The notes: generated by a model from the sequence alone, not told the origin. A stretch of DNA of 64,000 nucleotides from a virus (IMGVR_UViG_3300034159_000051:1-64000), one strand, 5' to 3'; positions 1 to 64,000 are shown, counted from the stretch's first letter. Translations and numbers: made by a program.

Positions 1-89
1 ACGCCGCTCTTGGCGACCAGCCGAAGCGTAAGCGTGGACGCCCGCGCAAATCCAACGCGGACACCGGCCCATGCCCGAGCCAAGTCTGA
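1..89 (+). CDS. C-terminal fragment of an upstream gene, with AT-hook-like KRKRGRPRK
   Basis: Frame from position 3 reads AALGDQPKRKRGRPRKSNADTGPCPSQV*, stop at 87-89, overlapping the MuF start. Confidence 0.4.
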   Translation, partial: AALGDQPKRKRGRPRKSNADTGPCPSQV

Positions 90-1030
90 AACCTCGTAAG
101 AGCGCCAGAACGGGGGAAAGGGTTCTGCGCGGCGTTCGGCCGTGCGCGGGGCTTGAAGCCGCCTATAGGTCGCGCCTCGTTGCGCTCGTGGCGAAAATCC
201 ACAGGAGCGTCCTTTGGTGGACGCGGGCCGAGTACAGGAAGCACCCGCCCGCCATCGTGCAGGACGGAAGCAATATTGCTTTTGTCAATATTGCTCAAGA
301 CGCCTCGCCATTCGAGTGGATGCGACGCATCCTCGCTCAACTCCGCAAGCGTTGGCTTAAAGCCATCGAGGCGACGGCGCCGAAGCTGGCGGAATATTAC
401 GCGCTGGCGGTCGGGAAGCGCGTCGACACAGATCTGCAGAAAATTCTGCGGGATGGCGGGTTTTTGATCGACTTCCAGGCGACCAAGGCGATGCGCGACG
501 TGCGCGCCGCGTCGATCGCGGAGAATGTGAGCCTGATCAGGTCGATCCCAGAGCAGTATTTTACGCAGATCGAGGGGATCATAAGCCGGGGTTACGCGCA
601 AGGCTACGACCTCAAGCGGGTCACGGACGCCCTGCAGGAGCGGTTCAAGGTCACGCGCAAGCGGGCGGCCTTCATCGCGCGCGATCAGGGCAACAAACTG
701 AACGCGCAGCTAACGCGGGCGCGCTATCTCGAATCCGGGATCACGCACGCCATCTGGCGGCACTCAATGGCCGGGAAAGAGCCGCGCCGGACGCATATCG
801 AAATGGACGGCGAGCCGTTCGACCTCGCCGAGGGCATGTACGACCCGGACCCAAAGGTGCGTCGGCATATTCACCCGGGCGAGCTGATCAACTGCCGCTG
901 CATCGCCCGGCCGATCGTGCCATTCGGGCGCGCGTGGGCGAACAACAACCCGCCGCGCTCGGTTCAGTTCGTCAAGCCGGTGCGTGAACAGAAAGTCTAT
1001 AAGGGCGGCCATCCGAAGGCGACCGCCTAG
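71..1030 (+). CDS. Head morphogenesis protein (MuF/SPP1 gp7 family)
   Basis: RAAFIARDQ..K, W..S...PR..H...DG..F and PGELINCRC motifs. Confidence 0.92.
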   Translation: MPEPSLKPRKSARTGERVLRGVRPCAGLEAAYRSRLVALVAKIHRSVLWWTRAEYRKHPPAIVQDGSNIAFVNIAQDASPFEWMRRILAQLRKRWLKAIEATAPKLAEYYALAVGKRVDTDLQKILRDGGFLIDFQATKAMRDVRAASIAENVSLIRSIPEQYFTQIEGIISRGYAQGYDLKRVTDALQERFKVTRKRAAFIARDQGNKLNAQLTRARYLESGITHAIWRHSMAGKEPRRTHIEMDGEPFDLAEGMYDPDPKVRRHIHPGELINCRCIARPIVPFGRAWANNNPPRSVQFVKPVREQKVYKGGHPKATA

Positions 1031-1225
1031 AACACTCCGATCCAGCGACAGTAAGCGAGCGCAGCGGCGAAAAGAGCTATGGCGATGATGATCATGGTGT
1101 TTTGCGGGCGCTCCCGGAAGGCGAAAGAGCGGGCAGCATACAGTTAATTTCGGCTTTATGCGATGGGGAAAAGAAGCTTCTTTCGTCGCACCAAGCTTAC
1201 AAAACGCAAATGAAAGCCAGCGCTT

Positions 1226-3256
1226 ATGGATATGATGCAGCATATCGCGGACGCAGTCGAAGCGTGGCGAAGCCACACGGGCGAGCGATCTACAGAAGGA
1301 GCAGCGCTCGCCTTCGACTACTCCGCCCGGTCCATCGACCAGGACGGGCATATGTATGTCACGAACTGCCTCCTGACCAAGGGCGTCGTGAACCCATACA
1401 AGGGATCGGAGATCCCAGACTACAAAGCTCTTGGTCTCAAAGCCAACGAGATTTATCAGCTTTACCGCGATCCAAAGGAACTGGAGAAGGGCGTCGCCAC
1501 GCTCCAGGGCAAGCCGCTGCTTCTCGATCATCAGCCGATCAGCGCGGACGATCACCCGAACCGGATCGTTGTCGGCACCATCATGAATCCGTTTTTCGCC
1601 GATGGGGAAATCCATGGCGACCTCGTCGTCTGGAAGAAGGATGCGATCGACGAGATCGAAGATGGATCGAAGAGGGAGTTGTCGTGCGGCTACCGCTATA
1701 AGCCGATCATGCAGGCCGGGCAGACGCCCGGCGGCGAGCAGTATGACGGCCGCATGACCGAAATTCAGTTCAACCATGTTGCGCTTGTCGCCGAGGGGCG
1801 CGTATCCGGCGCCATCGTTGCGGATTCCGCCGTCGAACTCGTATGGCTCAAATTAGGTAAGCTTATATCGGAAGCATTCTCCGTAGGTTCTGAGGATGAG
1901 CAATGGGTCGCACTAAGCCTTGCACTTGATGCTTGGAACGAGCAGGCGCATCCTCGCGGCGGAAATCCTGGCAACAAAGGCCAATTCAGCAAGGGATCAG
2001 GTGGAGGCGCAGCACCTGCGCCAGCGCGGTCTTCACGCCGAAGAAGCGGTACACCCCGAGCCGAACTCATCCGGCAAGCTCAAACCTTTGGCATGAGTTT
2101 TCATCGGGCCTCGCATAAGCGTGTGGCGGTGCTTGAGAAGGCAGTGGCGCTACTTCGCGGCGAAGCGGCTCCACGGGCTGAAGCGCCATCAATCCCCGTA
2201 GCAACGCAGGCTCCATCAGTCACACGGGCGACACCGGCTCCGCAGCGGGAATCAGAGCAGCGCCCCAGTACGCAATCACGCGCCAGCAAGAAGGAGCTTC
2301 TTAAGTCTCTCCTCGAAAAGACCGGCAAAAATCCTCTCAAAAAGCTCAAGGAGAAGGGTTTTGAGCCGACCAAGAAGTCCGTCTATTACATGGACAAGGT
2401 GGAGTTGCAAAAGGCGCTTGAGCACCTTGAGAAGAAGGATGGTAAGTCCGAGCGTGCAACGCCTCCCGCTCCCGCTGCGCCGAGACTAACACCGATCCAA
2501 GAAAAGGTTCAAAAGGCTTTCGAGAAAAAGGTAACCGATCTGAAGCCTGCGGACTTCGACGGATACCTTGGCGCGGGTGAGCGAACTAATAGAAGTTTTC
2601 CGGCGCTTGCCCAAAAGCGCAAACTTGCAGCCCTCTTTAACACTTATATCAAAATCAACCCGGGATACTTTACCGATTGCATGACGCATGGCTTGAATGC
2701 CAGAACTATCCTTAGCCCGAGCCAATACGGTGAGACTTTGGCGGTTGTAGGGTCATTTGGCATTGGCGGCAGCATGACCCGGCGTTTTAATTTTGCAAAC
2801 AAATCCGTCGAGCACTCCTATCTTCAGATGCCAAGCGGGCAACAAGGCGGCGGAACAGCCAAGAAACTTTTTCAATCTCAGGTTGAGACTTATAAGCAAT
2901 TAGGGTTGGAGAAAGTTGGGGTTCATGCTAATATAGATGTCGGGTCCTACTGCTGGGCGAAATACGGTTTTATACCAAGGCAGGATAGCTGGGACCAATT
3001 TAGGGGTGAGATGAAGAGTAAGTTAGAACGTCTTTCTGCTGTTCATTCCGATACAAAGGAAAGAGTTAAGCTTATTCTCAATTCATCAGACCCAAAAGCG
3101 ATTTGGGCTTTATCAGACTTGCCGGATACTCATATGTCTAATGGGGAGAAAAAATCCGTCGCCAAAAGCCTGATGATGAACGAGCACTGGTATGCCGACT
3201 TGAACCTGAAAAACGAAGACGCGATGAAAAGATTCAACAATTATGTCAACCGATAA
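1226..3256 (+). CDS. DUF2213 putative prohead protease fused to an HPR-motif linker and a C-terminal GNAT-like domain
   Basis: N-terminal SARSID.DG, GKPLLLDH, KRELSCGY, NHVALV..GR. Then WNEQAHPRGG..GQF. C-terminal QQGGGTAK and HANIDVGSYCWAKYGF. Confidence 0.85.
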   Translation: MDMMQHIADAVEAWRSHTGERSTEGAALAFDYSARSIDQDGHMYVTNCLLTKGVVNPYKGSEIPDYKALGLKANEIYQLYRDPKELEKGVATLQGKPLLLDHQPISADDHPNRIVVGTIMNPFFADGEIHGDLVVWKKDAIDEIEDGSKRELSCGYRYKPIMQAGQTPGGEQYDGRMTEIQFNHVALVAEGRVSGAIVADSAVELVWLKLGKLISEAFSVGSEDEQWVALSLALDAWNEQAHPRGGNPGNKGQFSKGSGGGAAPAPARSSRRRSGTPRAELIRQAQTFGMSFHRASHKRVAVLEKAVALLRGEAAPRAEAPSIPVATQAPSVTRATPAPQRESEQRPSTQSRASKKELLKSLLEKTGKNPLKKLKEKGFEPTKKSVYYMDKVELQKALEHLEKKDGKSERATPPAPAAPRLTPIQEKVQKAFEKKVTDLKPADFDGYLGAGERTNRSFPALAQKRKLAALFNTYIKINPGYFTDCMTHGLNARTILSPSQYGETLAVVGSFGIGGSMTRRFNFANKSVEHSYLQMPSGQQGGGTAKKLFQSQVETYKQLGLEKVGVHANIDVGSYCWAKYGFIPRQDSWDQFRGEMKSKLERLSAVHSDTKERVKLILNSSDPKAIWALSDLPDTHMSNGEKKSVAKSLMMNEHWYADLNLKNEDAMKRFNNYVNR

Positions 3257-3485
3257 AGGCAAAGCCGCCAAGCCAGAAGAAGGCGGAAACGAGCTGTTCT
3301 ACCTGGACGAGAACGGCAAGAAGCAAGACGCCTCGCTTCACGATGAAATTATGAAGGGCGCGGAAGACGAGCCGGGCGCGTTCGATGATCTTATCGAGAG
3401 CCTCGGGTTGTCCGAGAAGTTTGCAGAGACCTTCAAAGACAAGGATTATTCGCCCGCGAAAGAAAAACCGTCTCGCTCTCAATGA
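3243..3485 (+). CDS. Small acidic protein, possible partner of the GNAT domain
   Basis: 80 aa, Asp/Glu-rich, overlaps the upstream stop, followed by a terminator. Confidence 0.7.
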   Translation: MSTDKGKAAKPEEGGNELFYLDENGKKQDASLHDEIMKGAEDEPGAFDDLIESLGLSEKFAETFKDKDYSPAKEKPSRSQ

Positions 3486-3530
3486 TGGCCGCCGCCAAAA
3501 AGTAAGCATCTTCTAAACAAGATAAAATTT

Positions 3531-3556
3531 AAAGCCCGCTTCGGCGGGCTTTTTTT
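3531..3556 (+). terminator. Rho-independent terminator
   Basis: AAAGCCCGC-TTCG-GCGGGCTTT followed by a T-run. Confidence 0.9.
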
Positions 3557-3591
3557 GTGCCTGCGTTCCAAACCTTCCCAAGGAAAGAGAA

Positions 3592-4713
3592 ATGACACAA
3601 CCGATCGTTGACGCGCTTCGGAAGCGGTTCAAATCGCCCGAGGCCGTATTGAGCGCGCTCGGCCTCGATGAGGCTTTGCTGCGCGGCGGCGGCACCGAAA
3701 AGCGCTCAGCGGTCGCCGAAGCGCTTAAGGCCGCCATCAAGACCAAGACCGGCATCGCCCAGGACGCCGAGCTTAGCGACCTCCTGGAGATGCTCGACGC
3801 TCTCAAAGCTACGCAGGAAAGCGCGCTCAAGGAAATCGGCGCCGTTGAGGCCGAGGCCCAAGAAGAAGTCGGCGAAGAGGAGGTTGGTGAAAAAGCGGCC
3901 AGCCTATTCGGCGGCGAGGGCGGCGGCGAGGAGGAGCGCGACGACGAGTACGAACCCGATAAACCCGCCAAAACCGAAGAGGATTCAAAGGATATGGCCG
4001 GAATGGAAGGCAACGCCGGGATTCCGGCTCTGGCCGAAGAGGACAAAAGGGACGAGCCGGCCGCCGAGGAGGAGGTTTCGACCGACGGCGATCCGGCTAC
4101 CCGGCTGCATATGCTTCTCAAGGGCAAGTTGTCCCAGGAAGAGATGCGCGAAGTCGGAGAAATTCTCGCCGATCTTTCGGGCGGCGAGTCTGAAGAGGAA
4201 GAGCCCGAAGTCGGGGCGGTGGAGCCCGCAAAAGCGGCGGAGCCCGAAAAGACGGAAGAGCCCGTAAAGGCGGAGGATGAGGAGGCCGTATCAATGACCA
4301 AAAGTGGAGCAGGCGCTTCGTCATCCGTCGAAGTGAAAACAGGAACTGAGGAGAAGGCTGCTGGCATGGACGCCGCAATCAAACTGGCCGTCGACACCGC
4401 CCTCAAGGGCGAGCGCGCAAACCAAAAGGCTATCCGCGAAGCAGAGCGCGCGGTGCGCCGCTACATCGGCGAGGTTCCGGCCATGTCGTTCGACTCGGCC
4501 GCTGAAGTTTATCGCCATGCCCTGGTCTCTCTTGGCGTAGAAGGCGCCGACAAGGTTCACGCATCCGCGCTGCCGATCCTTCTGAAGAACCTCCCCGTCC
4601 CTGGCTCGGAGGCGCGCGCCAAGCCCGCCAAATCGCTCGGCATGGATGCGGCTTCCGTCAAGGGTTTCGCCGAGATGTTCCCGAACGCAGCCCGCATCGT
4701 TCGCGCCATCTAA
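3592..4713 (+). CDS. Capsid scaffolding-like protein
   Basis: Highly acidic, AAGGAAAG RBS. C-terminal GMDAA..AERAVR..IG...FDSA.EVYR.AL motif typical of this head module; lies upstream of the capsid genes. Confidence 0.75.
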   Translation: MTQPIVDALRKRFKSPEAVLSALGLDEALLRGGGTEKRSAVAEALKAAIKTKTGIAQDAELSDLLEMLDALKATQESALKEIGAVEAEAQEEVGEEEVGEKAASLFGGEGGGEEERDDEYEPDKPAKTEEDSKDMAGMEGNAGIPALAEEDKRDEPAAEEEVSTDGDPATRLHMLLKGKLSQEEMREVGEILADLSGGESEEEEPEVGAVEPAKAAEPEKTEEPVKAEDEEAVSMTKSGAGASSSVEVKTGTEEKAAGMDAAIKLAVDTALKGERANQKAIREAERAVRRYIGEVPAMSFDSAAEVYRHALVSLGVEGADKVHASALPILLKNLPVPGSEARAKPAKSLGMDAASVKGFAEMFPNAARIVRAI

Positions 4714-4743
4714 TTTCTAATTTCCAATTGAAGGAACTACCAA

Positions 4744-5727
4744 ATGGGCTTTCAGACGCAGGTCTACGGGCGCAATGCTCCGGCCATCGCCGGTGATTGG
4801 GTCTCTTCGAACCCGTTTTCAACTTATCCTGCCGGCCCCGGCGGGCTTGTCGCGGGCGCTTCCGGCGTAACCGTCGGCCGCTTTGCTTGGGTTTCCCAGG
4901 CCGGGAAGGATTGGGATTCGGCTCCGGCGATCGTCAATAATTCAGTTGGCGTCAGCATCACCTCGCCGAGTGGATTCGTCCATCGCGAGCAGCAGGCGCT
5001 TATCACTGCATACCTCGCAGAATCTGGCTCCGTTGTCCCGCAAGGGCTTATGGTCAATCTTCTGACCTCCGGCGATGTCTGGGTCAAGAACGCCGGTTCG
5101 GGTCAGGCGCTTTTCGGCCATAAGGCATACGCAAGCCTTACGGACGGCTCCGTGACCTTCGCGGCGACGTCTTCGCCGACGACCGCAAGCGCTACGGCGT
5201 CGACCGTCTCCGCAGGCACGGCCGCGACTGCAACCGGGACGATTTCCGGCAATGTGCTCACGACATCCGGCGCGGTGACGAACACCATCTATCCTGGCGC
5301 GGTTGTGACGGGAACCAACGTTGCAACCGGCACCGTGATCGTCGCCCAGCTCTCTGGCACCACGGGCGGCGCCGGAACCTACGCCGTTAATATCGGCGAG
5401 CAGACCGTTGCATCGACGACTTTGACCGCAACGCCAAGCGTCCTTGACACTACAAGCGGCACCGTGACCGGCACGGTTGCGATCGGGGGCATGATTGCTT
5501 CCGCATCGACGGGCACAACCGGAACAGTGGTCGGCATGGCCGTGACCGCCGTCTACGCGGCTACGGACGGAAAATGGGTCGTCGCTCCGGCCCAAGGCGC
5601 GACCGCCGTCGGGTCGAATACGAGCGCCACGATCACCGTCCAGTCAAACATCGAAACCAAGTGGTTCGCTGTTTCGGAAGGCCTTGCTGGCGAGGTCGTG
5701 AAGATTTCATCGCAGACCCTTGGTTAA
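4744..5727 (+). CDS. Capsid decoration/cement protein with inserted Thr/Gly-rich beta modules
   Basis: FQTQV...A.AGD..S.NP, GVTVGRFAW, GFVHREQQALIT and ETKW...GEVVKIS motifs; directly upstream of the MCP. Confidence 0.8.
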   Translation: MGFQTQVYGRNAPAIAGDWVSSNPFSTYPAGPGGLVAGASGVTVGRFAWVSQAGKDWDSAPAIVNNSVGVSITSPSGFVHREQQALITAYLAESGSVVPQGLMVNLLTSGDVWVKNAGSGQALFGHKAYASLTDGSVTFAATSSPTTASATASTVSAGTAATATGTISGNVLTTSGAVTNTIYPGAVVTGTNVATGTVIVAQLSGTTGGAGTYAVNIGEQTVASTTLTATPSVLDTTSGTVTGTVAIGGMIASASTGTTGTVVGMAVTAVYAATDGKWVVAPAQGATAVGSNTSATITVQSNIETKWFAVSEGLAGEVVKISSQTLG

Positions 5728-5752
5728 TCCACTCGCTCTAGGAGAACGCATA

Positions 5753-6859
5753 ATGAATATTCAGGAATCCAGGGCGGCCTGGAAAGCCTACGGCCCGACG
5801 CTCGCCGAAAAGGGCATCGTGTTTATGGAGCCCGTCCATGGCTTCGCAACCGATGAACTGAAGCGCAATTACGCGCTCGCGCTCGACGCGCAGCCTGTGC
5901 TTTCGACATCGGCGAACGCGGGCATCCCGGCGCTGCTCACCACTTACATCGATCCCGAAGTGGTCAATATCGCCTTCGCCGCCCTTAAGGCCGCCGAAAT
6001 CCTTGGCGAACGCAAAACGGGCGATTGGCTGACAGAGACGGCGATGTTCCCGGTCGTGGAAGCTACCGGCGAAGTCACCACGTATGGCGACTATAACCAA
6101 ACCGGATCGACCGGCGTCAACACCAACTGGCCCCAACGCCAGAGCTACCACTTCCAGACGATGGTCCGGTATGGCGAGCGCGAAATGGAGCGAGCCGGCC
6201 TCGCCCGAATCAATTGGGTGTCGTCTCTCAACAAAGCCGCAGCGATGGTCCTCAATCGCTACAGCAACTACACGTATTTCTACGGCGTCGCAGGCCTTCA
6301 GAATTACGGCCTCCTGAATGATCCCAACTTGCCAGCCAGCCTGACCCCAGGCACCAAGGCGAATTATGGCACGTCCGGGTCGAACGGGTGGATCACCTCC
6401 GGCGGCGCCATCAACGCCACCGCGAACGAGGTCTATGCTGATTTCCAGTCTCTCTTTTATCAGCTCGTATCTCAGACGCTCGGACTCGTGAAAGAGGATG
6501 ACAAGCTCGTCCTGGCGCTTTCGCCGCAGTCCGCTGTCGCGCTCACGATCACCAACTCCTTCGGCGTCAACGTCATGGAGCTGATCAAGGCGCAGTTCCC
6601 GAATGTGCGGATCGAGAAGGCGACGCAGTACGCCATGCGGTCCTCAATCAATCCAGAAGGCGTGGCGGCCGGAAACTATATCCAGCTCATCGCCGAGGAG
6701 ATCGAGGGCGAGGGAACTGGCTACGCTGCGTTCACGGAAAAGCTGCGGATGCACAAGCTGATCCCTGACACATCGTCCTTCAAGCAGAAGGCGACGTCTG
6801 GGAGCTGGGGCTTTGTTCTGAAAAAGCCTCTTGCCGTCGCTTCGATGGTTGGCGTCTGA
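5753..6859 (+). CDS. Major capsid protein (DUF2184 family)
   Basis: ALDAQP..NAGIP..LTTYIDP, RQSYHFQT..YGERE, YGLLNDPNLP; AGGAG RBS; terminator downstream. Confidence 0.92.
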   Translation: MNIQESRAAWKAYGPTLAEKGIVFMEPVHGFATDELKRNYALALDAQPVLSTSANAGIPALLTTYIDPEVVNIAFAALKAAEILGERKTGDWLTETAMFPVVEATGEVTTYGDYNQTGSTGVNTNWPQRQSYHFQTMVRYGEREMERAGLARINWVSSLNKAAAMVLNRYSNYTYFYGVAGLQNYGLLNDPNLPASLTPGTKANYGTSGSNGWITSGGAINATANEVYADFQSLFYQLVSQTLGLVKEDDKLVLALSPQSAVALTITNSFGVNVMELIKAQFPNVRIEKATQYAMRSSINPEGVAAGNYIQLIAEEIEGEGTGYAAFTEKLRMHKLIPDTSSFKQKATSGSWGFVLKKPLAVASMVGV

Positions 6860-6899
6860 GCACAAAAAACAGGTTGCGAGAATGACAACCCAGAAACCG

Positions 6900-6929
6900 G
6901 GCCGCCCGAAAGGGCGGCCTTCTTCATTT
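6900..6929 (+). terminator. Terminator after the MCP
   Basis: GGCCGCCC-GAAA-GGGCGGCC followed by TTCTTCATTT. Confidence 0.75.
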
Positions 6930-6944
6930 GAGGAAGAGAAAAGA

Positions 6945-7403
6945 ATGGCCTCTGCAAGCGCTCCCGCAACCGGGACCGACACTGTTGTGGTTTATTGCAA
7001 GCATCCCCAAGGGATTATCCTTCAGGCCGGCGAGTTTTTCGAGCGCGTCGAAGGCTCTATCGATGGGCGCCCGCGCAACGTCCGCGAATGGCGGAGAACC
7101 GCCGATCCTTTCGTGGTGGCGGGTCCGGCGACGCCTTTCGGACAGCAGCCGAAATCCGTAGTCGTTGGCGGCTACGCGCTGACGATGGGCGTTCCGCGTG
7201 ACCTTTGGGAAAAATGGCTTTCCGAAAACGAGCGGACTCCGATTGTTCAGAACGGCCTCATCTTCGCGCGCGACGCCGTCGATTACGCGGGCAAGGCCAA
7301 GGAGCAGGAATCCATCAAGACTGGTCTAGAGCCTTTGGCGCAAGGCAAAGACCCGCGCGTGCCCGGCTCAGAGCGCCTCGAAACCATGGACAAGGCCGCT
7401 TAA
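6945..7403 (+). CDS. Conserved post-MCP virion protein
   Basis: V.CKHPQG..L, GYALT.GVP.D.WEKW and GLEPL motifs; GAGGAAG RBS. Confidence 0.75.
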   Translation: MASASAPATGTDTVVVYCKHPQGIILQAGEFFERVEGSIDGRPRNVREWRRTADPFVVAGPATPFGQQPKSVVVGGYALTMGVPRDLWEKWLSENERTPIVQNGLIFARDAVDYAGKAKEQESIKTGLEPLAQGKDPRVPGSERLETMDKAA

Positions 7404-7430
7404 GGCCAAACCCTTTACAGGAGATTTCTG

Positions 7431-7943
7431 ATGACCGGCACATTATGGGATAGCGCGATCGGCGACGTACCCGACGCGGCCGTTTTTGCGCGCATGAAAG
7501 AGCAAGGCGCGGCCCCGCTTGCTTCTCCCGTCTTTACCAATTCCGCAAGCGCGCCACTCTTATCGACGATCGGCGCCAATGGCCAAGCCCTGAAGATCCG
7601 GGTGCTTGAGGAGCTGACGACAATCGCGGCGGCGGCCACGAGCACAACGACGATCCAGATCCCAGCCGGCGCGCTCGTTCTCGCCGTCCCTGTCCGCGTT
7701 GTAACGGCCCTCCCGGGCGCGGCCACAATGACGATCGGAGACGGAACGACCGCCGCCAAGTTCAACACCGGATCCAACATCGCCGTGGCGGCCGGAACGA
7801 CCGATGCCGGCACGAAGGCGGGGCCGACTTACTATGCGGCGGCGACCTCGATCGTCATCACGCCAAATGCAACGCCGTCCTCCGCAACCGGGCGCGTCCG
7901 CACGACGATCTTTTATATCCAGGTAACTCCGCCGACCGCGTAA
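7431..7943 (+). CDS. Putative beta-sandwich head decoration/appendage protein
   Basis: Thr/Ala-rich, IPAGALVL.V..RV.T motif; AGGAG RBS. Confidence 0.65.
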   Translation: MTGTLWDSAIGDVPDAAVFARMKEQGAAPLASPVFTNSASAPLLSTIGANGQALKIRVLEELTTIAAAATSTTTIQIPAGALVLAVPVRVVTALPGAATMTIGDGTTAAKFNTGSNIAVAAGTTDAGTKAGPTYYAAATSIVITPNATPSSATGRVRTTIFYIQVTPPTA

Positions 7944-7997
7944 TGATCATCTTCAATGCGCTCAACACCCTAGAGCACCAAAGGAGCTAAACCCACC

Positions 7998-8465
7998 ATG
8001 GGCGTTTATTCAACGAACAATGCACTGGCAGGCACGCAGCAAGCCATATCGGCGACCTACAAAACGATCGTCGCATTGACCGCGGCGACCGCAACGCTGA
8101 CGAACGGCAGGATCATCGATCTTGATTTCGGCGCCAGCGGCACGCCCGCCGACAACTACATGGAGTATGATGTCTCTCGGCAAACCGCGGCGGGAACCTC
8201 TACGGCGGCGACGCCTGTTCCGCTCGATGGCGCGAGCCGGGCGGCGGGCATCGTCGGCTCCGTGAACTTCACGGCCGAGGGGACCATCACGGCGGCGTCG
8301 TCGGTGCTCTACATTCCTGTGAACCAGCGCGCGTCTTATCGTTGGGTCGCTGTCCCCGGTTCTGAACTTGTTATCCCCGGCACAAACTTAGCCGGGTTTG
8401 CAATCAGAGCCCGAAGCGCTGCATATACTGGGACGGTCGGCATCACCGCTTTCCATACCGAGTAA
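7998..8465 (+). CDS. Putative structural beta-sandwich subunit
   Basis: 155 aa, Ala/Thr/Gly-rich; strong AAGGAG RBS. Confidence 0.7.
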   Translation: MGVYSTNNALAGTQQAISATYKTIVALTAATATLTNGRIIDLDFGASGTPADNYMEYDVSRQTAAGTSTAATPVPLDGASRAAGIVGSVNFTAEGTITAASSVLYIPVNQRASYRWVAVPGSELVIPGTNLAGFAIRARSAAYTGTVGITAFHTE

Positions 8466-8469
8466 CCGC

Positions 8470-8733
8470 ATGCGCAAACCTTCTGGCCTTATCCTTGAGA
8501 CGTCTCTCGACACTGGCAAGGTGCGCGAGATCGAATCGTTCATGTGCCACCATTGCAATCGGCACACGATCCTTTGGAAAGGCCAGAGGCCATCGGACAT
8601 CGGAGGCTTCTGCACAATCTGCGGGAGCCTCATTTGCAGCTCGTGCGTCGGCAAGGGCTGCGACCCGCTTGAAAAGAAAATCCAGCGCTGGGCCGATCAA
8701 GCTTACTTTCGCGCGCAAATGAAGGAGTGGTGA
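8470..8733 (+). CDS. Small Cys-rich zinc-finger-like protein
   Basis: CHHC, CTIC, CSSC and a further Cys; start re-called at ATG 8470. Confidence 0.7.
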   Translation: MRKPSGLILETSLDTGKVREIESFMCHHCNRHTILWKGQRPSDIGGFCTICGSLICSSCVGKGCDPLEKKIQRWADQAYFRAQMKEW

Positions 8734-8734
8734 T

Positions 8735-9286
8735 TTGGCTCTTGTCCCGCAACCCTTGCCATGGACCGTCACAGCCGGCCGAGAACTCGGCGACGGCAAT
8801 GGCAACGTCGTTCAATACACGACAGCCAACCTCGGGTTGATCTGCCTCGCCATTAATTCTCACGACCGCCTCACCGGTATTTTAGGGCGGGTCGAGACTT
8901 GGCTCCGAACAGATCCGGCGGAGCGCGCCGCGGAAGCGGATATCCTCGACCTTATTTCGAAGGCGACCGGGCGTCTCGGTTATGGCGTCCTCGCCTCTAA
9001 GATCGAAGACGCGCAGGAAGCGTCTCCGGAACTCGACCGGGCGCTCTCCGTCGAGCTTCAAATCCCGGAGGCCGCCTACACCTCCTCGATCGACGCGGCG
9101 CTTTCCCTGATCCCCGAAGGATGGTCCTTCGGCTTCACGAATAAGGAACAGGTCAATCCGTCGGCTGGCCAGCCGGCGCATTACGCCGCCGTTGAGCTGA
9201 AATCATCCGGCAAGACTTCCGCAGCGACGAGCCTTTCTCTCCCCCTCGCGATCTGTGCGGCGGCCCTGAAAACGCGAGAGCTTTGA
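8735..9286 (+). CDS. Hypothetical phage protein
   Basis: C-terminal YTSSIDAAL.L.PEGW...PLAICAAALK motif, common in phage proteins; AAGGAG upstream of TTG. Confidence 0.6.
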   Translation: MALVPQPLPWTVTAGRELGDGNGNVVQYTTANLGLICLAINSHDRLTGILGRVETWLRTDPAERAAEADILDLISKATGRLGYGVLASKIEDAQEASPELDRALSVELQIPEAAYTSSIDAALSLIPEGWSFGFTNKEQVNPSAGQPAHYAAVELKSSGKTSAATSLSLPLAICAAALKTREL

Positions 9287-9290
9287 TTCC

Positions 9291-9953
9291 ATGGCAAACA
9301 TGATTTTTGACCGGATCGCCGAGGCGTCGGCGACGACCGGGACGGGGAGCTTTGCGCTCGGCGGAGCCATATCCTCTGGGTATCGCTCTTTCCAGAGCAA
9401 GTTCTCCATCAATGACACGCCCCTTTATTTGGCGCAGGCCGTGGACGGCGTCGGCAACCCGACCGGACAGTGGGAGACCGGCAAGGGAACGCTAACAGCC
9501 TCGACGACGCTTGCGCGCACGGTCATCTTCGACAACTCCTTGAACAACACATCGGCGATCTCTTTCGCGGGCGGCAACCTGCAAATCTGGTGCGTACTGC
9601 CGGCGAACCTCTTCAAGATGATCCCGGGTTTCGCCGACTGCCCGATCTTTAACGCCAACCACACCTTCACGGCCGACGACGTGAATTGCCTGCTGCGCCA
9701 TACGGATGCGAACCCCTACACTTGGACGATCGACACCTACGCCAATACCAAAATTGGCAAGGGCAACGTCATCACCGGCAATTGCGAGAGCAGCGGGACG
9801 CTGACGATCGTCGCGCCGACCGGAGGGGACATCATCCGCCTCGACAGCACATCCGGCACCGGAAACCGAACGATCGGCGCATACGGCATGTTCACGCTGA
9901 TGAATTTGGACGGGGCCAATCTTTGGGGCATCACGGGAACCGGGGTTTCATGA
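9291..9953 (+). CDS. Short fibre protein with DRxxE..TTGTG anchor domain
   Basis: N-terminus is paralogous to 17696; C-terminal fibre-tip-like beta domain. Confidence 0.7.
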   Translation: MANMIFDRIAEASATTGTGSFALGGAISSGYRSFQSKFSINDTPLYLAQAVDGVGNPTGQWETGKGTLTASTTLARTVIFDNSLNNTSAISFAGGNLQIWCVLPANLFKMIPGFADCPIFNANHTFTADDVNCLLRHTDANPYTWTIDTYANTKIGKGNVITGNCESSGTLTIVAPTGGDIIRLDSTSGTGNRTIGAYGMFTLMNLDGANLWGITGTGVS

Positions 9954-12361
9954 CGATGAAGACTAAGACCATAAAATGGATAGTTTTTTCTTTATTGGTA
10001 AGCCTTTTTGTAACCGTCAGTTTTTCTCCAGGCGATAGCTTCGTCATCCCTGCTTATAGGCACGCCAGCACGGGGGCGGCCTCCATTCTCCCATCGCACA
10101 ACGACGCTTCGCTGAATTGGCAGAAAGCGGGGATGGCCGCCGTGGGCGGGATACCCTCTAGGACGACGGTTTGCGCGACCGTCAATCCGATAGGCGGCGG
10201 GTCCAGCGATTTCACCAATATTCAAAACGCGATCAACGCTTGCCCGGCCGGCCAAGTCGTCCAGCTCGGCTCCGGCGCATTTTCCGTCCAGATGAGCGAT
10301 TTGCCGATCAGGATTCCGACCGGCATCGTGCTGCGCGGAACGGGAAGCTGCACCGGTTCAAGCTCGCCCCATTGCGCGACGTCCATCACCGTTTCGGACG
10401 GCCTTCTTTTCTACGAAGGCGGGAATTGTGGAACGACGGCTCCAGGCTCTGCATGCTCAAACGGCGGGGCGTCCTTGATCGAGGTCACTCCGGCGGCGCC
10501 ATCGTATAATTATAGTTGGGCGCAGTGCGGAAATATCGGAGGACCGCATCAAACCGGAGATTCGTGCGGGGCCGTCTCCTTGGGCGCGGACGCCGCCAAA
10601 GGCGACACCACGATCCGGGTGTCGCAAACAAGCGGCCTTTCCGTCGGCGATTGGGTTTTGATCGACGAGGCTTCCGGCGCGGGCTGGGTCGCCGATCCCA
10701 TGAACGCCGTCACGGGATTTGGGAGCATATGGGCGGCTTCGGATTGGTTGAACTCTTCCGGCTCCCCGGCGACGGGGCGCGTTTCATGGCCGAAAGCCCA
10801 AAATCTCGGCTGGAACAACGGATGGGATTTCGGCGCTTCCGGGGATAATATTTACCCAACGACTCTGAATTCAGCTGGGTGCCAATACTCCTATTGCGAC
10901 AGAGTCACCAATGAGATGCACAAAATCTCAGCAATCGGCGGCGGCTCTTGTCCCGGCGCAGGCTGCACCGTAACATTCGATTCGCCGCTCACCATCGCAT
11001 ACAGGCAAAGTGGGAGCCACAACGCCCAGATTTACAGAGGCCCCTATCTTAACCAAGCCGGCAGCGGATCGCCTGTCGCCTTGATTGAAAATGCGGGCGT
11101 GGAGAACCTTTCGCTTCTCAGGGCTCCGAACGGCGGCATACGGATTCAGTTCTGCGTTTACTGTTGGGTGAAAAACGTCGAAGTCGGCAATTGGTACAAC
11201 GGCGGGATATCGATTGATTACTCGGCCCGAGTCGAGATCAACGCGGTTTACATCCATCATTGCTGGCATTCAGTGAACAGCGGCGGAGAATACCCGATAG
11301 CGCTGGATCAAGCCTCGACAGAAATCTTGATCACGAACAGCATCATCAACTTCGCTGGCAAGGGCATGGTCGCCAGGGCTGGCGGAGCCGGGTCGGTCGT
11401 TTCCTACAATTACGTCGATGACACCATGTACGACCAGCTTTCCGGAATCGGAAATTATTGGGTCGACATGGGCGTGAACGCCAGCCATTTCGCCGGTCCT
11501 CATCATGTCCTTTTCGAGGGAAACTGGGGAAACAACCTCGACAGCGACAACACCCACGGCAACGCCGTCTATATAACTTTCTTCAGGAACCACAGCACGG
11601 CGCTGAGAACCGCCTTTAACGATCCGAGCATCCCAGGTACGCCCCTTGTCGATGATTACGGCGGGACCGGCTACAGCAGCGGGAATAACGCCGTCGGCGG
11701 GATCTCAGGAACCACGCTCACGCTCTCGTCTGTTTCCGGCGCGATCTATGTCGGGTCGTATTTGACCGGGTACACGTCCGGCGTCACGGCCGGGACGCAT
11801 GTGACGGCGCAGCTCAGCGGAACGCCGAACGGCCCTGGAACCTACACCGTCACGCCAAGCCAAACGGTGGCCGGCGGAACGTCCTTCTACCTATATAATC
11901 CTGTTACCCCAGGCCCGCTTCGCGCGGTCGGGCCAATGTCTTATAATTACTGGTTCGCCGTCGTCGGCAACGTCCTTGGCGAAGCCGGGAAGACAACGGC
12001 GGCGAACGGGTGGACCTATCAAGGGGATTGGAGCGGCAAGCGAATCTTCATGCTCGGCTGGAACACCGGGCCTGGAGGCCAAGATCCCTACCTGAACGGG
12101 GTTTCCGGGTCTTATATCTACATCTCCGGGAACTATGATTACGTGAACGCCGGCGTCACCTGGGCCGACGCGAACCATACCTTGCCGAATTCCTACTATC
12201 TGAGCAGCGCTCCGTCGTTCTTCACCGGCGGTTCCTGCACATACTCCTGGCCGTGGGTCACTCCGACCGGGTCGCCGCAGATTCAGCAGAACAGTTGCAG
12301 CGGGTCCGGCCTCCCGGCGCTGGCGCGCTGGAATGCGGGCACGCCGTTCGTTCATCCGTAA
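9950..12361 (+). CDS. Large Cys-rich pectin-lyase-like beta-helix protein with predicted signal peptide
   Basis: ATGA overlap start; basic then hydrophobic N-terminus; IQNAINACPAGQVVQLG.G, IVLRG.G, GVENLS, CWVKNVE. Confidence 0.75.
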   Translation: MTMKTKTIKWIVFSLLVSLFVTVSFSPGDSFVIPAYRHASTGAASILPSHNDASLNWQKAGMAAVGGIPSRTTVCATVNPIGGGSSDFTNIQNAINACPAGQVVQLGSGAFSVQMSDLPIRIPTGIVLRGTGSCTGSSSPHCATSITVSDGLLFYEGGNCGTTAPGSACSNGGASLIEVTPAAPSYNYSWAQCGNIGGPHQTGDSCGAVSLGADAAKGDTTIRVSQTSGLSVGDWVLIDEASGAGWVADPMNAVTGFGSIWAASDWLNSSGSPATGRVSWPKAQNLGWNNGWDFGASGDNIYPTTLNSAGCQYSYCDRVTNEMHKISAIGGGSCPGAGCTVTFDSPLTIAYRQSGSHNAQIYRGPYLNQAGSGSPVALIENAGVENLSLLRAPNGGIRIQFCVYCWVKNVEVGNWYNGGISIDYSARVEINAVYIHHCWHSVNSGGEYPIALDQASTEILITNSIINFAGKGMVARAGGAGSVVSYNYVDDTMYDQLSGIGNYWVDMGVNASHFAGPHHVLFEGNWGNNLDSDNTHGNAVYITFFRNHSTALRTAFNDPSIPGTPLVDDYGGTGYSSGNNAVGGISGTTLTLSSVSGAIYVGSYLTGYTSGVTAGTHVTAQLSGTPNGPGTYTVTPSQTVAGGTSFYLYNPVTPGPLRAVGPMSYNYWFAVVGNVLGEAGKTTAANGWTYQGDWSGKRIFMLGWNTGPGGQDPYLNGVSGSYIYISGNYDYVNAGVTWADANHTLPNSYYLSSAPSFFTGGSCTYSWPWVTPTGSPQIQQNSCSGSGLPALARWNAGTPFVHP

Positions 12362-12388
12362 ACCTCTCAAACCGGGAGCGCTCGCGCC

Positions 12389-13156
12389 ATGGCAATCGGA
12401 ATCTCGCTTCTTCTATCCGAGTTCGCCAGCGCGGGCGGCGGGAACTTCACCACAAGTTCGGTCACGCCGCCGAATAATTGCCTCCTTGTCGTCGTCATCC
12501 ATGCGATGGCCGACATCACGACGCAAACCGTGGCGGGCGTCACCTTGTCGGATAGCACAACCCTGACCTGGACAAAGCGAACCTCGGCCAGCGCCTTTTG
12601 CACGGGGGCGTCAGGCTACCAAACCGGCCTTGTTGTTTTCACGGCCCCCGTTACGACAGGGGCGAGCACGGTTCTTTCAATCGGCGGGTTCCAGACCGCG
12701 TCGAACGTCTGGTACACGGCGATCTACGCCATCACGGGACACAACACAGGAACGCCGGTCGGGGCGATGGCTATCAACAACAACAACACCTCGCTGACGC
12801 CGTCTTTCAGCCTATCGGCGTCCCCGGCGTCGTCCTCGCTTGTCATGTCGTTCACGAGCACGGTCGTTTCCAGCGGCACGACAGGCGTCACGCAAGGGTC
12901 CGGGTTCACGCTTGGGTATACTCTCGGGGCGTCCGGCTTTATGGCGGCCGGCGGGCAGTATCGAACAGGGACGACGTCTGCAACGATCGCCTGGGCCGGG
13001 ATCGATGACGGCGACTCCGGAATCTGGGGCGGCACAAATAGCGTTCAAACCGGCATTGAGTTCCTTGAGGCCGGCGGCGGCGAAGTCGTCACTATGGATA
13101 AATGGTGGCAGGCCCCGGCGTACCTCAAACCCAAAAACCAGATTGTAGGCTACTGA
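12389..13156 (+). CDS. Beta-rich appendage protein ending in one DKW repeat
   Basis: Thr/Ser/Gly-rich; C-terminal EVVTMDKWWQAP matches the repeat unit of the next gene. Confidence 0.7.
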   Translation: MAIGISLLLSEFASAGGGNFTTSSVTPPNNCLLVVVIHAMADITTQTVAGVTLSDSTTLTWTKRTSASAFCTGASGYQTGLVVFTAPVTTGASTVLSIGGFQTASNVWYTAIYAITGHNTGTPVGAMAINNNNTSLTPSFSLSASPASSSLVMSFTSTVVSSGTTGVTQGSGFTLGYTLGASGFMAAGGQYRTGTTSATIAWAGIDDGDSGIWGGTNSVQTGIEFLEAGGGEVVTMDKWWQAPAYLKPKNQIVGY

Positions 13157-13157
13157 A

Positions 13158-14879
13158 ATGGCGCGCATCCTTTACCAGTCCGTTCAGCAGCCCGTTCCCG
13201 TCGTCGCGCCTGCTCCACCGCCGCCTCCATCCGCATGGGCGCAACCGACCTATCTCCAAATTCCCCCGGCCAAGAAACGGGGGATGTCCCAGGCCATACA
13301 GACGTCCGGCGCCTTCGTCAAAGCCGATCCGTTCCCAGGTTTTCTATACGCCGACAGGTGGTTTCGTGAATTATCTTTGCCGGTTCGGTTTAAGAAGGGG
13401 CTTTCGGCGCGGCATCAGCAGACAGCCTTCCACGTCAATTTTCTATCCTACGTCAAAGGGTCATGGGGCATCGCAGGAAGCCCCGTCGCTTCTCCGAGCC
13501 TTACGGAGTCCGATCCGGTTTTTGTCGACAGATGGCACCGCGAGTTTTCATTGCCGGTGCGAAAATCGCCAAGCCTGAGAACGGGCGCGCAGCAAGCCGT
13601 GGCGTTTGTCCAGGCCTCGCCGTTCAAGGAGACGGTTTCGTTCGACCGCTGGGCGACGCCGTTCGCTGAGCCGAGGCGCTACAAGAAGCGGCTTCCGACT
13701 GAAGCGCAACAAGCGACGGCTTTTGTCTGCCCATCGCTGACGATCGAGATCGTTACACTCGACAAATGGCGCCGGGATTTTTCGGAGCCGGTGCGATTCG
13801 AGCCCAGCATCAGGACGGCCTCTCAGCAAGCACTCTCCTTCTCAAAGGCCGAGCCGTTCGCCGAGACGGTTTCCCTGGACCGCTGGTCCGCTCCCCTTAG
13901 CGAACCGGTTCGGACCGAGCCCAGGCTCCACCCTGGCGCGCAACAAGCGGCGATCTTCTCCTATAAGCCGCCATCAACCGAAGTCGTCTACGCTGAAAAA
14001 TGGTTTCGCGAGCTTTCCATCCCGGTCCGCTACGAGCCGGGCCTTGAGACGGCGGCGCAGCAGGCGGCCGCCTTCTCAAAGGCGGCTCCCTTTGCGGAAT
14101 CGGTCACGCTCGATCGCTGGCGGCTTCCATTAGCTCAGCCTCGGACCCGGCCGTCCCTTGGCGCGGCCTTGAACCCGTTCCACACTTGGAATCCATTTGC
14201 GGCCGAAACCATCCCGCCCGAAACCATCAGTCCGGACAAGTGGTTCGCCCCGCTCAGCGAGTTTGTGCGTCTCGACCGGCTTTTGACTGCGCAGCAGCAG
14301 GCCCTCGCCTTGGTCAAGGGAGCGCCGTTCCCCGAAAGCGTTTCGCTCGATCGCTGGATGGTCCCGCTCTCAGGTCCGGTTCTGTTCAAGCCGGATCTCT
14401 TGACCGGGTCGAATCCGTTCTCGGCGTGGAGCGCCTACGTTCAGGCCCCCGTTGAGGCGATCTTTTCCGACAAGTGGTTCAAAGCGCTTTCCGAGCCTGT
14501 TCGGGTCCGCTCATCCGCAACCTCGAAAGCTGTCTCCGGCGGGTCGTTCAACCCCGCGTCATTGCCGAACGTGGTCATCATGGCGGCGTGGTTCGCCTCC
14601 TTGTCTGAGCCGGTGCGGTTCAAACCCGGCTTGGAGCCGGCGTCTCACCCGGCTTTCGCATTGGCCCAGGCCGCGCCGTTCGGAGAGGAGATCAACCTCG
14701 ATAAGTGGTTCAGGTCTTTGAGCGAGCCGGCGGCGTACCTCAAGAGGGTTCCATTTTTTGACTGGAACGTCTTCCTGACTGTGGTTCGCCAGCAGACCAT
14801 AACGGAAATCGGCAACTACTATATCGCCACCGCGCCGCGCCGATCGTTCGGCGTAAGCAGCCCACGGAAAAACGCATAA
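13158..14879 (+). CDS. Tandem-repeat protein, about 12 units of about 39 aa (D[RK]W...LSEPVR)
   Basis: Repeats are directly visible in the translation. Confidence 0.85.
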   Translation: MARILYQSVQQPVPVVAPAPPPPPSAWAQPTYLQIPPAKKRGMSQAIQTSGAFVKADPFPGFLYADRWFRELSLPVRFKKGLSARHQQTAFHVNFLSYVKGSWGIAGSPVASPSLTESDPVFVDRWHREFSLPVRKSPSLRTGAQQAVAFVQASPFKETVSFDRWATPFAEPRRYKKRLPTEAQQATAFVCPSLTIEIVTLDKWRRDFSEPVRFEPSIRTASQQALSFSKAEPFAETVSLDRWSAPLSEPVRTEPRLHPGAQQAAIFSYKPPSTEVVYAEKWFRELSIPVRYEPGLETAAQQAAAFSKAAPFAESVTLDRWRLPLAQPRTRPSLGAALNPFHTWNPFAAETIPPETISPDKWFAPLSEFVRLDRLLTAQQQALALVKGAPFPESVSLDRWMVPLSGPVLFKPDLLTGSNPFSAWSAYVQAPVEAIFSDKWFKALSEPVRVRSSATSKAVSGGSFNPASLPNVVIMAAWFASLSEPVRFKPGLEPASHPAFALAQAAPFGEEINLDKWFRSLSEPAAYLKRVPFFDWNVFLTVVRQQTITEIGNYYIATAPRRSFGVSSPRKNA

Positions 14880-15214
14880 TGGCTCAGATCCCCGATCTTG
14901 TTCCGCCGATTGACGCCAATGAGAAGGCTTATGTCGCATTCGATTTTTCGCCGGAGATGACATCAGGAACGATCATCACCTCGGCCACGGTGACGTGCCT
15001 TTCCGTTCTGGGCGTCGATCCGACGCCCGAACTTCGACTCCTTGATTACGCGGCCATCGCTCCATCCCCATCTGGAACGCAAAGGCAGGCCGTCCGCCAG
15101 CTGATCGGCGAGATGGTTGGCGGGGAGCGATACCGCATTCAATGTCTTGCGCAAATCAGCGACGGGCAAATCTTCAACATCGACACGCATGTCGATTGCA
15201 ACGCGGTGAGATAA
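14879..15214 (+). CDS. Ig-like fibre adaptor-type protein
   Basis: PPID.NE....AFDFS...TI.SATV..G..Y.I.C pattern; TAATG coupling with the repeat gene. Confidence 0.6.
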   Translation: MAQIPDLVPPIDANEKAYVAFDFSPEMTSGTIITSATVTCLSVLGVDPTPELRLLDYAAIAPSPSGTQRQAVRQLIGEMVGGERYRIQCLAQISDGQIFNIDTHVDCNAVR

Positions 15215-15643
15215 ATGGGCGCGGTCGCGACATTCAACTACGAATTATGGTTCGCGCGTTACCCGGCGTTCTCCAACGTTTCGCAGGTTCAAGCGCAGCT
15301 TTGTTGGAACGAGGCCACAATCTACCATCGCAATGATGGGGGCGGCCCCGTGCAAGACCCCGCTATGCAGGCGGCGCTCCTGAACATGTTGACAGCCCAT
15401 ATCGCCTTTCTGTCCTACGGAACGGCGGACAGCCCGGCCTCGGCGTCACAGGGCCTCGTAGGACGCATATCAAGCGCGTCGCAGGGGTCGGTTTCCGTCT
15501 CCGTTGATCTGCAAGGCGTAGCGTCAAGCGCCTACAGCGCCAACCTCACGCAAACCCGCTACGGTCTTGATTATCTGGCGGCGACGGCTCCTTACCGCCT
15601 GATGCATTATCGGCCGGGACGCGGGCGCCGCGTTCCTTGGTAG
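15215..15643 (+). CDS. Head-tail adaptor (DUF4054 family)
   Basis: F.ARYP.F, LL..LTAH.A.L, VGRISSAS.GSVSVS, QT.YG..Y. Confidence 0.88.
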   Translation: MGAVATFNYELWFARYPAFSNVSQVQAQLCWNEATIYHRNDGGGPVQDPAMQAALLNMLTAHIAFLSYGTADSPASASQGLVGRISSASQGSVSVSVDLQGVASSAYSANLTQTRYGLDYLAATAPYRLMHYRPGRGRRVPW

Positions 15644-15683
15644 TGTAAGTAAGTTTATGGCGGCTTTTTACAAAGGAAACCTG

Positions 15684-16043
15684 ATGCCCCTTACCCAACT
15701 TCCAGAGTCTGGCGGAGACCTTTCCTCTGTTACGGATGTAATAGAGATCCAGAAAAATACGCTACAAGCAATCCGGGAGCTATCCGATTCGATGCTCTAT
15801 TTTGCATCGGCATTGCTGGAGAAATTGCCGATGCTGGATCAAAACGACAGGGCGCAAGTGAATGTCATGGCCGGCACGCTCACGACGCTTGGGACGATCA
15901 CGACAGTAACGACATTAGCGACGCTCACGTCGGCCACAAACCTAGTGAACCTGAATAATTTCGCAGGCGGCAATACAGCGCTGCTCCCCTATCAATTCGG
16001 TGCAGGCGCCTTCCACCTGTATAACAACATCGCGGTGAGCTAG
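15684..16043 (+). CDS. Small fibre-associated protein
   Basis: AAAGGAA RBS; TLTTLGTITTVTT stretch; coupled to the downstream propeller gene. Confidence 0.65.
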   Translation: MPLTQLPESGGDLSSVTDVIEIQKNTLQAIRELSDSMLYFASALLEKLPMLDQNDRAQVNVMAGTLTTLGTITTVTTLATLTSATNLVNLNNFAGGNTALLPYQFGAGAFHLYNNIAVS

Positions 16044-16046
16044 ACC

Positions 16047-17504
16047 ATGACCACGCAATTCAATCTGAGGAAGCTCCTGCACCGCAAGGCATGGGAGATG
16101 TGCACGCCCTCCATCTCGGCGCTCGCGCCAGTCAACACGGCGGCCGGGTCATTTGTAACGGGCGACAAGTTTGATCTGATCCCGCATTCGCTGGTCTATT
16201 TCGTCCAGGCTGCATCTGCTATCTACCGCTATGATGGCGATCAGGACGCGTGGCTCCAACTGCCGAACAGCGGCATCGCAGGCATTTTCGCCGCCGGCGC
16301 GTGTGGTGAGTTTCGCGCGCTCGGCGCAATGGGCGGCATTTTCACACAGACTGCGACGGGAGGCGGCGCGTCCACGATTAACACAGACAAAACCATAGCC
16401 AAGAACTTGGCGGGTTGCCGCATCCGCGCCGTGGCTGGCCTTGGCGTTGGGTTTGATGGGCTGGTCGTCAGCAACACGATCGGCGCGAACTCGGTCATTA
16501 CGACAAGCGCCGGCACCTTCAACAATACTACGCAGTTCCAGGTGTTCTCCGGTTCTCTCTGGTTCATGAACGCCGGGACATCAGCGGTCGGCTTCGCTGT
16601 TTACGATCGCGCGACCAACACATGGACGGCCCGCAGCGTGTCAGGCCTTCCGACCGCATGGGGCACAGACGCCGCCTTGGTTGGCACGATGAACCCGGCG
16701 ACGCCCATTTATACGGGTCAAAGCACGGGCTCAAATACATCCACGACGCTGAACAACACCGGAAAGTCGTGGGGTTCGAACATGTGGGCGAACTCCCAGG
16801 TTCGCATCACCGGCGGAACCGGCTCCGGGCAGATTCGCGCGATCGCCTCTAACACTGGGACGGCGCTGACCGTCTCTGTCGCCTGGACGATTACACCTGA
16901 TGCGACATCAACCTATGCGATCGAAGCGAACGAAGATTACCTGTATCTTATGGGAAATAACACAGGCACGCTCTATCGGTTCGGCGTGACCGGCAACGCA
17001 TGGTCCACTCTAGCCCCTGGCGTCGCCCGTGCGGCGGCGATGGGCGCAGGCGGCACAGCTTCGCATATAGTTTCAGTGGCGGGCTGGAATAATGAAACCC
17101 AGGTCGCAACCGGCTTCACTGGCCTTTACAAGCAGAATGGGCGCTACATCTTCTCGTTTCGCGGCGGCGGGTCCGCCGCCCTCGACGCCTATGACATTGC
17201 GGCGAATGCCTGGGTCAGCACCATTCCATATGGAAACCAGTTCGAAACGTTCACGACTGGCAGTTGCTATTGTGACGATGGCGCCAACATCTACATCCAA
17301 AAGGAGGCAACCGGGCGGATTTTTAAATTTGACACGGTTGATTGGGATTTGGAGGCGTTCACAGCTAACCCAGGCGTGCAAGGCGCCACCGTTGCGGGCC
17401 AGAAGATGTTCTTGCTCCCTTACACCGACGGCGCAACTAAGATTCCATTTATCTACACACAAGCCCACACACAGAACACCTTGTACAGGACGATGGTGAT
17501 CTAA
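16047..17504 (+). CDS. Kelch-like beta-propeller protein with inserted beta modules (putative receptor binding)
   Basis: Repeated Y.YD...D/N.W blade motifs; inserted V.ITGGTG.GQ.R.I.SNT module. Confidence 0.7.
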   Translation: MTTQFNLRKLLHRKAWEMCTPSISALAPVNTAAGSFVTGDKFDLIPHSLVYFVQAASAIYRYDGDQDAWLQLPNSGIAGIFAAGACGEFRALGAMGGIFTQTATGGGASTINTDKTIAKNLAGCRIRAVAGLGVGFDGLVVSNTIGANSVITTSAGTFNNTTQFQVFSGSLWFMNAGTSAVGFAVYDRATNTWTARSVSGLPTAWGTDAALVGTMNPATPIYTGQSTGSNTSTTLNNTGKSWGSNMWANSQVRITGGTGSGQIRAIASNTGTALTVSVAWTITPDATSTYAIEANEDYLYLMGNNTGTLYRFGVTGNAWSTLAPGVARAAAMGAGGTASHIVSVAGWNNETQVATGFTGLYKQNGRYIFSFRGGGSAALDAYDIAANAWVSTIPYGNQFETFTTGSCYCDDGANIYIQKEATGRIFKFDTVDWDLEAFTANPGVQGATVAGQKMFLLPYTDGATKIPFIYTQAHTQNTLYRTMVI

Positions 17505-17528
17505 ATTCTTAGGTCTCCGAAGAAGCTT

Positions 17529-17560
17529 AAAAAGAACGGCGCGCAGAGGACTGCGCGCCG
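17529..17560 (-). terminator. Hairpin whose T-tail lies on the - strand
   Basis: CGGCGCGCAG-AGGA-CTGCGCGCCG preceded on + by AAAAAGAA. Confidence 0.55.
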
Positions 17561-17695
17561 ACGCCTAAATTAGCGCGCCCGCGAACCGAACGCCGCCTCG
17601 AAGTTTTCCCCGCGCCACTTCACATCCGCGCAGTCTCCCGGCTCGCCGCCATTGCCGAGCCAGCCCGAGACACTCCAGCCCTTTAGGATAATCTC

Positions 17696-19672
17696 ATGAC
17701 CTCATTTGCAGATCGCGTGTGTGAAACAACGCAAACGATTGGGACTGGTCCTGTCACCCTCCTTGGCGCGCTTTCTGAGGGATACCAGCCATTTTCGGCG
17801 GCGTTTGTTAACGGCGATACGCCATATTATGCAATCGTCGCCGTGGACGCTATCGGCAACCCAACCGGGCAATGGGAGATCGGCCGCGGGACGTTCGCCT
17901 ACCCGAATCTCTATCGCTCGACGGTTTATTCCGTCTCTCCAGGGGATGCGAGCCCCGTCGATTTTTCGGCGGGCACAAAACGCGTCTGGTGCGATATTCC
18001 AGCTTTTTTCGCTACGACTTTGCTCAATTGGCTTGTCCCAAATGTGAAGGATTTCGGTGCGATCGGGGACGAATCGCATAATGACACCAACGCCGTTTTG
18101 GCTATGGCGTCAGCTATGGGTTATGTGAGGTTTGGACCTGGATCATATTTTCTCAGCACGGCGACGGTCGATGCCCCGCTAATTTTCGACTACGGCGCCA
18201 GCCTTTATGCCGGAGCAGGCCAGACCATCACCATCACAAATAGGATCGAAGCTCCTCGGTATTGGATTTTTCAAGGAACAGGGGCTTATGGACTCCAGAA
18301 TGACGGGAACTCCGGCGAAGACGCCCGCCAAGTTCATGCGAGCTGGTTCGGCGCCGTTCCGACAGGGATTGATAATAGCGTTGATATGATCCCACGTTTT
18401 GCCGCTTTATTTGCTGCTGTTGGCAACACAAGGGAGAGCGTGGTCGATGTCGACATCGGCAGGTACACGGTAAAAAGCGGATGCGCTGTGCCGCGAGCGT
18501 GCATGATCCGTGGCATGCACACCCGCAGGACGGTTTTTGCTGTTGAGGGGAGCGGGTACGACGTTTTCACGACTTCCGGCGTTGGCGTCCGCTTTGAGGG
18601 CATCCAGTTTGAGACGTGGCCAACTAATTACATGCGGACGAGCGGTTCGTTCATCACGATCGATCATGGGGAGTGCGAAGCCGAAGACATCCAACTTCAG
18701 AACGCCGTGGATGGAATCGTCATTAATGCCCTCAACGCCAACATAAAAACAGTCAGAGCGACATATGCCGCCTATCCCGGCGCAGGGTCCAGCGTTGTTA
18801 GAGCCTCCGGATCTCAGTCTGATGTTTCGGGGATTTCAGTTGATACATCGTCAGCCTATGGCCCAGAAGCTCTTGTAAGCGTCGGCGGCGCTTCGACGGT
18901 ATCTGCGACCAGCGTGCGGAATTTGAAATATCTTTGTCCTAGCATTGCTGTTTTGCTGAATGCGTCGGCGGCGAATGTGGTGAGAACATCAGTCGATGAT
19001 GTTACTTGCAACACATACTCAGGCACGAAGAAGCCTGTTGTAAAAACCGTGACTGGCGGAGCCTCGATCGTACAAATATTGAATATGTCAAACATGAAGG
19101 CTAGCTCTTACGCATCTGCATTACTGCGAGTAGAGCAAGGAAGCTCTGGTTATACAGAAGAAATACTTCTTAACCAATGCTCGACAGCTTCCGAAAACGG
19201 TATTGAGCTGGTGCGCACAAGTGGCGCAATCCGCGATGTCATCGTGTCCGACACATGCAACCTGAAAAACTGCACAACGTCAGTTTTGGAGACAGGAACG
19301 TCGATTTCCAGCATCAGGGTTTCACCCTTCGCGCTCGCAGACGCAAACGTTCCTGTCTGCTATGGGCGCACGATCGCCGATGATGGCGTCGTTGTGATTG
19401 ATCTGATGCGTCCTGTGTACACGGGCAAGCTAACCATGACGCAAGGTGTGAATTTTGGAGAAGCAGCATTCCGAGCGGCGACAACCCCAACCCTTACAAG
19501 CATGGGACTGTCAGCGAATGTCAACCTTGCGGCGGCGGGAACCGTTTTGACAGGAACGACCGGCACAGACGGCAAGATCACGATCTCGGTTTCACCGGAA
19601 ACAATCTACGTCGAAAACAGGGGCGGATCGCAGCAGTTCTTCTCGATCGAGGTATCAACAGGCGTGATTTAA
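17696..19672 (+). CDS. Tailspike-like protein: DRVxET anchor plus pectate-lyase-3 beta helix
   Basis: ADRVCETT.T.GTG N-terminus; NVKDFGAIGD..NDT.A motif; lower-GC distal part. Confidence 0.8.
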   Translation: MTSFADRVCETTQTIGTGPVTLLGALSEGYQPFSAAFVNGDTPYYAIVAVDAIGNPTGQWEIGRGTFAYPNLYRSTVYSVSPGDASPVDFSAGTKRVWCDIPAFFATTLLNWLVPNVKDFGAIGDESHNDTNAVLAMASAMGYVRFGPGSYFLSTATVDAPLIFDYGASLYAGAGQTITITNRIEAPRYWIFQGTGAYGLQNDGNSGEDARQVHASWFGAVPTGIDNSVDMIPRFAALFAAVGNTRESVVDVDIGRYTVKSGCAVPRACMIRGMHTRRTVFAVEGSGYDVFTTSGVGVRFEGIQFETWPTNYMRTSGSFITIDHGECEAEDIQLQNAVDGIVINALNANIKTVRATYAAYPGAGSSVVRASGSQSDVSGISVDTSSAYGPEALVSVGGASTVSATSVRNLKYLCPSIAVLLNASAANVVRTSVDDVTCNTYSGTKKPVVKTVTGGASIVQILNMSNMKASSYASALLRVEQGSSGYTEEILLNQCSTASENGIELVRTSGAIRDVIVSDTCNLKNCTTSVLETGTSISSIRVSPFALADANVPVCYGRTIADDGVVVIDLMRPVYTGKLTMTQGVNFGEAAFRAATTPTLTSMGLSANVNLAAAGTVLTGTTGTDGKITISVSPETIYVENRGGSQQFFSIEVSTGVI

Positions 19673-19767
19673 TCGCCCCTGCAGAACTTCTGGATAATTC
19701 TTGATGCTGGCAAGTTTTCCATTGCTCATCCATCGAACCCCTGATAAATAACTGAGAATCCCCAAAA

Positions 19768-20283
19768 ATGGCTACTTTGCGAGGCGGCGAAAAGCTAGAG
19801 GAAAAGCTCGGCGAGCTTGCAAAAGGCCTTTCCAAGGCCGCAACGCTCCGTGTCGGCTGGCCGGTCTCAACCGCCTATGAGGATGGAACCCAGGTCGGCC
19901 TGATCGCGGCGATCAACGAGTTCGGCGCGCCCTCGCGCGGGCAACCGCCCCGGCCTTTTATGAGGATCGCCATCCAGGACAACTCTCCGCATTGGCCCGG
20001 TCAAGTTGCGAGCCTTCTCGCGGCGTCCAATTATGACGCGACCGCAACCCTAAACCTTATGGGGGCGGAAGTCGTCGGTCAGGTCCAAGATTCCATTGAT
20101 GCCCTGATGGACCCGCCGCTCGCCGCATCCACAATAGCCAAGAAAGGGCACGACAAACCCCTTATTGAGACAAATCTGATGCGATCCAGCGTCACCTTCG
20201 AAGTCATCGAGGCCGAAGGGCGGCGGGGAGGCTGGGCGTCCCGACTTGCGCAATCGATTAGAAGCTTCTTCGGAGGATGGTGA
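19768..20283 (+). CDS. Neck/tail completion protein (HK97 gp10-like)
   Basis: Y.DGT.V..IA..NEFG..PPRPFMR and PPLA.STI.KKG.DKPLI.T motifs. Confidence 0.85.
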   Translation: MATLRGGEKLEEKLGELAKGLSKAATLRVGWPVSTAYEDGTQVGLIAAINEFGAPSRGQPPRPFMRIAIQDNSPHWPGQVASLLAASNYDATATLNLMGAEVVGQVQDSIDALMDPPLAASTIAKKGHDKPLIETNLMRSSVTFEVIEAEGRRGGWASRLAQSIRSFFGGW

Positions 20284-20285
20284 CC

Positions 20286-20480
20286 ATGGACGTGATGGAC
20301 GGAGTGCCCGGCATCTTCATCCCGCTTTGGCTGATCTGGAAAGCATTTCAGATCGCAGGCGGCGTCGCGTGCCTATGGGCGGCCTTCCGCCTCGGCAGGT
20401 GGTCTGCGCAACCGTTGCCGACATTCGAAGCGGAGGAGGATGCGACCATCAACCGGAAAGTCGTGGCGATCCGCGCATGA
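20286..20480 (+). CDS. Small membrane protein inserted between neck genes
   Basis: GGAGG RBS, hydrophobic stretch, ATGA overlap with the next gene. Confidence 0.5.
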   Translation: MDVMDGVPGIFIPLWLIWKAFQIAGGVACLWAAFRLGRWSAQPLPTFEAEEDATINRKVVAIRA

Positions 20481-20857
20481 ACCTCTTCGCCATTACAGCT
20501 CCGCTTGTCTCCGCCGTCAACCCTCGCGAGCGCGTGACGGTTTATGCATCGACCGGAAGCACGACAGACGCCGATGGAGGCCGCACGCCGTCTTACGGGG
20601 CCGGCGTCTCGGTGTTGGCGCAGATCCAAGAACTCACCCATACCGACCTTATGATGCTAGACGGCCTCAATATCCAGGCTGAAACGGTCGTCATGTACCT
20701 ACCTGGGAAGTGGTCCGCGGCATCTCGCGCCGATCAAAAGGGCGGGGACCGCATCATCCGCGCCGACGGGACAAACTGGTTACTGACTGTTCTGGACGAG
20801 AGCTGGCAGGGCGCTTCCGGGTGGTGTCGGATCATCGCAACCCGGCAGGTTCCCTGA
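20477..20857 (+). CDS. Head closure/stopper protein
   Basis: MNL..I....V..VNP, AQIQ.L...DL...GLNIQ, GGD..W..V.E.W. Confidence 0.8.
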   Translation: MNLFAITAPLVSAVNPRERVTVYASTGSTTDADGGRTPSYGAGVSVLAQIQELTHTDLMMLDGLNIQAETVVMYLPGKWSAASRADQKGGDRIIRADGTNWLLTVLDESWQGASGWCRIIATRQVP

Positions 20858-21591
20858 TGTCCATCGTTCTTTCCCTTTCGGAATCCCAAGCGCTGACCGC
20901 CTTGCGTGGCGCATTGACGGCTATGCTGCCGTCGGGCGTCGAGGTCATCAAGGCCCAGCAAAACCGCGTTCCCGAGCCGCTCGCTGGCGATTTTGTCGTG
21001 ATGACGCCGATCTTGCGCACCCGACTTGAAACCAACACGGATATGTACCAGGACGTTCGCTTCACAGGGAGCGCGTCAGGCGTGGTTTTGACCGTCGAAA
21101 GCGTTGATTTTGGCGTTCTGCAAACCGCCTATATCCCGTTGTTGTTTGGCCCGACCGTGACGGCGGGAACGATTATTGCCGATCAGACATCGGGATCGCC
21201 CGGTGGCGCCGGAACCTACACGATCTCGAAGAGCCAAACCATCGCCACTGGCGAGCTTTCCGCGGGTCTCGTCGGCATCAAGCAGCCGGTGCAATTCACC
21301 GTGCAGCTCGACGTTCACGGCCCGTCAAGCGGAGACAATGCGCAGATCATCTCGACGCTGTTGCGCGATATTTACGGCGCGGATTTGTTCGCTGCGTCCG
21401 GCTACGACGTCACTCCGCTTTTCGCAGGGGATCCGCATCAAGCTCCATTTCAAAACGCCGAAAAGCAGACCGAGTGGCGCTGGATTTGCGACGCCCAGCT
21501 TCAGGTCAATTCGATCGTGTTTGCGCCGCAGCAATTTATGGATACGGCGATTGTGGCCGTCGGTCCGCCCGAAGACGCGTACCAGCTTTAA
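20857..21591 (+). CDS. Tail terminator/neck protein with inserted beta module
   Basis: Q.NRVPEP...FVVMTP, VQLD.HGP, PLFA.DP.Q.PF.N.E.Q.E.RW. Confidence 0.8.
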   Translation: MSIVLSLSESQALTALRGALTAMLPSGVEVIKAQQNRVPEPLAGDFVVMTPILRTRLETNTDMYQDVRFTGSASGVVLTVESVDFGVLQTAYIPLLFGPTVTAGTIIADQTSGSPGGAGTYTISKSQTIATGELSAGLVGIKQPVQFTVQLDVHGPSSGDNAQIISTLLRDIYGADLFAASGYDVTPLFAGDPHQAPFQNAEKQTEWRWICDAQLQVNSIVFAPQQFMDTAIVAVGPPEDAYQL

Positions 21592-21615
21592 AGCAAAACC
21601 ATCCATCCAACCCAG

Positions 21616-21643
21616 AAAGGCCCGTTAACGCGGGCCTTTTTTT
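21616..21643 (+). terminator. Rho-independent terminator
   Basis: AAAGGCCCG...CGGGCCTTT followed by a T-run. Confidence 0.85.
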
Positions 21644-21675
21644 ATTGGGCGCTTACCTAGAAGGACTCACAATCG

Positions 21676-23430
21676 ATGACGATTCCGGCAAATTATATTG
21701 CCCGCGTGATCCCCGGCGTGGTGACTGCCGGTGGGTCGGCGATGCAAATGAACGGCGTGTTCTTGACCGGCAGCACGCGGGTTCCTTTAAGCTCAAACGG
21801 TTATCCAACCGTCCAGAGCTTCACGTCCGCGCTCGATGTCTCTCAGTTTTTCGGGGCCACGTCCGATGAATACGAGGCGGCGAAAATTTACTTTGCGGGC
21901 TTCCTGAATTGCACGAAGTACCCGGCCGCCATGTATTTCGCGCAATATCCGGGCGGAGCAACAAGCGCGGCGGTCGCCGCATGGCTCAGAAGCGGCAACG
22001 TCTCCGGCCTCGGCCTTCCAGCGATCAAAGCGATCACATCGGGCACGCTGACCGTGACCATCGACGGATACGCCCACACCGCGGCGGCGCTTGATCTTTC
22101 AGGGGCGACCTCCTTTAGCTCGGCCGCGGCTCTCATCCAATCCGCGATCAACGCCTCAAACCCGAGCGTGGCGTCCGTCACGGGAGCCATTGCGTCGACA
22201 ACGCTCACGGTGACGGCGGTTTCAAGCGGAACGCTTTCTGTCGGGCAAACCATCACGGGCGGCACCATCCCGGCCGGAACGATCATCACGGCTCTCGGTA
22301 CAGGAACGGGATTGACCGGCACTTACACCGTCAATCAGGCCGTCACTCAGACCTCAACCACAATCACCGCCCTGCCGACGCTTCCCACCGTCACCTACGA
22401 CAGCATCAGGGGGGCCTTTGTCGTCACGTCCGGGATTACAGGGGCCGCGTCGCAGGCCGCCTACGCCACCGGCACGCTGGCCAACACGCTGCTTCTTTCA
22501 TCCTCTAAGGGCGCGATGATCTCGCAGGGGGCGCCGGCGATAGCCCCAGGCTCCTTTATGGACAACCTCTCCCAGATCAACCAGAATTGGGGGACGTTCA
22601 CGACCATTTTCGACCCGGACAACAGCGTCGGCAATACTCAGAAGCTGGCCTTTTGCGCATGGGCGAACAGTCAGGCCAACCGCTTCGCCTATGTATGTTG
22701 GGACGCCGACGTCAGCCCGACGACATCGAACAACGCGACCGGGAGCCTTGGCTACCTCATCGGGACGTCCGGGAACAACTATTCCGGGATTTGCCTAGTC
22801 TGGGATTCGAGCTATATCGGCGCAACATTTGCAATGAGCTTTGCGGCCTCGCTCGACTTCCAAGCCTATAACGGGCGGGCCACGCTCGCGTTCAAGAGTC
22901 AAAATGGCCTTGTCGCCAAGGTCACGCAGCAGCTTATCGCGTCGAACCTGACCGCAAACGGATACAACTACTATGGGGCTTGGGCGACGGCGAACCAAGA
23001 CTTCTTGTTCATGTATCCGGGCGAGATTAGCGGCCCGTTCCTCTGGTTCGATTCTTACATCAACCAGATTTGGCTTTCGAATCAGCTTCAGCTCGCGATT
23101 ATGAACCTGTTCACGCAGGTCAAGTCGATCCCCTATAACGTGGCGGGCTACACCATGATCGAGGCGGCTTGCATGGACCCAATTCTGCAAGGCGTCAACT
23201 TCGGCGCGATCCGAGCAGGCGTCACCCTTTCACAGGGGCAAATCTCGCAGGTTAACTCGGTCGCCGGAAAATCGATCGACCAGACGTTGTCGCAGCGCGG
23301 CTGGTATTTCCTCGTTCAGGACGCCCAGCCGCAGGTCCGCGCGGCTCGGCAATCGCCGCCCTGTTACCTTTGGTACATGGACGGCCAGAGCGTCCAGGCG
23401 CTGACGATCAACTCTCTCGACGTCCTCTAA
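21676..23430 (+). CDS. Tail sheath protein (DUF3383 family)
   Basis: MTIPA..I..V.PGV, FFG.TS.EY..A..YF.GF, KSIPYN..GY, R.ARQSP...WY.DG.SVQ. Confidence 0.92.
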   Translation: MTIPANYIARVIPGVVTAGGSAMQMNGVFLTGSTRVPLSSNGYPTVQSFTSALDVSQFFGATSDEYEAAKIYFAGFLNCTKYPAAMYFAQYPGGATSAAVAAWLRSGNVSGLGLPAIKAITSGTLTVTIDGYAHTAAALDLSGATSFSSAAALIQSAINASNPSVASVTGAIASTTLTVTAVSSGTLSVGQTITGGTIPAGTIITALGTGTGLTGTYTVNQAVTQTSTTITALPTLPTVTYDSIRGAFVVTSGITGAASQAAYATGTLANTLLLSSSKGAMISQGAPAIAPGSFMDNLSQINQNWGTFTTIFDPDNSVGNTQKLAFCAWANSQANRFAYVCWDADVSPTTSNNATGSLGYLIGTSGNNYSGICLVWDSSYIGATFAMSFAASLDFQAYNGRATLAFKSQNGLVAKVTQQLIASNLTANGYNYYGAWATANQDFLFMYPGEISGPFLWFDSYINQIWLSNQLQLAIMNLFTQVKSIPYNVAGYTMIEAACMDPILQGVNFGAIRAGVTLSQGQISQVNSVAGKSIDQTLSQRGWYFLVQDAQPQVRAARQSPPCYLWYMDGQSVQALTINSLDVL

Positions 23431-23455
23431 TCCACCCAACCCCTTCCACCCGCAA

Positions 23456-23478
23456 GGCCGCCAGCAAGGCGGCTTTTT
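23456..23478 (+). terminator. Terminator/attenuator between sheath and tube
   Basis: GGCCGCC-AGCAA-GGCGGCT followed by TTTT. Confidence 0.65.
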
Positions 23479-23498
23479 CAATTTAGGGAGCCGCTTCA

Positions 23499-23927
23499 AT
23501 GGCGAGCATTACCTCGGTAAACAGCGTCTACATCCTGGCGGTCCCCGGTGTGTTCGCCGCCACCCAGCTGCAAGGGTTTGCGGCCGACGACATTTACGGA
23601 ACCGACCCCGTCGAACTCGCCGAGACCATGATGGGCGTCGATGGCATTTTGTCGGCCGGCTTCGTCAAGATGCCGATCCGGCAGGGCATCAGTTTGCAAG
23701 CGGATTCGCTCTCGATCCAGTATTTCGAGCAGTGGAACGTCGCACAGCGCGCCATCAACGACGTCTATTTCGCAAACGCGACCATCACGCTCACCTCGAT
23801 AGGGCGCAAATACAACTGCGAGCGCGGCGTACTCGGAACCTATCCGATTCTCTCAGACGCCGGCCGCGTCCTCAAGCCCAGGCGCTTCCAGCTCACATGG
23901 CAGAGCATCACCCCGGCCGCAATTTAG
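23499..23927 (+). CDS. Tail tube protein
   Basis: ITS.NS, LQGFAADD, MGVDG.LSAGFV, LQADS.S; follows the sheath. Confidence 0.85.
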   Translation: MASITSVNSVYILAVPGVFAATQLQGFAADDIYGTDPVELAETMMGVDGILSAGFVKMPIRQGISLQADSLSIQYFEQWNVAQRAINDVYFANATITLTSIGRKYNCERGVLGTYPILSDAGRVLKPRRFQLTWQSITPAAI

Positions 23928-23939
23928 TAAGGAGCGACC

Positions 23940-24353
23940 ATGGCGCGCAAAGAAATCACGATTATGATCGCGGAGGATGGGCGGGACAAGGGAAAGCAGT
24001 TCCGCATCCGTGAAATGGACGCCGACAAGGCGGAATGGTGGGCGATCCGAACTTTACTCGCGCTCGGCAAGGCGAATCCGGATCTCGGCAACGCCTACGA
24101 AGCCGGCATGGGTATGGCCGCCCTCGCGGTCGCTGGGCTCAAGTCGTTTATGATGTTGCACCCGGAAGACGCCAAGCCGCTTTTGGATGAGATGATGTCC
24201 TGCATCGACGTCTTGCCAGATCCGAAAAATCCGAACGTCATTCGCCCGCTCTTCCCCGAAGACATCGAGGAAGTGGCCACGCGCCTTAAGCTGAGAAGCG
24301 AGGTGTTCCAGCTTCACACGGGTTTTTTGCTACCCGGAAGACGGTCGAGTTAG
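23940..24353 (+). CDS. Tail assembly chaperone
   Basis: GRDKGK.F.I.EM.A..AE.W and DIEEV.T.L.LR..VF.LH.GF; lies between tube and tape measure. Confidence 0.85.
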   Translation: MARKEITIMIAEDGRDKGKQFRIREMDADKAEWWAIRTLLALGKANPDLGNAYEAGMGMAALAVAGLKSFMMLHPEDAKPLLDEMMSCIDVLPDPKNPNVIRPLFPEDIEEVATRLKLRSEVFQLHTGFLLPGRRSS

Positions 24354-24556
24354 ACCTCGGCACAGACGAGTTTTCCGGGCTGGCTGAATACACGAACATC
24401 CCGCGCACCATCGGGGCCGTCGTTTCGAGTGGGAAAGCCACTCTTCGAGAATGCCAATCTTGGTACTCTATCGAAGATGTATATAATATTTTGGAGGTAA
24501 TTTCAATCGATGCACATAATCGCCGCGTCGTAGAAAAAGCTCCACCGCAAGATTAA
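24320..24556 (+). CDS. -1 frameshift extension of the tail chaperone (lambda G/GT-type)
   Basis: Slippery G GGT TTT at 24320-24326. The -1 frame is open to TAA 24554-24556 and contains no ATG; it reads EYTNIPRTIGAVVSSGKATL...YSIEDVY. Confidence 0.8.
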   Translation, partial: GFFATRKTVELDLGTDEFSGLAEYTNIPRTIGAVVSSGKATLRECQSWYSIEDVYNILEVISIDAHNRRVVEKAPPQD

Positions 24557-24572
24557 GGAACCCATCAATCCA

Positions 24573-27113
24573 ATGAGCACGGTTCTCGACTCCATTTTGG
24601 TCGAACTCGGGCTCGACCCGTCGAAATTCATCGACGGCATGAAGAAGACGATCGAGGAATCCCGCAAGGGCACCGATGAGCTTGAGAGCCATTTCAAACG
24701 GCTGAAGGGGACAACGGACGCTGCGTCTTCCTCGATCGAGGTGTTGACCAAGGCAGCAGGGAAACTCTTCGCGGCCCTGGCCTCCGTGCAGACCGCCAAG
24801 GCCTTTGCGACGTTCGCAACGCATATCGCCATGAACGACGCCGCGCTTGGGCGCGTCGCCGCAAATATCGGGATCAAGCCACAAGACCTTGCAGCGTGGG
24901 GCATGGCGGCCGAGCGAATTGGCGGAAGCCCGCAGGCGACCTATTCTTCGGTCCGAAATCTGCAAGACAAGATCAATTCGACGACTATCGGCGGCGTCAT
25001 GCCGAATGAGTTTTTCTATATCAGCCAAGAGGCGGAGCGGCTCGGCGCCAAGAAAATCCCGTGGGGCAAGAACGTAAACCCGAACGATACGATTTTCGGG
25101 CTCAACAGTTCCTTGCATGTCCTCGGCAAACAAAACAGGCCGCTCGCAAGCAAGCTCGCCAGAGACATCGGCTACGACGACAGCACGACAAACCTGCTTA
25201 TCCAGAAAGGCCCTGAATTCCTCAGGGAATGGCAGGACATTCGCCAGAAGCTAACGCCGAGCGATGAAGACATCCGGGCGGGCGAGCGCCTGCAAGCGGC
25301 GTGGGCGAAGCTCTACCAGACCTTTGATCAACTGGTCCGCATCATCGAGACGGCGAACAACAAGGAATTTGTCGGCCTTATCGATTTTTTCACGTCCCTC
25401 GTCGATCAGCTGATTCGAATTGTCGAGCTTGGGAGGCTGAGCGGCGGCGGCGCGGCTGGAACCGGCGAAACGCTTTATCGGCGCATTGAGCTTCCCGGCA
25501 CATACAATCGGATTCAGCGCGCACTCGGACGCGGTGGATACCGATACGAAAAAGCAAGAGGCGGCGGCGGCGGAGGGTCGTCAGGCGGAGGCGGAGCCTA
25601 TTACTACGGCGGGGCGGCCGGAGGCGGCGGTGGCGCGCAGGGAGGCCAGAGGGAAGACACCTACCAGCGCGTGCCTTTGCCCGGAACACATAACCGCATT
25701 CAACGCGCACTTGGGCGCGGCGGCTATAAGTACGAAAAAGTGCAAGGCGGAGGCGGATCGGCTGGATCTGTAGGATGGGCGGCGCCAGCGCCGGGATGGA
25801 TCACAAAACCAGAAAAACAGGCTATCGCCAGATCCGTAGTCGAAAAATGGCGCAAAGAAGGCGCATCAGACGCAGCCATCGCTGGCGTTCTCGCCAACCT
25901 TCGTGATGAAACGCCATTTGACCCAAATCTTCGAGAATACGATCAGCCAAGATTTTCAAGATCTGATGAGCGTGGCTATGCCCACGGCCTTTATCAAGAG
26001 GGGGCGGGGGAGTGGACGGCTTACTCAAAGTGGCTAAACGGGCGCGATTGGCGGGATCACAATCTGCAAAGCGAGTTTGCGGCCTATAATCTTAGAACGA
26101 ATTATCCGTCGACATGGGCAAAAATGAATGCCGCCACCAAAGAGCAAGCGGCACAAATCTATGTTAATGAATACCTGAAACCCGCAACACGGTGGCGTAT
26201 CCCGAGGATGAACAAATATGCACGCGGCGTCCCCGGCATAGAATATTATACCGAGGGTCGCGGTGGCCAAGGAACATCGCCGGCATTGGGCTCCGCCGGG
26301 CCGGCGAACGTCGGCGGAGGGGGCGGCGGCCTTGTCTCTCCCGTTACGGGGGATTTTGGCGGCTGGTCAAGCAACCATTACGGAGCGGCGCGGGGATGGC
26401 GGCGACGCCATTCTGGTGTTGACTGGCATGCCGCCACAGGCTCGGCGGCTTACGCCATGAAGGGCGGCACCGTCATTTATAGAGGTTATTCCCAAGGCTA
26501 CCAGGGAAATATCGCAATCCTCGATGACGATGGGACAACGATCAGGCGATACGCTGTTCACGGCGCGACCGAGAATTTAGCAATTGGCGCAAAGGTTGCT
26601 GCGGGGTCCAGGATCGGGACGATCGATAGGGGCCATCTCCATTATGAGGAGATTCCTCGAGACCTTAATGGGAGGCCGAACTACGTTTTCCGAGAATTTC
26701 TGGCAAACTCCAGAAGCAATTCGTTTACGTCGACAGCCCATCAGCGCGGAACGCAACTTCCGCTCGGCGGACGTCTGCCCTACGGAACGCAGGTGCAGGC
26801 GGGCTCCCTCCTCTTTCCGAACGAACCAAACCGCGATTTGCGCGGCTATCTGAACCACCATCGCGAAACGCTGCGCAAAGAACACATCCGCCGAATCATC
26901 CGCGTCCACGGCGCGGCTCTTTCGTCGGCGAGCGGCCCAACCGTCCGCCACACAACCAATACAACGGATTCTCATTTTCACTCTCCCGTGGTTGTCCACT
27001 CCAACGCCATGACCGGAAAGGAGCTGATGGGACACATCAAAGACGCCATCGCTAGGAAGGCCAAGCGGGCGGAGAAGCCGTTATCCGAAAGCACCGAACG
27101 CGCAGAGAAGTAA
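24573..27113 (+). CDS. Tape-measure-like protein 1 with tail-lysozyme-like and M23 peptidase domains
   Basis: Helical N-terminus LVELGLDPSKF; AIAGVLAN...E...GLYQ; HSGVD...HLHYE. Confidence 0.85.
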   Translation: MSTVLDSILVELGLDPSKFIDGMKKTIEESRKGTDELESHFKRLKGTTDAASSSIEVLTKAAGKLFAALASVQTAKAFATFATHIAMNDAALGRVAANIGIKPQDLAAWGMAAERIGGSPQATYSSVRNLQDKINSTTIGGVMPNEFFYISQEAERLGAKKIPWGKNVNPNDTIFGLNSSLHVLGKQNRPLASKLARDIGYDDSTTNLLIQKGPEFLREWQDIRQKLTPSDEDIRAGERLQAAWAKLYQTFDQLVRIIETANNKEFVGLIDFFTSLVDQLIRIVELGRLSGGGAAGTGETLYRRIELPGTYNRIQRALGRGGYRYEKARGGGGGGSSGGGGAYYYGGAAGGGGGAQGGQREDTYQRVPLPGTHNRIQRALGRGGYKYEKVQGGGGSAGSVGWAAPAPGWITKPEKQAIARSVVEKWRKEGASDAAIAGVLANLRDETPFDPNLREYDQPRFSRSDERGYAHGLYQEGAGEWTAYSKWLNGRDWRDHNLQSEFAAYNLRTNYPSTWAKMNAATKEQAAQIYVNEYLKPATRWRIPRMNKYARGVPGIEYYTEGRGGQGTSPALGSAGPANVGGGGGGLVSPVTGDFGGWSSNHYGAARGWRRRHSGVDWHAATGSAAYAMKGGTVIYRGYSQGYQGNIAILDDDGTTIRRYAVHGATENLAIGAKVAAGSRIGTIDRGHLHYEEIPRDLNGRPNYVFREFLANSRSNSFTSTAHQRGTQLPLGGRLPYGTQVQAGSLLFPNEPNRDLRGYLNHHRETLRKEHIRRIIRVHGAALSSASGPTVRHTTNTTDSHFHSPVVVHSNAMTGKELMGHIKDAIARKAKRAEKPLSESTERAEK

Positions 27114-27131
27114 AAACCGGATCATCTGAAA

Positions 27132-28943
27132 ATGAGCAACCTTCTCGAAACCCTCCTGATCGAAATCGGGCTCGACCCGGACAAGTTTCTGGGCGGGATG
27201 GCGCAAACCCTTGAGGCGTCCAAAAAGGGCAAGGAGGCCATCCTCAAAGACGCCAACAAAATCGAGCAGGCGCAAAACAAGGCCGCCGACGCCGTCAACA
27301 AATTGAAGCGTGAGGTCCAGGGCTTCCTGTCGATCATCGCGGGCGGCTACAGCGCCGCGGCCATCGCCAATTTTGTGACCAACCTCGCCAACGCCGACGC
27401 GGCGGCCGGGCGTCTTGCGGCGAATATCGGCATGCTTCCGGAGAAGCTCCAGGCGTATGGCCTCGCCGCCGAGCGCATGGGCGGCGACAAAAACGCGGCG
27501 ATGAACTCGGTCAGAAACGTTCGCGACATGATCACGCGGACGGAGACGGGCGGCCAGCTGCCCTTGTCCTTCTTCCAACTCGGAAGCCAAGGCCTCGGCG
27601 GTGGCAGCATCCCCTACGGAGCCGGCGTCAGTTTTGAAAATCAGACCATGCCGAAGATCGCCGAGGCGCTCTACAACATGGCCAACGGCAACGCCGCGCT
27701 TGGCGTCGCCGCCAACCGGCCGCGCGCAAGCCAATACGGCCGCGATCTCGGCATGGACGACAATTTCGTCAACCTCTTAATGAAGGAGGGCCGGCCCGGC
27801 TGGGAGAAGCTCGAAAAACTCAGCAAGACGCTGGTCGCAAAAAAGGAAGACATCGAAGCGGCGGAACAACTGCAAGAGGCGTGGTGGACCTTAAAACAGA
27901 CCGTCACTCGCCTAATGACAATCATATCAACAAAACTCAATCCTCTTTTTACCGGCGTCCTGAAGTTTCTTACTGATGTTTTTGTCGCATTGGGAGGATT
28001 GGAGACTCCAAAAGAGCGAGAGGAATACAACAAGCTGCGCGATGAACAATACAAGAGGGAGCACCCGGACGGGCCGCCTTTGGCTCCAAGCAAGATCTTC
28101 CCTGAACTCTTTGGGGGAAATACTTCAGGAGGAGCGGGAGCGGATGCTCCGCAGGTAAGTCAACCAAGCGATTCCGCAGGAGGCTCGCCGCCGGCCGCCA
28201 CCGTTGCGCCAGCAGAATCGCCTCCGCCGTCTGCGCCGTCCAGCTCATCATCGCCAACGGGCGCGCCTGCGCCATCGGGCGGCAATCAGCCGAAGATGCA
28301 AGACCGCCTGTTGCCAGAGCAAAAACGGGCGCCGGGCGTGTGGAATTGGTTCAAGCGCCGATTGAACACGGGTGGATATGAATCGACGGCGCCGCAAGGC
28401 GAGCAACCCAAAACGCTGGACATATCGCCGAAGGATTTCGAATCGCAGGCTCCGTCCGGGGCTTCAGGCTCTGGGCCGAAGACGCAAGACCGCCTGCCCG
28501 AGGGAGCGACGGGATCTGCCGGAAATTCGTCCGCCTGGGATCCCTTTATCGGATCGAAGGACGTGAAACGCGGCGGCGATCTCCCAAGTCAATACGACGC
28601 CTTCATGAAAGATTTGGGGAACCAAGGGATCAAAGACGTCCCGTCGCTCGGCTCTCCTTCCTCGCGGTCCCCTATCCGCAGGTACATGGAGAGGAGAAGG
28701 TCCGCCGAAAATATCGGGGCGTGGCACGCCGCCATGGCGAGCGCCGGCCCAGGAGGGGCGTCGCTCTCTGCGGCGCGGAGCGCAGCCGTCGGGAACATGA
28801 CGACGAACCAGTCGAGCATGAACATCCTGGGGCCGATTCAATTCCACGGGGTCGGGGATGATCCGCGCGGCTTATCTCCGATCGTGAGGCCGGCGCTCAA
28901 GCGCCAGAGTTACGGCTACTGCAGCAACCAAGGAGCGTGTTAG
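27132..28943 (+). CDS. Tape-measure-like protein 2 (paralog) with Pro/Ser-rich C-terminal half
   Basis: N-terminal about 280 aa aligns by eye with 24573 (LIEIGLDPDKF, DAA.GR.AANIG, G.AAER.GG, L.EAW..L.QT). Confidence 0.8.
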   Translation: MSNLLETLLIEIGLDPDKFLGGMAQTLEASKKGKEAILKDANKIEQAQNKAADAVNKLKREVQGFLSIIAGGYSAAAIANFVTNLANADAAAGRLAANIGMLPEKLQAYGLAAERMGGDKNAAMNSVRNVRDMITRTETGGQLPLSFFQLGSQGLGGGSIPYGAGVSFENQTMPKIAEALYNMANGNAALGVAANRPRASQYGRDLGMDDNFVNLLMKEGRPGWEKLEKLSKTLVAKKEDIEAAEQLQEAWWTLKQTVTRLMTIISTKLNPLFTGVLKFLTDVFVALGGLETPKEREEYNKLRDEQYKREHPDGPPLAPSKIFPELFGGNTSGGAGADAPQVSQPSDSAGGSPPAATVAPAESPPPSAPSSSSSPTGAPAPSGGNQPKMQDRLLPEQKRAPGVWNWFKRRLNTGGYESTAPQGEQPKTLDISPKDFESQAPSGASGSGPKTQDRLPEGATGSAGNSSAWDPFIGSKDVKRGGDLPSQYDAFMKDLGNQGIKDVPSLGSPSSRSPIRRYMERRRSAENIGAWHAAMASAGPGGASLSAARSAAVGNMTTNQSSMNILGPIQFHGVGDDPRGLSPIVRPALKRQSYGYCSNQGAC

Positions 28944-28945
28944 AA

Positions 28946-29548
28946 ATGGCCGATGTCGTCGCTGGCTTCCCGACGCTCCTGACCGGCGCGCTGACATCTT
29001 TTTCCAATATCACGTTTCTGACGACCGATCTTGTTTCAGGCCTCGGCTACTCGAATGGATCGCAATGGGGTCTTTTTTCGAAGGGGAGGGCCATCATAAG
29101 CGCCGACACCGTTCTTAGCTTCGCATACAAGCAGGAATGGGTGATCGCTAATTATCCGCTTGAGCAAGGCGCTTTCGAAACCTACGACAAGGTCTCGACC
29201 CCTTATGACGTTCGCATCAGGTTTGTGAAAGGCGGGTCTGATTCGGCCCGATCGAAATTCCTTTCGTCGATCGCGTCGATCGCTGGGGATTACAAGCTGT
29301 ACGACGCCGTGGTCCCGGAGGCGGTCTATACCTCCTGCAATGTGCGGCATTATGATTTTCACCGCACATCGCAAAACGGTCTCGGCCTACTGATGGTCGA
29401 CGTTTTCCTGCAGCAGGTCCGGTTGATCGCGAGCGGGGGATCGAGCATCGCTTCGGCGATTTCCGGCGCGACGTCCACCGTGAACGGGCAGGTAAGCACA
29501 ACCGCGGCGACCGGCGCACAAACCTCTCAAGCAACGGGGACGCGATAA
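28946..29548 (+). CDS. Baseplate/tube initiator protein
   Basis: WG.F, YP.EQG.F..Y.KV..P, Y..V.PE.VY motifs. Confidence 0.75.
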   Translation: MADVVAGFPTLLTGALTSFSNITFLTTDLVSGLGYSNGSQWGLFSKGRAIISADTVLSFAYKQEWVIANYPLEQGAFETYDKVSTPYDVRIRFVKGGSDSARSKFLSSIASIAGDYKLYDAVVPEAVYTSCNVRHYDFHRTSQNGLGLLMVDVFLQQVRLIASGGSSIASAISGATSTVNGQVSTTAATGAQTSQATGTR

Positions 29549-29859
29549 TGCGGATCATCCCTTTGAGCGCAACGCCGAGCCAAACGCTGCTCGTCGATCT
29601 GGCGAGCCAGCAATGCCAGATCGACATCTATCAGAAATTGACGGGCGTTTACTGTGATTTTCGGATCAACAATTCGACAGCGGCGACCGTAGCCGGGCGC
29701 ATCTGCCTCGACCGGACCTTGATTGTGCGTGAAGACTATTTGGGGTTTTCCGGCGATATCGCCTTTGTCGATCAGCGTGGAGAAAGCGACCCGGATTACA
29801 CGGGATTCGGAAGCCGCTTCCTCCTTTACTATTTCGAAAAATCCGATCTCCAGGCTTAG
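29548..29859 (+). CDS. Small baseplate protein
   Basis: IPL..PSQ.L.V.L..Q.C, YLGF.GD..F.D..G..DP.Y.G.GSRF.L.Y. Confidence 0.8.
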   Translation: MRIIPLSATPSQTLLVDLASQQCQIDIYQKLTGVYCDFRINNSTAATVAGRICLDRTLIVREDYLGFSGDIAFVDQRGESDPDYTGFGSRFLLYYFEKSDLQA

Positions 29860-29889
29860 GGAAAAGAAAGCGCCCAAAACGGAACATCC

Positions 29890-30750
29890 ATGACCTTTGT
29901 TTCACGGCAGATCAACATCTCCTTTATGGGCGGAGCCGGCATTTTCAAAGGGAACACTGATTTCACGGGCTTGCGCATTTCGGCGCATATCGACGGCCCC
30001 GGCGGAGAGGACGGCATGATCGCGTCCGCCGCGATCTGGGGCATGCCGCTTTCGACCATGAACCAGCTCTCGATCGTCGGGCGGCAGGTCTGGCAGGCGT
30101 CAAAAAACAAAGTCTCGATCATGGCCGGCGACGCCACAAGCGGAATGCGGCTTGTCTTCATCGGCGACATCACCTCGGCTTATGTTGACGCCCAATCTCA
30201 GCCCGATGTTTGCTTTCGCATCGAGGCGCGGCCGAACGGCTATTTCAATGCGGCGAACGCCGCCGTGACCAGCATCAAGGGGCAATCCGAAGCGGGCCAA
30301 GTCTTTCAGCAACTCGCGCAGAAATGCGGCCTCGGGTTCCAGAATTACGGCGTCAACGCGCAGCTGAGAAACCTGTACCTCCCAAGCTCATACGGCAAGC
30401 AAATCAAGCTTTTGGCGCGCATGGTCGGATGCGAGCACATCATCGATCGCGGGACGCTTTCCGTCTGGAAGCCGGGCGAGAACAAGGGCGGCAACACCTT
30501 CCTGTCGCGGCAAACCGGCATGGTTGGATATCCGGCTTTCGATCAACGCAACATTATCGTTCGTTCGATCTTCAACCCGGAGATTCGGAACCCGAACACG
30601 ATCACGGTTCAGAGCGACATAACCCCGGCCTGCGGCACTTGGCACATCAACCACGTCACCCACGAGATTGAGAGCCAAATGCCGAACGGGAAGTGGTTTA
30701 CGACTGTTTTAGCAAGCCCCCCAGGTAGCGACGGAGGAGCCGCGCCATGA
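29890..30750 (+). CDS. Baseplate hub protein
   Basis: IWGM....MN.L, I.AGD, F.G.I..A..D, GMVGYP, H.IES..PNG.W. Confidence 0.8.
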   Translation: MTFVSRQINISFMGGAGIFKGNTDFTGLRISAHIDGPGGEDGMIASAAIWGMPLSTMNQLSIVGRQVWQASKNKVSIMAGDATSGMRLVFIGDITSAYVDAQSQPDVCFRIEARPNGYFNAANAAVTSIKGQSEAGQVFQQLAQKCGLGFQNYGVNAQLRNLYLPSSYGKQIKLLARMVGCEHIIDRGTLSVWKPGENKGGNTFLSRQTGMVGYPAFDQRNIIVRSIFNPEIRNPNTITVQSDITPACGTWHINHVTHEIESQMPNGKWFTTVLASPPGSDGGAAP

Positions 30751-31724
30751 GCGAAGGATCAGGCGGAGGAGAGAGCGCCGTCGGCTGGCTCGGCGCAAGC
30801 GACCCGAACTCCGCGCACAACCTGCATCATTTTCACGTTCGCCAGCACGTCGCCCACATCCGCACGAATTGTCCTGTCGAGATCAAAGCCGTCCACAAAG
30901 ACAACGACGGAAATTACACCGTCGATGTGCAGCCACTCGTCCACCAGACCGACGGCGGCGGAAACACGCAAGAGCATGGCACGGTCTATGGAATCCCTGT
31001 TCATGCGGCGACCGGGAAAAACGGATCGCACCTAATCGCGCCGACCGTCGGCGACAAGGGATGGATCGCCATCGGAGACAGGGATCATTCCTCGGTCCTT
31101 GCATCCGGGAAGGCGTCGCCGCCTGGGTCGCGCCGCCAGCACAGCTTTTCGGACTCTTATTACAAGGGAGGCTTCGGATCCCTGAATAAGCCCGATAACT
31201 CCATCACCCAGGATGGGGATGGGGTTACCCACAAAACAAAGAAGAGCCACACCTTCAACGCCGACGAAGACCACACCGTCAACGCCAAGAAAACAAACAT
31301 CAATTCCCCAACAGAAGGCGTCAACATCAAGGGCGACCTGAAACCGCGCGACGGGAGCTGGAACCTCGGAACAGCTGGGAACGCCTGGAACGGCGGCACG
31401 GTTCAAAATGCCTTCTCCGTCATTTCGGATCAGCGCGAGAAAATCGTCGATGCGGCGCCGCCGCTCGGTCTGAGCTTCGTTCTTTCGCTCCGGCCCGTTT
31501 CTTACCGCTGGGCGGACGGCGGCCGGCGGCGGCATTGGGGTTTGCTGGCGCAGGAGGTCAAAGCCTCTCTCGATGCGGCGGGCGTCGATTTTGGTGGCTG
31601 GGTGCTCGCCGACGTCGCGGATCCCGAAAGCCGGCAGGCGCTTCGTTATGAGGAATTCATCGCGCCTTTGATCAGGGCCGTGCAGGAGCTAACGGCTCGC
31701 ATCGAGGAGCTTGAGAAGCAATGA
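30747..31724 (+). CDS. Baseplate central spike (Gp138-like N-terminus) with C-terminal intramolecular chaperone (peptidase S74)
   Basis: TVDVQPLV.Q, P.VGD.G....DRD.S, R.HSFSD; then SD.REK, LRPVSY.W, G.LAQEV, LRYEEFIAPLI.AVQEL. Confidence 0.8.
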   Translation: MSEGSGGGESAVGWLGASDPNSAHNLHHFHVRQHVAHIRTNCPVEIKAVHKDNDGNYTVDVQPLVHQTDGGGNTQEHGTVYGIPVHAATGKNGSHLIAPTVGDKGWIAIGDRDHSSVLASGKASPPGSRRQHSFSDSYYKGGFGSLNKPDNSITQDGDGVTHKTKKSHTFNADEDHTVNAKKTNINSPTEGVNIKGDLKPRDGSWNLGTAGNAWNGGTVQNAFSVISDQREKIVDAAPPLGLSFVLSLRPVSYRWADGGRRRHWGLLAQEVKASLDAAGVDFGGWVLADVADPESRQALRYEEFIAPLIRAVQELTARIEELEKQ

Positions 31725-32077
31725 GCTATCAATCGATCCTGATCGACAACGAGGCCAATGATTTAGTGCTCGACATCTACGGCAACATCGCCGTTTGCGA
31801 CGAGCCGTACCGCCTCGCCCAGGACGCCGCGTGCGCATGCCGCCTGTTCCAGGGCGAACTCTATTACGACACCACGCAAGGCATCCCCTATTGGAGCCAA
31901 ATCCTGGGTCATTGGCCGCCGATCTCTCTCGTTAAGGCCTACCTCCAACAGGCCGCCCTCACCGTGCCCGGCGTCGTCTCCGCGGTCGTTTACATCACCG
32001 ATTTTAGCGACCGCAAATTAACCGGGCAGGTGCAGGTGACGGATCAATCTGGCAATATAACCGCCGCGGGCTTCTAA
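31721..32077 (+). CDS. Baseplate wedge protein (gp25-like sheath initiator)
   Basis: DL.LD..GNIA, AQD.A.ACRLF.GE..YDT..GIPY. Confidence 0.85.
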
Positions 32078-32081
32078 AAAC

Positions 32082-33569
32082 ATGGCAACCACAACGAATG
32101 TCCCGGCCCCTGTGTTGGGCGAAAACGGCTGCGCGGTCCCCGCTGAAAGCGAAATCCTTGCTGGCGTTCAGTCTGACATCAACGCCTCTTTCGGTAGCAA
32201 CTTAAACTTCACCACGACGTCTGGCGGCCGCACGAACCCGACGCCGCAGGGCCAACTCTCCAATTCGATGACGGCCATGCTTGGCTTTGTCAATGACATG
32301 TACCTGTTTTTCTGCAATCAAACAGATCCGGCCTATGCGTCAGGGCGCTTTCAAGACGCCATCGGGCGCATCTATTACATCGATCGGATCAAGTCGGAGC
32401 CGACCGTTCTCCAGGTCTCCTGCATCGGCCTACAGGACGTCCCGATCCCGGTAAATGCTACAGTCCGGGACCAATCCGGCAACATCTACAGATGCACGAC
32501 GGCAGGCGTCATCCCGTCGACAGGGGCGATCACGCTCCCTTTTTCATGCACCGTTGACGGGCCGATCGCCACGCCGTCCGATATCGAGATTTATCAGTCC
32601 ATCAGCGGATGGGATTCGGTGACGCTTATCTCAAGCGTCGTCGGGCAGGACGTCGAGAACCGCGCCAATTTCGAGACGCGCCGCTCCGAATCGACCGCGC
32701 TGAATTCGCGCGCCATGATCCAGTCGATCCGCGCCGCGCTTCGGGCGCTTCCAGGCGTAATCGACGCTTACGCCTACGATAATGATTTGGCGACATCGGC
32801 AACTATCCAAAATGTCACCATCCCGCCCCACTCGATTTATATCGCAGTCACGGGCGGGGACTCGGCGCAAATCGCGCAGACGATCTGGGCAAAAAAAGGC
32901 CCCGGCGCGCCTTACTATGTCGGGAGCGGGACGACAGCCATCGAAATCCAGGACACCGATGGATACGTCCCTCCCTATCCGACCTACACGGTGTCGTACC
33001 AAGTCCCGAACGATCTGCAAATTCTGATCAAAGTCAATCTGCTCAATACGCAGTACGTTCCAGGGAACGCGGCAAGCCTTGTTCAGCAGGCCATCTTGGC
33101 GTCATTCTCCGGTGGAGACGGCGGACCGATTGCCGGGCGCATCGCCGGCGAGTTGTTGGCTAGCCGCTTCTACGCATCCATCGCCTCCGCGACGATCAAC
33201 GGCGAGATGAACCCTCACTATCTTTCATGGGCGCAAATCCTCTCGATCAAGATCGGGTCGCCGAACTCGGCCGCAGCCTCTTTCACCGGCTCAATCGGCG
33301 CGTCGACCCTGACAGTCACAAGCGTTGCGGATGGAACGCTGGCCGTCGGGCAGACCCTGTTTTCCGCAACGGGCGGCGTTATCGCAGGAACGACCATTAC
33401 AGCCCTTGTGAGTGGCTCTGGAGGCACCGGAACCTATACGGTATCGGCGGCGCAAACAGTCGCCTTGAGGGCTATGACGGGCGTTGTGGCGACCCTTGAC
33501 GCGATTGTGCCGAACCTCGATCAAATCCCGACAACATCGGCGCCGCTCATAAGCGTCGCGCTGGCTTAA
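32082..33569 (+). CDS. Baseplate J-like protein
   Basis: [36 protein letters not shown]. Confidence 0.9.
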
Positions 33570-33586
33570 GGGATTAGAAAAAAAAG

Positions 33587-34477
33587 ATGACAGGATTCTC
33601 CCCGATCTCCACGTCTCCTGTTGGAGACCCATTCCTTTCCACATTCACACCAAACGCTTCGTCGGAAAAAACCAGCGGTCCGGATTACCCATTTCCGGGC
33701 GGGCCTGGATCAAACGGGGTTGGGTTGGCCGCGATCGGCGTTGCTCCGACCGGCGACATCTCGCTTTTCGCCTTTTGGGATACGGTTTGCTCCCAATACG
33801 CCAACGCTCCGATTATGATGGGGATTTTGCAGCGCTTCCGCGAAGCGGTGGACCCTACAGAGCGGTTCGATGTGTGGTTTGACGATGTCTGGAACATCCA
33901 GACGGCGAAAGATGTCGGACTCGACATATGGGGCCGCATAGTCGGCGTCAACCGCTGCCTAAAGGTGGCGATCCCTTCATATTTCGGCTTTGCCGAGGCG
34001 CTTCCTTCGTCTCTGACCTGGAACACGGGGGAATCCCCATCGAACACGGGGGAATCCCTCTTTCAGTATGGCGGCTCCTTCTACGCAGGCGGGAATCTGA
34101 CTGAGAATTATCGCCTGGAGACGGAAAGCTACAGGCGCTTGATCTTGGCCAAAGCCGCGCAGAACATCACGAACTGCTCGATCCCGCATATCAATCAAAT
34201 CCTGCTGCGCCTGTTCCCAAACCGCGGGAACGCCTACGTTACGGACGGGTATAAAAGCGATCGATATTTTGGCTTCGCCGAATCGCGAAACGCCCTGACG
34301 TTCGGAGAAGGCGTCTTTTATAATGGGCAAAGCGTCCCGACCATGATCATGAGTTATGTTTTTGAGTTTCCTCTGACATCTGTCGAATTGGCTATCGTTA
34401 CGCAGTCCGGCGTGCTCCCGAGGCCGACCGGCGTCCATGCATCCGTCATCGTTAACGGCGTCACGGTCCTGCCCTGA
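33587..34477 (+). CDS. Baseplate wedge protein (DUF2612 family) with N-terminal extension
   Basis: SQYAN.P, WNI.TA...GLDIWGRIVGV.R, YR.LILAKA..NI, LPRPTGV. Confidence 0.9.
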   Translation: MTGFSPISTSPVGDPFLSTFTPNASSEKTSGPDYPFPGGPGSNGVGLAAIGVAPTGDISLFAFWDTVCSQYANAPIMMGILQRFREAVDPTERFDVWFDDVWNIQTAKDVGLDIWGRIVGVNRCLKVAIPSYFGFAEALPSSLTWNTGESPSNTGESLFQYGGSFYAGGNLTENYRLETESYRRLILAKAAQNITNCSIPHINQILLRLFPNRGNAYVTDGYKSDRYFGFAESRNALTFGEGVFYNGQSVPTMIMSYVFEFPLTSVELAIVTQSGVLPRPTGVHASVIVNGVTVLP

Positions 34478-34506
34478 CGCGCAGCCGAAATCGCCTTCAC
34501 CAAAAC

Positions 34507-34530
34507 ACCGCCGCTTCGGCGGTTTTTTTT
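34507..34530 (+). terminator. Rho-independent terminator
   Basis: ACCGCC-GCTTC-GGCGGT followed by a T-run. Confidence 0.85.
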
Positions 34531-34551
34531 ACGCCCAAAGGTGGACATCCT

Positions 34552-35778
34552 ATGAAGCTTTCTGCCGTTCCCTACAAAATCCCCGTGGTTTGGGCGCAAA
34601 ATGCGGGAGTTGGTTATATCACCAATCCTATTCCGCAAACATCGCAAATCGGCGTTGTCGCGGGTCGGGCTTCCTGGCCGGATGGTTTCGTGCCCGCCAG
34701 CTTTGTTCCGACTGGATCAGGCGGGACGCCTCCCTGGGGGCAGGATTTCAACGGCGTCCTCAACATCGTTACAGCGTGGTCGCGATGGTATAATGCGGGC
34801 GGAACAGTTCTTTATGACCTTTCCTTTTCGAACACTATCGGCGGGTATCCGCGCGGCGCGATCTTGGGGTCCGCAGTAGCTGGTCAGCTTTGGCTCAACA
34901 CGATCGACGATAATACAACAAATCCCGACGCAGTTGGCGCGGTCGGCTGGATCGCCATCATCACCCAGGCCGCCGTCAAGCCGTCAGCCGTCATTGATTT
35001 TTACGTGAACGGCGCCATCGGAAACGACGCCAACGACGGATTGGCGAACACAGTAGGCCATGCCTTTGCGACCCTTCAGGGAGCCGTCAATTCGATCACA
35101 TCGAAATACATCGCGCTATATCAGGCTGTGCTCCATGTGTCCGACGGAACCTATGCTGGCGTCAGCATCGGGCCGTCCGCGGTCGCAAATTGGTCTCTCG
35201 TGGGAAACACGGCGATACCCTCCAGCTGCCTCATCTCCGCGACCAATACCTCCAATAATAAAGGCAGAGCCGTCTATGTAAGCGGGGGGTCCGCCAGCGT
35301 CGCGCTCGATGGATTCATATACCAATCTTATTTTGAGAACGTCGTGTCCAACGGGGCTCTTGTCACGTTTTCCGGTTCGTGCGGGTTCAACGCGCCGACA
35401 AGCGCCTTTATTGGTCTTGGCGCTTATTACGGTGGACGCATCGTTCTTTGCGGATCGCACACCTATACCGGCGCATTCTCAAGCTTCATCTTCGCGTCAA
35501 ATAGCGCTTTGATTTTGGTTGGAGACTCCGACGGCATTACAAATCGACCTCTAACATTGACGGCTTCCGGAACGCCGTCATTCTCCGGCGCTTTTGCGGG
35601 TTGCACAGCAGGCGGCTCATTGAGGTTCTATCCAGGTCTTGTGACTTTCGCCGGGTCAGCGACCGGGCCACGCTATGCAGCCACGCTAAATGGGACGATC
35701 GACACCAATGGCGCCGGCGCGAGCTTCCTGCCGGGAACTCTGGGCGGAGGGACTTCGACAGGCGGGCAATATTACTAA
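34552..35778 (+). CDS. Tail fibre (baseplate-attached)
   Basis: IP..WA, AS..DGF...GG.PP.GQDFNGVL, IGGYP.GA.L; FYVNG..GND.NDG. Confidence 0.85.
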   Translation: MKLSAVPYKIPVVWAQNAGVGYITNPIPQTSQIGVVAGRASWPDGFVPASFVPTGSGGTPPWGQDFNGVLNIVTAWSRWYNAGGTVLYDLSFSNTIGGYPRGAILGSAVAGQLWLNTIDDNTTNPDAVGAVGWIAIITQAAVKPSAVIDFYVNGAIGNDANDGLANTVGHAFATLQGAVNSITSKYIALYQAVLHVSDGTYAGVSIGPSAVANWSLVGNTAIPSSCLISATNTSNNKGRAVYVSGGSASVALDGFIYQSYFENVVSNGALVTFSGSCGFNAPTSAFIGLGAYYGGRIVLCGSHTYTGAFSSFIFASNSALILVGDSDGITNRPLTLTASGTPSFSGAFAGCTAGGSLRFYPGLVTFAGSATGPRYAATLNGTIDTNGAGASFLPGTLGGGTSTGGQYY

Positions 35779-35798
35779 TACGGAGTTCTGATTGAATC

Positions 35799-37817
35799 AT
35801 GGGAAACTCCCCGAACTGGTCTTATAAATACGTCCCAACTACAGCCGAGTGGAACTTCTGGTTTGGCGCAAAGCAGGATGATTTGTCGTTATCTGCGGCG
35901 TCCAGGATTGCGCTTGTCGCAGGCGCCGGACTTCCAAACGGGTTCGCCAAGCTGGATGCTGGCGGGCTCCTGCCACAAGAGGTCTTGCCGGCGAACGCTG
36001 GCAACGTGCTGTTGTCTGGTACGCCATCAGGCGGTCAAATCGCGGAGTGGGTGGATGGAACGCATATCCAGGGGTCGGCGACAACTGGAACTGGCGGCAT
36101 CGTGCGCGCTGCAGCTCCAACGCTTTCGAATCCGATCGTCGGAACCCAGCCTCTTGCAGACAACTCGACCAAAGCGGCGTCAACCGCGTATGTCGAGATG
36201 GCGCTTGCCAGCGTCAAGGCATACGGGGCGAAGGGCGATGGCGTAGACGTGACATCCTCCGTATCCATTGCGAGCGGAGATGCGGCTTTGACTGTGTCTG
36301 GAGCGTCTTTTGCATCAGCGGACGTTGGCAAGGTTATTGCCGTGCCGGGGGCTGGAACAGCCGGGGCGACGCTATGGAGCACAATTTCCGCCAGGACGTC
36401 ATCAACACAAGTCACCCTTGCGAATGCAGCGTCAACCACGCTTTCCGTCGTATCTAAAACGGTGTCCTATGGGACGGATGACACGGCGGGAATTCAAGCT
36501 GCTGTTAACCACGCCGTTTCTAATTCTCACGGGCTATATGTTCCGGCCGGCATCTACTTTGTATCTAATATAACGCTTCCGCACGACACGAGACAGGATT
36601 CAGGATTAAAGGAGCATCTTGTCCCAGCCATCAATTTCGAATCCGGGGCGGCGTGGCGAAAGACAAATGGCGGGGTTCCGAACTATCTTTTAGCGTCCGG
36701 AAGATGGGCGGACAATACAGGGTATTCGAACTCTCCAATAATTATTCGGAATGGCGTTTTTGACGGGTTCGGAATCGCCTATTCTTGCTATGAAGATATT
36801 TCCTACTGGTCAACATACGAAAAGTGCGTGTTCAAGAACGCCGTTTATCACGGCTATCATGCGCCACAGACGACAATGAATGTGAGCACGCCAACAACAT
36901 CTCGTTCGAACACAATTCTTAATCGATGCATGTTTCATGATAATGGATATAATGGAATATATGTTGATCCTGGTGCAGTAGCAGTTGCGGACTTCTGGTT
37001 CATTGACAATATAGCGTATAACAACAAGCGCGAAAATGTAAATATTCTCCAAAGCGCCGGATGGGTTATTAAGGGGAATCATTGCTACTACACGGTAGCT
37101 CCATCCTCTGGAACAGCAAGCGCCATTGTGCAAGGCGACTATAGTGCTCCGTTTAGTGGGAATATCTGGGAAGGGTATTCAACGACGCATTACGGGTTGC
37201 GTTTGGTTAATTCAGGGACGCACGTCACACTGGAGGGAGACAGCTTCGAGGTTGGGCTTGGGCTTGATTGCACTTTCATAGGATCGGAAGCCACGACGCG
37301 TGTTCTTGGGTGCTCATTTCATGGTTCCTCTACTCTGAACCACGGCACAAACAACGCGACGACAGAGGTTCGCTCTATCGGAAATGTCTTCGAAGCTTCG
37401 GCGCCTTACACCTGGAGCGGCGGAGGCGCTGGCGTGATTAACGCCATCGGCGACACGATCAACGGGAACCGATTCATCATCGAGGGAACTCAGACGTCTG
37501 GATCTGTCACAGGGCGCGCGATACGCGGCATAACCTACCCAGGTGCTTTTCCATATTCGGTCACTAGCGCGACAAAGGATGTTATCCGCTGCACGGCTGC
37601 GCTCGCCGCCGATATCACTATAACATTCCCAGCGTCCCCACTGACAGGGCTTCGCTACCGGGTCATCAGGACCGCGACGGCGACCGGAGCCTACAATATC
37701 CTTTTGAAAAATTCAGGCGGGACAACCGTCGGGACCATGTCAACGGCTGCAAAATTTTTCGACATGGAATTTGACGGGACGGCCTGGATTATCACGGCGG
37801 CAGGCGACGCCGCCTAG
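35799..37817 (+). CDS. Tailspike/depolymerase (beta helix)
   Basis: DNSTK.ASTAYV, VK.YGAKGDG, DDTA.IQAA, LYVPAG.Y; parallel beta-helix repeats. Confidence 0.85.
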   Translation: MGNSPNWSYKYVPTTAEWNFWFGAKQDDLSLSAASRIALVAGAGLPNGFAKLDAGGLLPQEVLPANAGNVLLSGTPSGGQIAEWVDGTHIQGSATTGTGGIVRAAAPTLSNPIVGTQPLADNSTKAASTAYVEMALASVKAYGAKGDGVDVTSSVSIASGDAALTVSGASFASADVGKVIAVPGAGTAGATLWSTISARTSSTQVTLANAASTTLSVVSKTVSYGTDDTAGIQAAVNHAVSNSHGLYVPAGIYFVSNITLPHDTRQDSGLKEHLVPAINFESGAAWRKTNGGVPNYLLASGRWADNTGYSNSPIIIRNGVFDGFGIAYSCYEDISYWSTYEKCVFKNAVYHGYHAPQTTMNVSTPTTSRSNTILNRCMFHDNGYNGIYVDPGAVAVADFWFIDNIAYNNKRENVNILQSAGWVIKGNHCYYTVAPSSGTASAIVQGDYSAPFSGNIWEGYSTTHYGLRLVNSGTHVTLEGDSFEVGLGLDCTFIGSEATTRVLGCSFHGSSTLNHGTNNATTEVRSIGNVFEASAPYTWSGGGAGVINAIGDTINGNRFIIEGTQTSGSVTGRAIRGITYPGAFPYSVTSATKDVIRCTAALAADITITFPASPLTGLRYRVIRTATATGAYNILLKNSGGTTVGTMSTAAKFFDMEFDGTAWIITAAGDAA

Positions 37818-37840
37818 CAGCCACGGAGTCTAATTGAGCT

Positions 37841-38254
37841 ATGGGAAACTCCCCAAACTGGTCCTACAAGTACGTCCCGACCACAGCCGAGTGGAATTTT
37901 TGGTTCTCCCAGAAGCAGGATGATCTTGGGCTGTCGCTGCAAACCCGAATCCTTTTGCAGGCCGGGCTGAATACGGCCAACGGCATTGCGACGCTTGATG
38001 GAAATGGAAAGATTCCATTCGCGCAGCTCCCTATTGTCAAAGGGACTTTTACGCTTGCGGCAAACGAGACGACGACGACGGTCATCGTCACCGGAACCGA
38101 CTTCACAAGCACGGCTTTTTGGAGCCCTATAACGGAAAATGCAGCGGCGCAAATGTCGCTGCTTCGCGGGTCTTGCGCCATGAATTCGTTGAACCTGACG
38201 CACGGAGACAACCCGAACACCGACCAAACATTTTCCTATTTCGTGGTCCTTTAA
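37841..38254 (+). CDS. Short fibre/adaptor sharing its N-terminus with 35799
   Basis: MGNSPNWSYKYVPTTAEWNFWF is identical in both; ANGIATLD..GKIP motif. Confidence 0.75.
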   Translation: MGNSPNWSYKYVPTTAEWNFWFSQKQDDLGLSLQTRILLQAGLNTANGIATLDGNGKIPFAQLPIVKGTFTLAANETTTTVIVTGTDFTSTAFWSPITENAAAQMSLLRGSCAMNSLNLTHGDNPNTDQTFSYFVVL

Positions 38255-38275
38255 TTTCTCTCCAGGAGAAGACGG

Positions 38276-39799
38276 ATGACTTTTTTGCGTCTTGCGGCGG
38301 CGATCGTCGCGCTTTTTGCGTCGTTCTCGCTTGCCTTCGCGGCGGCATCGAAGGTCTCGACAAACGACGGCACATGGAAGAGCCCCGGCGCGATCCCGAT
38401 CACATGGTACGGGGCGATCGGAGATGACGCTTCGGACAATTGCACGGCGCTTACCGCTGCGGTCGCGTCCGGCGCGAAGGCGCTTTTGATCCCGCCCGGA
38501 ATTTTTAGGACGTCTTGCGCCATAACGCCCGCCGCCGGCCAACAGATTACGGGGACCGCAAAGAGGCAGTCCATCATCAAAATTGGGTTCAGCGGCAATC
38601 TCTTTGTTGTAAGCAACGTCGATGTCGTTCTAAGTAATTTCAGTATAACATCAGCAACCCCAAGGACAAGCGGTTGCTATATCTATGCAACAAACAATGT
38701 AATGGTCAGCGATATAGTTGCGGACAATTATTATTGCTTCGCTGACAACGAAGGGGCGAGTTCAGTCGCTCGGATCAACACTAAATATTCTAATATTCAC
38801 ACCTTTAGTCCGACCACTACGGCGACGTCGGCGGGCGGATGGTGCATCAAGTGGCAGAACTACACCTCGGTCTACGCATCCAATATTCTTTGCAGCGGAT
38901 ATGCAGGCGTCGCACAGCCATCGTATGGGTTGATCATCGCGGACGGCGATACGTTCATTGGAACAGGTCTGCATATTGTTGGGCACGGCTTGAACCTTCG
39001 AATCTCCCCAACGGCAGGAAATTTCGCCGGGGCGGTTCAAATCGCGAATTCGCTGTTTGATAGCGCTTACACGACGGCAAATGTTGCGATCGATCCTCCA
39101 TCTACGGCAAATGTCGTTGGGACTATGTTCGCGAACGTCGAAATTGGAAACTCGACGGGAACGGGCAACCACGGCCTTATTCTGGATGGCTCCGCCGGGA
39201 CGGTCGATGGTTTCGCCTGCTCAAATTGTCGCTTCGAACACAACACCGGCAGCGGCGCTTATCTGATCGGGGCGAATGCGAAGAATATCCACATCAACGG
39301 CGGATGGAGCGCAGGAAACACCCTGGCCGGAATCAGCGTCGGCAGCGTTTCAAACGCGACCATCAGCGGATTGAAAATCGGACCGGCTGGCGGATGGGGC
39401 GGAAACGGCAACGGCGGCATCGACATCTTAGGCGGCACGACGCCAGTGAACCTTGTCATAGCCGGGAATGTCGTGACGGGGAACACAAACTACCAGATTG
39501 GGAATTTCAGCTCGACGACAACCACAAAAATCAGCGGCAACTCGGGATACAACCCTGTCGGCGTAACGGCCGCCGCGACGACCTGCGCCAGTCCCTGCAC
39601 GGTCACAAACGGCCCAAGCCCATCGACCTATTATTTCAGGCAGTCTGCGACGAACACGGCGACAATCACGCAGGGAGGCCAGCAGACGGCCGCGCTCGCA
39701 AACGCCTCGACTTACTATCCTATTGAGCTGGGGCCAAACGAAAGCGTCGTCGTGACGTGGGCGACCACGGCCCCGACTTATACGATCTGCACGCATTAA
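38276..39799 (+). CDS. Pectate-lyase-like beta-helix protein with signal peptide
   Basis: MTFLRLAAAIVALFASFSLAFA leader; WYGAIGD, IPPG.F; AGGAG RBS. Confidence 0.8.
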   Translation: MTFLRLAAAIVALFASFSLAFAAASKVSTNDGTWKSPGAIPITWYGAIGDDASDNCTALTAAVASGAKALLIPPGIFRTSCAITPAAGQQITGTAKRQSIIKIGFSGNLFVVSNVDVVLSNFSITSATPRTSGCYIYATNNVMVSDIVADNYYCFADNEGASSVARINTKYSNIHTFSPTTTATSAGGWCIKWQNYTSVYASNILCSGYAGVAQPSYGLIIADGDTFIGTGLHIVGHGLNLRISPTAGNFAGAVQIANSLFDSAYTTANVAIDPPSTANVVGTMFANVEIGNSTGTGNHGLILDGSAGTVDGFACSNCRFEHNTGSGAYLIGANAKNIHINGGWSAGNTLAGISVGSVSNATISGLKIGPAGGWGGNGNGGIDILGGTTPVNLVIAGNVVTGNTNYQIGNFSSTTTTKISGNSGYNPVGVTAAATTCASPCTVTNGPSPSTYYFRQSATNTATITQGGQQTAALANASTYYPIELGPNESVVVTWATTAPTYTICTH

Positions 39800-39825
39800 G
39801 CCATTGCAATGGCGGAGACTTCGCT

Positions 39826-41070
39826 ATGGAATTGACCCCATCCCAAAAGCTCCTTTGCGAGCGGATCATCAATGTCTTTGAGACCAGCAGCATTCATGGA
39901 GACTACGGGAATATCAGCATCTTTCGAGATGGCCCTGGCCGGATACGGCAGATCACGTTTGGTCGCTCACAGACAACGGAATATGGCAATCTTCGCGAGC
40001 TTGTCTCGATGTATGTGGAGGCGGGCGGCGTCTATTCCGAGCGCTTGCGCCCATTTGTTTCTCTGATCGGACGACAGGCGCTTGTCAATAACGTGGCGTT
40101 CAAAGACCTCTTGAAGCGGGCCGGGCGCGGCGACCCGATCATGGAGACGACGCAGGACGCTTTCTTCGATAAGCGCTATTTCCAGCCCGCGCTCAAGTGG
40201 GCGCAGGATCACGGGTTCTCGCGGGCGCTTTCGGTGCTCGTGATCTATGACAGCTTCATTCACTCGGGCGGGATACTCGACTTGCTCCGCGCCCGGTTTT
40301 CGGAGCGGCCTCCCAGCAAAGGCGGCAGGGAGGAAGTCTGGATCCGCCAGTATGTCGAGGCTCGCAACGATTGGCTGCGCACGCACTCGAATAGAATTCT
40401 CCGCCCAACCGTTTATCGGACGCAATGCTTTTTGCGCGAGATCAAGCGCGAGAATTGGGATTTGGCTCAACTCCCGATCGTCGCTCATGGCGTTTCTGTC
40501 GACGATAAGCCCCTTGCGCAATCGAGTTCCGCTCCCGTTGCGTTCTTGTCCGACTACGCCGATGCATCCCTGTTTTCGAGTATCATCTTCAAAATCAAGG
40601 AGATCGCCATGTTTTGGCAAGCGGTTCTCATCAACCTTATCCCCAACTTAGCCAGTAAGGTCATCAACATGGCGAGCGATGCTTTTGCGACTGAAACAGC
40701 GCCAGCCCCCGCCAAGGCGGAGGCAAAGGTGGAAACACGAGCGGCCACGGCCGGCGTCAACCTCAGCAAGACGACGGTCGCGACGGGTCTAGCCGGGACG
40801 ATCTTTGGAACCGTCATCGCCATAGCGTCGCCTTTTTTGATCGCGCTCGATCCGAGCGCGCAGCATGTCATCAGCGGCGTCTTCACCGGCTTGGCGGGCC
40901 TCGGAGCCGTCATCGCGTCTGTTTGGCAACTGTTCCACCTGAATGCGACCACATCGGACAATACGCTGTCGATGATCAACAGCGCAACGGAGGCGGCGAA
41001 GCAGCTAGCTGATATTGTCAGCAAGCCAGGGGCTCAACCATCGGACCCTACCCACGCGGCGAGCGCATGA
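39826..41070 (+). CDS. Endolysin (chitosanase/GH46-like) in frame with a C-terminal two-TM holin-like region
   Basis: IINVFET...YG.I...DG...ITFG, YF.PA...A, YDS.IH.G. Internal AAGGAG-N6-ATG at 40609, followed by two hydrophobic helices. Confidence 0.75.
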   Translation: MELTPSQKLLCERIINVFETSSIHGDYGNISIFRDGPGRIRQITFGRSQTTEYGNLRELVSMYVEAGGVYSERLRPFVSLIGRQALVNNVAFKDLLKRAGRGDPIMETTQDAFFDKRYFQPALKWAQDHGFSRALSVLVIYDSFIHSGGILDLLRARFSERPPSKGGREEVWIRQYVEARNDWLRTHSNRILRPTVYRTQCFLREIKRENWDLAQLPIVAHGVSVDDKPLAQSSSAPVAFLSDYADASLFSSIIFKIKEIAMFWQAVLINLIPNLASKVINMASDAFATETAPAPAKAEAKVETRAATAGVNLSKTTVATGLAGTIFGTVIAIASPFLIALDPSAQHVISGVFTGLAGLGAVIASVWQLFHLNATTSDNTLSMINSATEAAKQLADIVSKPGAQPSDPTHAASA

Positions 41071-41435
41071 GCAGCCGCGAATATCACGAACTAAAACACG
41101 AGCTTGTCCGTTTAAAACAAGACCTTCACCACCTGAACCAGGAGATAAAACGCATGAAGCTTGACCTCGACAAAATCAGGGCGGCCGCCGCGAAACTCGT
41201 ATTGGACGTCGATAAGCTCCGCGTCGATGTCCCCGCTGCGATTCTGGCGGCGGCGGCAGGCGCAGACGATGCGGCAAATCAGGCCGCTATCGACGGCATC
41301 GCCTTGGCGCTCACAGGCGTCTCGGAATCTCTAACGGCGCTTGACACAAGCATCCATCCGGCGCCAGCCGAGGAGCCAGTTCCTCCTGTCGAAGCTCCTC
41401 CCGCCGAAGCTCCTGCGGAGCCGGCCGCGGCCTAG
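41067..41435 (+). CDS. Coiled-coil protein in the lysis region
   Basis: ATGA overlap; alternative start at 41154 with AGGAG; Pro/Ala-rich tail. Confidence 0.6.
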   Translation: MSSREYHELKHELVRLKQDLHHLNQEIKRMKLDLDKIRAAAAKLVLDVDKLRVDVPAAILAAAAGADDAANQAAIDGIALALTGVSESLTALDTSIHPAPAEEPVPPVEAPPAEAPAEPAAA

Positions 41436-41724
41436 AACCTATCGGATTTCCGGGGAAGCTTGGCTTTCCCGGTTGTCTCCGTTATCGAGTATCCGGTTCA
41501 TGCGCCGCCTCGCGGAAAGAAGCGTGACCTTAAGGCCAATGTCATTTGGATTGCTTGTTAGTGCAGACTCAATCGCAGTAACCTTGGCGCAGGCTGCATT
41601 ACGTTCATCCACCAAACCTTCCATCTATAATTTTTTCCTAGAGCAGCCTATCTGGGAATGCCGGGGAGCTTAGGCTCTTCCGGTTGTTTTGCGTTTCACG
41701 CAACCCAAAACCGAAACGACCCAA

Positions 41725-42327
41725 ATGGAAACCCAAACCACAAGCAACGAGGCCACGCGCTCTAACACGCGGCCCCGTCTAGCCGCAGCAGAGGAGACTG
41801 CCTTGGCGTCCCAGCATATGAATGGAGTTTACAACGAAAGCGGAGGCGATGCTATTCCGTCGTCAGATCAAAGTTTATGGAAAGTCATAAGGGCGGAATG
41901 GCGCGTGATCGGAATGGTGCTCAGTCCGTTTGCTCTAGCCCTCGCGGTCTACTTTGTCCCGGCGACACAAGGCGGGCTTGATGGCGTCCGCACCGAAGCC
42001 GCGGCGAAACTCGAACTCACAAAGACCGATATCGGCGGCCAGCTAAATCAGGTAAAGACCGAACTCAATGGTCAGATAGCCGTCATTACAACTCGCATCA
42101 ACGGGCTGCAGGAAACCTTAACTCACACCCAATCCGGCGTCGATGAACTCCTCCGCCGATCGGCCCCACCTCCCCGCCAATACGATTCTCCCCAGATCGC
42201 GGCGTCTTCGTCCGCCCCTCCCCAAGATAATCCCCCCCAAGAAGCTCGCAGAGCTACGAAAAAGAAGCCGATCGCGGCCAAGCCGCAACCGCAGCCGCAG
42301 CCGACCGGATTCCTCTTTTTCAGATAA
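41725..42327 (+). CDS. Single-TM coiled-coil protein (lysis-associated?)
   Basis: VIGMVLSPFALALAVYFV helix followed by heptads; start uncertain. Confidence 0.55.
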   Translation: METQTTSNEATRSNTRPRLAAAEETALASQHMNGVYNESGGDAIPSSDQSLWKVIRAEWRVIGMVLSPFALALAVYFVPATQGGLDGVRTEAAAKLELTKTDIGGQLNQVKTELNGQIAVITTRINGLQETLTHTQSGVDELLRRSAPPPRQYDSPQIAASSSAPPQDNPPQEARRATKKKPIAAKPQPQPQPTGFLFFR

Positions 42328-42527
42328 GCGTTTATGAGTTTTATTCCGGCCAACGAAGAGGATAATGCAACCATCCATTTGTCGCCTCTGAGCAACAGCG
42401 CACACAGGATTCGTCCTAAGAAATCACTTTTTGTTTCGAATATCGGGACAAATCGCGCTAGGGCGTAGTCCCCCGTGTGTTGTGTTTGTTGCGTCTGCGT
42501 TGATCCATTCAACAAAGGACTCAACCT

Positions 42528-43220
42528 ATGAGGCATATCCGTACCCTTCTCGCAGCCGCTGCGCTGCTCAGCGTCGCGGCTTCGGCCCAGGCGGCGGACC
42601 TCTACCCTGGAAGCACGAAAGACGCGCCTGCCTCCTCTTATACGGCAAATACGTGGACTGGGTTTTATGTTGGCGCCGGCGTCACAGGAAACTTTGTGGA
42701 CCACGTTCTTTCCAACCCATCTGGGTCAACTGTGTTCGATGGACTGGCGGCACAAGGCGTGGGAGGGTCGTTCTTCGGCGGCGTGAATTATCAGGTTCAG
42801 CGGATCGTTTTTGGCGTTGAGGGGAACTTCGATCTATCAAACGCCGATACATCGCTTATCGCCTCTGATGACGAGGTTAGGCTTGCCCTCAATCACACTT
42901 GGGGCGTAACCGCTCGTGGCGGCGTCCTGGCCACGCCTCAAACACTGATCTATGGCAAGGTCGGCTATGGCGGCGCCGAGTTTGAGGCCAAAGGAACCAT
43001 TGTTTCGACCAAGAACGCGACAACCTATTCCTCCGAGGGGATGATCGCTGGCGGCGGCATCGAGACGCGAATCTGGGAAAACTTCACGATCCGTGCGGAA
43101 TATTCATGGCTCGGCTTGGACAGCAAGACAATCGAAGATGCAGCCAAGTTCGACACGGACATTCAGACGGTCAAGCTTGGCGTCTCCTATTTGATCCCGG
43201 TCAAAACGCCGTTGAATTAA
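42528..43220 (+). CDS. Outer-membrane beta-barrel protein (Omp25/Omp31/RopB family)
   Basis: Signal peptide AQA-ADL, WTGFYVG, GVNYQ...VFGVEG, GGGIE..IRAEY, VKLGVSY. Confidence 0.9.
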   Translation: MRHIRTLLAAAALLSVAASAQAADLYPGSTKDAPASSYTANTWTGFYVGAGVTGNFVDHVLSNPSGSTVFDGLAAQGVGGSFFGGVNYQVQRIVFGVEGNFDLSNADTSLIASDDEVRLALNHTWGVTARGGVLATPQTLIYGKVGYGGAEFEAKGTIVSTKNATTYSSEGMIAGGGIETRIWENFTIRAEYSWLGLDSKTIEDAAKFDTDIQTVKLGVSYLIPVKTPLN

Positions 43221-43264
43221 GGGTTTTCCGGGACGGGATTCCCTCCCTTAGACCCGGAAATAGA

Positions 43265-43305
43265 GGCGGCGCTCCATCGTACAGACGGAGCGCCGCCAGT
43301 TTTTT
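43265..43305. terminator. Terminator between the convergent arms
   Basis: GGCGGCGCTCC...GGAGCGCCGCC followed by a T-run; a second hairpin TTTCCGGG/CCCGGAAA lies just upstream. Confidence 0.8.
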
Positions 43306-43528
43306 AGGACGAACCATCGTCCGATATTTCTTCCACCCCCGCCTCCCTGCGGATCACGTTCCTGATTTTGAGACTTCCGGGGATGGTACTCAGCCAAAGT
43401 TCGGCCCGATGCATAACGCTCAGCAGGGCTTCGATCCGTTCCTCAAGCTCTATGATTTTGGCTTCACTCTCCGTCGGTTCGGTGAAAAATTGGGCGGAGC
43501 GCTCTGCATCTTCATCGACTGCGCTCAT
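43304..43528 (-). CDS. Hypothetical protein
   Basis: Start re-called at the ATGA overlap. Confidence 0.55.
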   Translation of the reverse strand: MSAVDEDAERSAQFFTEPTESEAKIIELEERIEALLSVMHRAELWLSTIPGSLKIRNVIRREAGVEEISDDGSS

Positions 43529-43872
43529 GGCTTTGCCTCGGCGGATTGACCATCGAATGTGAAATGGCCGGAATGACCCCACCCGGTACTGTTCCATTTC
43601 AGGCGTATTGATTTGGATGGATTGGCCGGATCGAGACAAAGACCGCCATCGACGCCAGGATTTTGCGCCATCAGGTTCGCAGCGGCCAAGCAAGCGTCCG
43701 CCGACGGGAACGGGATCGAATAAGAGAACGACACCGTCCCGATCTTGCCCGTCAACCGGATATCCGATTTGTAGAAGTGGAAGAGGCCCATAACGGGCGG
43801 GACGGTTTGGGCTTGCGCGCTGGCCGATCCCAGGACCGCGATCGCGGCTAAATACAAGATTCTCAAAGCCAA
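43525..43872 (-). CDS. Small secreted protein (signal peptide, two Cys)
   Basis: MALRILYLAAIAVLGSASAQA leader; GGAGG RBS. Confidence 0.65.
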   Translation of the reverse strand: MALRILYLAAIAVLGSASAQAQTVPPVMGLFHFYKSDIRLTGKIGTVSFSYSIPFPSADACLAAANLMAQNPGVDGGLCLDPANPSKSIRLKWNSTGWGHSGHFTFDGQSAEAKP

Positions 43873-44189
43873 ACCTCCACGATCATCCGATCGTCGTCGC
43901 TCCTACGGGGCTGCCAGAAAAGCTTGCGCGGGAGTTGGGCGCGCACGCTCTCAAGCGTCTTGCCTGCAATGAAATAATCGGTTTGCAGGATCTTCGGTTT
44001 TGTAAAGGACATGCGCGCGACGAACTCTTCCGGGTCGTCAGAGGTTCGGCAAACCGTCCATATCGGGCGCCGGTCCGCATTCTCGACATGGATGATTTCA
44101 AGCGGCGTCAGGGGCGCTTCGACCTTTTTCTCAGGCGTGATATACCGCTGCTTTTTCTTCCCGCCGCCGAACCTGAAATGATTGATCAT
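43863..44189 (-). CDS. Hypothetical phage protein
   Basis: D.P..FVAR...LE.VR.QLP..R...DD..IVEVW; GAGG RBS. Confidence 0.65.
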   Translation of the reverse strand: MINHFRFGGGKKKQRYITPEKKVEAPLTPLEIIHVENADRRPIWTVCRTSDDPEEFVARMSFTKPKILQTDYFIAGKTLESVRAQLPRKLFWQPRRSDDDRMIVEVWL

Positions 44190-44476
44190 GGCTTTTTTAC
44201 CTCGCCTTCTGACGCGGCAGCTTCCAGGGTTCCGCTCCACGTTTTGGCGCAGATATCTCCAAAAAACGCCATGTCGTTCACATCCCAGAATGCTCTTTTA
44301 ATGCGCTCTGTTGGCGTCATAGCCGCTAGAGCGCGAAGAGCGGCGCGCATCTTGTTTATCCATTCTGCGGCGGTATCCGGGTTCGCAGCCTTGAAATCTT
44401 CCCATGAAGTCCAGTCCAGCTCGAAAGCGGCTTTTGCCATTACTTCTGCCGGTATTAGTGTCTCGCTCATTGTCAT
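44186..44476 (-). CDS. Hypothetical protein
   Basis: Coupled ORF. Confidence 0.6.
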   Translation of the reverse strand: MTMSETLIPAEVMAKAAFELDWTSWEDFKAANPDTAAEWINKMRAALRALAAMTPTERIKRAFWDVNDMAFFGDICAKTWSGTLEAAASEGEVKKP

Positions 44477-44811
44477 GACATCGCGCTCCTGGGCGGAACG
44501 CGCTGGATCGTATTATCGAGCCCAGAGCTTTTTGCGTTGGCGATAGAGTTGATCACGGCTCTCATAAATCGGCCCAGCGTATTTCCAGCCGCGGCACCGT
44601 CAGGCTCCGACGCTGCGATCAAGGCGCCGGACGCAAGGGCTAAAGCCGCAAGGGCCTCATCCTGCGAGAAAAAGACCTCCTGCTCCTTTGAATCCCCAAT
44701 TGTCACAAGCTTAAAGATCCCGAGGGCGAGCTTATTGGCCCGTTCGTTTTTCTCATCGCAGGCGACTCTCTCGCTGCAGGCGTCGCACTTGATTTCGCAC
44801 ATATCTGCCAT
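44473..44811 (-). CDS. Hypothetical protein
   Basis: Start preceded by GGGGATCAG. Confidence 0.65.
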   Translation of the reverse strand: MADMCEIKCDACSERVACDEKNERANKLALGIFKLVTIGDSKEQEVFFSQDEALAALALASGALIAASEPDGAAAGNTLGRFMRAVINSIANAKSSGLDNTIQRVPPRSAMS

Positions 44812-44825
44812 CTGATCCCCTTTCT

Positions 44826-45791
44826 TTAGTCCGCCACTATGGCGCTAAGAGCCGCGGCGACTTGTCCGCCGTGGTCTGCTCTATTGTCATCATACCGCAG
44901 AATCGTTTTTATATCCAAGTGTCTAGAGAACTTTCCAACCTTTCTGAAATCGCCGCCAAAAACATCGAGCGCCGCGGTGATGGCGCTATGGCGCAGGCCG
45001 TGCGGACGCGCAATGATGCCGATCTCCTCGCCAAGCTTCCGCACGATCTTATGGATGGCGGACCCGCTGAGTCTTGTATGCGTCGGAGGCGTCGAGAGGC
45101 TGATAAAGAGCGGAGCGTCCGCCGCATCGTCGCCGCGCAGGGCGAGCCACGCCGCCAGGGCGTCGCGTACAACCCCGGCCGGGAGCGTCAATGTCTCGCG
45201 CTCGCTTCGCCCCTTTCCCATTATCGAAAGCGTTCCGTTGAGGTCGACATGCCCGACATTGAGGCTGGCGATCTCCCCTCTCCGAAGCCCGAGGCCAAAA
45301 CCCAACAGCAGAATCGCGACGTCGCGCGCCGCCTTGTTCGGGTTCTTGTGCTCGCCAGCCGCCTTGATCATTTTTCGGACGTTGGCGACCCCAGGCCCCC
45401 GCGTATCGCGGTAGGCTTGCGTAGCCTCCCCCTTGATCTCCAGGCGCAGCTCTGTCGCCCCGAACCCGCGAGCGGCCGTCACGAATGAATTCAGCGCGAA
45501 CAGGCTGCGATTGATCGAGGATGGCGACAAGCCCTCCTTGAGTTTATTCTGCCTCCATGCAGCTACTACGGCGCGGGCTTGGCCATCATCAAGAGCAAGA
45601 AACCACCGGATCGCATCAGCAAGATCGCCAGCCTTTACAAAGGAAGCAAACGCCTTCAATTCATATTTGTAAGCGCGCTTCGTATTGTCCGAGGGGAACC
45701 CGGCCAGCCATAGGCCGAGCGCCGTTTCGGCGGTAATATCCTGGGTAAGCGTCAGGCTACGCCCTTGGCTTATCTCAATTAGATCGTTCAC
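44826..45791 (-). CDS. Tyrosine recombinase/integrase
   Basis: GLRRGEI, GKG, HGLRHS, SRH.D..T..RY catalytic motifs. Confidence 0.93.
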   Translation of the reverse strand: MNDLIEISQGRSLTLTQDITAETALGLWLAGFPSDNTKRAYKYELKAFASFVKAGDLADAIRWFLALDDGQARAVVAAWRQNKLKEGLSPSSINRSLFALNSFVTAARGFGATELRLEIKGEATQAYRDTRGPGVANVRKMIKAAGEHKNPNKAARDVAILLLGFGLGLRRGEIASLNVGHVDLNGTLSIMGKGRSERETLTLPAGVVRDALAAWLALRGDDAADAPLFISLSTPPTHTRLSGSAIHKIVRKLGEEIGIIARPHGLRHSAITAALDVFGGDFRKVGKFSRHLDIKTILRYDDNRADHGGQVAAALSAIVAD

Positions 45792-46078
45792 TATTTTACC
45801 TCGATAAAGGCTTCGGACTGCTTCACCAGCTTGTCGACGGCCGCGCCGATCTTGCCGGGTTCATTCTGGCAGAGGACGATGCAAACATCCTGATCCTCGC
45901 GGTTGATGATCTTGCCCGCTGTAAGGCTGACTTGGCCGGTCCTTAGCACCTCGCATTCGTACCGGCCCCCGCTGTCGATAAAACGCTGGGCCAAGGCCTC
46001 GATGGCAGCGGGCCGATGAATGACGCGCGGCTCGCGGCGACCGTTTGGAAGGAAGAACTGCGTAAAGTTGATTCCCAT
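45791..46078 (-). CDS. Hypothetical protein
   Basis: Start re-called after the motif at 46081. Confidence 0.7.
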   Translation of the reverse strand: MGINFTQFFLPNGRREPRVIHRPAAIEALAQRFIDSGGRYECEVLRTGQVSLTAGKIINREDQDVCIVLCQNEPGKIGAAVDKLVKQSEAFIEVK

Positions 46079-46097
46079 TGTCTGATCCCTCAAAGAG

Positions 46098-46514
46098 TTA
46101 GAGTGCTTGATCAACATAGTAGAAGACAAAATACGGATAGCCGCTGGATGCGTTACACCCTTCCGAGATAGCCAAGCCCGTTGTTGGCTTCCCAAAGTAT
46201 GCTGACAGGAATTTGTTCATATCGGCTTTCGTAAATTGGTCAATGCGCTTCCTCGGGACGCTGGCGCACGCTTTCTCCCATGCCGCATTATCCCAGCCGC
46301 GCATCCGATCATCGTAGGCGGCTTGCACGCCTTTGGCCTTTAGCTTGTCGTGCGGGACGGTGCGGAGAATGAAGTGATCCGAGTAGCTGTAGGGATGCGC
46401 TTCTTTGGTCCGCTTTTCTCGTGCCCCCCATTCCGTCCAGTCGTAACGATCGAAAGCCTCCTCTTCCAATCCAAAAGCCGACATTCTGTCCAGTATCTTG
46501 TGTTTCGAAATCAT
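46098..46514 (-). CDS. Hypothetical phage protein
   Basis: Start after the motif at 46516; HPYSY and N.SSGYPY motifs. Confidence 0.7.
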   Translation of the reverse strand: MISKHKILDRMSAFGLEEEAFDRYDWTEWGAREKRTKEAHPYSYSDHFILRTVPHDKLKAKGVQAAYDDRMRGWDNAAWEKACASVPRKRIDQFTKADMNKFLSAYFGKPTTGLAISEGCNASSGYPYFVFYYVDQAL

Positions 46515-46533
46515 GTCTGATCCCTCAAAAGAG

Positions 46534-46749
46534 TTAGAACTTAACCGGCTCGCGGTGGCCGCGCTCGATCCAATGCGTCGGAGCGTAGCCCTTGTCTTCC
46601 GCAATCTGCTTGGCCGCAGGCAACGACATGGCTCCATCAAGCTCGATAAGCTCCACGGCCTCTGCGACTTGCTTGCGCAGGTAGAACGGCGCTCGCGTGA
46701 ACTCCCTATCGAAGACGATCATCTCTTCTGGAAAGCCTGGAATTGGCAT
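46534..46749 (-). CDS. Hypothetical protein
   Basis: Start after the motif at 46752. Confidence 0.65.
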   Translation of the reverse strand: MPIPGFPEEMIVFDREFTRAPFYLRKQVAEAVELIELDGAMSLPAAKQIAEDKGYAPTHWIERGHREPVKF

Positions 46750-46804
46750 CGTCTGATCCCCTTGGTTTATATCTCGCGCGCCCGGCCAGTTTCAATTGCG
46801 CCGT

Positions 46805-47107
46805 TCATTCGCCTCTCCCCGCAGCCGGAACCCAGATTTCAAATTCAGGATCAACCATGCGGACGAATCGAACGATGTCTCCAAATTTGTAGAAATGTTG
46901 GGCCTTAAGCCGCACTCCAAGACGGAGGGAGGCTTCTTGTCTCCTTTCCGGGCCAAGGGCCGAGCAGACAAGCTCGCTGGCGATCTCCCCGTTCCAGCTC
47001 CCATCGTCGTTGATATCGACGCATAGCGCCCACGGCGATTCTCCCGGCAGGCTGACCTTGAAAAACTCACCGACTACCGGATTCCTTAGCTCTCCCGGTG
47101 GCGCCAT
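46805..47107 (-). CDS. Hypothetical protein
   Basis: Start re-called after the variant motif at 47110. Confidence 0.6.
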   Translation of the reverse strand: MAPPGELRNPVVGEFFKVSLPGESPWALCVDINDDGSWNGEIASELVCSALGPERRQEASLRLGVRLKAQHFYKFGDIVRFVRMVDPEFEIWVPAAGRGE

Positions 47108-47324
47108 GATTTGATCCCTTCTCTGACCTCTTCTTGATTGCGGCCTTCGCGGCGGCGCGCGCCTTTTCCCGTGCGCCGTAGGCGATGCAGCCGCTGCTGA
47201 GCTTCTTGCCGTCCGGAAAATACACCTCCCAGAGGTAACCCTTTGTAAGCGGCGGCTCAGACCCCGGATGAAACGGCACGTTAATGACTTCAATCCGCGG
47301 TTTCTTCGGCGTCTCTTTATTCAC
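47067..47324 (-). CDS. Hypothetical protein
   Basis: GTG start after the motif at 47327. Confidence 0.6.
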   Translation of the reverse strand: MNKETPKKPRIEVINVPFHPGSEPPLTKGYLWEVYFPDGKKLSSGCIAYGAREKARAAAKAAIKKRSEKGSNHGATGRAKESGSR

Positions 47325-47337
47325 GATCTGATCCCCC

Positions 47338-47577
47338 TTAGTGAGTCACGACGCGTTCGTCTTGGCGATGATCATCAGGGGCAAGGTCTTCGCCGCCGCC
47401 GTCATCCTCATCGTCGAGTATGGTTTCGATGTCGATCCATTTTCCTATGAGGACAAGGGAGAGCATGCCCCATCCCGACTGAGAAAGCCAAGCAACCCCC
47501 AGCGCGATCACAATAATCCCGCCCAGGACCATCGCGTTGTTGCGATAGACGGCCAGCGTTTTTTCTTCGTTCATCAT
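47338..47577 (-). CDS. Small membrane protein
   Basis: Two hydrophobic segments, acidic tail. Confidence 0.6.
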   Translation of the reverse strand: MMNEEKTLAVYRNNAMVLGGIIVIALGVAWLSQSGWGMLSLVLIGKWIDIETILDDEDDGGGEDLAPDDHRQDERVVTH

Positions 47578-47780
47578 TGTTTAGGCTCCGCCTTATTATC
47601 GATTGCGTAAGCTGCAGCCAGCGCGGCTCGCATTTCTTCGAAGCTCCGCACGATGAACGGGTCGCTCCAGCTTCCTCCGGTTTCGCCGGGTCCGGTTTGC
47701 TCTATCGTGTCGCAGCCATACCATTTGAGCAATGCTGCTTCGATGGCTTCCTTTGACGGTTCCATGATCCCGACCTTCAT
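47574..47780 (-). CDS. Hypothetical protein
   Basis: Start after the motif at 47784. Confidence 0.6.
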   Translation of the reverse strand: MKVGIMEPSKEAIEAALLKWYGCDTIEQTGPGETGGSWSDPFIVRSFEEMRAALAAAYAIDNKAEPKQ

Positions 47781-47792
47781 AGTTCTGATCCC

Positions 47793-48068
47793 TTAGTAAA
47801 TGACTTTCCAGAGCTTATCGGGTCTTAGGTAGTTTGTTCCTCCGCTCATAAAGACGCCTACGAGCAGATCGCCCTCTTTCGTATCTCCGCCATGATAACG
47901 ACGACGGTGATCCGCCAGGACTGTGTCGGCGCGCTTGAAACAAGTCACGCGCTTTGAGTTGCAGGCGACAATATAGTCGATATCGGACCGCGCAGGGTCC
48001 GCTACGCTCTTAAGAATGACGCTATCATCTACCGCAAGGTTGTCTTCTGTGGCGTCTACGAGCTTCAT
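47793..48068 (-). CDS. Hypothetical protein
   Basis: GAGG RBS; stop abuts the next motif. Confidence 0.6.
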   Translation of the reverse strand: MKLVDATEDNLAVDDSVILKSVADPARSDIDYIVACNSKRVTCFKRADTVLADHRRRYHGGDTKEGDLLVGVFMSGGTNYLRPDKLWKVIY

Positions 48069-48080
48069 GGATTTGGCCTC

Positions 48081-48323
48081 TCACTCATCCAAAAATGGGT
48101 CGGCATCGGACGTCCACCCGGCGCCATCATAGACGTCGAGCATCTTGCCATAGCGGAAAAGAGCAACCGTTCGCGTCGGAATCGCATTCGCATTTCTTGC
48201 ATCGAACATCTCAATGGCGATTTGACGGGCGACGCGCTCATCGGTTCCGAGGTGGAACCCGTGTTTGAAAGACGAACCTTCAACGGGCTCGATTGAAAGA
48301 ACGAAAGGCTGGTCGCTTTTCAT
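48081..48323 (-). CDS. Hypothetical protein (first gene after a promoter)
   Basis: Start after the motif at 48327. Confidence 0.65.
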   Translation of the reverse strand: MKSDQPFVLSIEPVEGSSFKHGFHLGTDERVARQIAIEMFDARNANAIPTRTVALFRYGKMLDVYDGAGWTSDADPFLDE

Positions 48324-48343
48324 GGCTCTGATCCCCTATGAAT

Positions 48344-48372
48344 AATATAGCCGTTTTATGGTTATATAGCAA
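48344..48372 (-). promoter_or_regulatory. Sigma70-type promoter
   Basis: TTGCTA-N17-TATATT, followed 4 nt later by ATAGGGGATCAGA. Confidence 0.75.
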
Positions 48373-48583
48373 GCCCCTTCTCCGCACATACATCGTCCAA
48401 GAATTTGTCTACCTGCGGCTTATCCTGGTGCGACAGCAGGAGCTTAATCGCGTCGACCAGCAACCCTTCGGTGGAATACTTTTCGCCCTGCAGGCGGGCC
48501 AGCTCTTTCGCGAATTCTTTTTGTCCTGTGCGACAAAGGTGGGTGTATAGCCGATCAAGGATTGACGGAGCCATGACGGTCAC
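48362..48583 (-). CDS. Hypothetical protein
   Basis: Coupled ORF. Confidence 0.55.
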   Translation of the reverse strand: MTVMAPSILDRLYTHLCRTGQKEFAKELARLQGEKYSTEGLLVDAIKLLLSHQDKPQVDKFLDDVCAEKGLAI

Positions 48584-48789
48584 TCGTCTTCTACTTCAGC
48601 CAGGATCTCGGACAGCTCCGTCCCCTCGATCCGAGCGTAAGCAAGTTCGGCAAAGCGCCAGCAGGCGCGCTCTTGCGGGTGACGGGCCTTATCGAAGCGA
48701 TAGCCTTCTGGAACGAGATAGCCCTGAGCTGCGTAGAATTCGCGCGCCAGCTCATTCGCTTGCTTTAATATTTCTTCTGGGGTCTTCAT
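48580..48789 (-). CDS. Hypothetical phage protein
   Basis: LAR.FY...GY.VP.GYRF....HP.E..CW; GGAGG RBS. Confidence 0.65.
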   Translation of the reverse strand: MKTPEEILKQANELAREFYAAQGYLVPEGYRFDKARHPQERACWRFAELAYARIEGTELSEILAEVEDE

Positions 48790-49025
48790 GCTGCATCCTC
48801 CGTATCCCAATTGCGAGCGCGAGCTTGCGCTTTGTAGGCGCGATCTGCCTTGATCGAAAGCGCGGAATATTTCGGCTCGTTGCCTATTTCGTATTGTTCG
48901 CGGGCTTCCCAGAGAAGAGCGTCCGTCTCGCCTTCGCTCGCAAGCTCGGCGTTCAGCATTTCCCACCAAGCAACGAAGCTTAGCTTTTTCTTGGTGAGGG
49001 TCTTTTCCCGTTCTGTGAAGGCCAT
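48786..49025 (-). CDS. Hypothetical protein
   Basis: Start after the motif at 49029. Confidence 0.65.
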   Translation of the reverse strand: MAFTEREKTLTKKKLSFVAWWEMLNAELASEGETDALLWEAREQYEIGNEPKYSALSIKADRAYKAQARARNWDTEDAA

Positions 49026-49054
49026 GATTCTGATCCCTTTTCCGAGTTTTTAAT

Positions 49055-49264
49055 TTAATAAATAACTGCAAGTCTTAAGCACGTATAGCCGAGTTCGGTC
49101 GGGTTCCCGTCCCATATTTTGAGGGCCTCGTCAGCGTCTATTTGACGTCCATGCGCAGCGGAGATGTATTTGCAGATGGCTTCGTCTTTGGACTGAGCCA
49201 TCGAAAGGCTAACCTCTTTTCCGCTTGGATCGATTACGACCCAGAATGTTGTTTTCGTCGCCAT
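49055..49264 (-). CDS. Hypothetical protein
   Basis: Start re-called at ATG 49264. Confidence 0.55.
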   Translation of the reverse strand: MATKTTFWVVIDPSGKEVSLSMAQSKDEAICKYISAAHGRQIDADEALKIWDGNPTELGYTCLRLAVIY

Positions 49265-49265
49265 G

Positions 49266-49529
49266 TCAACGCGGCCTTGTTTCGGAAGTGAAGCCGATTG
49301 TGAACTGACGCCAGATCCACGCCTTTTGCTTGACGTCCCAGGCGAACCCTTCGTTTGGGTCATCCGGCATATTGACCTTGATCATGATCACGTTGCGGTA
49401 TTCGTTGATGGCTTGGCGCAGGCAGGTCTTGGTCTTGCGCTGGGTCCAGCCGAGGTGGAGGAAAAGCCCGCCCGGGCCACGAAGCGCCATCTCATATTTT
49501 GTCGTCTTGACTGATCCCATCATGGACAT
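49266..49529 (-). CDS. Hypothetical protein
   Basis: Start re-called after the variant GGGACCAGA at 49533. Confidence 0.55.
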   Translation of the reverse strand: MSMMGSVKTTKYEMALRGPGGLFLHLGWTQRKTKTCLRQAINEYRNVIMIKVNMPDDPNEGFAWDVKQKAWIWRQFTIGFTSETRPR

Positions 49530-49749
49530 GGTTCTGGTCCCTTGGTGGAGGGCGCTTAATGTGCGCCGCCTCGGCTTGCTCAAACTTGCGCTTTTCGCCT
49601 TCACGAATTAGGGCGCAGATTTTATCGTTGACCTCCGTTTCGATCCCGGCTGCTTCAAGCAAGCCGAGGATGTCATCTTCGAGTTGTGTTGTATCGCCGC
49701 ACTGCACATCGCAATGGCGGTCCCAGGCCTGAGAGGGACATGAGATCAT
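49492..49749 (-). CDS. Hypothetical protein
   Basis: ATGA overlap; reads through the junction repeat. Confidence 0.45.
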   Translation of the reverse strand: MISCPSQAWDRHCDVQCGDTTQLEDDILGLLEAAGIETEVNDKICALIREGEKRKFEQAEAAHIKRPPPRDQNHVHDGISQDDKI

Positions 49750-50111
49750 GACCGGGCCGCCTGTTTTCGCTGAAACCTAAGTTTGTCGAGTTCCCAGTAG
49801 GTTGGCATATCGTCATCAAGCGCCGGGGCGATATTCACGCGGACGGCTGAGTCGGCCGGCAGGCAGCGATTAGCCTCGGCCTCGGCTTCCTGCGGTGAAT
49901 CAAACAGTTGCGCGCGCGACCGGTCCGCCCAATAGGCGCCGCTCCGCTCCATCGATGGGAGCAGATAGATGTGGAACGGCTCTGGGATCTGTCCAGGATG
50001 GTTCGGCCCGCGAGCCGGACGGAAATCCGTGGTCGACATCGAACGAACGACCCATTTCTTCTGAAGAACTGCGCGGAGAGCTTTGATTCTTTCTTCGCGT
50101 GACTGTGTCAT
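49746..50111 (-). CDS. Hypothetical protein
   Basis: Motif at 50127 plus GAGGAA RBS. Confidence 0.65.
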   Translation of the reverse strand: MTQSREERIKALRAVLQKKWVVRSMSTTDFRPARGPNHPGQIPEPFHIYLLPSMERSGAYWADRSRAQLFDSPQEAEAEANRCLPADSAVRVNIAPALDDDMPTYWELDKLRFQRKQAARS

Positions 50112-50150
50112 CTCTATATTCCTCTATCTGATCCCTTGGTGGAGGTGCGC

Positions 50151-50387
50151 TTAGCGCGCCTCGATAACCTGCCAAAACTCCGAACGAGCGAAGTTCCAAT
50201 ATTTGGCCCTGTAGTCATGCTCTTGCATTAGAACACCTTCAAGGTGAGCAAAAGCATGATCATGGTCGGCCTTCTGCTCGATGGCTTTCATTGCGTGGGC
50301 TCGGCCAAGGTTACGCATGATGTTTTTGCAAGCGGTGCGATAGGCTGGGTTCTGTTCAAGTTCTGAAAGTTCTTCACGGAGCGCCAT
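50151..50387 (-). CDS. Hypothetical protein
   Basis: Start re-called; variant motif at 50402. Confidence 0.6.
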   Translation of the reverse strand: MALREELSELEQNPAYRTACKNIMRNLGRAHAMKAIEQKADHDHAFAHLEGVLMQEHDYRAKYWNFARSEFWQVIEAR

Positions 50388-50424
50388 TTGATTTGTTCCT
50401 ATCTGACCCCTTGAAGGAGGGCGC

Positions 50425-50709
50425 TTATCGCGCCACCTCGGCCTCGATGATTTCCTTACGAACGATGCGAACGCCTTCCTTTTTGTTCGCGCAGCTTTCG
50501 GAGGCTTGGTCGGCGGCGATGCGCGTGCTGGAAAATCCAGTCTTGAGGGCTTGTCGGTGCTGGCCCTTGAGGACGGCGCCGGTGATCGGATCAAAAGACC
50601 AAGGAATGTCGAGTTCGACGAGCCAGCCGTAACGAAGCGTGGCGTTTGTCGTCGTGCGCGAGATCGCCGATCCGTCTTCGAAGGTCACCGTGAGTTTCCG
50701 TTTTGCCAT
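50425..50709 (-). CDS. Hypothetical protein
   Basis: Variant motif at 50720. Confidence 0.65.
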   Translation of the reverse strand: MAKRKLTVTFEDGSAISRTTTNATLRYGWLVELDIPWSFDPITGAVLKGQHRQALKTGFSSTRIAADQASESCANKKEGVRIVRKEIIEAEVAR

Positions 50710-50744
50710 TTTCGTGCTTCCTGATCCCTGGGGGCGGCCGGCGC

Positions 50745-50933
50745 TTAGAGCGCCTCCACCAAATTCACCGTATCCATGACGCGGGTGTGCTGCTTCGCGT
50801 TCGGATCAAGGCACTTCACATCGGCCATCCAGCGCTCCTTGCTCCTGCGGGTGCTGAGCCAAGGGCCGTGAACGATTTCGTAGGATTTCCCGTTCAGCTT
50901 GTGTCTGTAAACTTTTCCAGCTTCGAGTTTCAT
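50745..50933 (-). CDS. Small SH3-like hypothetical protein (first gene after a promoter)
   Basis: GKVYRHK..GKSY.I; motif at 50949. Confidence 0.65.
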   Translation of the reverse strand: MKLEAGKVYRHKLNGKSYEIVHGPWLSTRRSKERWMADVKCLDPNAKQHTRVMDTVNLVEAL

Positions 50934-50966
50934 TTTCGTGTCCGTCTCTCTGATCCCTATGTCATA

Positions 50967-50995
50967 AATATAAGCACTTCAAAGACGGTTGGCAA
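50967..50995 (-). promoter_or_regulatory. Sigma70-type promoter
   Basis: TTGCCA-N17-TATATT, followed 6 nt later by ATAGGGATCAGA. Confidence 0.8.
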
Positions 50996-51047
50996 GAGAA
51001 AAACGGTTGCGATAATGCTAATTTAAACAACCGCTCAACCCTTCAGG

Positions 51048-51446
51048 TTAGCGTGCGCATCCGGCAACCTTAAGTGGGTTTATATCCACCCATAGCCGAC
51101 GCCTATTCCATGCAGCAAATAATTCGATGTTTGATTCCGGCGGCGGGTCTTTGGTTGTGAGCAGCGTTTCGAACTCGGCGGCGGTGCGCATCCACTTGAT
51201 CCTGTCGCAAGCGACGCAGGCCGTGTAAATATTATGCAGGCCCGACGTGCCGCCCCGGCTCGCGGGCGTGGCGTGATCGCCGACCGCGCCTTCAAGCGGG
51301 ATCGGCTCGAAACAATACCGACACCGACCGCCGTCGCGCTCATAGGCCAAGAGCTTGATCCGCCGCCGCCTCTTGCTGTTGTGCCTTCCGTTGTTGGCTC
51401 GCGACGTCCGGGCGCAATGTCCGGCGCTGCCGATCACGGCGCTCAT
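51048..51446 (-). CDS. HNH endonuclease
   Basis: RDGGRCRYC, DH..P.SRGG....N...AC..C. Confidence 0.85.
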   Translation of the reverse strand: MSAVIGSAGHCARTSRANNGRHNSKRRRRIKLLAYERDGGRCRYCFEPIPLEGAVGDHATPASRGGTSGLHNIYTACVACDRIKWMRTAAEFETLLTTKDPPPESNIELFAAWNRRRLWVDINPLKVAGCAR

Positions 51447-52060
51447 CGGGGCCGCCCCACAAATAGGTCTTTTTGCGACAAATCGACTTTGGATGCAGGG
51501 CGCGGAGAATATTCCGGGGCCGCTTGCCGCCCCCACGAGACCCAGTTGGGACGCTCCCCGCGCGCGAACAACTCTATATAAGGACCGGGAGAACAGGCCT
51601 CGATCAGCGCGTACTGCTCATCGGGTTTTCGCGAGTGCTCCCGCTTGCGGGTGGAGATAGAGTTGACTTGTCTGCGGCCGGGCGCAAGCGTGCGCGCATT
51701 CTTGCCGCGAACTCCGAATAGCAGCAGTTCCGTCACGTTACGGAAGTAGAAGCCGACGCCGCGCCCGTCCGGGCCGCCATCCTTTCGGATCTTGTGCCAG
51801 ACGATGTTGGTTTTGTACATAAATCCCCACGCTTTCATTACCTCTCCGGCCTCAAACAGAAGTGCGTTCGGCGTCCAAAGGTACAGATGGCAGGTCGGCG
51901 CCGCTATCTCGGCGACAGGCAACGCCTTGATTGCGTCCAAGGCCATAGTTTCGTAGCGGTGCAGCCGTCCATGTTCCGGGGCGACCTTTCCCGTCGCGTT
52001 TTGAAACCTCCACGGCGGATCGCAAAGGATAGCGCCGAAGCGTTGATTGGGGAGAATCAT
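51443..52060 (-). CDS. MT-A70 family N6-adenine methyltransferase
   Basis: DPPW, HLYLW.PN, WGF.YK....W.K, TE.LLFG.RG, HSRKP, ELFARG; start re-called at the ATGA overlap. Confidence 0.92.
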   Translation of the reverse strand: MILPNQRFGAILCDPPWRFQNATGKVAPEHGRLHRYETMALDAIKALPVAEIAAPTCHLYLWTPNALLFEAGEVMKAWGFMYKTNIVWHKIRKDGGPDGRGVGFYFRNVTELLLFGVRGKNARTLAPGRRQVNSISTRKREHSRKPDEQYALIEACSPGPYIELFARGERPNWVSWGRQAAPEYSPRPASKVDLSQKDLFVGRPR

Positions 52061-52446
52061 CTGGACGGCCCTTCGAGTGTCGCGATCCGGGCCTGCAGCT
52101 CGCGCCAAATCTTCGGAGCCCGCTGCGCAAGCTGGGCGCGGTCGGTTCCAAGGCCGGCCGCCGGCCAAACGACAGTCACTCCCGCGTCCATCGCCTGCGC
52201 GATTCGCATCCAGGCGCCCATTGTTTTTTCGACCCACTCATCGTAGTTTGCGTCGCAAAGGAAGGCATAGGACGCCATGGATGGCGCGCGTTTGGTGGCG
52301 ATCCCGACGCAGTTCGGCTCGCCCCGGCATTCCTTGGCCTGCCCGCCGAACCCTCGGCGCGCGAAGTTGTCGCCGAACACGTAAAGGCGATCGGGATGGC
52401 GGCGGATTTCAGCTCTGACATACCAGTCAACGATCAGAGCCGGCAT
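52057..52446 (-). CDS. Conserved phage protein (FGDN..G.GGQA family, possibly Macro-like fold)
   Basis: LYVFGDN..R.G.GGQA...RGEPN..GI.TK and GLGT.RA.L motifs. Confidence 0.7.
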   Translation of the reverse strand: MPALIVDWYVRAEIRRHPDRLYVFGDNFARRGFGGQAKECRGEPNCVGIATKRAPSMASYAFLCDANYDEWVEKTMGAWMRIAQAMDAGVTVVWPAAGLGTDRAQLAQRAPKIWRELQARIATLEGPSR

Positions 52447-52730
52447 CGCCACCACTTGCGCGCAATAACGATTGGATCGGACCATCTTTTGATCTCTGCG
52501 TCCGATATGAAGATCGACCCGTTCCCGTAGTTATCTTTGACGCCGTATCCGGGGGCGAGGAGTTCGCTCTGCTTTTTGAATCCGCGCATAGGTCGAACGT
52601 AAAAAACGACGTTGCACGGCATCGTGCGCCAGAGCGAATGGTCCATGAAATATTCGGCGCCATTCGAGACGCGGAACCGGACGCGAGGGAGGTTGTCGGC
52701 TTCCAGTTGCCGGATAGTTGGGATCGTCAT
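52434..52730 (-). CDS. Hypothetical phage protein
   Basis: L.APGYG....YGNG.I; TGATG coupling. Confidence 0.6.
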   Translation of the reverse strand: MTIPTIRQLEADNLPRVRFRVSNGAEYFMDHSLWRTMPCNVVFYVRPMRGFKKQSELLAPGYGVKDNYGNGSIFISDAEIKRWSDPIVIARKWWRCRL

Positions 52731-53191
52731 CAGCTATCGTTCCGTCTCGGCGGTTGTCCTCTAACTAGAAAATAGATTGCAAACGGTAAAACAAGCACCA
52801 TCAACTGGATGAAAATAGCATTCCCAAGGCACAAACGAGCTTGCGCTTCATCTAGGGTGTATCCAAAATCAACAAAAACATCGGCCAATATTGAATCTGG
52901 TTGCATCCTCGGAATTTTAATTGAAAACAAAGAGACGGACAACTGAAGCAGATTCCAAAGGAATATCCATATAAACAAAATAATATATATGATTTTTACT
53001 ATGAAGTTTTCTGAATATAAAACATAGACCGGGATCACCGACATAAATATTATGTTTGAAAGAACTGACCAAACTGACCAAAACCCAGCATTGATGAACG
53101 AGGATAGATAAGTTTCAATACAAACAAGAAGGATCGCGGAAGCTAGCGCGATCGACAAGGCAACACGGTTGACGTGCAGCGGCATTTGCAT
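52730..53191 (-). CDS. AT-rich multi-TM membrane protein
   Basis: About four hydrophobic helices; visibly lower GC than the flanks. Confidence 0.65.
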   Translation of the reverse strand: MQMPLHVNRVALSIALASAILLVCIETYLSSFINAGFWSVWSVLSNIIFMSVIPVYVLYSENFIVKIIYIILFIWIFLWNLLQLSVSLFSIKIPRMQPDSILADVFVDFGYTLDEAQARLCLGNAIFIQLMVLVLPFAIYFLVRGQPPRRNDS

Positions 53192-53565
53192 CACGGTTTC
53201 ACCCTCAATTCCGACGGCAGGGCAAGCCAAAGGTCGGCAACGGCTTCTTCCGGTGTTGCGCCTTCAAAAATCCACCCCATCAAAAGCTCGCTGTAATGGC
53301 GATAAGACGCCACGTAGCGGCCGGGCTTCTTTTCCAGGGAGAACCAGCCGCGTCCGCCGCGCCCGTCCTCGATTTCTTCCGGGCACCCGTCGATCAACTC
53401 CTCAAGCGCCGGGCTGTAGGCGATAGGAAGCGATGTCTGCCAGGGCACGGCAGTCTTATTTCCAGCAACGACGTACTCTCCGCTTCCCGGCCCGAGATCC
53501 TGATAGACCGGTTGTCGCCAGCCGGCCTCTTTGAGCGCCTGCGCCTTTTTGAAGGATAGCGTCAT
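53191..53565 (-). CDS. Hypothetical phage protein
   Basis: A..LKEAGW.Q, P.LEELI..C, TPEEAVA.LWLAL. Confidence 0.7.
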   Translation of the reverse strand: MTLSFKKAQALKEAGWRQPVYQDLGPGSGEYVVAGNKTAVPWQTSLPIAYSPALEELIDGCPEEIEDGRGGRGWFSLEKKPGRYVASYRHYSELLMGWIFEGATPEEAVADLWLALPSELRVKP

Positions 53566-53879
53566 GGCGTCACCTGCTTGAGCCGTTCTTCGCAGGCGCG
53601 AAGTATGCGCCGGAATAGCTCTTGATCTGCCTCAACGAGCGTCGGCGACGTCAGGCCCGCTTGAAGCTCCATTTCTGCGAGCGCTTGGAAGGAGGTTTCG
53701 AGGGCGGCGTAGCCATTTGCTTTACATGCGCAGGTCCGCGCGCCGTCGGCGACCTCCTTATCGTCGCAAAAAACACGGCGCCCATCTACGGTGGCTCCGC
53801 AGCAATCCTCATCCCGGATCGCTGCGGACACCTTATGCCATAGCGTTTTGAAGGGGTCGTTAGAGGCCATGAACGACAA
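53562..53879 (-). CDS. Hypothetical Cys-containing protein
   Basis: Coupled ORF. Confidence 0.55.
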   Translation of the reverse strand: MSFMASNDPFKTLWHKVSAAIRDEDCCGATVDGRRVFCDDKEVADGARTCACKANGYAALETSFQALAEMELQAGLTSPTLVEADQELFRRILRACEERLKQVTP

Positions 53880-54207
53880 TCCTCTCGATCTCGTCGTCGG
53901 TCAGCTCGTACAAGATAGCTTTTTCGCCAACCCGGATATCATCGAGCGTGAAGAAGACCTTGCTGTCCGCATTTTCGCGGCACGCCGCCAAAATCCCCGC
54001 CAAGAAATTGCGCGGCGTCAGCGGGACAATTGGCCCCGGTCGTAAGGATTCCGGGATGAGCCGCGGGCTGATCTTGAGGGCGACGCAGTAAAGAAAATAG
54101 CAGACGCTCTCCGGCATGAGACGATGAAGCGTCACCCAAAACCGATTGATCACGATTTCCTCCTTTGGAATGGATTCCAGCGCCGCGGCCGCGGCTGCGC
54201 CCTGCAT
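53860..54207 (-). CDS. Hypothetical protein
   Basis: Coupled ORF. Confidence 0.5.
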   Translation of the reverse strand: MQGAAAAAALESIPKEEIVINRFWVTLHRLMPESVCYFLYCVALKISPRLIPESLRPGPIVPLTPRNFLAGILAACRENADSKVFFTLDDIRVGEKAILYELTDDEIERIVVHGL

Positions 54208-54581
54208 CCTGACTCGTTGGCGTTGACGCCCTGGATGCAGGATAGGTCATAGAGGCCGTGCTCTGCGTCGAGTTCCGTCTGCACACGCTCGTCTCTTACG
54301 CGCATGAGTTCGAGCTGTTGCTTCTCGCGCCGCAGACGGTATTGATCAACCCCCTCCCACGCATCCAGCTCCCCAGACCAGTGATCGGCTGTCTCAGGCT
54401 GGATGCGAGTAGCCTGCGCCGTGGCCGGCTTGACGACTTCATACGTCGTATCGATCACGGCCGGTGGCGGACTTGGCGAGGAGACGGCAGGAAGGGTTTG
54501 CTTTTCCTCCTTCCCAGTTTGTTGTTCCTCCTCCCCAAACGTAGCGACGGTGTGACGCCCAACTAGAAAATTAACGGCCAT
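54150..54581 (-). CDS. Hypothetical protein
   Basis: AAGGAGTGATC RBS. Confidence 0.6.
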   Translation of the reverse strand: MAVNFLVGRHTVATFGEEEQQTGKEEKQTLPAVSSPSPPPAVIDTTYEVVKPATAQATRIQPETADHWSGELDAWEGVDQYRLRREKQQLELMRVRDERVQTELDAEHGLYDLSCIQGVNANESGCRAQPRPRRWNPFQRRKS

Positions 54582-54644
54582 TGATCACTCCTTTTACTTT
54601 CTTCGTAGTCGAGAAACGAAGCGTCATCTCCGCTGGCTCGACCT

Positions 54645-54851
54645 TCATCGCGGACCGCCCTCGCCACCCTTTTTATGGAAGGCGCAGAGTATTATTTTTC
54701 CGATCTCGACGGTGACCCCTCCGAGGATGGCGCTGAACGCTAAACGCCAAAACCAGCCTGGGCTTTGATCGAAGCCGCCGGCGATATGGAGGGCGGACCC
54801 GACAACCATGGATGCGGCGAAAATAAAAATAGGATTTGATGTACGCATCAC
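54645..54851 (-). CDS. Small two-TM protein
   Basis: Two hydrophobic segments. Confidence 0.55.
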   Translation of the reverse strand: MMRTSNPIFIFAASMVVGSALHIAGGFDQSPGWFWRLAFSAILGGVTVEIGKIILCAFHKKGGEGGPR

Positions 54852-55051
54852 CCGTCACCTATCTTGCGTTCGATGCAATAATGGTCCGCGAACTCCTCTA
54901 TTGTGTGCTTGCCGTTCACGAGGCCGACGATATGGTCATGCAACTCTTTAAGCGCGTAGGCGTGCACGCCGCCATACATCTTGTCGCCGCGCTTGGCGGC
55001 GGACCCGGCGTTCTCGATCAGGCCCTTGAGGTTGACTTTCATGCCGCTCAT
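54848..55051 (-). CDS. Hypothetical protein
   Basis: Start re-called at the motif at 55051. Confidence 0.65.
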   Translation of the reverse strand: MSGMKVNLKGLIENAGSAAKRGDKMYGGVHAYALKELHDHIVGLVNGKHTIEEFADHYCIERKIGDG

Positions 55052-55068
55052 CTGATCCCCTTCACTTT

Positions 55069-55269
55069 CTAATGGTACGGCGGAAAATAGAGGCGGCGGG
55101 CGGCCATGCCTTGCCGCTCGTCCTCGCATTTTTCAGGCTGCGGGCAGGCGATCGCAGCGAAGTTTCCACCCTTCGAAATCGGATCGTAGATCGATGTCGA
55201 ATACAGGTAGCAGTTGCAGGTCGAGCACCAGACTTTGCATTCGCACGGGTCTTCGGCGGCTTCGGTCAT
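55069..55269 (-). CDS. Small Cys-rich protein
   Basis: CEC..WCSTCNC...C....C. Confidence 0.5.
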   Translation of the reverse strand: MTEAAEDPCECKVWCSTCNCYLYSTSIYDPISKGGNFAAIACPQPEKCEDERQGMAARRLYFPPYH

Positions 55270-55445
55270 GTTGCGATCCAATAAGCTCCGACTAAGAGAC
55301 CAACACAAGGAATCGCCGCAAGAATAAAGGCCGCGACGGCGCATCCCTTATGGGGCGCGCCAGGATCGTATCCCCAGCCTGTTTTTGGGTCTGGCATAGG
55401 CATTACGCCAATGATAATTCCAGGGCCGTACTTGCGTTTGGTCAT
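55266..55445 (-). CDS. Small membrane protein
   Basis: C-terminal hydrophobic helix. Confidence 0.5.
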   Translation of the reverse strand: MTKRKYGPGIIIGVMPMPDPKTGWGYDPGAPHKGCAVAAFILAAIPCVGLLVGAYWIAT

Positions 55446-55458
55446 CGGCTCATCTTCC

Positions 55459-55770
55459 CTACACAAACATCTGCAACCAGTTGTCTTCTTCGTCGTAGCG
55501 GACGCCGCAGCGGATCAAGGTGATGATGTCCTCCTCAGTCGCCGCCTCGGCCAGCGCTTCAAGGTCGACGTCAAGCCCGATTTCATCGTGCCCGGCGTCG
55601 CCGACGATATCGCGGTTGCCCGGAACAAGCTTATCGAGCAAGAGGAAGGCGCACAGGTCCGGGCGCTTGCTTAGCGGGTTCTCGATGCGGCTGAATTCGA
55701 GGAGTTCTCCAGTCCCGTCGGTATCTGTTCCGTCGTATTTTTCGAAGGTCTTTTTTAGGTCGATCGCCAT
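55459..55770 (-). CDS. Conserved hypothetical phage protein
   Basis: S.RPDLCAFLLLD.LVP..D....A.HDEI...L.RCGVRYD....MFV; motif at 55774. Confidence 0.75.
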   Translation of the reverse strand: MAIDLKKTFEKYDGTDTDGTGELLEFSRIENPLSKRPDLCAFLLLDKLVPGNRDIVGDAGHDEIGLDVDLEALAEAATEEDIITLIRCGVRYDEEDNWLQMFV

Positions 55771-55798
55771 TAATCTGATCCCTTTCAGTTCTTAACTT

Positions 55799-56023
55799 TT
55801 AACGGAATGCAGGGCATTTTGCAATGCCCTGCATTCGGACGGCGATCGGATCGTAGCGGTCGCAATGCGCCTCGATGACTATCGTTTCGCCGTGCAAGAC
55901 GATTTCCATGCGGCGCCACTCGAAACGCTGCCAGCTTTGCATATAGGATTTCGGAGCAAGCTGGAGCCAGCATGTTTTTGCGTTCGGGCAGGTCTTGTTG
56001 GTGCACATCGTCAGATCGGCCAC
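55799..56023 (-). CDS. Small Cys-rich protein
   Basis: ADLTMC....CP....C pattern. Confidence 0.6.
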   Translation of the reverse strand: MADLTMCTNKTCPNAKTCWLQLAPKSYMQSWQRFEWRRMEIVLHGETIVIEAHCDRYDPIAVRMQGIAKCPAFR

Positions 56024-56024
56024 G

Positions 56025-56300
56025 TCACCCGGCCCCCAAGAATCGGCCGCGCCGGTTCAGAGCCGCCTTGTATTGCCGCTTCACGCCGTCGTCGAGTTGA
56101 GATAGAGCCGCATCCGTCAACCACCCGCCGTAGGGATTGCCGTTGTGCTTGATCAGGTCGAGCTTGATCGCCTCGGCGAGTACGCTGGCGATGGTTCTCG
56201 GCCCAAAAGGAAGGGCGAGGATGGTTTGCCCAACGCCGCCCTTGATTGTCCCCATGGCGTAGGCCTCAATCACCTTTTGGATCGTCAGCTTCTCGCTCAT
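56025..56300 (-). CDS. Hypothetical protein (winged-helix-like?)
   Basis: AGGAG RBS. Confidence 0.55.
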   Translation of the reverse strand: MSEKLTIQKVIEAYAMGTIKGGVGQTILALPFGPRTIASVLAEAIKLDLIKHNGNPYGGWLTDAALSQLDDGVKRQYKAALNRRGRFLGAG

Positions 56301-56515
56301 TGCGCGCTCCTGACATGCAAAAGAGCGCAGGTTGCGCAGACATAGATGCGCCGCACGTTGCCGATCGCATAGAACGGTTGGCCGGCCGTCATCGGCTTAT
56401 GGCACGGCCCGTCGCATATCTCTCCGGCCCTAGCCGTAAAATCGTCGACCTTCATGGCGTCCACCTGGACCGACTCTTGCGTCGTCGCCTGGCTTATTAT
56501 GGTTCGATCAGCCAT
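56297..56515 (-). CDS. Small zinc-finger-like protein
   Basis: CDGPC...CATC; GGAG RBS. Confidence 0.55.
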   Translation of the reverse strand: MADRTIISQATTQESVQVDAMKVDDFTARAGEICDGPCHKPMTAGQPFYAIGNVRRIYVCATCALLHVRSAQ

Positions 56516-56714
56516 TTGCAAGTTTCTCCAGAAATTCAGCAAGTTTTTGGAGATCCCCCGCCGTGATCTCGATAAGGCGCATGCCACCGTTTTGGTCTGG
56601 CGCGGCGCGGGAGATGAGGGACTCCCTCGTGGGCATGGTTTTGGTCGCGGAAGCCATTTCGATGAATGGCCTCGCAACAATAGGGTCGTAGATATTCATA
56701 GGCTTATCGGACAT
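56508..56714 (-). CDS. Hypothetical protein
   Basis: Start re-called at AAGGAGGGATCAG-ATG. Confidence 0.65.
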   Translation of the reverse strand: MSDKPMNIYDPIVARPFIEMASATKTMPTRESLISRAAPDQNGGMRLIEITAGDLQKLAEFLEKLANG

Positions 56715-56725
56715 CTGATCCCTCC

Positions 56726-57211
56726 TTATGCGCCAGTCATCGCCGGGGCGAGTTTGTCTGCAAACATGGTTTTTGGACGCGGCGGCGGTGCGCTGCACGC
56801 TATCAGGTACATAAAACAAAGGATTGAAACGTCGGACAAGGTCAAGGCGAAGCCATCCATTCTCCAGCCGAGAAGCGAATGCGTCGGGACAAAAATAGAT
56901 AGGATAGTCCACCAAAAGAGCCTAGAAAAAACAGAATGATACCGCTCTGGATTGGCTGATGTCCCGGAGTGTCTTTCCGCTTGCATGGAGCGGATATAAA
57001 GATAAAAGACAAGCATGGCCGATATTCCAAGCCCAAAAGGTCTGTAATCAAAGATCATGCATGACGCATATACAGAACCGATGTACACCGCCAACGTCAT
57101 GCGCGCTTGCTGGAAGCAGGATAGACCAGTCCACCATTCCAGACGCCATGAAACAGGCTCGACGACATTATCGAGGAACCATATATCGAATTTTGTAATC
57201 TTGCCGAACAT
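56726..57211 (-). CDS. Multi-TM membrane protein
   Basis: About four hydrophobic segments; motif at 57218. Confidence 0.65.
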   Translation of the reverse strand: MFGKITKFDIWFLDNVVEPVSWRLEWWTGLSCFQQARMTLAVYIGSVYASCMIFDYRPFGLGISAMLVFYLYIRSMQAERHSGTSANPERYHSVFSRLFWWTILSIFVPTHSLLGWRMDGFALTLSDVSILCFMYLIACSAPPPRPKTMFADKLAPAMTGA

Positions 57212-57824
57212 CTTCTTTCTGATCCCTTTCCTTTTTCGGCTTCTTTGGGAAGCCTCTCGACTTGATGGCGACCTTCGCGCCATCGCTTTTCTGAAAGCCC
57301 CTCGACTTTATGGGCGCCTTCTTCCTGCCCTTTCCGGTTTCGCCGCGGATGCGCTTGCCCTTGGCTATGATGGCGAAGTCTTTTTTATCTTTTTCTAGAG
57401 AGCAAGGGTTGCAACACCAGTACTCCTGATTTTCCGGCCGGTCCGGGTCTTCCCCGGGGGAGCACAGTTCTCGCGCCTTGACATGCTCTCTGCGGAGATT
57501 GTTTCGCGCTAATATTCGGCCACAGCCGCACCCGCACCGGATGTGAGCGCCGTGATAAAACAATGCGTCAAGGGTTTGCGCCTCCGTCGGCGCCCGGCCG
57601 CGCAAGCCGGGTTTCAGGCATCGTTCGCGGACAAAAGCTTGGATGGCTCTATCGAATTGCGTATCCGTTATCGATAGCCTTGATCCACACCCACACCCGC
57701 AGAAGGCAGTCATCCTTTGCCGGAAAAGGATAATAAGCGCCGTCGACACATTGATCGGTTTGCGCTTCGGCGCTTTGGCGACGATGAGCGGCGGCTTCAT
57801 CTTCGGAAGCGCAAGATCGCTCAT
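57168..57824 (-). CDS. HNH-like nuclease with duplicated CGCGC motif
   Basis: Two CGCGC motifs, EH...D..EN....C..PC..K, AKGKR and SRGF tail. Confidence 0.65.
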   Translation of the reverse strand: MSDLALPKMKPPLIVAKAPKRKPINVSTALIILFRQRMTAFCGCGCGSRLSITDTQFDRAIQAFVRERCLKPGLRGRAPTEAQTLDALFYHGAHIRCGCGCGRILARNNLRREHVKARELCSPGEDPDRPENQEYWCCNPCSLEKDKKDFAIIAKGKRIRGETGKGRKKAPIKSRGFQKSDGAKVAIKSRGFPKKPKKERDQKEDVRQDYKIRYMVPR

Positions 57825-58090
57825 GTGCCGCAAACCCAAATAGGCTTCTCGGTCCGGACCGCTTCCGGCTCCGTCCGATCAAAATAGGCGTATTCGCCTT
57901 CGAAGCGAATGGTGCGCCCATGTTCGGAAACCTCAGCCTTAAGGTAGGTCTCTGTGTAGCCGGCCGCGGCGAGCAGCTCGCGAACCATCGCAGCCGGGAT
58001 CTGCGTCGTAACGCAGGTGGACGGCAGCTCCTTGGCGAGCTTCACCAAATCCTCTACGGAATCGATATTCATCTCAAAAGCGATCTGCAT
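57821..58090 (-). CDS. Hypothetical protein
   Basis: Start re-called; AGGA RBS. Confidence 0.55.
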   Translation of the reverse strand: MQIAFEMNIDSVEDLVKLAKELPSTCVTTQIPAAMVRELLAAAGYTETYLKAEVSEHGRTIRFEGEYAYFDRTEPEAVRTEKPIWVCGT

Positions 58091-59060
58091 TGTGCATCCT
58101 ATCGAAAATCGGCGGCGTCTGCGCCCAAGTCCGGCCATCGAGCAAAGGCATGGATATTTTCTTGCCGCCTTCGAGGCGCTGTTTCAAGAAAAACGGCGTG
58201 GACGAGGATACGCATTGATCACGAAGGTCTCGCTCCCACTCGATCTTCATCGGGCGGGCGAACGGGCCGCTTTCGCCGCCGCAGATCGCCCAATCGAGGC
58301 GCGGCTGATCCTGGCTTTCATCGAGCCAATCATTAAGCGTGACGCCTTCCAGGTAAGGCCGCAGGTTGACCTCGCCGAGCATCGGCTCGACGGAGACGCC
58401 GCGGACGGCGGCCGGCGTCCGAAGCAGGTGCGGGATATGCTCATCGGCGGCGCGCTGGTCCTCGGCCGACACCATCAGAACGACGTTCTGAAGCGGCCAC
58501 GGCGTTGCGTTGCCGAGCGGTTGCGGGAGCGCGGCAATTTTCCATCGTTCCGAAGCGACGCATTCTGACGTCGAAAGCCCGTCAGTCCTGTTATTCGGGT
58601 TATTGGAAAGATGATCCAACATCCGTGCGGAGCGCTTCGTCAGAACGATAAAGACGTGCTGCTGGCATAGCGCCATCACAGCGAAAATTTTATCGATCCA
58701 GCTGTCCGGCACGAAGAAGCCGAACAGATCCGTCATCGAGCACACAAAGATGACCCGGCCGCGTTTCCAGCGGATCGGCTGCGTCAGCATCTTTTCATCA
58801 AGGAAGAGACGAGACTCGCCGTTGCGGTAGCCCTTTTTCTCCTCGCAATAAAGATTGCCCGGCTTGAACTCAAGGCCGGTCCCGAGGCGCATATTCATGT
58901 TCTCGGCATAGCAGAATCGGCACCCCTCGCTGACGTGCTCGCAATGCCAGCCGATGCGCTCTTTGCCGCTGCCGTCGTTCTGGATTTCCCAGAACTTCGC
59001 GCGGATCGGCGTCCAGGTCGACCCGCCGTTTGTCCACTCGATTTTGGTTCTCGCCGCCAT
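58074..59060 (-). CDS. Phage Gp37/Gp68 (DUF5131) family protein
   Basis: TKIEWT, C..VSEGC.FCYA, FVCSMTDLF, LTKR, S.EP.LG, GGESGP.ARPM. Confidence 0.92.
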   Translation of the reverse strand: MAARTKIEWTNGGSTWTPIRAKFWEIQNDGSGKERIGWHCEHVSEGCRFCYAENMNMRLGTGLEFKPGNLYCEEKKGYRNGESRLFLDEKMLTQPIRWKRGRVIFVCSMTDLFGFFVPDSWIDKIFAVMALCQQHVFIVLTKRSARMLDHLSNNPNNRTDGLSTSECVASERWKIAALPQPLGNATPWPLQNVVLMVSAEDQRAADEHIPHLLRTPAAVRGVSVEPMLGEVNLRPYLEGVTLNDWLDESQDQPRLDWAICGGESGPFARPMKIEWERDLRDQCVSSSTPFFLKQRLEGGKKISMPLLDGRTWAQTPPIFDRMHNADRF

Positions 59061-59455
59061 CACGCCGCCTTTTGTTCAAGAGGTGTGCCATTAGGGATGA
59101 TGTCTTCGACGTCGAAGCGATACCCCTTGATCAGCCGCTTGAATGCAACCGAGGACGTCATGCGGAGCGTCTGTCGCCCGAAGGCGTCGCCTTGCGGGCT
59201 AATCCATTCGCGACGAAAGAATGTGCGCTCATGGCACCCTTTCGGGCGGTAGCGATCAACAACCGTGATCCGGCATTTTCCCATGCCGTGGGCATATGTG
59301 AAAGAACCTCCATTGCCTTCATTTTCGGTGATGGCGCCGGGCTTCCATTCGCCCTTCGGCCCCTCAAGAAAAGGAGGGTCATACGGCTTCCAGATGAACG
59401 GGTATTCAAATTCGTAGATTTCCGCCGCCTCGGCCTCTTCCGTCTGTTTTTTCAT
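59060..59455 (-). CDS. Hypothetical phage protein
   Basis: Start re-called after the motif at 59459. Confidence 0.7.
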   Translation of the reverse strand: MKKQTEEAEAAEIYEFEYPFIWKPYDPPFLEGPKGEWKPGAITENEGNGGSFTYAHGMGKCRITVVDRYRPKGCHERTFFRREWISPQGDAFGRQTLRMTSSVAFKRLIKGYRFDVEDIIPNGTPLEQKAA

Positions 59456-59509
59456 CGATCTGATCCCTTTTTGCTTTGATTCGAAACTATACCACGCCAA
59501 AGCCGAAGC

Positions 59510-59974
59510 TCAAAAGCCTCGCCTTGGTTTTGTCTCTATTTTCCGCGTAATTCGGTACTCTTTCGGATGCATAAACGCGATGACAAGGTCGCAGGAAACA
59601 GTCGACGATCCCTCATCATGCCGAAAGTCCGACGTGATCTGGACCCCCTCAAGAAGATCGCGAGCGACCTCGATAGCTTTTTCCGCAAGCGGTCCGGCCA
59701 CGCCCTGCGCGAGTCTGAACTCAAGCTCGCGAACAAGGTGCTGGAACGTCGGCTGCGCCCGCGCGTGATCGAAGGCGCTGAACACGTTCTCCAGGTGGGC
59801 GAGACGCCGCACCATCCGATCGAACTTCGCCTGATACAAGATGGCATCATCCTCCCGCTCCTGCTGCTTATTGAGGGCCTCGGCGCGGTTCCGGGCGGCC
59901 GCCAGGATTTCATCTTCGTGCTTGGCTAAGGTCTTCACCGTCTCGGCCTCCTTTTTTCGCCGCTCTCCTTCCAT
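59510..59974 (-). CDS. Hypothetical protein
   Basis: ORF fills the gap; start uncertain. Confidence 0.55.
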   Translation of the reverse strand: MEGERRKKEAETVKTLAKHEDEILAAARNRAEALNKQQEREDDAILYQAKFDRMVRRLAHLENVFSAFDHARAQPTFQHLVRELEFRLAQGVAGPLAEKAIEVARDLLEGVQITSDFRHDEGSSTVSCDLVIAFMHPKEYRITRKIETKPRRGF

Positions 59975-60480
59975 TCCTGGATATCGAACCCGATTTTTTC
60001 ATACAGGAAATTGAAAATCTTGTTCGTGACCTCGCAGAACTTCTTTTCGCTGATGCTGTTCTCGCCCAGCGTAGCGATGCTGGCCGGGCGCAGGACGGCG
60101 ATGCATCCTCCTTCGACCTCCTGCGGCCAACCATAAAGCTTGTTCATGCGATCAGATTCCATCTGCGCCATCAAGACGCGCATGGAGAACTCTTTTTCTT
60201 TCTTTGTATTAAACGGAAGGGCCGCATAAGGCAGGATGTGCCCGGCCTTTACCGTTAGCCATTTACGCAACTGCGTTTCGTCGATCGGCGTGAAGTTGTC
60301 GATTTTTGCGAGCGTCTCCGCATCAGTCGGCCAAACCTCAAAAAGATGAGCGATGGCCGCAAAGAGAAGCCCCATGTGCTTTTCAGAGCGGGCGTCGTCG
60401 AGGATGTATCCACATCCCGGGCAATACGGAACCCCATCAGCCCACCTGATTCGTGTCGGTATTTTCTGACCCCTCGCCAT
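59935..60480 (-). CDS. Zn-ribbon plus NinB/DUF1367-like protein (tentative)
   Basis: CPGC, RS..H...LFA.I, LRKWL..KAGH, P.SI motifs. Confidence 0.55.
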   Translation of the reverse strand: MARGQKIPTRIRWADGVPYCPGCGYILDDARSEKHMGLLFAAIAHLFEVWPTDAETLAKIDNFTPIDETQLRKWLTVKAGHILPYAALPFNTKKEKEFSMRVLMAQMESDRMNKLYGWPQEVEGGCIAVLRPASIATLGENSISEKKFCEVTNKIFNFLYEKIGFDIQEWKESGEKRRPRR

Positions 60481-60483
60481 GGA

Positions 60484-60681
60484 TTACTCCACAATCGGAT
60501 CGAGGTGCTTGATAGCGAGCATGATCCAGATCGTCCAGGCGATGGCATACGCCATCGGCCTAAAGACATAGGTTGCAAGCCCCTCCTTTGCTTGGGCGTA
60601 ATCTCGGTCGAGTTGCTCGCGCTCGGCGTCGGCGCGGAGCTTTTCGTTCTCCGGCGAACGCCAGTTGTCGTTATAGGTCAT
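60484..60681 (-). CDS. Small membrane protein
   Basis: C-terminal hydrophobic helix. Confidence 0.55.
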   Translation of the reverse strand: MTYNDNWRSPENEKLRADAEREQLDRDYAQAKEGLATYVFRPMAYAIAWTIWIMLAIKHLDPIVE

Positions 60682-60944
60682 TCTTTGTCCACAAGAGCAG
60701 TTAGAGCAGCGATCTCATGCAGCGCCGGCAGCACCGGCCCCAGCTGCTTGACGATCTTCCCGACGGCAAAAGCGACCTGCATCCGATGCCTGCGAACGTC
60801 ATCCGGGAAATCGACATGTTTTTGCTCCCCGCGCAGTTCAAGGAACTCTTTGTAATCCTGGACGATTTGCCGGAACCCGTCCAAAAGCTCCTTGTGACTG
60901 AACAGCGGCGCCGCCGCGGTTTTTGGCCCGTTATCTTCAGCCAT
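60678..60944 (-). CDS. Hypothetical protein
   Basis: GGAAGGA RBS; start re-called. Confidence 0.6.
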   Translation of the reverse strand: MAEDNGPKTAAAPLFSHKELLDGFRQIVQDYKEFLELRGEQKHVDFPDDVRRHRMQVAFAVGKIVKQLGPVLPALHEIAALTALVDKE

Positions 60945-61299
60945 TCGATATGTCCTTCCTCTGTCCAAATCGCCCGTGCAGAGCGATGATTTTATCCAAA
61001 GTCACGGCGCGCATCTCCCGCGAGTTCCATTTTTCGGCGTTGCCGCTGCGCTTGGCGGTTTGATCCAGGTCCGACCAGATGTCGCGCAGAAGCTCGCGGG
61101 CGGAGACGGCCGCCGCCCGGCAGCGCGCAATATTCGCCCCCTGCTCAAGGATGGTGGCGTGCAGGGCCTCCTTTTGCGCCTGTAGCGTTCGGACCTGAGC
61201 TTCAAGGGAGTCGACCAGTAAAACCGCATCCGCCGCCCTGTTGCCCGGCAGGCTCCATCCGGCCGCCTTTCGAAGCCATGTCGTAATTTCGCCGATCAT
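60937..61299 (-). CDS. Coiled-coil hypothetical protein
   Basis: GAGGGG RBS. Confidence 0.6.
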   Translation of the reverse strand: MIGEITTWLRKAAGWSLPGNRAADAVLLVDSLEAQVRTLQAQKEALHATILEQGANIARCRAAAVSARELLRDIWSDLDQTAKRSGNAEKWNSREMRAVTLDKIIALHGRFGQRKDISNG

Positions 61300-61664
61300 G
61301 CCGTCCCCTCGATTCTTCTCTTAATCGAATCAATATTCACCTTTAGCCACCTCAGCGTGCGCAGCGTGTCAAGTAGCCCCCGAAGCCGGAACTCGGCGTC
61401 GCCCGGCCCCATTGATCCGGCCTCCACCTTGTCGCGGTAGCAGTCCTCTATGCACTCAAAGACGATCCGGACAGATTGTATCTGATGGTCGATATTTGGA
61501 TTCTGACTTAGCCCCGGCTCGATCCATCGAGGCGCATACGCCTCGATATGATAGGGCTCGCCTTTCCGCCGCGTCTTACGGCCGACGAGCGGATCCTTGG
61601 GTGGATGGGGCGGCCCCTGGACAGGCCCCATCGCCCTCCTTTTTTGCCGGTTGCTCCGCGCCAT
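61296..61664 (-). CDS. Hypothetical protein
   Basis: Coupled ORF. Confidence 0.55.
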   Translation of the reverse strand: MARSNRQKRRAMGPVQGPPHPPKDPLVGRKTRRKGEPYHIEAYAPRWIEPGLSQNPNIDHQIQSVRIVFECIEDCYRDKVEAGSMGPGDAEFRLRGLLDTLRTLRWLKVNIDSIKRRIEGTA

Positions 61665-61666
61665 GG

Positions 61667-62950
61667 TCAGAACTTGATGCAGAGCGGTTCGATCCGGCCG
61701 TCCAAAATCGCCTGGACGATGTTCGCCGCCTTCGCCTTGCTGATCCTGCCAGCATCCGCCACGCCAGCGATTACAGCGTCGATGATCGCAGTGCGATGCA
61801 GCACGTTCGCTTGGCGCTCGGCCTCTAGGCGGTCTTGGGTGGCGAGAAAGGCGAGGCGGGCCTGCTCGGCGTCTTCAGCCTTCCGGCGCTCCTCTGCCGC
61901 CGCCAGTTCGGCGGCCTCTTCGCGCTCGCGCTGGATGCGTTTCTCAAGCTCTTGCTTCTTGAATTCTTCCATGATGGCGTGCGTTTCAAGGCAAGCCGCA
62001 ATGTCCTTGCGGGCTTCGGCCATCAGCTCGTCGTAGCGCGGACGGAATTCCTGCCAGTCGCGCTCATGCGCCGCGACCGCATCGAACCCGCTGGCAAGAT
62101 ACTGAACGCGCTCCAATGAATTGTAAGGAGAGGTAATGTCTCTCACCATGCCGCACAGCGCGGCGAGCGCGGCCTCGTGACCGGCGATCCGCTTGCCTTC
62201 GGCCTGGATGAGCGCTTCCGCCTGCTCGGCCTCCTGGCGCTTCCTGGCGTCCTCCTCGGCTGCACGCTTGACACGCTCGGCGCGGAACGCTTCCAGCTCG
62301 GCCCGGTCCGCCTCATCCCGCGTAAGTTTATCAATACTTTCCTTTAGAGACTTGATCGTAAAGACCTTGGCCTCGACGCGGTCGACATCCCCATTGATCG
62401 CCTCCACGGTCGCCAGCCGGGCGCGGAGCGTCGCGCTGGTGTCGTCGGCGCTGATCATGCGGGCGGCGTCGAGAAAATCCAGGTCTTCCTTGATTTTCGC
62501 TTCGCGCTTGGCTTCCTCAGCCTTCCAGACGTCAAGGTCTTTCCGAACCCGCTTAACCAGCGCGTCTATATCCTCAAGGATATCCTTTTTATCATCGTTC
62601 ACGGCTTTGGTCTTATCGCGATACTCTTTCGTCAGCTGCTTCGCCGCCTCCTCGATTGGGGACTTGCGCAGCGTCAACTGCTGGTAAGCGAAGGAGGTGA
62701 TCTCGTCGCGCTCGGCCTTCGTTCCGACGGTAAGCTTCCGCGCCTCAAAATCCTTGACGCGGTCCTTCAGCTCAGCCAGGAAAGCGGCGCGGATTTCCGC
62801 TCTTATCAGAACCGACGAAGGCCTGCCATTGACATAGTCAATGGCGGACGATTTCAGCTCCAAGACGGCGATTTCCTGGCCGGTTGCGATCTTCGTCAGC
62901 CCCGTCTCTTCGGAAGCCTCAGCCACATTTGGCATAGTCGAATTGTCCAT
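61667..62950 (-). CDS. Long coiled-coil protein of the recombination module
   Basis: R.EI.S.AY, D.L...VRK.L..W, Glu/Ala/Arg-rich; start after the motif at 62956. Confidence 0.7.
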   Translation of the reverse strand: MDNSTMPNVAEASEETGLTKIATGQEIAVLELKSSAIDYVNGRPSSVLIRAEIRAAFLAELKDRVKDFEARKLTVGTKAERDEITSFAYQQLTLRKSPIEEAAKQLTKEYRDKTKAVNDDKKDILEDIDALVKRVRKDLDVWKAEEAKREAKIKEDLDFLDAARMISADDTSATLRARLATVEAINGDVDRVEAKVFTIKSLKESIDKLTRDEADRAELEAFRAERVKRAAEEDARKRQEAEQAEALIQAEGKRIAGHEAALAALCGMVRDITSPYNSLERVQYLASGFDAVAAHERDWQEFRPRYDELMAEARKDIAACLETHAIMEEFKKQELEKRIQREREEAAELAAAEERRKAEDAEQARLAFLATQDRLEAERQANVLHRTAIIDAVIAGVADAGRISKAKAANIVQAILDGRIEPLCIKF

Positions 62951-62970
62951 GATGATCTGATCCCTTTTGT

Positions 62971-63237
62971 TTACATCCTGTCTTTTTCGACGCGGGCGAT
63001 CCGCGACAGGATCTCCGGGACGCTTTCCCTGACTGCAACCGATTCCTCGGAGCCAAGAACATTGAGCCACGACTGATAATCATTTCGAAGCGTTGGCGTG
63101 TAGGAAACGATCGTATCGATCCGAATGATCGCGGAACGGTTATCCGCCAGCGTCAGGACGATGCTGCGCGTTTTGTAAAGCTCCGCCTCCATCATCGAAA
63201 GGACTTCCGCTGTGGTTGGAATAATCACGTCTTTCAT
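62971..63237 (-). CDS. Hypothetical protein
   Basis: Motif at 63241; V.ES..EI C-terminus. Confidence 0.65.
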   Translation of the reverse strand: MKDVIIPTTAEVLSMMEAELYKTRSIVLTLADNRSAIIRIDTIVSYTPTLRNDYQSWLNVLGSEESVAVRESVPEILSRIARVEKDRM

Positions 63238-63249
63238 CGATCTGATCCC

Positions 63250-63531
63250 TTATGCGCAGTCGCGAAGAATGTTGCAGATGGTCAGGCTGTCCCGACTTGG
63301 TTTCATTCGCCCGGACGGGCTATAAACATCTAGCTTCATGCCGACTGGTTTTTCGGCATCCTCGCGCCCAGCGAGCGCGGCCTCGTAGATGTCGAGAACT
63401 CGCTCCAATGCGAGCGTAGGATTGACGCGACTCATGCCGCCACGGCCGCGCGCCTCCTTAATGAAGTGGCGCAGTTCTCCGATGGAGATGTCTCCGCTTC
63501 TGGCGATGCGCTGCGCTTCTCGTTTATTCAT
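63250..63531 (-). CDS. Hypothetical protein
   Basis: Motif at 63535. Confidence 0.65.
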   Translation of the reverse strand: MNKREAQRIARSGDISIGELRHFIKEARGRGGMSRVNPTLALERVLDIYEAALAGREDAEKPVGMKLDVYSPSGRMKPSRDSLTICNILRDCA

Positions 63532-63545
63532 TCATCTGATCCCTT

Positions 63546-64000
63546 TTATACGCCGTAGGCGCGAACGCGCTCGACGACGTCTGCAAGCTCATTGTTAAAC
63601 CTATCTACTTCGTTTGACAAGAGCCGAATATAGGCCGATTCCCGGTAGGCCCTCACCTTGTAATGCATCGTCTTCGCGCTGGGCGGCTTGCGATAGTAGA
63701 CAAAGAGATCTGTCCATTCCCTTTCTGCGACCCAGAGCTGGCCCTGGACCTGGGCCTTGAATTTTGGCGGGAAATCGGCCTTGAGAATCATCTCGATAAT
63801 CAAGTCAGGCAGGCAGGTTTTGATCTCCAGCATGCCGGCGGCGGCGATCAGGGAATCGGGCGACGCGCCCTTCTCGCCATTCTTGATGAACCCGACCTGC
63901 ACCGGCTCAGAGTCAGTCAGGAAGGCGTAAAACTCGCGCGCCTCGGCCTCCAGGTCTTTTCCCCGCTGCATGTGACGGTTGGAGTAGCTCTCCATCGGCT
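63546..64000 (-). CDS. YqaJ/lambda-exonuclease family protein (5' truncated by the window)
   Basis: M.RG..LE.EAR, GASPD, LEIK, QVQGQLWV..R.W.D. Confidence 0.92.
   Translation of the reverse strand, partial: PMESYSNRHMQRGKDLEAEAREFYAFLTDSEPVQVGFIKNGEKGASPDSLIAAAGMLEIKTCLPDLIIEMILKADFPPKFKAQVQGQLWVAEREWTDLFVYYRKPPSAKTMHYKVRAYRESAYIRLLSNEVDRFNNELADVVERVRAYGV

Follow-up and report, generated by a model that had tools for sequence, protein, structure and literature searches.

A proposed start-associated sequence at non-structural genes of an uncultured 129-kb peat phage

The phage genome and the copies of the motif

The window analysed here is the 64,000-nucleotide stretch IMGVR_UViG_3300034159_000051:1-64000, which is the first half of a virus record of 129,260 bp with terminal repeats. 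The record belongs to an uncultured 129-kb phage from peat, and its DNA occurs in two sequencing runs only, both of them peat DNA runs. In a Pfam scan of 70 phage proteins, most had no family at all. Baseplate and tail-lysozyme genes were present, as were an integrase gene and a gene for a CI-like repressor of the LexA/CI type (HTH_3 and Peptidase_S24). Because the genome encodes both an integrase and a CI-like repressor, the phage looks temperate. Pfam also recognised a GapR-like domain; such domains are linked with Alphaproteobacteria, and its presence hints at a non-actinobacterial host. The RNA-handling genes comprise Ro60/TROVE, an RlaP nucleotidyltransferase and an HD-domain protein next to a tRNA cluster.

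The original prediction had reported 18 exact and 4 one-mismatch copies of a 9-mer in front of start codons, together with one further intragenic copy at 16175, and every one of these was recovered at its coordinates (Table 1). The + strand of the window contains the 9-mer TCTGATCCC, which reads GGGATCAGA on the - strand, 19 times: 18 times at 44811-63535 and once at 16175. Shuffled versions of the window contained a mean of 0.48 matches, and 19 was reached in 0 of 100 shuffles, in agreement with the claim that the copy number lies far above chance. Across the whole genome, there were 52 exact copies of GGGATCAGA, 44 on the - strand and 8 on the + strand, and about 12-15 one-mismatch copies. 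The motif had been assigned to about 22 genes of one genome arm; instead, it precedes about 55 genes in three non-structural blocks on both strands. The exact copy at 16175 is probably a chance copy. The one-mismatch copy at 33570 marks the sole motif-like start within the structural block, and its status as a true member is uncertain.

Table 1. Motif copies and associated genes, with spacing in nt between motif and start codon; exact copies read GGGATCAGA
Feature	Coordinates	Strand	Spacing	Start	Gene or ORF	Remark
One-mismatch GGGATTAGA	33570..33578	+	8	ATG	33587-34477	late-block gene
Exact, orphan	16175..16183	-			16047-17504	antisense within late gene; without upstream AAA
Exact	44811..44819	-	-1	ATG	44473-44811, 112 aa	ATG overlaps last A
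Exact	46081..46089	-	2	ATG	45791-46078, 95 aa
Exact	46516..46524	-	1	ATG	46098-46514, 138 aa
Exact	46752..46760	-	2	ATG	46534-46749, 71 aa
One-mismatch GGGATCAAA	47110..47118	-	2	ATG	46805-47107, 100 aa
Exact	47327..47335	-	2	GTG	47067-47324, 85 aa
Exact	47784..47792	-	3	ATG	47574-47780, 68 aa
Exact	48327..48335	-	3	ATG	48081-48323, 80 aa	promoter-like TTGCTA-17-TATATT, end 8 nt upstream
Exact	49029..49037	-	3	ATG	48786-49025, 79 aa
One-mismatch GGGACCAGA	49533..49541	-	3	ATG	49266-49529, 87 aa	TAAGCGCCCTCCACCAA upstream
Exact	50127..50135	-	15		49746-50111, 121 aa	GAGGA between; TAAGCGCCCTCCACCAA repeat upstream
One-mismatch GGGGTCAGA	50402..50410	-	14		50151-50387, 78 aa	GGA between; TAAGCGCCCTCCACCAA repeat upstream
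One-mismatch GGGATCAGG	50720..50728	-	10		50425-50709, 94 aa
Exact	50949..50957	-	15		50745-50933, 62 aa	GGA between; promoter-like TTGCCA-17-TATATT immediately upstream
Exact	55051..55059	-	-1		54848-55051, 67 aa
Exact	55774..55782	-	3		55459-55770, 103 aa	strong 14-bp hairpin upstream
Exact	56714..56722	-	-1		56508-56714, 68 aa
Exact	57218..57226	-	6	ATG	ORF 56726-57211, 161 aa
Exact	59459..59467	-	3		59060-59455, 131 aa	upstream of DUF5131 gene
Exact	62956..62964	-	5		61667-62950, 427 aa
Exact	63241..63249	-	3		62971-63237, 88 aa
Exact	63535..63543	-	3		63250-63531, 93 aa
Integrase gene	44826-45791
DUF5131 gene	58074-59063					downstream of motif gene 59060-59455
Repressor gene	67948-68541					HTH_3 + Peptidase_S24

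A discrete, gene-oriented motif at the starts of unrelated non-structural genes

The conserved unit is longer than the 9-mer. It spans 9-12 letters and reads AAA-GGGATCAGA, with an A at positions -3, -2 and -1 in 37, 40 and 41 of the 52 exact copies, respectively, and its ATCAGA half is almost as invariant as the GGG. The motif is all-or-none: gene starts that lack it differ from it by at least three mismatches, except for four with two. Just one paralogous pair was present among the motif genes, which are otherwise unrelated. Upstream of -3, no position was conserved at a fixed distance among the 52 exact copies. No common k-mer or structure was detected in front of the 69 motif-like copies either; the one exception was a local repeat, TAAGCGCCCTCCACCAA, with 3-5 copies at 49.5-50.7 kb. 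Promoter-like sites upstream of the motif lie at variable distances, and no promoter signature goes with it at a constant position.

Counting by strand and distance over the full genome bore out the start association and strict gene orientation that had been proposed. In total, 48 of the 52 exact copies are start-adjacent, in gene orientation and with a spacing of -1 to 16 nt (the ORF that follows is 40 aa or longer in 46 cases and has 27 and 39 aa in the other two), and 51 of the 52 are co-oriented with the local genes, the copy at 16175 being the only antisense one. Among the four exact copies away from starts, those at 70602 and 118037 lie within or beside the regions that separate divergent genes, and one of these two is matched by a ribosome-binding-site copy 65 nt away, with which it makes a perfect 10-bp inverted pair.

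The gene and start calls used here are our own and crude, and the starts of the motif genes were picked with knowledge of the motif; on these calls, the spacing was 5 nt or less in 44 of the 55 motif genes, with a mode of 3, and ATG was the start codon in 51 of the 55. In 11 of the 55, the motif lies 7-19 nt upstream, and a separate GGA or GGAG stands nearer the ATG in the cases read. The separate GGA noted previously between motif and ATG at 50127, 50402, 50720 and 50949 is indeed there. Of the 24 motif genes whose upstream gap measured 40 nt or more (or that had none), 19 still had a spacing of 5 nt or less; therefore, the motif tracks the start codon and is not simply squeezed there by short gaps.

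With our own gene calls, the motif was found at 54 of 145 genes in the non-structural blocks vs. 1 of the 55 genes that make up the structural/packaging block (Fisher p = 3e-8), and when only genes preceded by a gap of 10 nt or more were counted, the corresponding values were 48 of 90 and 1 of 28. It is rare at genes that overlap and are translationally coupled (5 of 47), and its sites mark the borders between small, unrelated genes without known function.

Ribosome pairing and likeness to known systems

Like a Shine-Dalgarno sequence, the motif is purine-rich, stands at a suitable distance before the start codon and has a predicted pairing with the 3' tail of 16S rRNA. With a generic tail sequence, which may not be that of the host, AGGGAUC gave a predicted duplex of -8.6 kcal/mol with 7 base pairs and one bulged A, and the median pairing energy of motif genes was -8.9, compared with -6.3 to -6.4 in other gene classes. 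This pairing is not special, as 8% of composition-matched shuffles paired equally well with the tail. Moreover, the stretch of the tail involved, GAUC-A-CCU with its bulge, is not the one that a Shine-Dalgarno sequence uses, and the predicted pairing does not account for the AGA tail of the motif or for the AAA. The motif further differs from a Shine-Dalgarno sequence in being all-or-none rather than graded, in having an invariant non-pairing tail and in serving one gene class only. The earlier view that it is more than a Shine-Dalgarno sequence is supported by its discreteness, by the near-invariant ATCAGA and by the 11 motifs at 7-19 nt. Initiation regions with the motif are also less folded (median MFE -7.1 vs. 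-10.0 and -9.9; p = 6e-5 and 0.002).

At positions -20 to -4, GGAG was found in 2 of 54 motif genes. The proposal that late genes use AGGAG holds loosely, in that GGAG, GAGG or AGGA occurs there in only 22 of 55 late-block genes, and GGAG in 14 of 55, on crude start calls. Pairing of the motif with the 5' end of 16S rRNA had been suggested as well; it is energetically possible, but in the mature 30S subunit that stretch lies hidden within helices 1 and 2, and that part of the suggestion found no support.

The comparison with the start-associated sequences (SAS) of cluster K mycobacteriophages turned out to be apt. The SAS consensus is GGGATAGGAGCCC in cluster K and GGGAAAGGACCCC in cluster EF Microbacterium phages, and the available text of the sources still calls its function unknown in 2024-2025 (PMC3203893, PMC7302621, PMC11373665, PMC12699233). 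As far as that text describes them, SAS are, like the motif, short and asymmetric, present in many copies per genome (at least about 10), located a few nucleotides upstream of starts, nearly all in a single orientation and confined to non-structural genes, with ATG preferred and the genes unrelated; in both cases, conservation exceeds what 16S pairing accounts for. All three sequences start with GGGA, and cluster K and the motif share GGGAT, which is all that the motif has in common with the cluster K consensus. The motif otherwise differs in sequence from the SAS described, lacking the AGGAG core and the 13-bp consensus (its core is 9-12 nt vs. 13), and it is more abundant, with 52 exact copies and about 55 genes vs. 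10-19 sites per genome. In the same descriptions, about half of the SAS sites have an upstream ESAS, an imperfect 17-bp inverted repeat, and no such repeat was found upstream of the 69 motif-like copies. The phage also differs from those carrying SAS in its 129-kb genome, its baseplate and tail-lysozyme genes and its origin from peat.

A regulatory element or a plain initiation signal

The first alternative to be weighed acts on DNA. A phage repressor-type protein might bind an asymmetric 12-bp site in double-stranded DNA, as at the stoperators of cluster A mycobacteriophages, sites in promoters and between genes at which a monomeric immunity repressor halts transcription in an orientation-dependent manner. 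According to the available text of PMC9283540, these L5 repressor sites are asymmetric, about 13 bp long and multicopy, occupy short intergenic spaces, follow the direction of transcription and are found throughout the genome of a temperate phage. The motif shares these hallmarks up to the last, with 51 of 52 copies transcription-oriented; the integrase and repressor genes and the two orphan copies near divergent genes, one with its inverted pair, also fit. However, the start codon and not the gap sets the position of the motif, as the 19 of 24 long-gap genes indicate, the GGG has the spacing of a Shine-Dalgarno sequence, with a second GGA or GGAG where the motif is farther off in the cases read, and the structural block is without the motif, whereas L5 sites are described in that text as genome-wide and with no tie to start codons. 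We therefore consider repressor binding unlikely. The only repressor recognised among the phage proteins is the HTH_3 and S24 one, and no monomeric L5-type repressor was identified among them. Repressors of this LexA/CI type usually bind palindromes as dimers.

At the RNA level, a sequence-specific endoribonuclease of phage or host might cut the motif, so that early mRNAs are inactivated or matured together. T4 RegB cuts GGAG in early ribosome-binding sites, and T4 RegA and RegB exert post-transcriptional control over many early genes through ribosome-binding-site sequence. The motif resembles their sites in lying at the ribosome-binding site of many genes, and its class specificity, strict RNA-sense orientation and nine highly invariant letters would suit a cleavage signal, as would the Ro60/TROVE, RlaP and HD-domain genes. 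T4 targets are, however, short or degenerate (GGAG, AU-rich), with no fixed 9-12-mer. Six-frame family scans of the phage revealed no CsrA, RegA, RegB, MazF/PemK, S21, cold-shock domain or sigma-70 region 2, with zero matches to PF01818 or PF10715 at E <= 1 for RegA/RegB; the search for a CsrA-like phage gene advised in the original prediction thus returned nothing. No link between Ro60 and the motif was found, and cleavage appears the least probable of these explanations. It is also improbable, though less so, that the motif is a plain preferred Shine-Dalgarno sequence with its spacer, kept uniform because strong initiation is favoured or passed along as a border sequence when gene cassettes recombine, for which PeSL cassettes of T4-type phages, as far as their available description goes, offer a parallel. 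The pairing energies, the less structured initiation regions, the location at boundaries of small unrelated genes and three start-proximal copies of the identical 9-mer in an unrelated 37%-GC phage fragment all favour it. Such a signal would nevertheless be graded, in contrast to the sharp fall observed here from exact copies to starts with two mismatches; the AGA tail of the motif is unpaired with the rRNA tail, the motif is kept upstream of a second, nearer Shine-Dalgarno sequence in the cases read, and the structural genes do not use it, although phage and host are the same. In addition, 12 bp would seem short for homologous recombination.

On balance, and with somewhat better than even confidence, we favour the explanation that the motif is a start-associated sequence that acts in the RNA, as a ribosome-binding element specific to one gene class. 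The sequence shows where the motif lies, how it is oriented, which gene class carries it, that its genes are not paralogues and that its copies are discrete; that it acts on RNA, pairs with 16S rRNA and has a trans factor is what we infer. The motif would act within the mRNA, where the ribosome binds, and would belong to non-structural genes that initiate translation independently and not via overlap with the upstream gene. Its AGGGAUC part may be the equivalent of a Shine-Dalgarno sequence, at a usual distance of 0-5 nt from the start codon. Because the 9-12 letters are near-invariant, all-or-none and kept despite a second GGA or GGAG, a reader more specific than the anti-Shine-Dalgarno sequence probably also recognises the motif. 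The likeliest reader would be an RNA-binding factor encoded by phage or host, which could raise or shut off translation of the whole class apart from the structural genes. More tentatively, and with rather less confidence than in the element itself, the 12-mer may be the operator of one dedicated reader, a phage protein or small RNA that homology does not yet reveal, that switches the translation of about 55 unrelated genes together. If so, about a quarter of the genome would be controlled together, it would be, to our knowledge, the largest single-site translational regulon described in any phage, and it would offer a tractable key to the function of start-associated sequences.

A further mark of SAS is that related phages keep them, in front of genes of different families. 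The motif was absent from more distant relatives (helicase about 50% identical), and the searches found no close relatives beyond a single contig. This nearest relative, 4.1 kb long with a portal 74% identical, carries one exact copy, GAAAGGGATCAGA, with 4 nt between it and the ATG of an ORF of 88 aa.

Distribution of the motif among gene classes

The complete virus record (G000), of which the window covers bases 1-64000, has a length of 129,260 bp with direct terminal repeats, and crude gene calling by codon log-odds and greedy selection gave 200 genes in one structural and three non-structural blocks, which are listed in the table together with the other features. With its integrase and repressor genes, this 129-kb phage with terminal repeats looks temperate from its sequence. 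Rfam at the gathering threshold recovered six tRNAs and nothing else.

Features of the phage genome. Coordinates are those of G000 unless the window is named; L116, L117 and L118 are pieces of G000, and the gene content of the blocks comes from family scans.
Feature	Coordinates	Strand	Content
Structural/packaging ('late') block	118-129 kb continuing through 1-43 kb	+	preQ0-pathway genes, terminase, portal, major head protein, baseplate J, tail lysozyme
Non-structural block	43.3-68.5 kb	-	integrase, MT-A70 methylase, DUF5131, ERF, CI-like repressor
Non-structural block	68.8-83 kb	+	Rha, DnaD-like, primase/helicase, GapR-like, AAA ATPase
Non-structural block	84-118 kb	-	six tRNAs, RlaP, HD, Ro60/TROVE, SSB, FtsK-like, a methyltransferase
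Tyrosine integrase	window 44826-45791
Motif copies with shared upstream unit	window 49533-50427	-	3-5 copies share TAAGCGC(C/A)CCTCC..CAA
Repressor	67948-68541		HTH_3 and Peptidase_S24
Inverted pair	70525-70534 and 70600-70609 (L116:6525-6609)		between divergent genes; + strand copy without start codon
GapR-like DNA-binding domain	78455-79153
Repeated hairpin element	84206-84519 (L117:206-221 and 504-519)		direct repeat AACCCTTTGCCGGGCC, each with partner CCCGGCGAT.. about 30 nt downstream; in 1.4-kb non-coding gap adjoining tRNA-Arg(TCT)
RNA-handling neighbourhood	86420-91209 (L117:2420-7209)	-	RlaP-type nucleotidyltransferase, HD-domain protein, five tRNA genes, then 546-aa Ro60/TROVE
27-codon ORF	117792-117893	-	motif and separate GGAG before ORF; strongly hydrophobic peptide
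preQ0 pathway, complete-looking	119652-122604 (L118:15652-18604)	+	QueC, GTP cyclohydrolase I, PTPS/QueD, radical-SAM QueE-like

An exact match search of the window for TCTGATCCC found 19 + strand matches, 18 of them at the sites that the original prediction had assigned to exact copies and the other at 16175, while dinucleotide-preserving shuffles of the window gave a mean of 0.48 matches and none of 100 shuffles reached 19. The four predicted one-mismatch copies (47110, 49533, 50402 and 50720) were also recovered, and all 22 sites (18 exact and 4 one-mismatch) read as GGGATCAGA or nearly so on the - strand, directly before an ATG or GTG. When the motif was counted by strand and distance to start across the whole genome, as the original prediction had proposed, 52 exact copies were found, 44 on the - strand and 8 on the + strand, along with a further 43 one-mismatch sites, the majority of which lay away from starts. 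A start codon opening at least 40 codons was present at -1 to 16 nt from 46 of the 52 exact copies, a count that omits 16175 because its 42-codon TTG frame runs antisense inside a late gene. Two further copies stand before short ORFs, one hydrophobic with 27 aa and the other with 39 aa, which brings the total at starts to 48 of 52. The motif is thus real, strongly non-random and start-associated.

The earlier view that the motif marks about 22 genes of one genome arm did not hold. Copies were present in all three non-structural blocks, on both strands and always in the orientation of the genes, and were missing from the + strand structural block, indicating that the motif is a feature of a gene class and not of an arm. 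An equal frequency before late genes, the outcome named beforehand as counting against a regulon, was not seen: a motif-like copy preceded 54 of the 145 non-structural-block genes and 1 of the 55 structural-block genes (Fisher p = 2.8e-8), and among genes with an upstream gap of at least 10 nt the corresponding counts were 48/90 and 1/28 (p = 6e-7). Within the non-structural class, the motif was found before 31 of 44 genes with a gap of 10-60 nt and before 5 of 47 genes overlapping their upstream neighbour. These counts suggested that the motif is the usual signal of non-structural genes that are initiated independently. The 55 motif genes formed a discrete class; the best upstream match of a non-motif gene differed from the motif at 2 positions in only 4 genes and at 3 or more in every other gene. 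ATG was the start codon in 51 of the 55 motif genes, compared with 113 of the 145 others. Gene duplication was rejected as the source of the repeats, since only one of the 11 related pairs that all-against-all BLASTP found in the 200 proteins joins two motif genes.

Anatomy of the motif and its surroundings

In the alignment of the 52 exact copies, A occupied positions -3, -2 and -1 in 37, 40 and 41 copies, respectively, and no conserved column was found farther upstream than -3; part of the upstream A-richness is due to TAA stop codons of the preceding gene, as seen in the site contexts. Every repeat family in the 43-64 kb region was centred on the motif with weakly similar flanks, except for a local 3-copy extension of the repeat at 49.5-50.4 kb. 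In the upstream unit shared there, a small GCGC hairpin encloses the stop codon of the preceding gene, and the CCTCC could pair with the downstream GGA or GAGG.

The spacing between motif and start codon was -1 nt in 6, 0 nt in 2, 1 nt in 4, 2 nt in 10, 3 nt in 18, 4 nt in 2, 5 nt in 2 and 7-19 nt in 11 of the 55 motif genes, values that carry some circularity because starts near the motif were chosen with knowledge of it, which does not affect the copy counts. Short gaps do not explain this closeness to the start codon: of the 24 motif genes whose upstream gap reached 40 nt or that lacked an upstream neighbour, 19 still had a spacing of at most 5 nt. At the long-spacing sites inspected (e.g. 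50127, 50402, 50949, 101384 and 114242, as well as 117885 before a short ORF), the ATG was preceded at 7-10 nt by a GGA or GGAG distinct from the motif. The 27-codon ORF, which falls below the 40-aa floor of the ORF lists, probably encodes a small membrane protein.

Four exact copies were orphans (16175, 65278, 70602 and 118037). The copy at 118037 lies within codons 6-9 of the gene 118017-118664, and that at 70602 makes up, together with the ribosome-binding-site copy of a divergent gene 65 nt apart, a perfect 10-bp inverted pair. Such a pair might fold in RNA as a hairpin that hides the ribosome-binding site, or serve as a paired site in DNA.

Candidate readers of the motif

Pairing with rRNA was evaluated with ViennaRNA against a generic 16S 3' tail, which may differ from that of the host; AGG-GAUC was predicted to pair with GAUC-A-CCU through seven pairs and one bulged A at -8.6 kcal/mol. 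The best upstream duplex had a median of -8.9 for motif genes, -6.4 for other non-structural genes and -6.3 for late-block genes without the motif. Pairing of the 12-mer, AAA plus the 9-mer, with this tail is nothing out of the ordinary: among 5000 shuffled versions, 8.1% paired equally well, and AGA and AAA are left unexplained. Predicted folding of the -30 to +30 region was weaker at motif-gene starts, with a median of -7.1 (n=54) vs -10.0 (n=42) and -9.9 (n=28) in the two comparisons (p = 6e-5 and 0.002). By hand count, 7 of 12 start-associated single-mismatch variants were A>G or C>T, a wobble-type bias that is suggestive of RNA pairing and not significant.

Other partners were also considered. 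The proposed pairing with the 16S 5' end was reproduced as a predicted duplex of -10.9 kcal/mol, but was set aside because this stretch is buried in the mature 30S subunit. In the six phage tRNAs, only acceptor or T-arm stretches paired with the motif (-5.4 to -10.9 kcal/mol). The suggested small antisense RNA was rejected: long non-coding gaps contained just one additional 9-mer resembling the complement of the motif, at 84261 beside tRNA-Arg; it is part of the repeated hairpin element, and chance alone predicts one. A promoter reading was likewise rejected, since nothing is conserved upstream of -3 at a constant distance, sigma-70-like sites occur at variable distances and sigma-70 region 2 was not found. 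Nor did six-frame family scans of the genome find the CsrA-like gene suggested earlier, or S21, a cold-shock domain, RegA, RegB or PemK/MazF. Most of the 70 proteins scanned had no Pfam family, so the reader may be hidden among them. No Y RNA was found near Ro60/TROVE by Rfam at the gathering threshold.

Taken together, the closeness to the start codon whatever the length of the gap, a GGG placed at the distance of a Shine-Dalgarno, the second Shine-Dalgarno that takes over where the motif is farther from the start, the rarity of the motif in overlapping, coupled genes and the open predicted structure at motif-gene starts lead us to lean, with reserve, towards an RNA-level role in translation initiation. 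A plain Shine-Dalgarno would account for the predicted 16S duplex, but the discreteness of the class, its invariant non-pairing letters and its restriction to one gene class argue that the anti-Shine-Dalgarno is not the sole reader; this explanation, or that of a recombination boundary, is improbable. We therefore favour a start-associated sequence (SAS) read by an additional factor, which we infer and which, beyond the anti-Shine-Dalgarno, would read the motif at the starts of non-structural genes. The main rival is a DNA site resembling the stoperators, the repressor sites of cluster A mycobacteriophages, and it agrees with the temperate look of the phage and with the asymmetry and orientation rule that such sites have in common with the motif; because the position of the motif is tied to start codons and the motif is absent from the structural block, we regard it as unlikely. 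That the motif is a nuclease target seems less probable still.

Relatives and known start-associated sequences

Megablast against 50,697 phage records gave no match, and the phage collection held no close cultured relative; the protein at 3592-4713 had only partial, distant matches in that collection and no IMG/VR relative. Scans with the portal, helicase and DUF5131 revealed one near relative and otherwise identities of at most about 52%. This relative, a 4.1-kb IMG/VR contig with a 74% identical portal, carries a single exact copy, GAAAGGGATCAGA, 4 nt upstream of the ATG that opens an 88-aa ORF, where about 0.03 copies are expected by chance according to our own arithmetic. A scan of genome contigs gave one portal match (34%). 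Phages with helicases 46-52% identical lacked the motif before the helicase gene and elsewhere, apart from 1 copy in a complete 82.9-kb record, and DUF5131 neighbours at up to 42% identity had no motif. The 82.9-kb relative contains another 9-mer, GCCATAGCC, 35 times (strands combined) in a 21-kb locus, apparently as a tandem repeat.

A motif pattern scan of IMG/VR gave only single copies among the matches listed, and a two-copy scan yielded 37 loci, by rough estimate about the number that chance allows, most of them chance pairs or tandem repeats within coding sequence. An unrelated phage with 37% GC, represented by the IMG/VR fragments L237, L238 and L251, carries four exact GGGATCAGA copies within 2.6 kb; three of these are followed after 4-12 nt by the ATG of an ORF (59, 32 and 118 aa). 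We treat this as a curiosity. The 11-mer AAGGGATCAGA, present in 32 copies in the phage, occurred 0-7 times in each of 401 sampled Pseudomonadota genomes and at least once in 206, which is not informative on the true host. Among the sequencing runs listed, only two peat DNA runs, and no RNA run, contained the phage sequence.

The SAS of cluster K mycobacteriophages (GGGATAGGAGCCC) occur in 11-19 copies, typically 3-7 bp before non-structural start codons, in one orientation and mainly before ATG; their conservation exceeds 16S pairing, and about half have an extended SAS (ESAS), an imperfect 17-bp inverted repeat (PMC3203893). In cluster EF Microbacterium phages, GGGAAAGGACCCC is present ten times (PMC7302621). 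First described in 2011, SAS were still without an assigned role in papers from 2024 and 2025, which call it ill-defined or unverified and read the ESAS as promoter-containing (PMC11373665, PMC12699233). The likeness to cluster K SAS noted in the original prediction was confirmed in position, orientation, gene class and start codon. In contrast, the peat-phage motif differs in sequence and lacks the canonical AGGAG core, has three to five times more copies in each genome and is without an ESAS partner: the regions preceding 69 motif-like copies showed no shared ESAS-like element. Of 504 papers matching the 9-mer in full text, the 20 listed did not deal with any phage motif; searches of the literature on SAS and on conserved motifs before start codons, supplementary site lists lying outside them, yielded no report of the sequence as start-associated. 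The motif is of the SAS type, exceeds every SAS found in print in copy number and differs from all of them in its core, and it widens the phenomenon to a large temperate-looking peat phage that, to judge from its GapR-like gene, may have a host outside the actinobacteria. Were a single factor to read it, the motif would provide a simple post-transcriptional switch separating early from late protein synthesis; it could also mark true start codons and gene classes when related uncultured phages are annotated.

The GapR-like domain hints at a host that we presume to be alphaproteobacterial, and the preQ0 pathway suggests that the phage DNA may carry 7-deazaguanine modification; no Pfam match was obtained for the 285-aa gene immediately preceding the pathway (118651-119508). 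Across the whole genome, GATC was observed 1040 times and GANTC 304 times, each with 483 expected from base composition. The reading GATCAGATC, shared by 13 - strand motif copies and one + strand site, places two GATC sites 5 bp apart.
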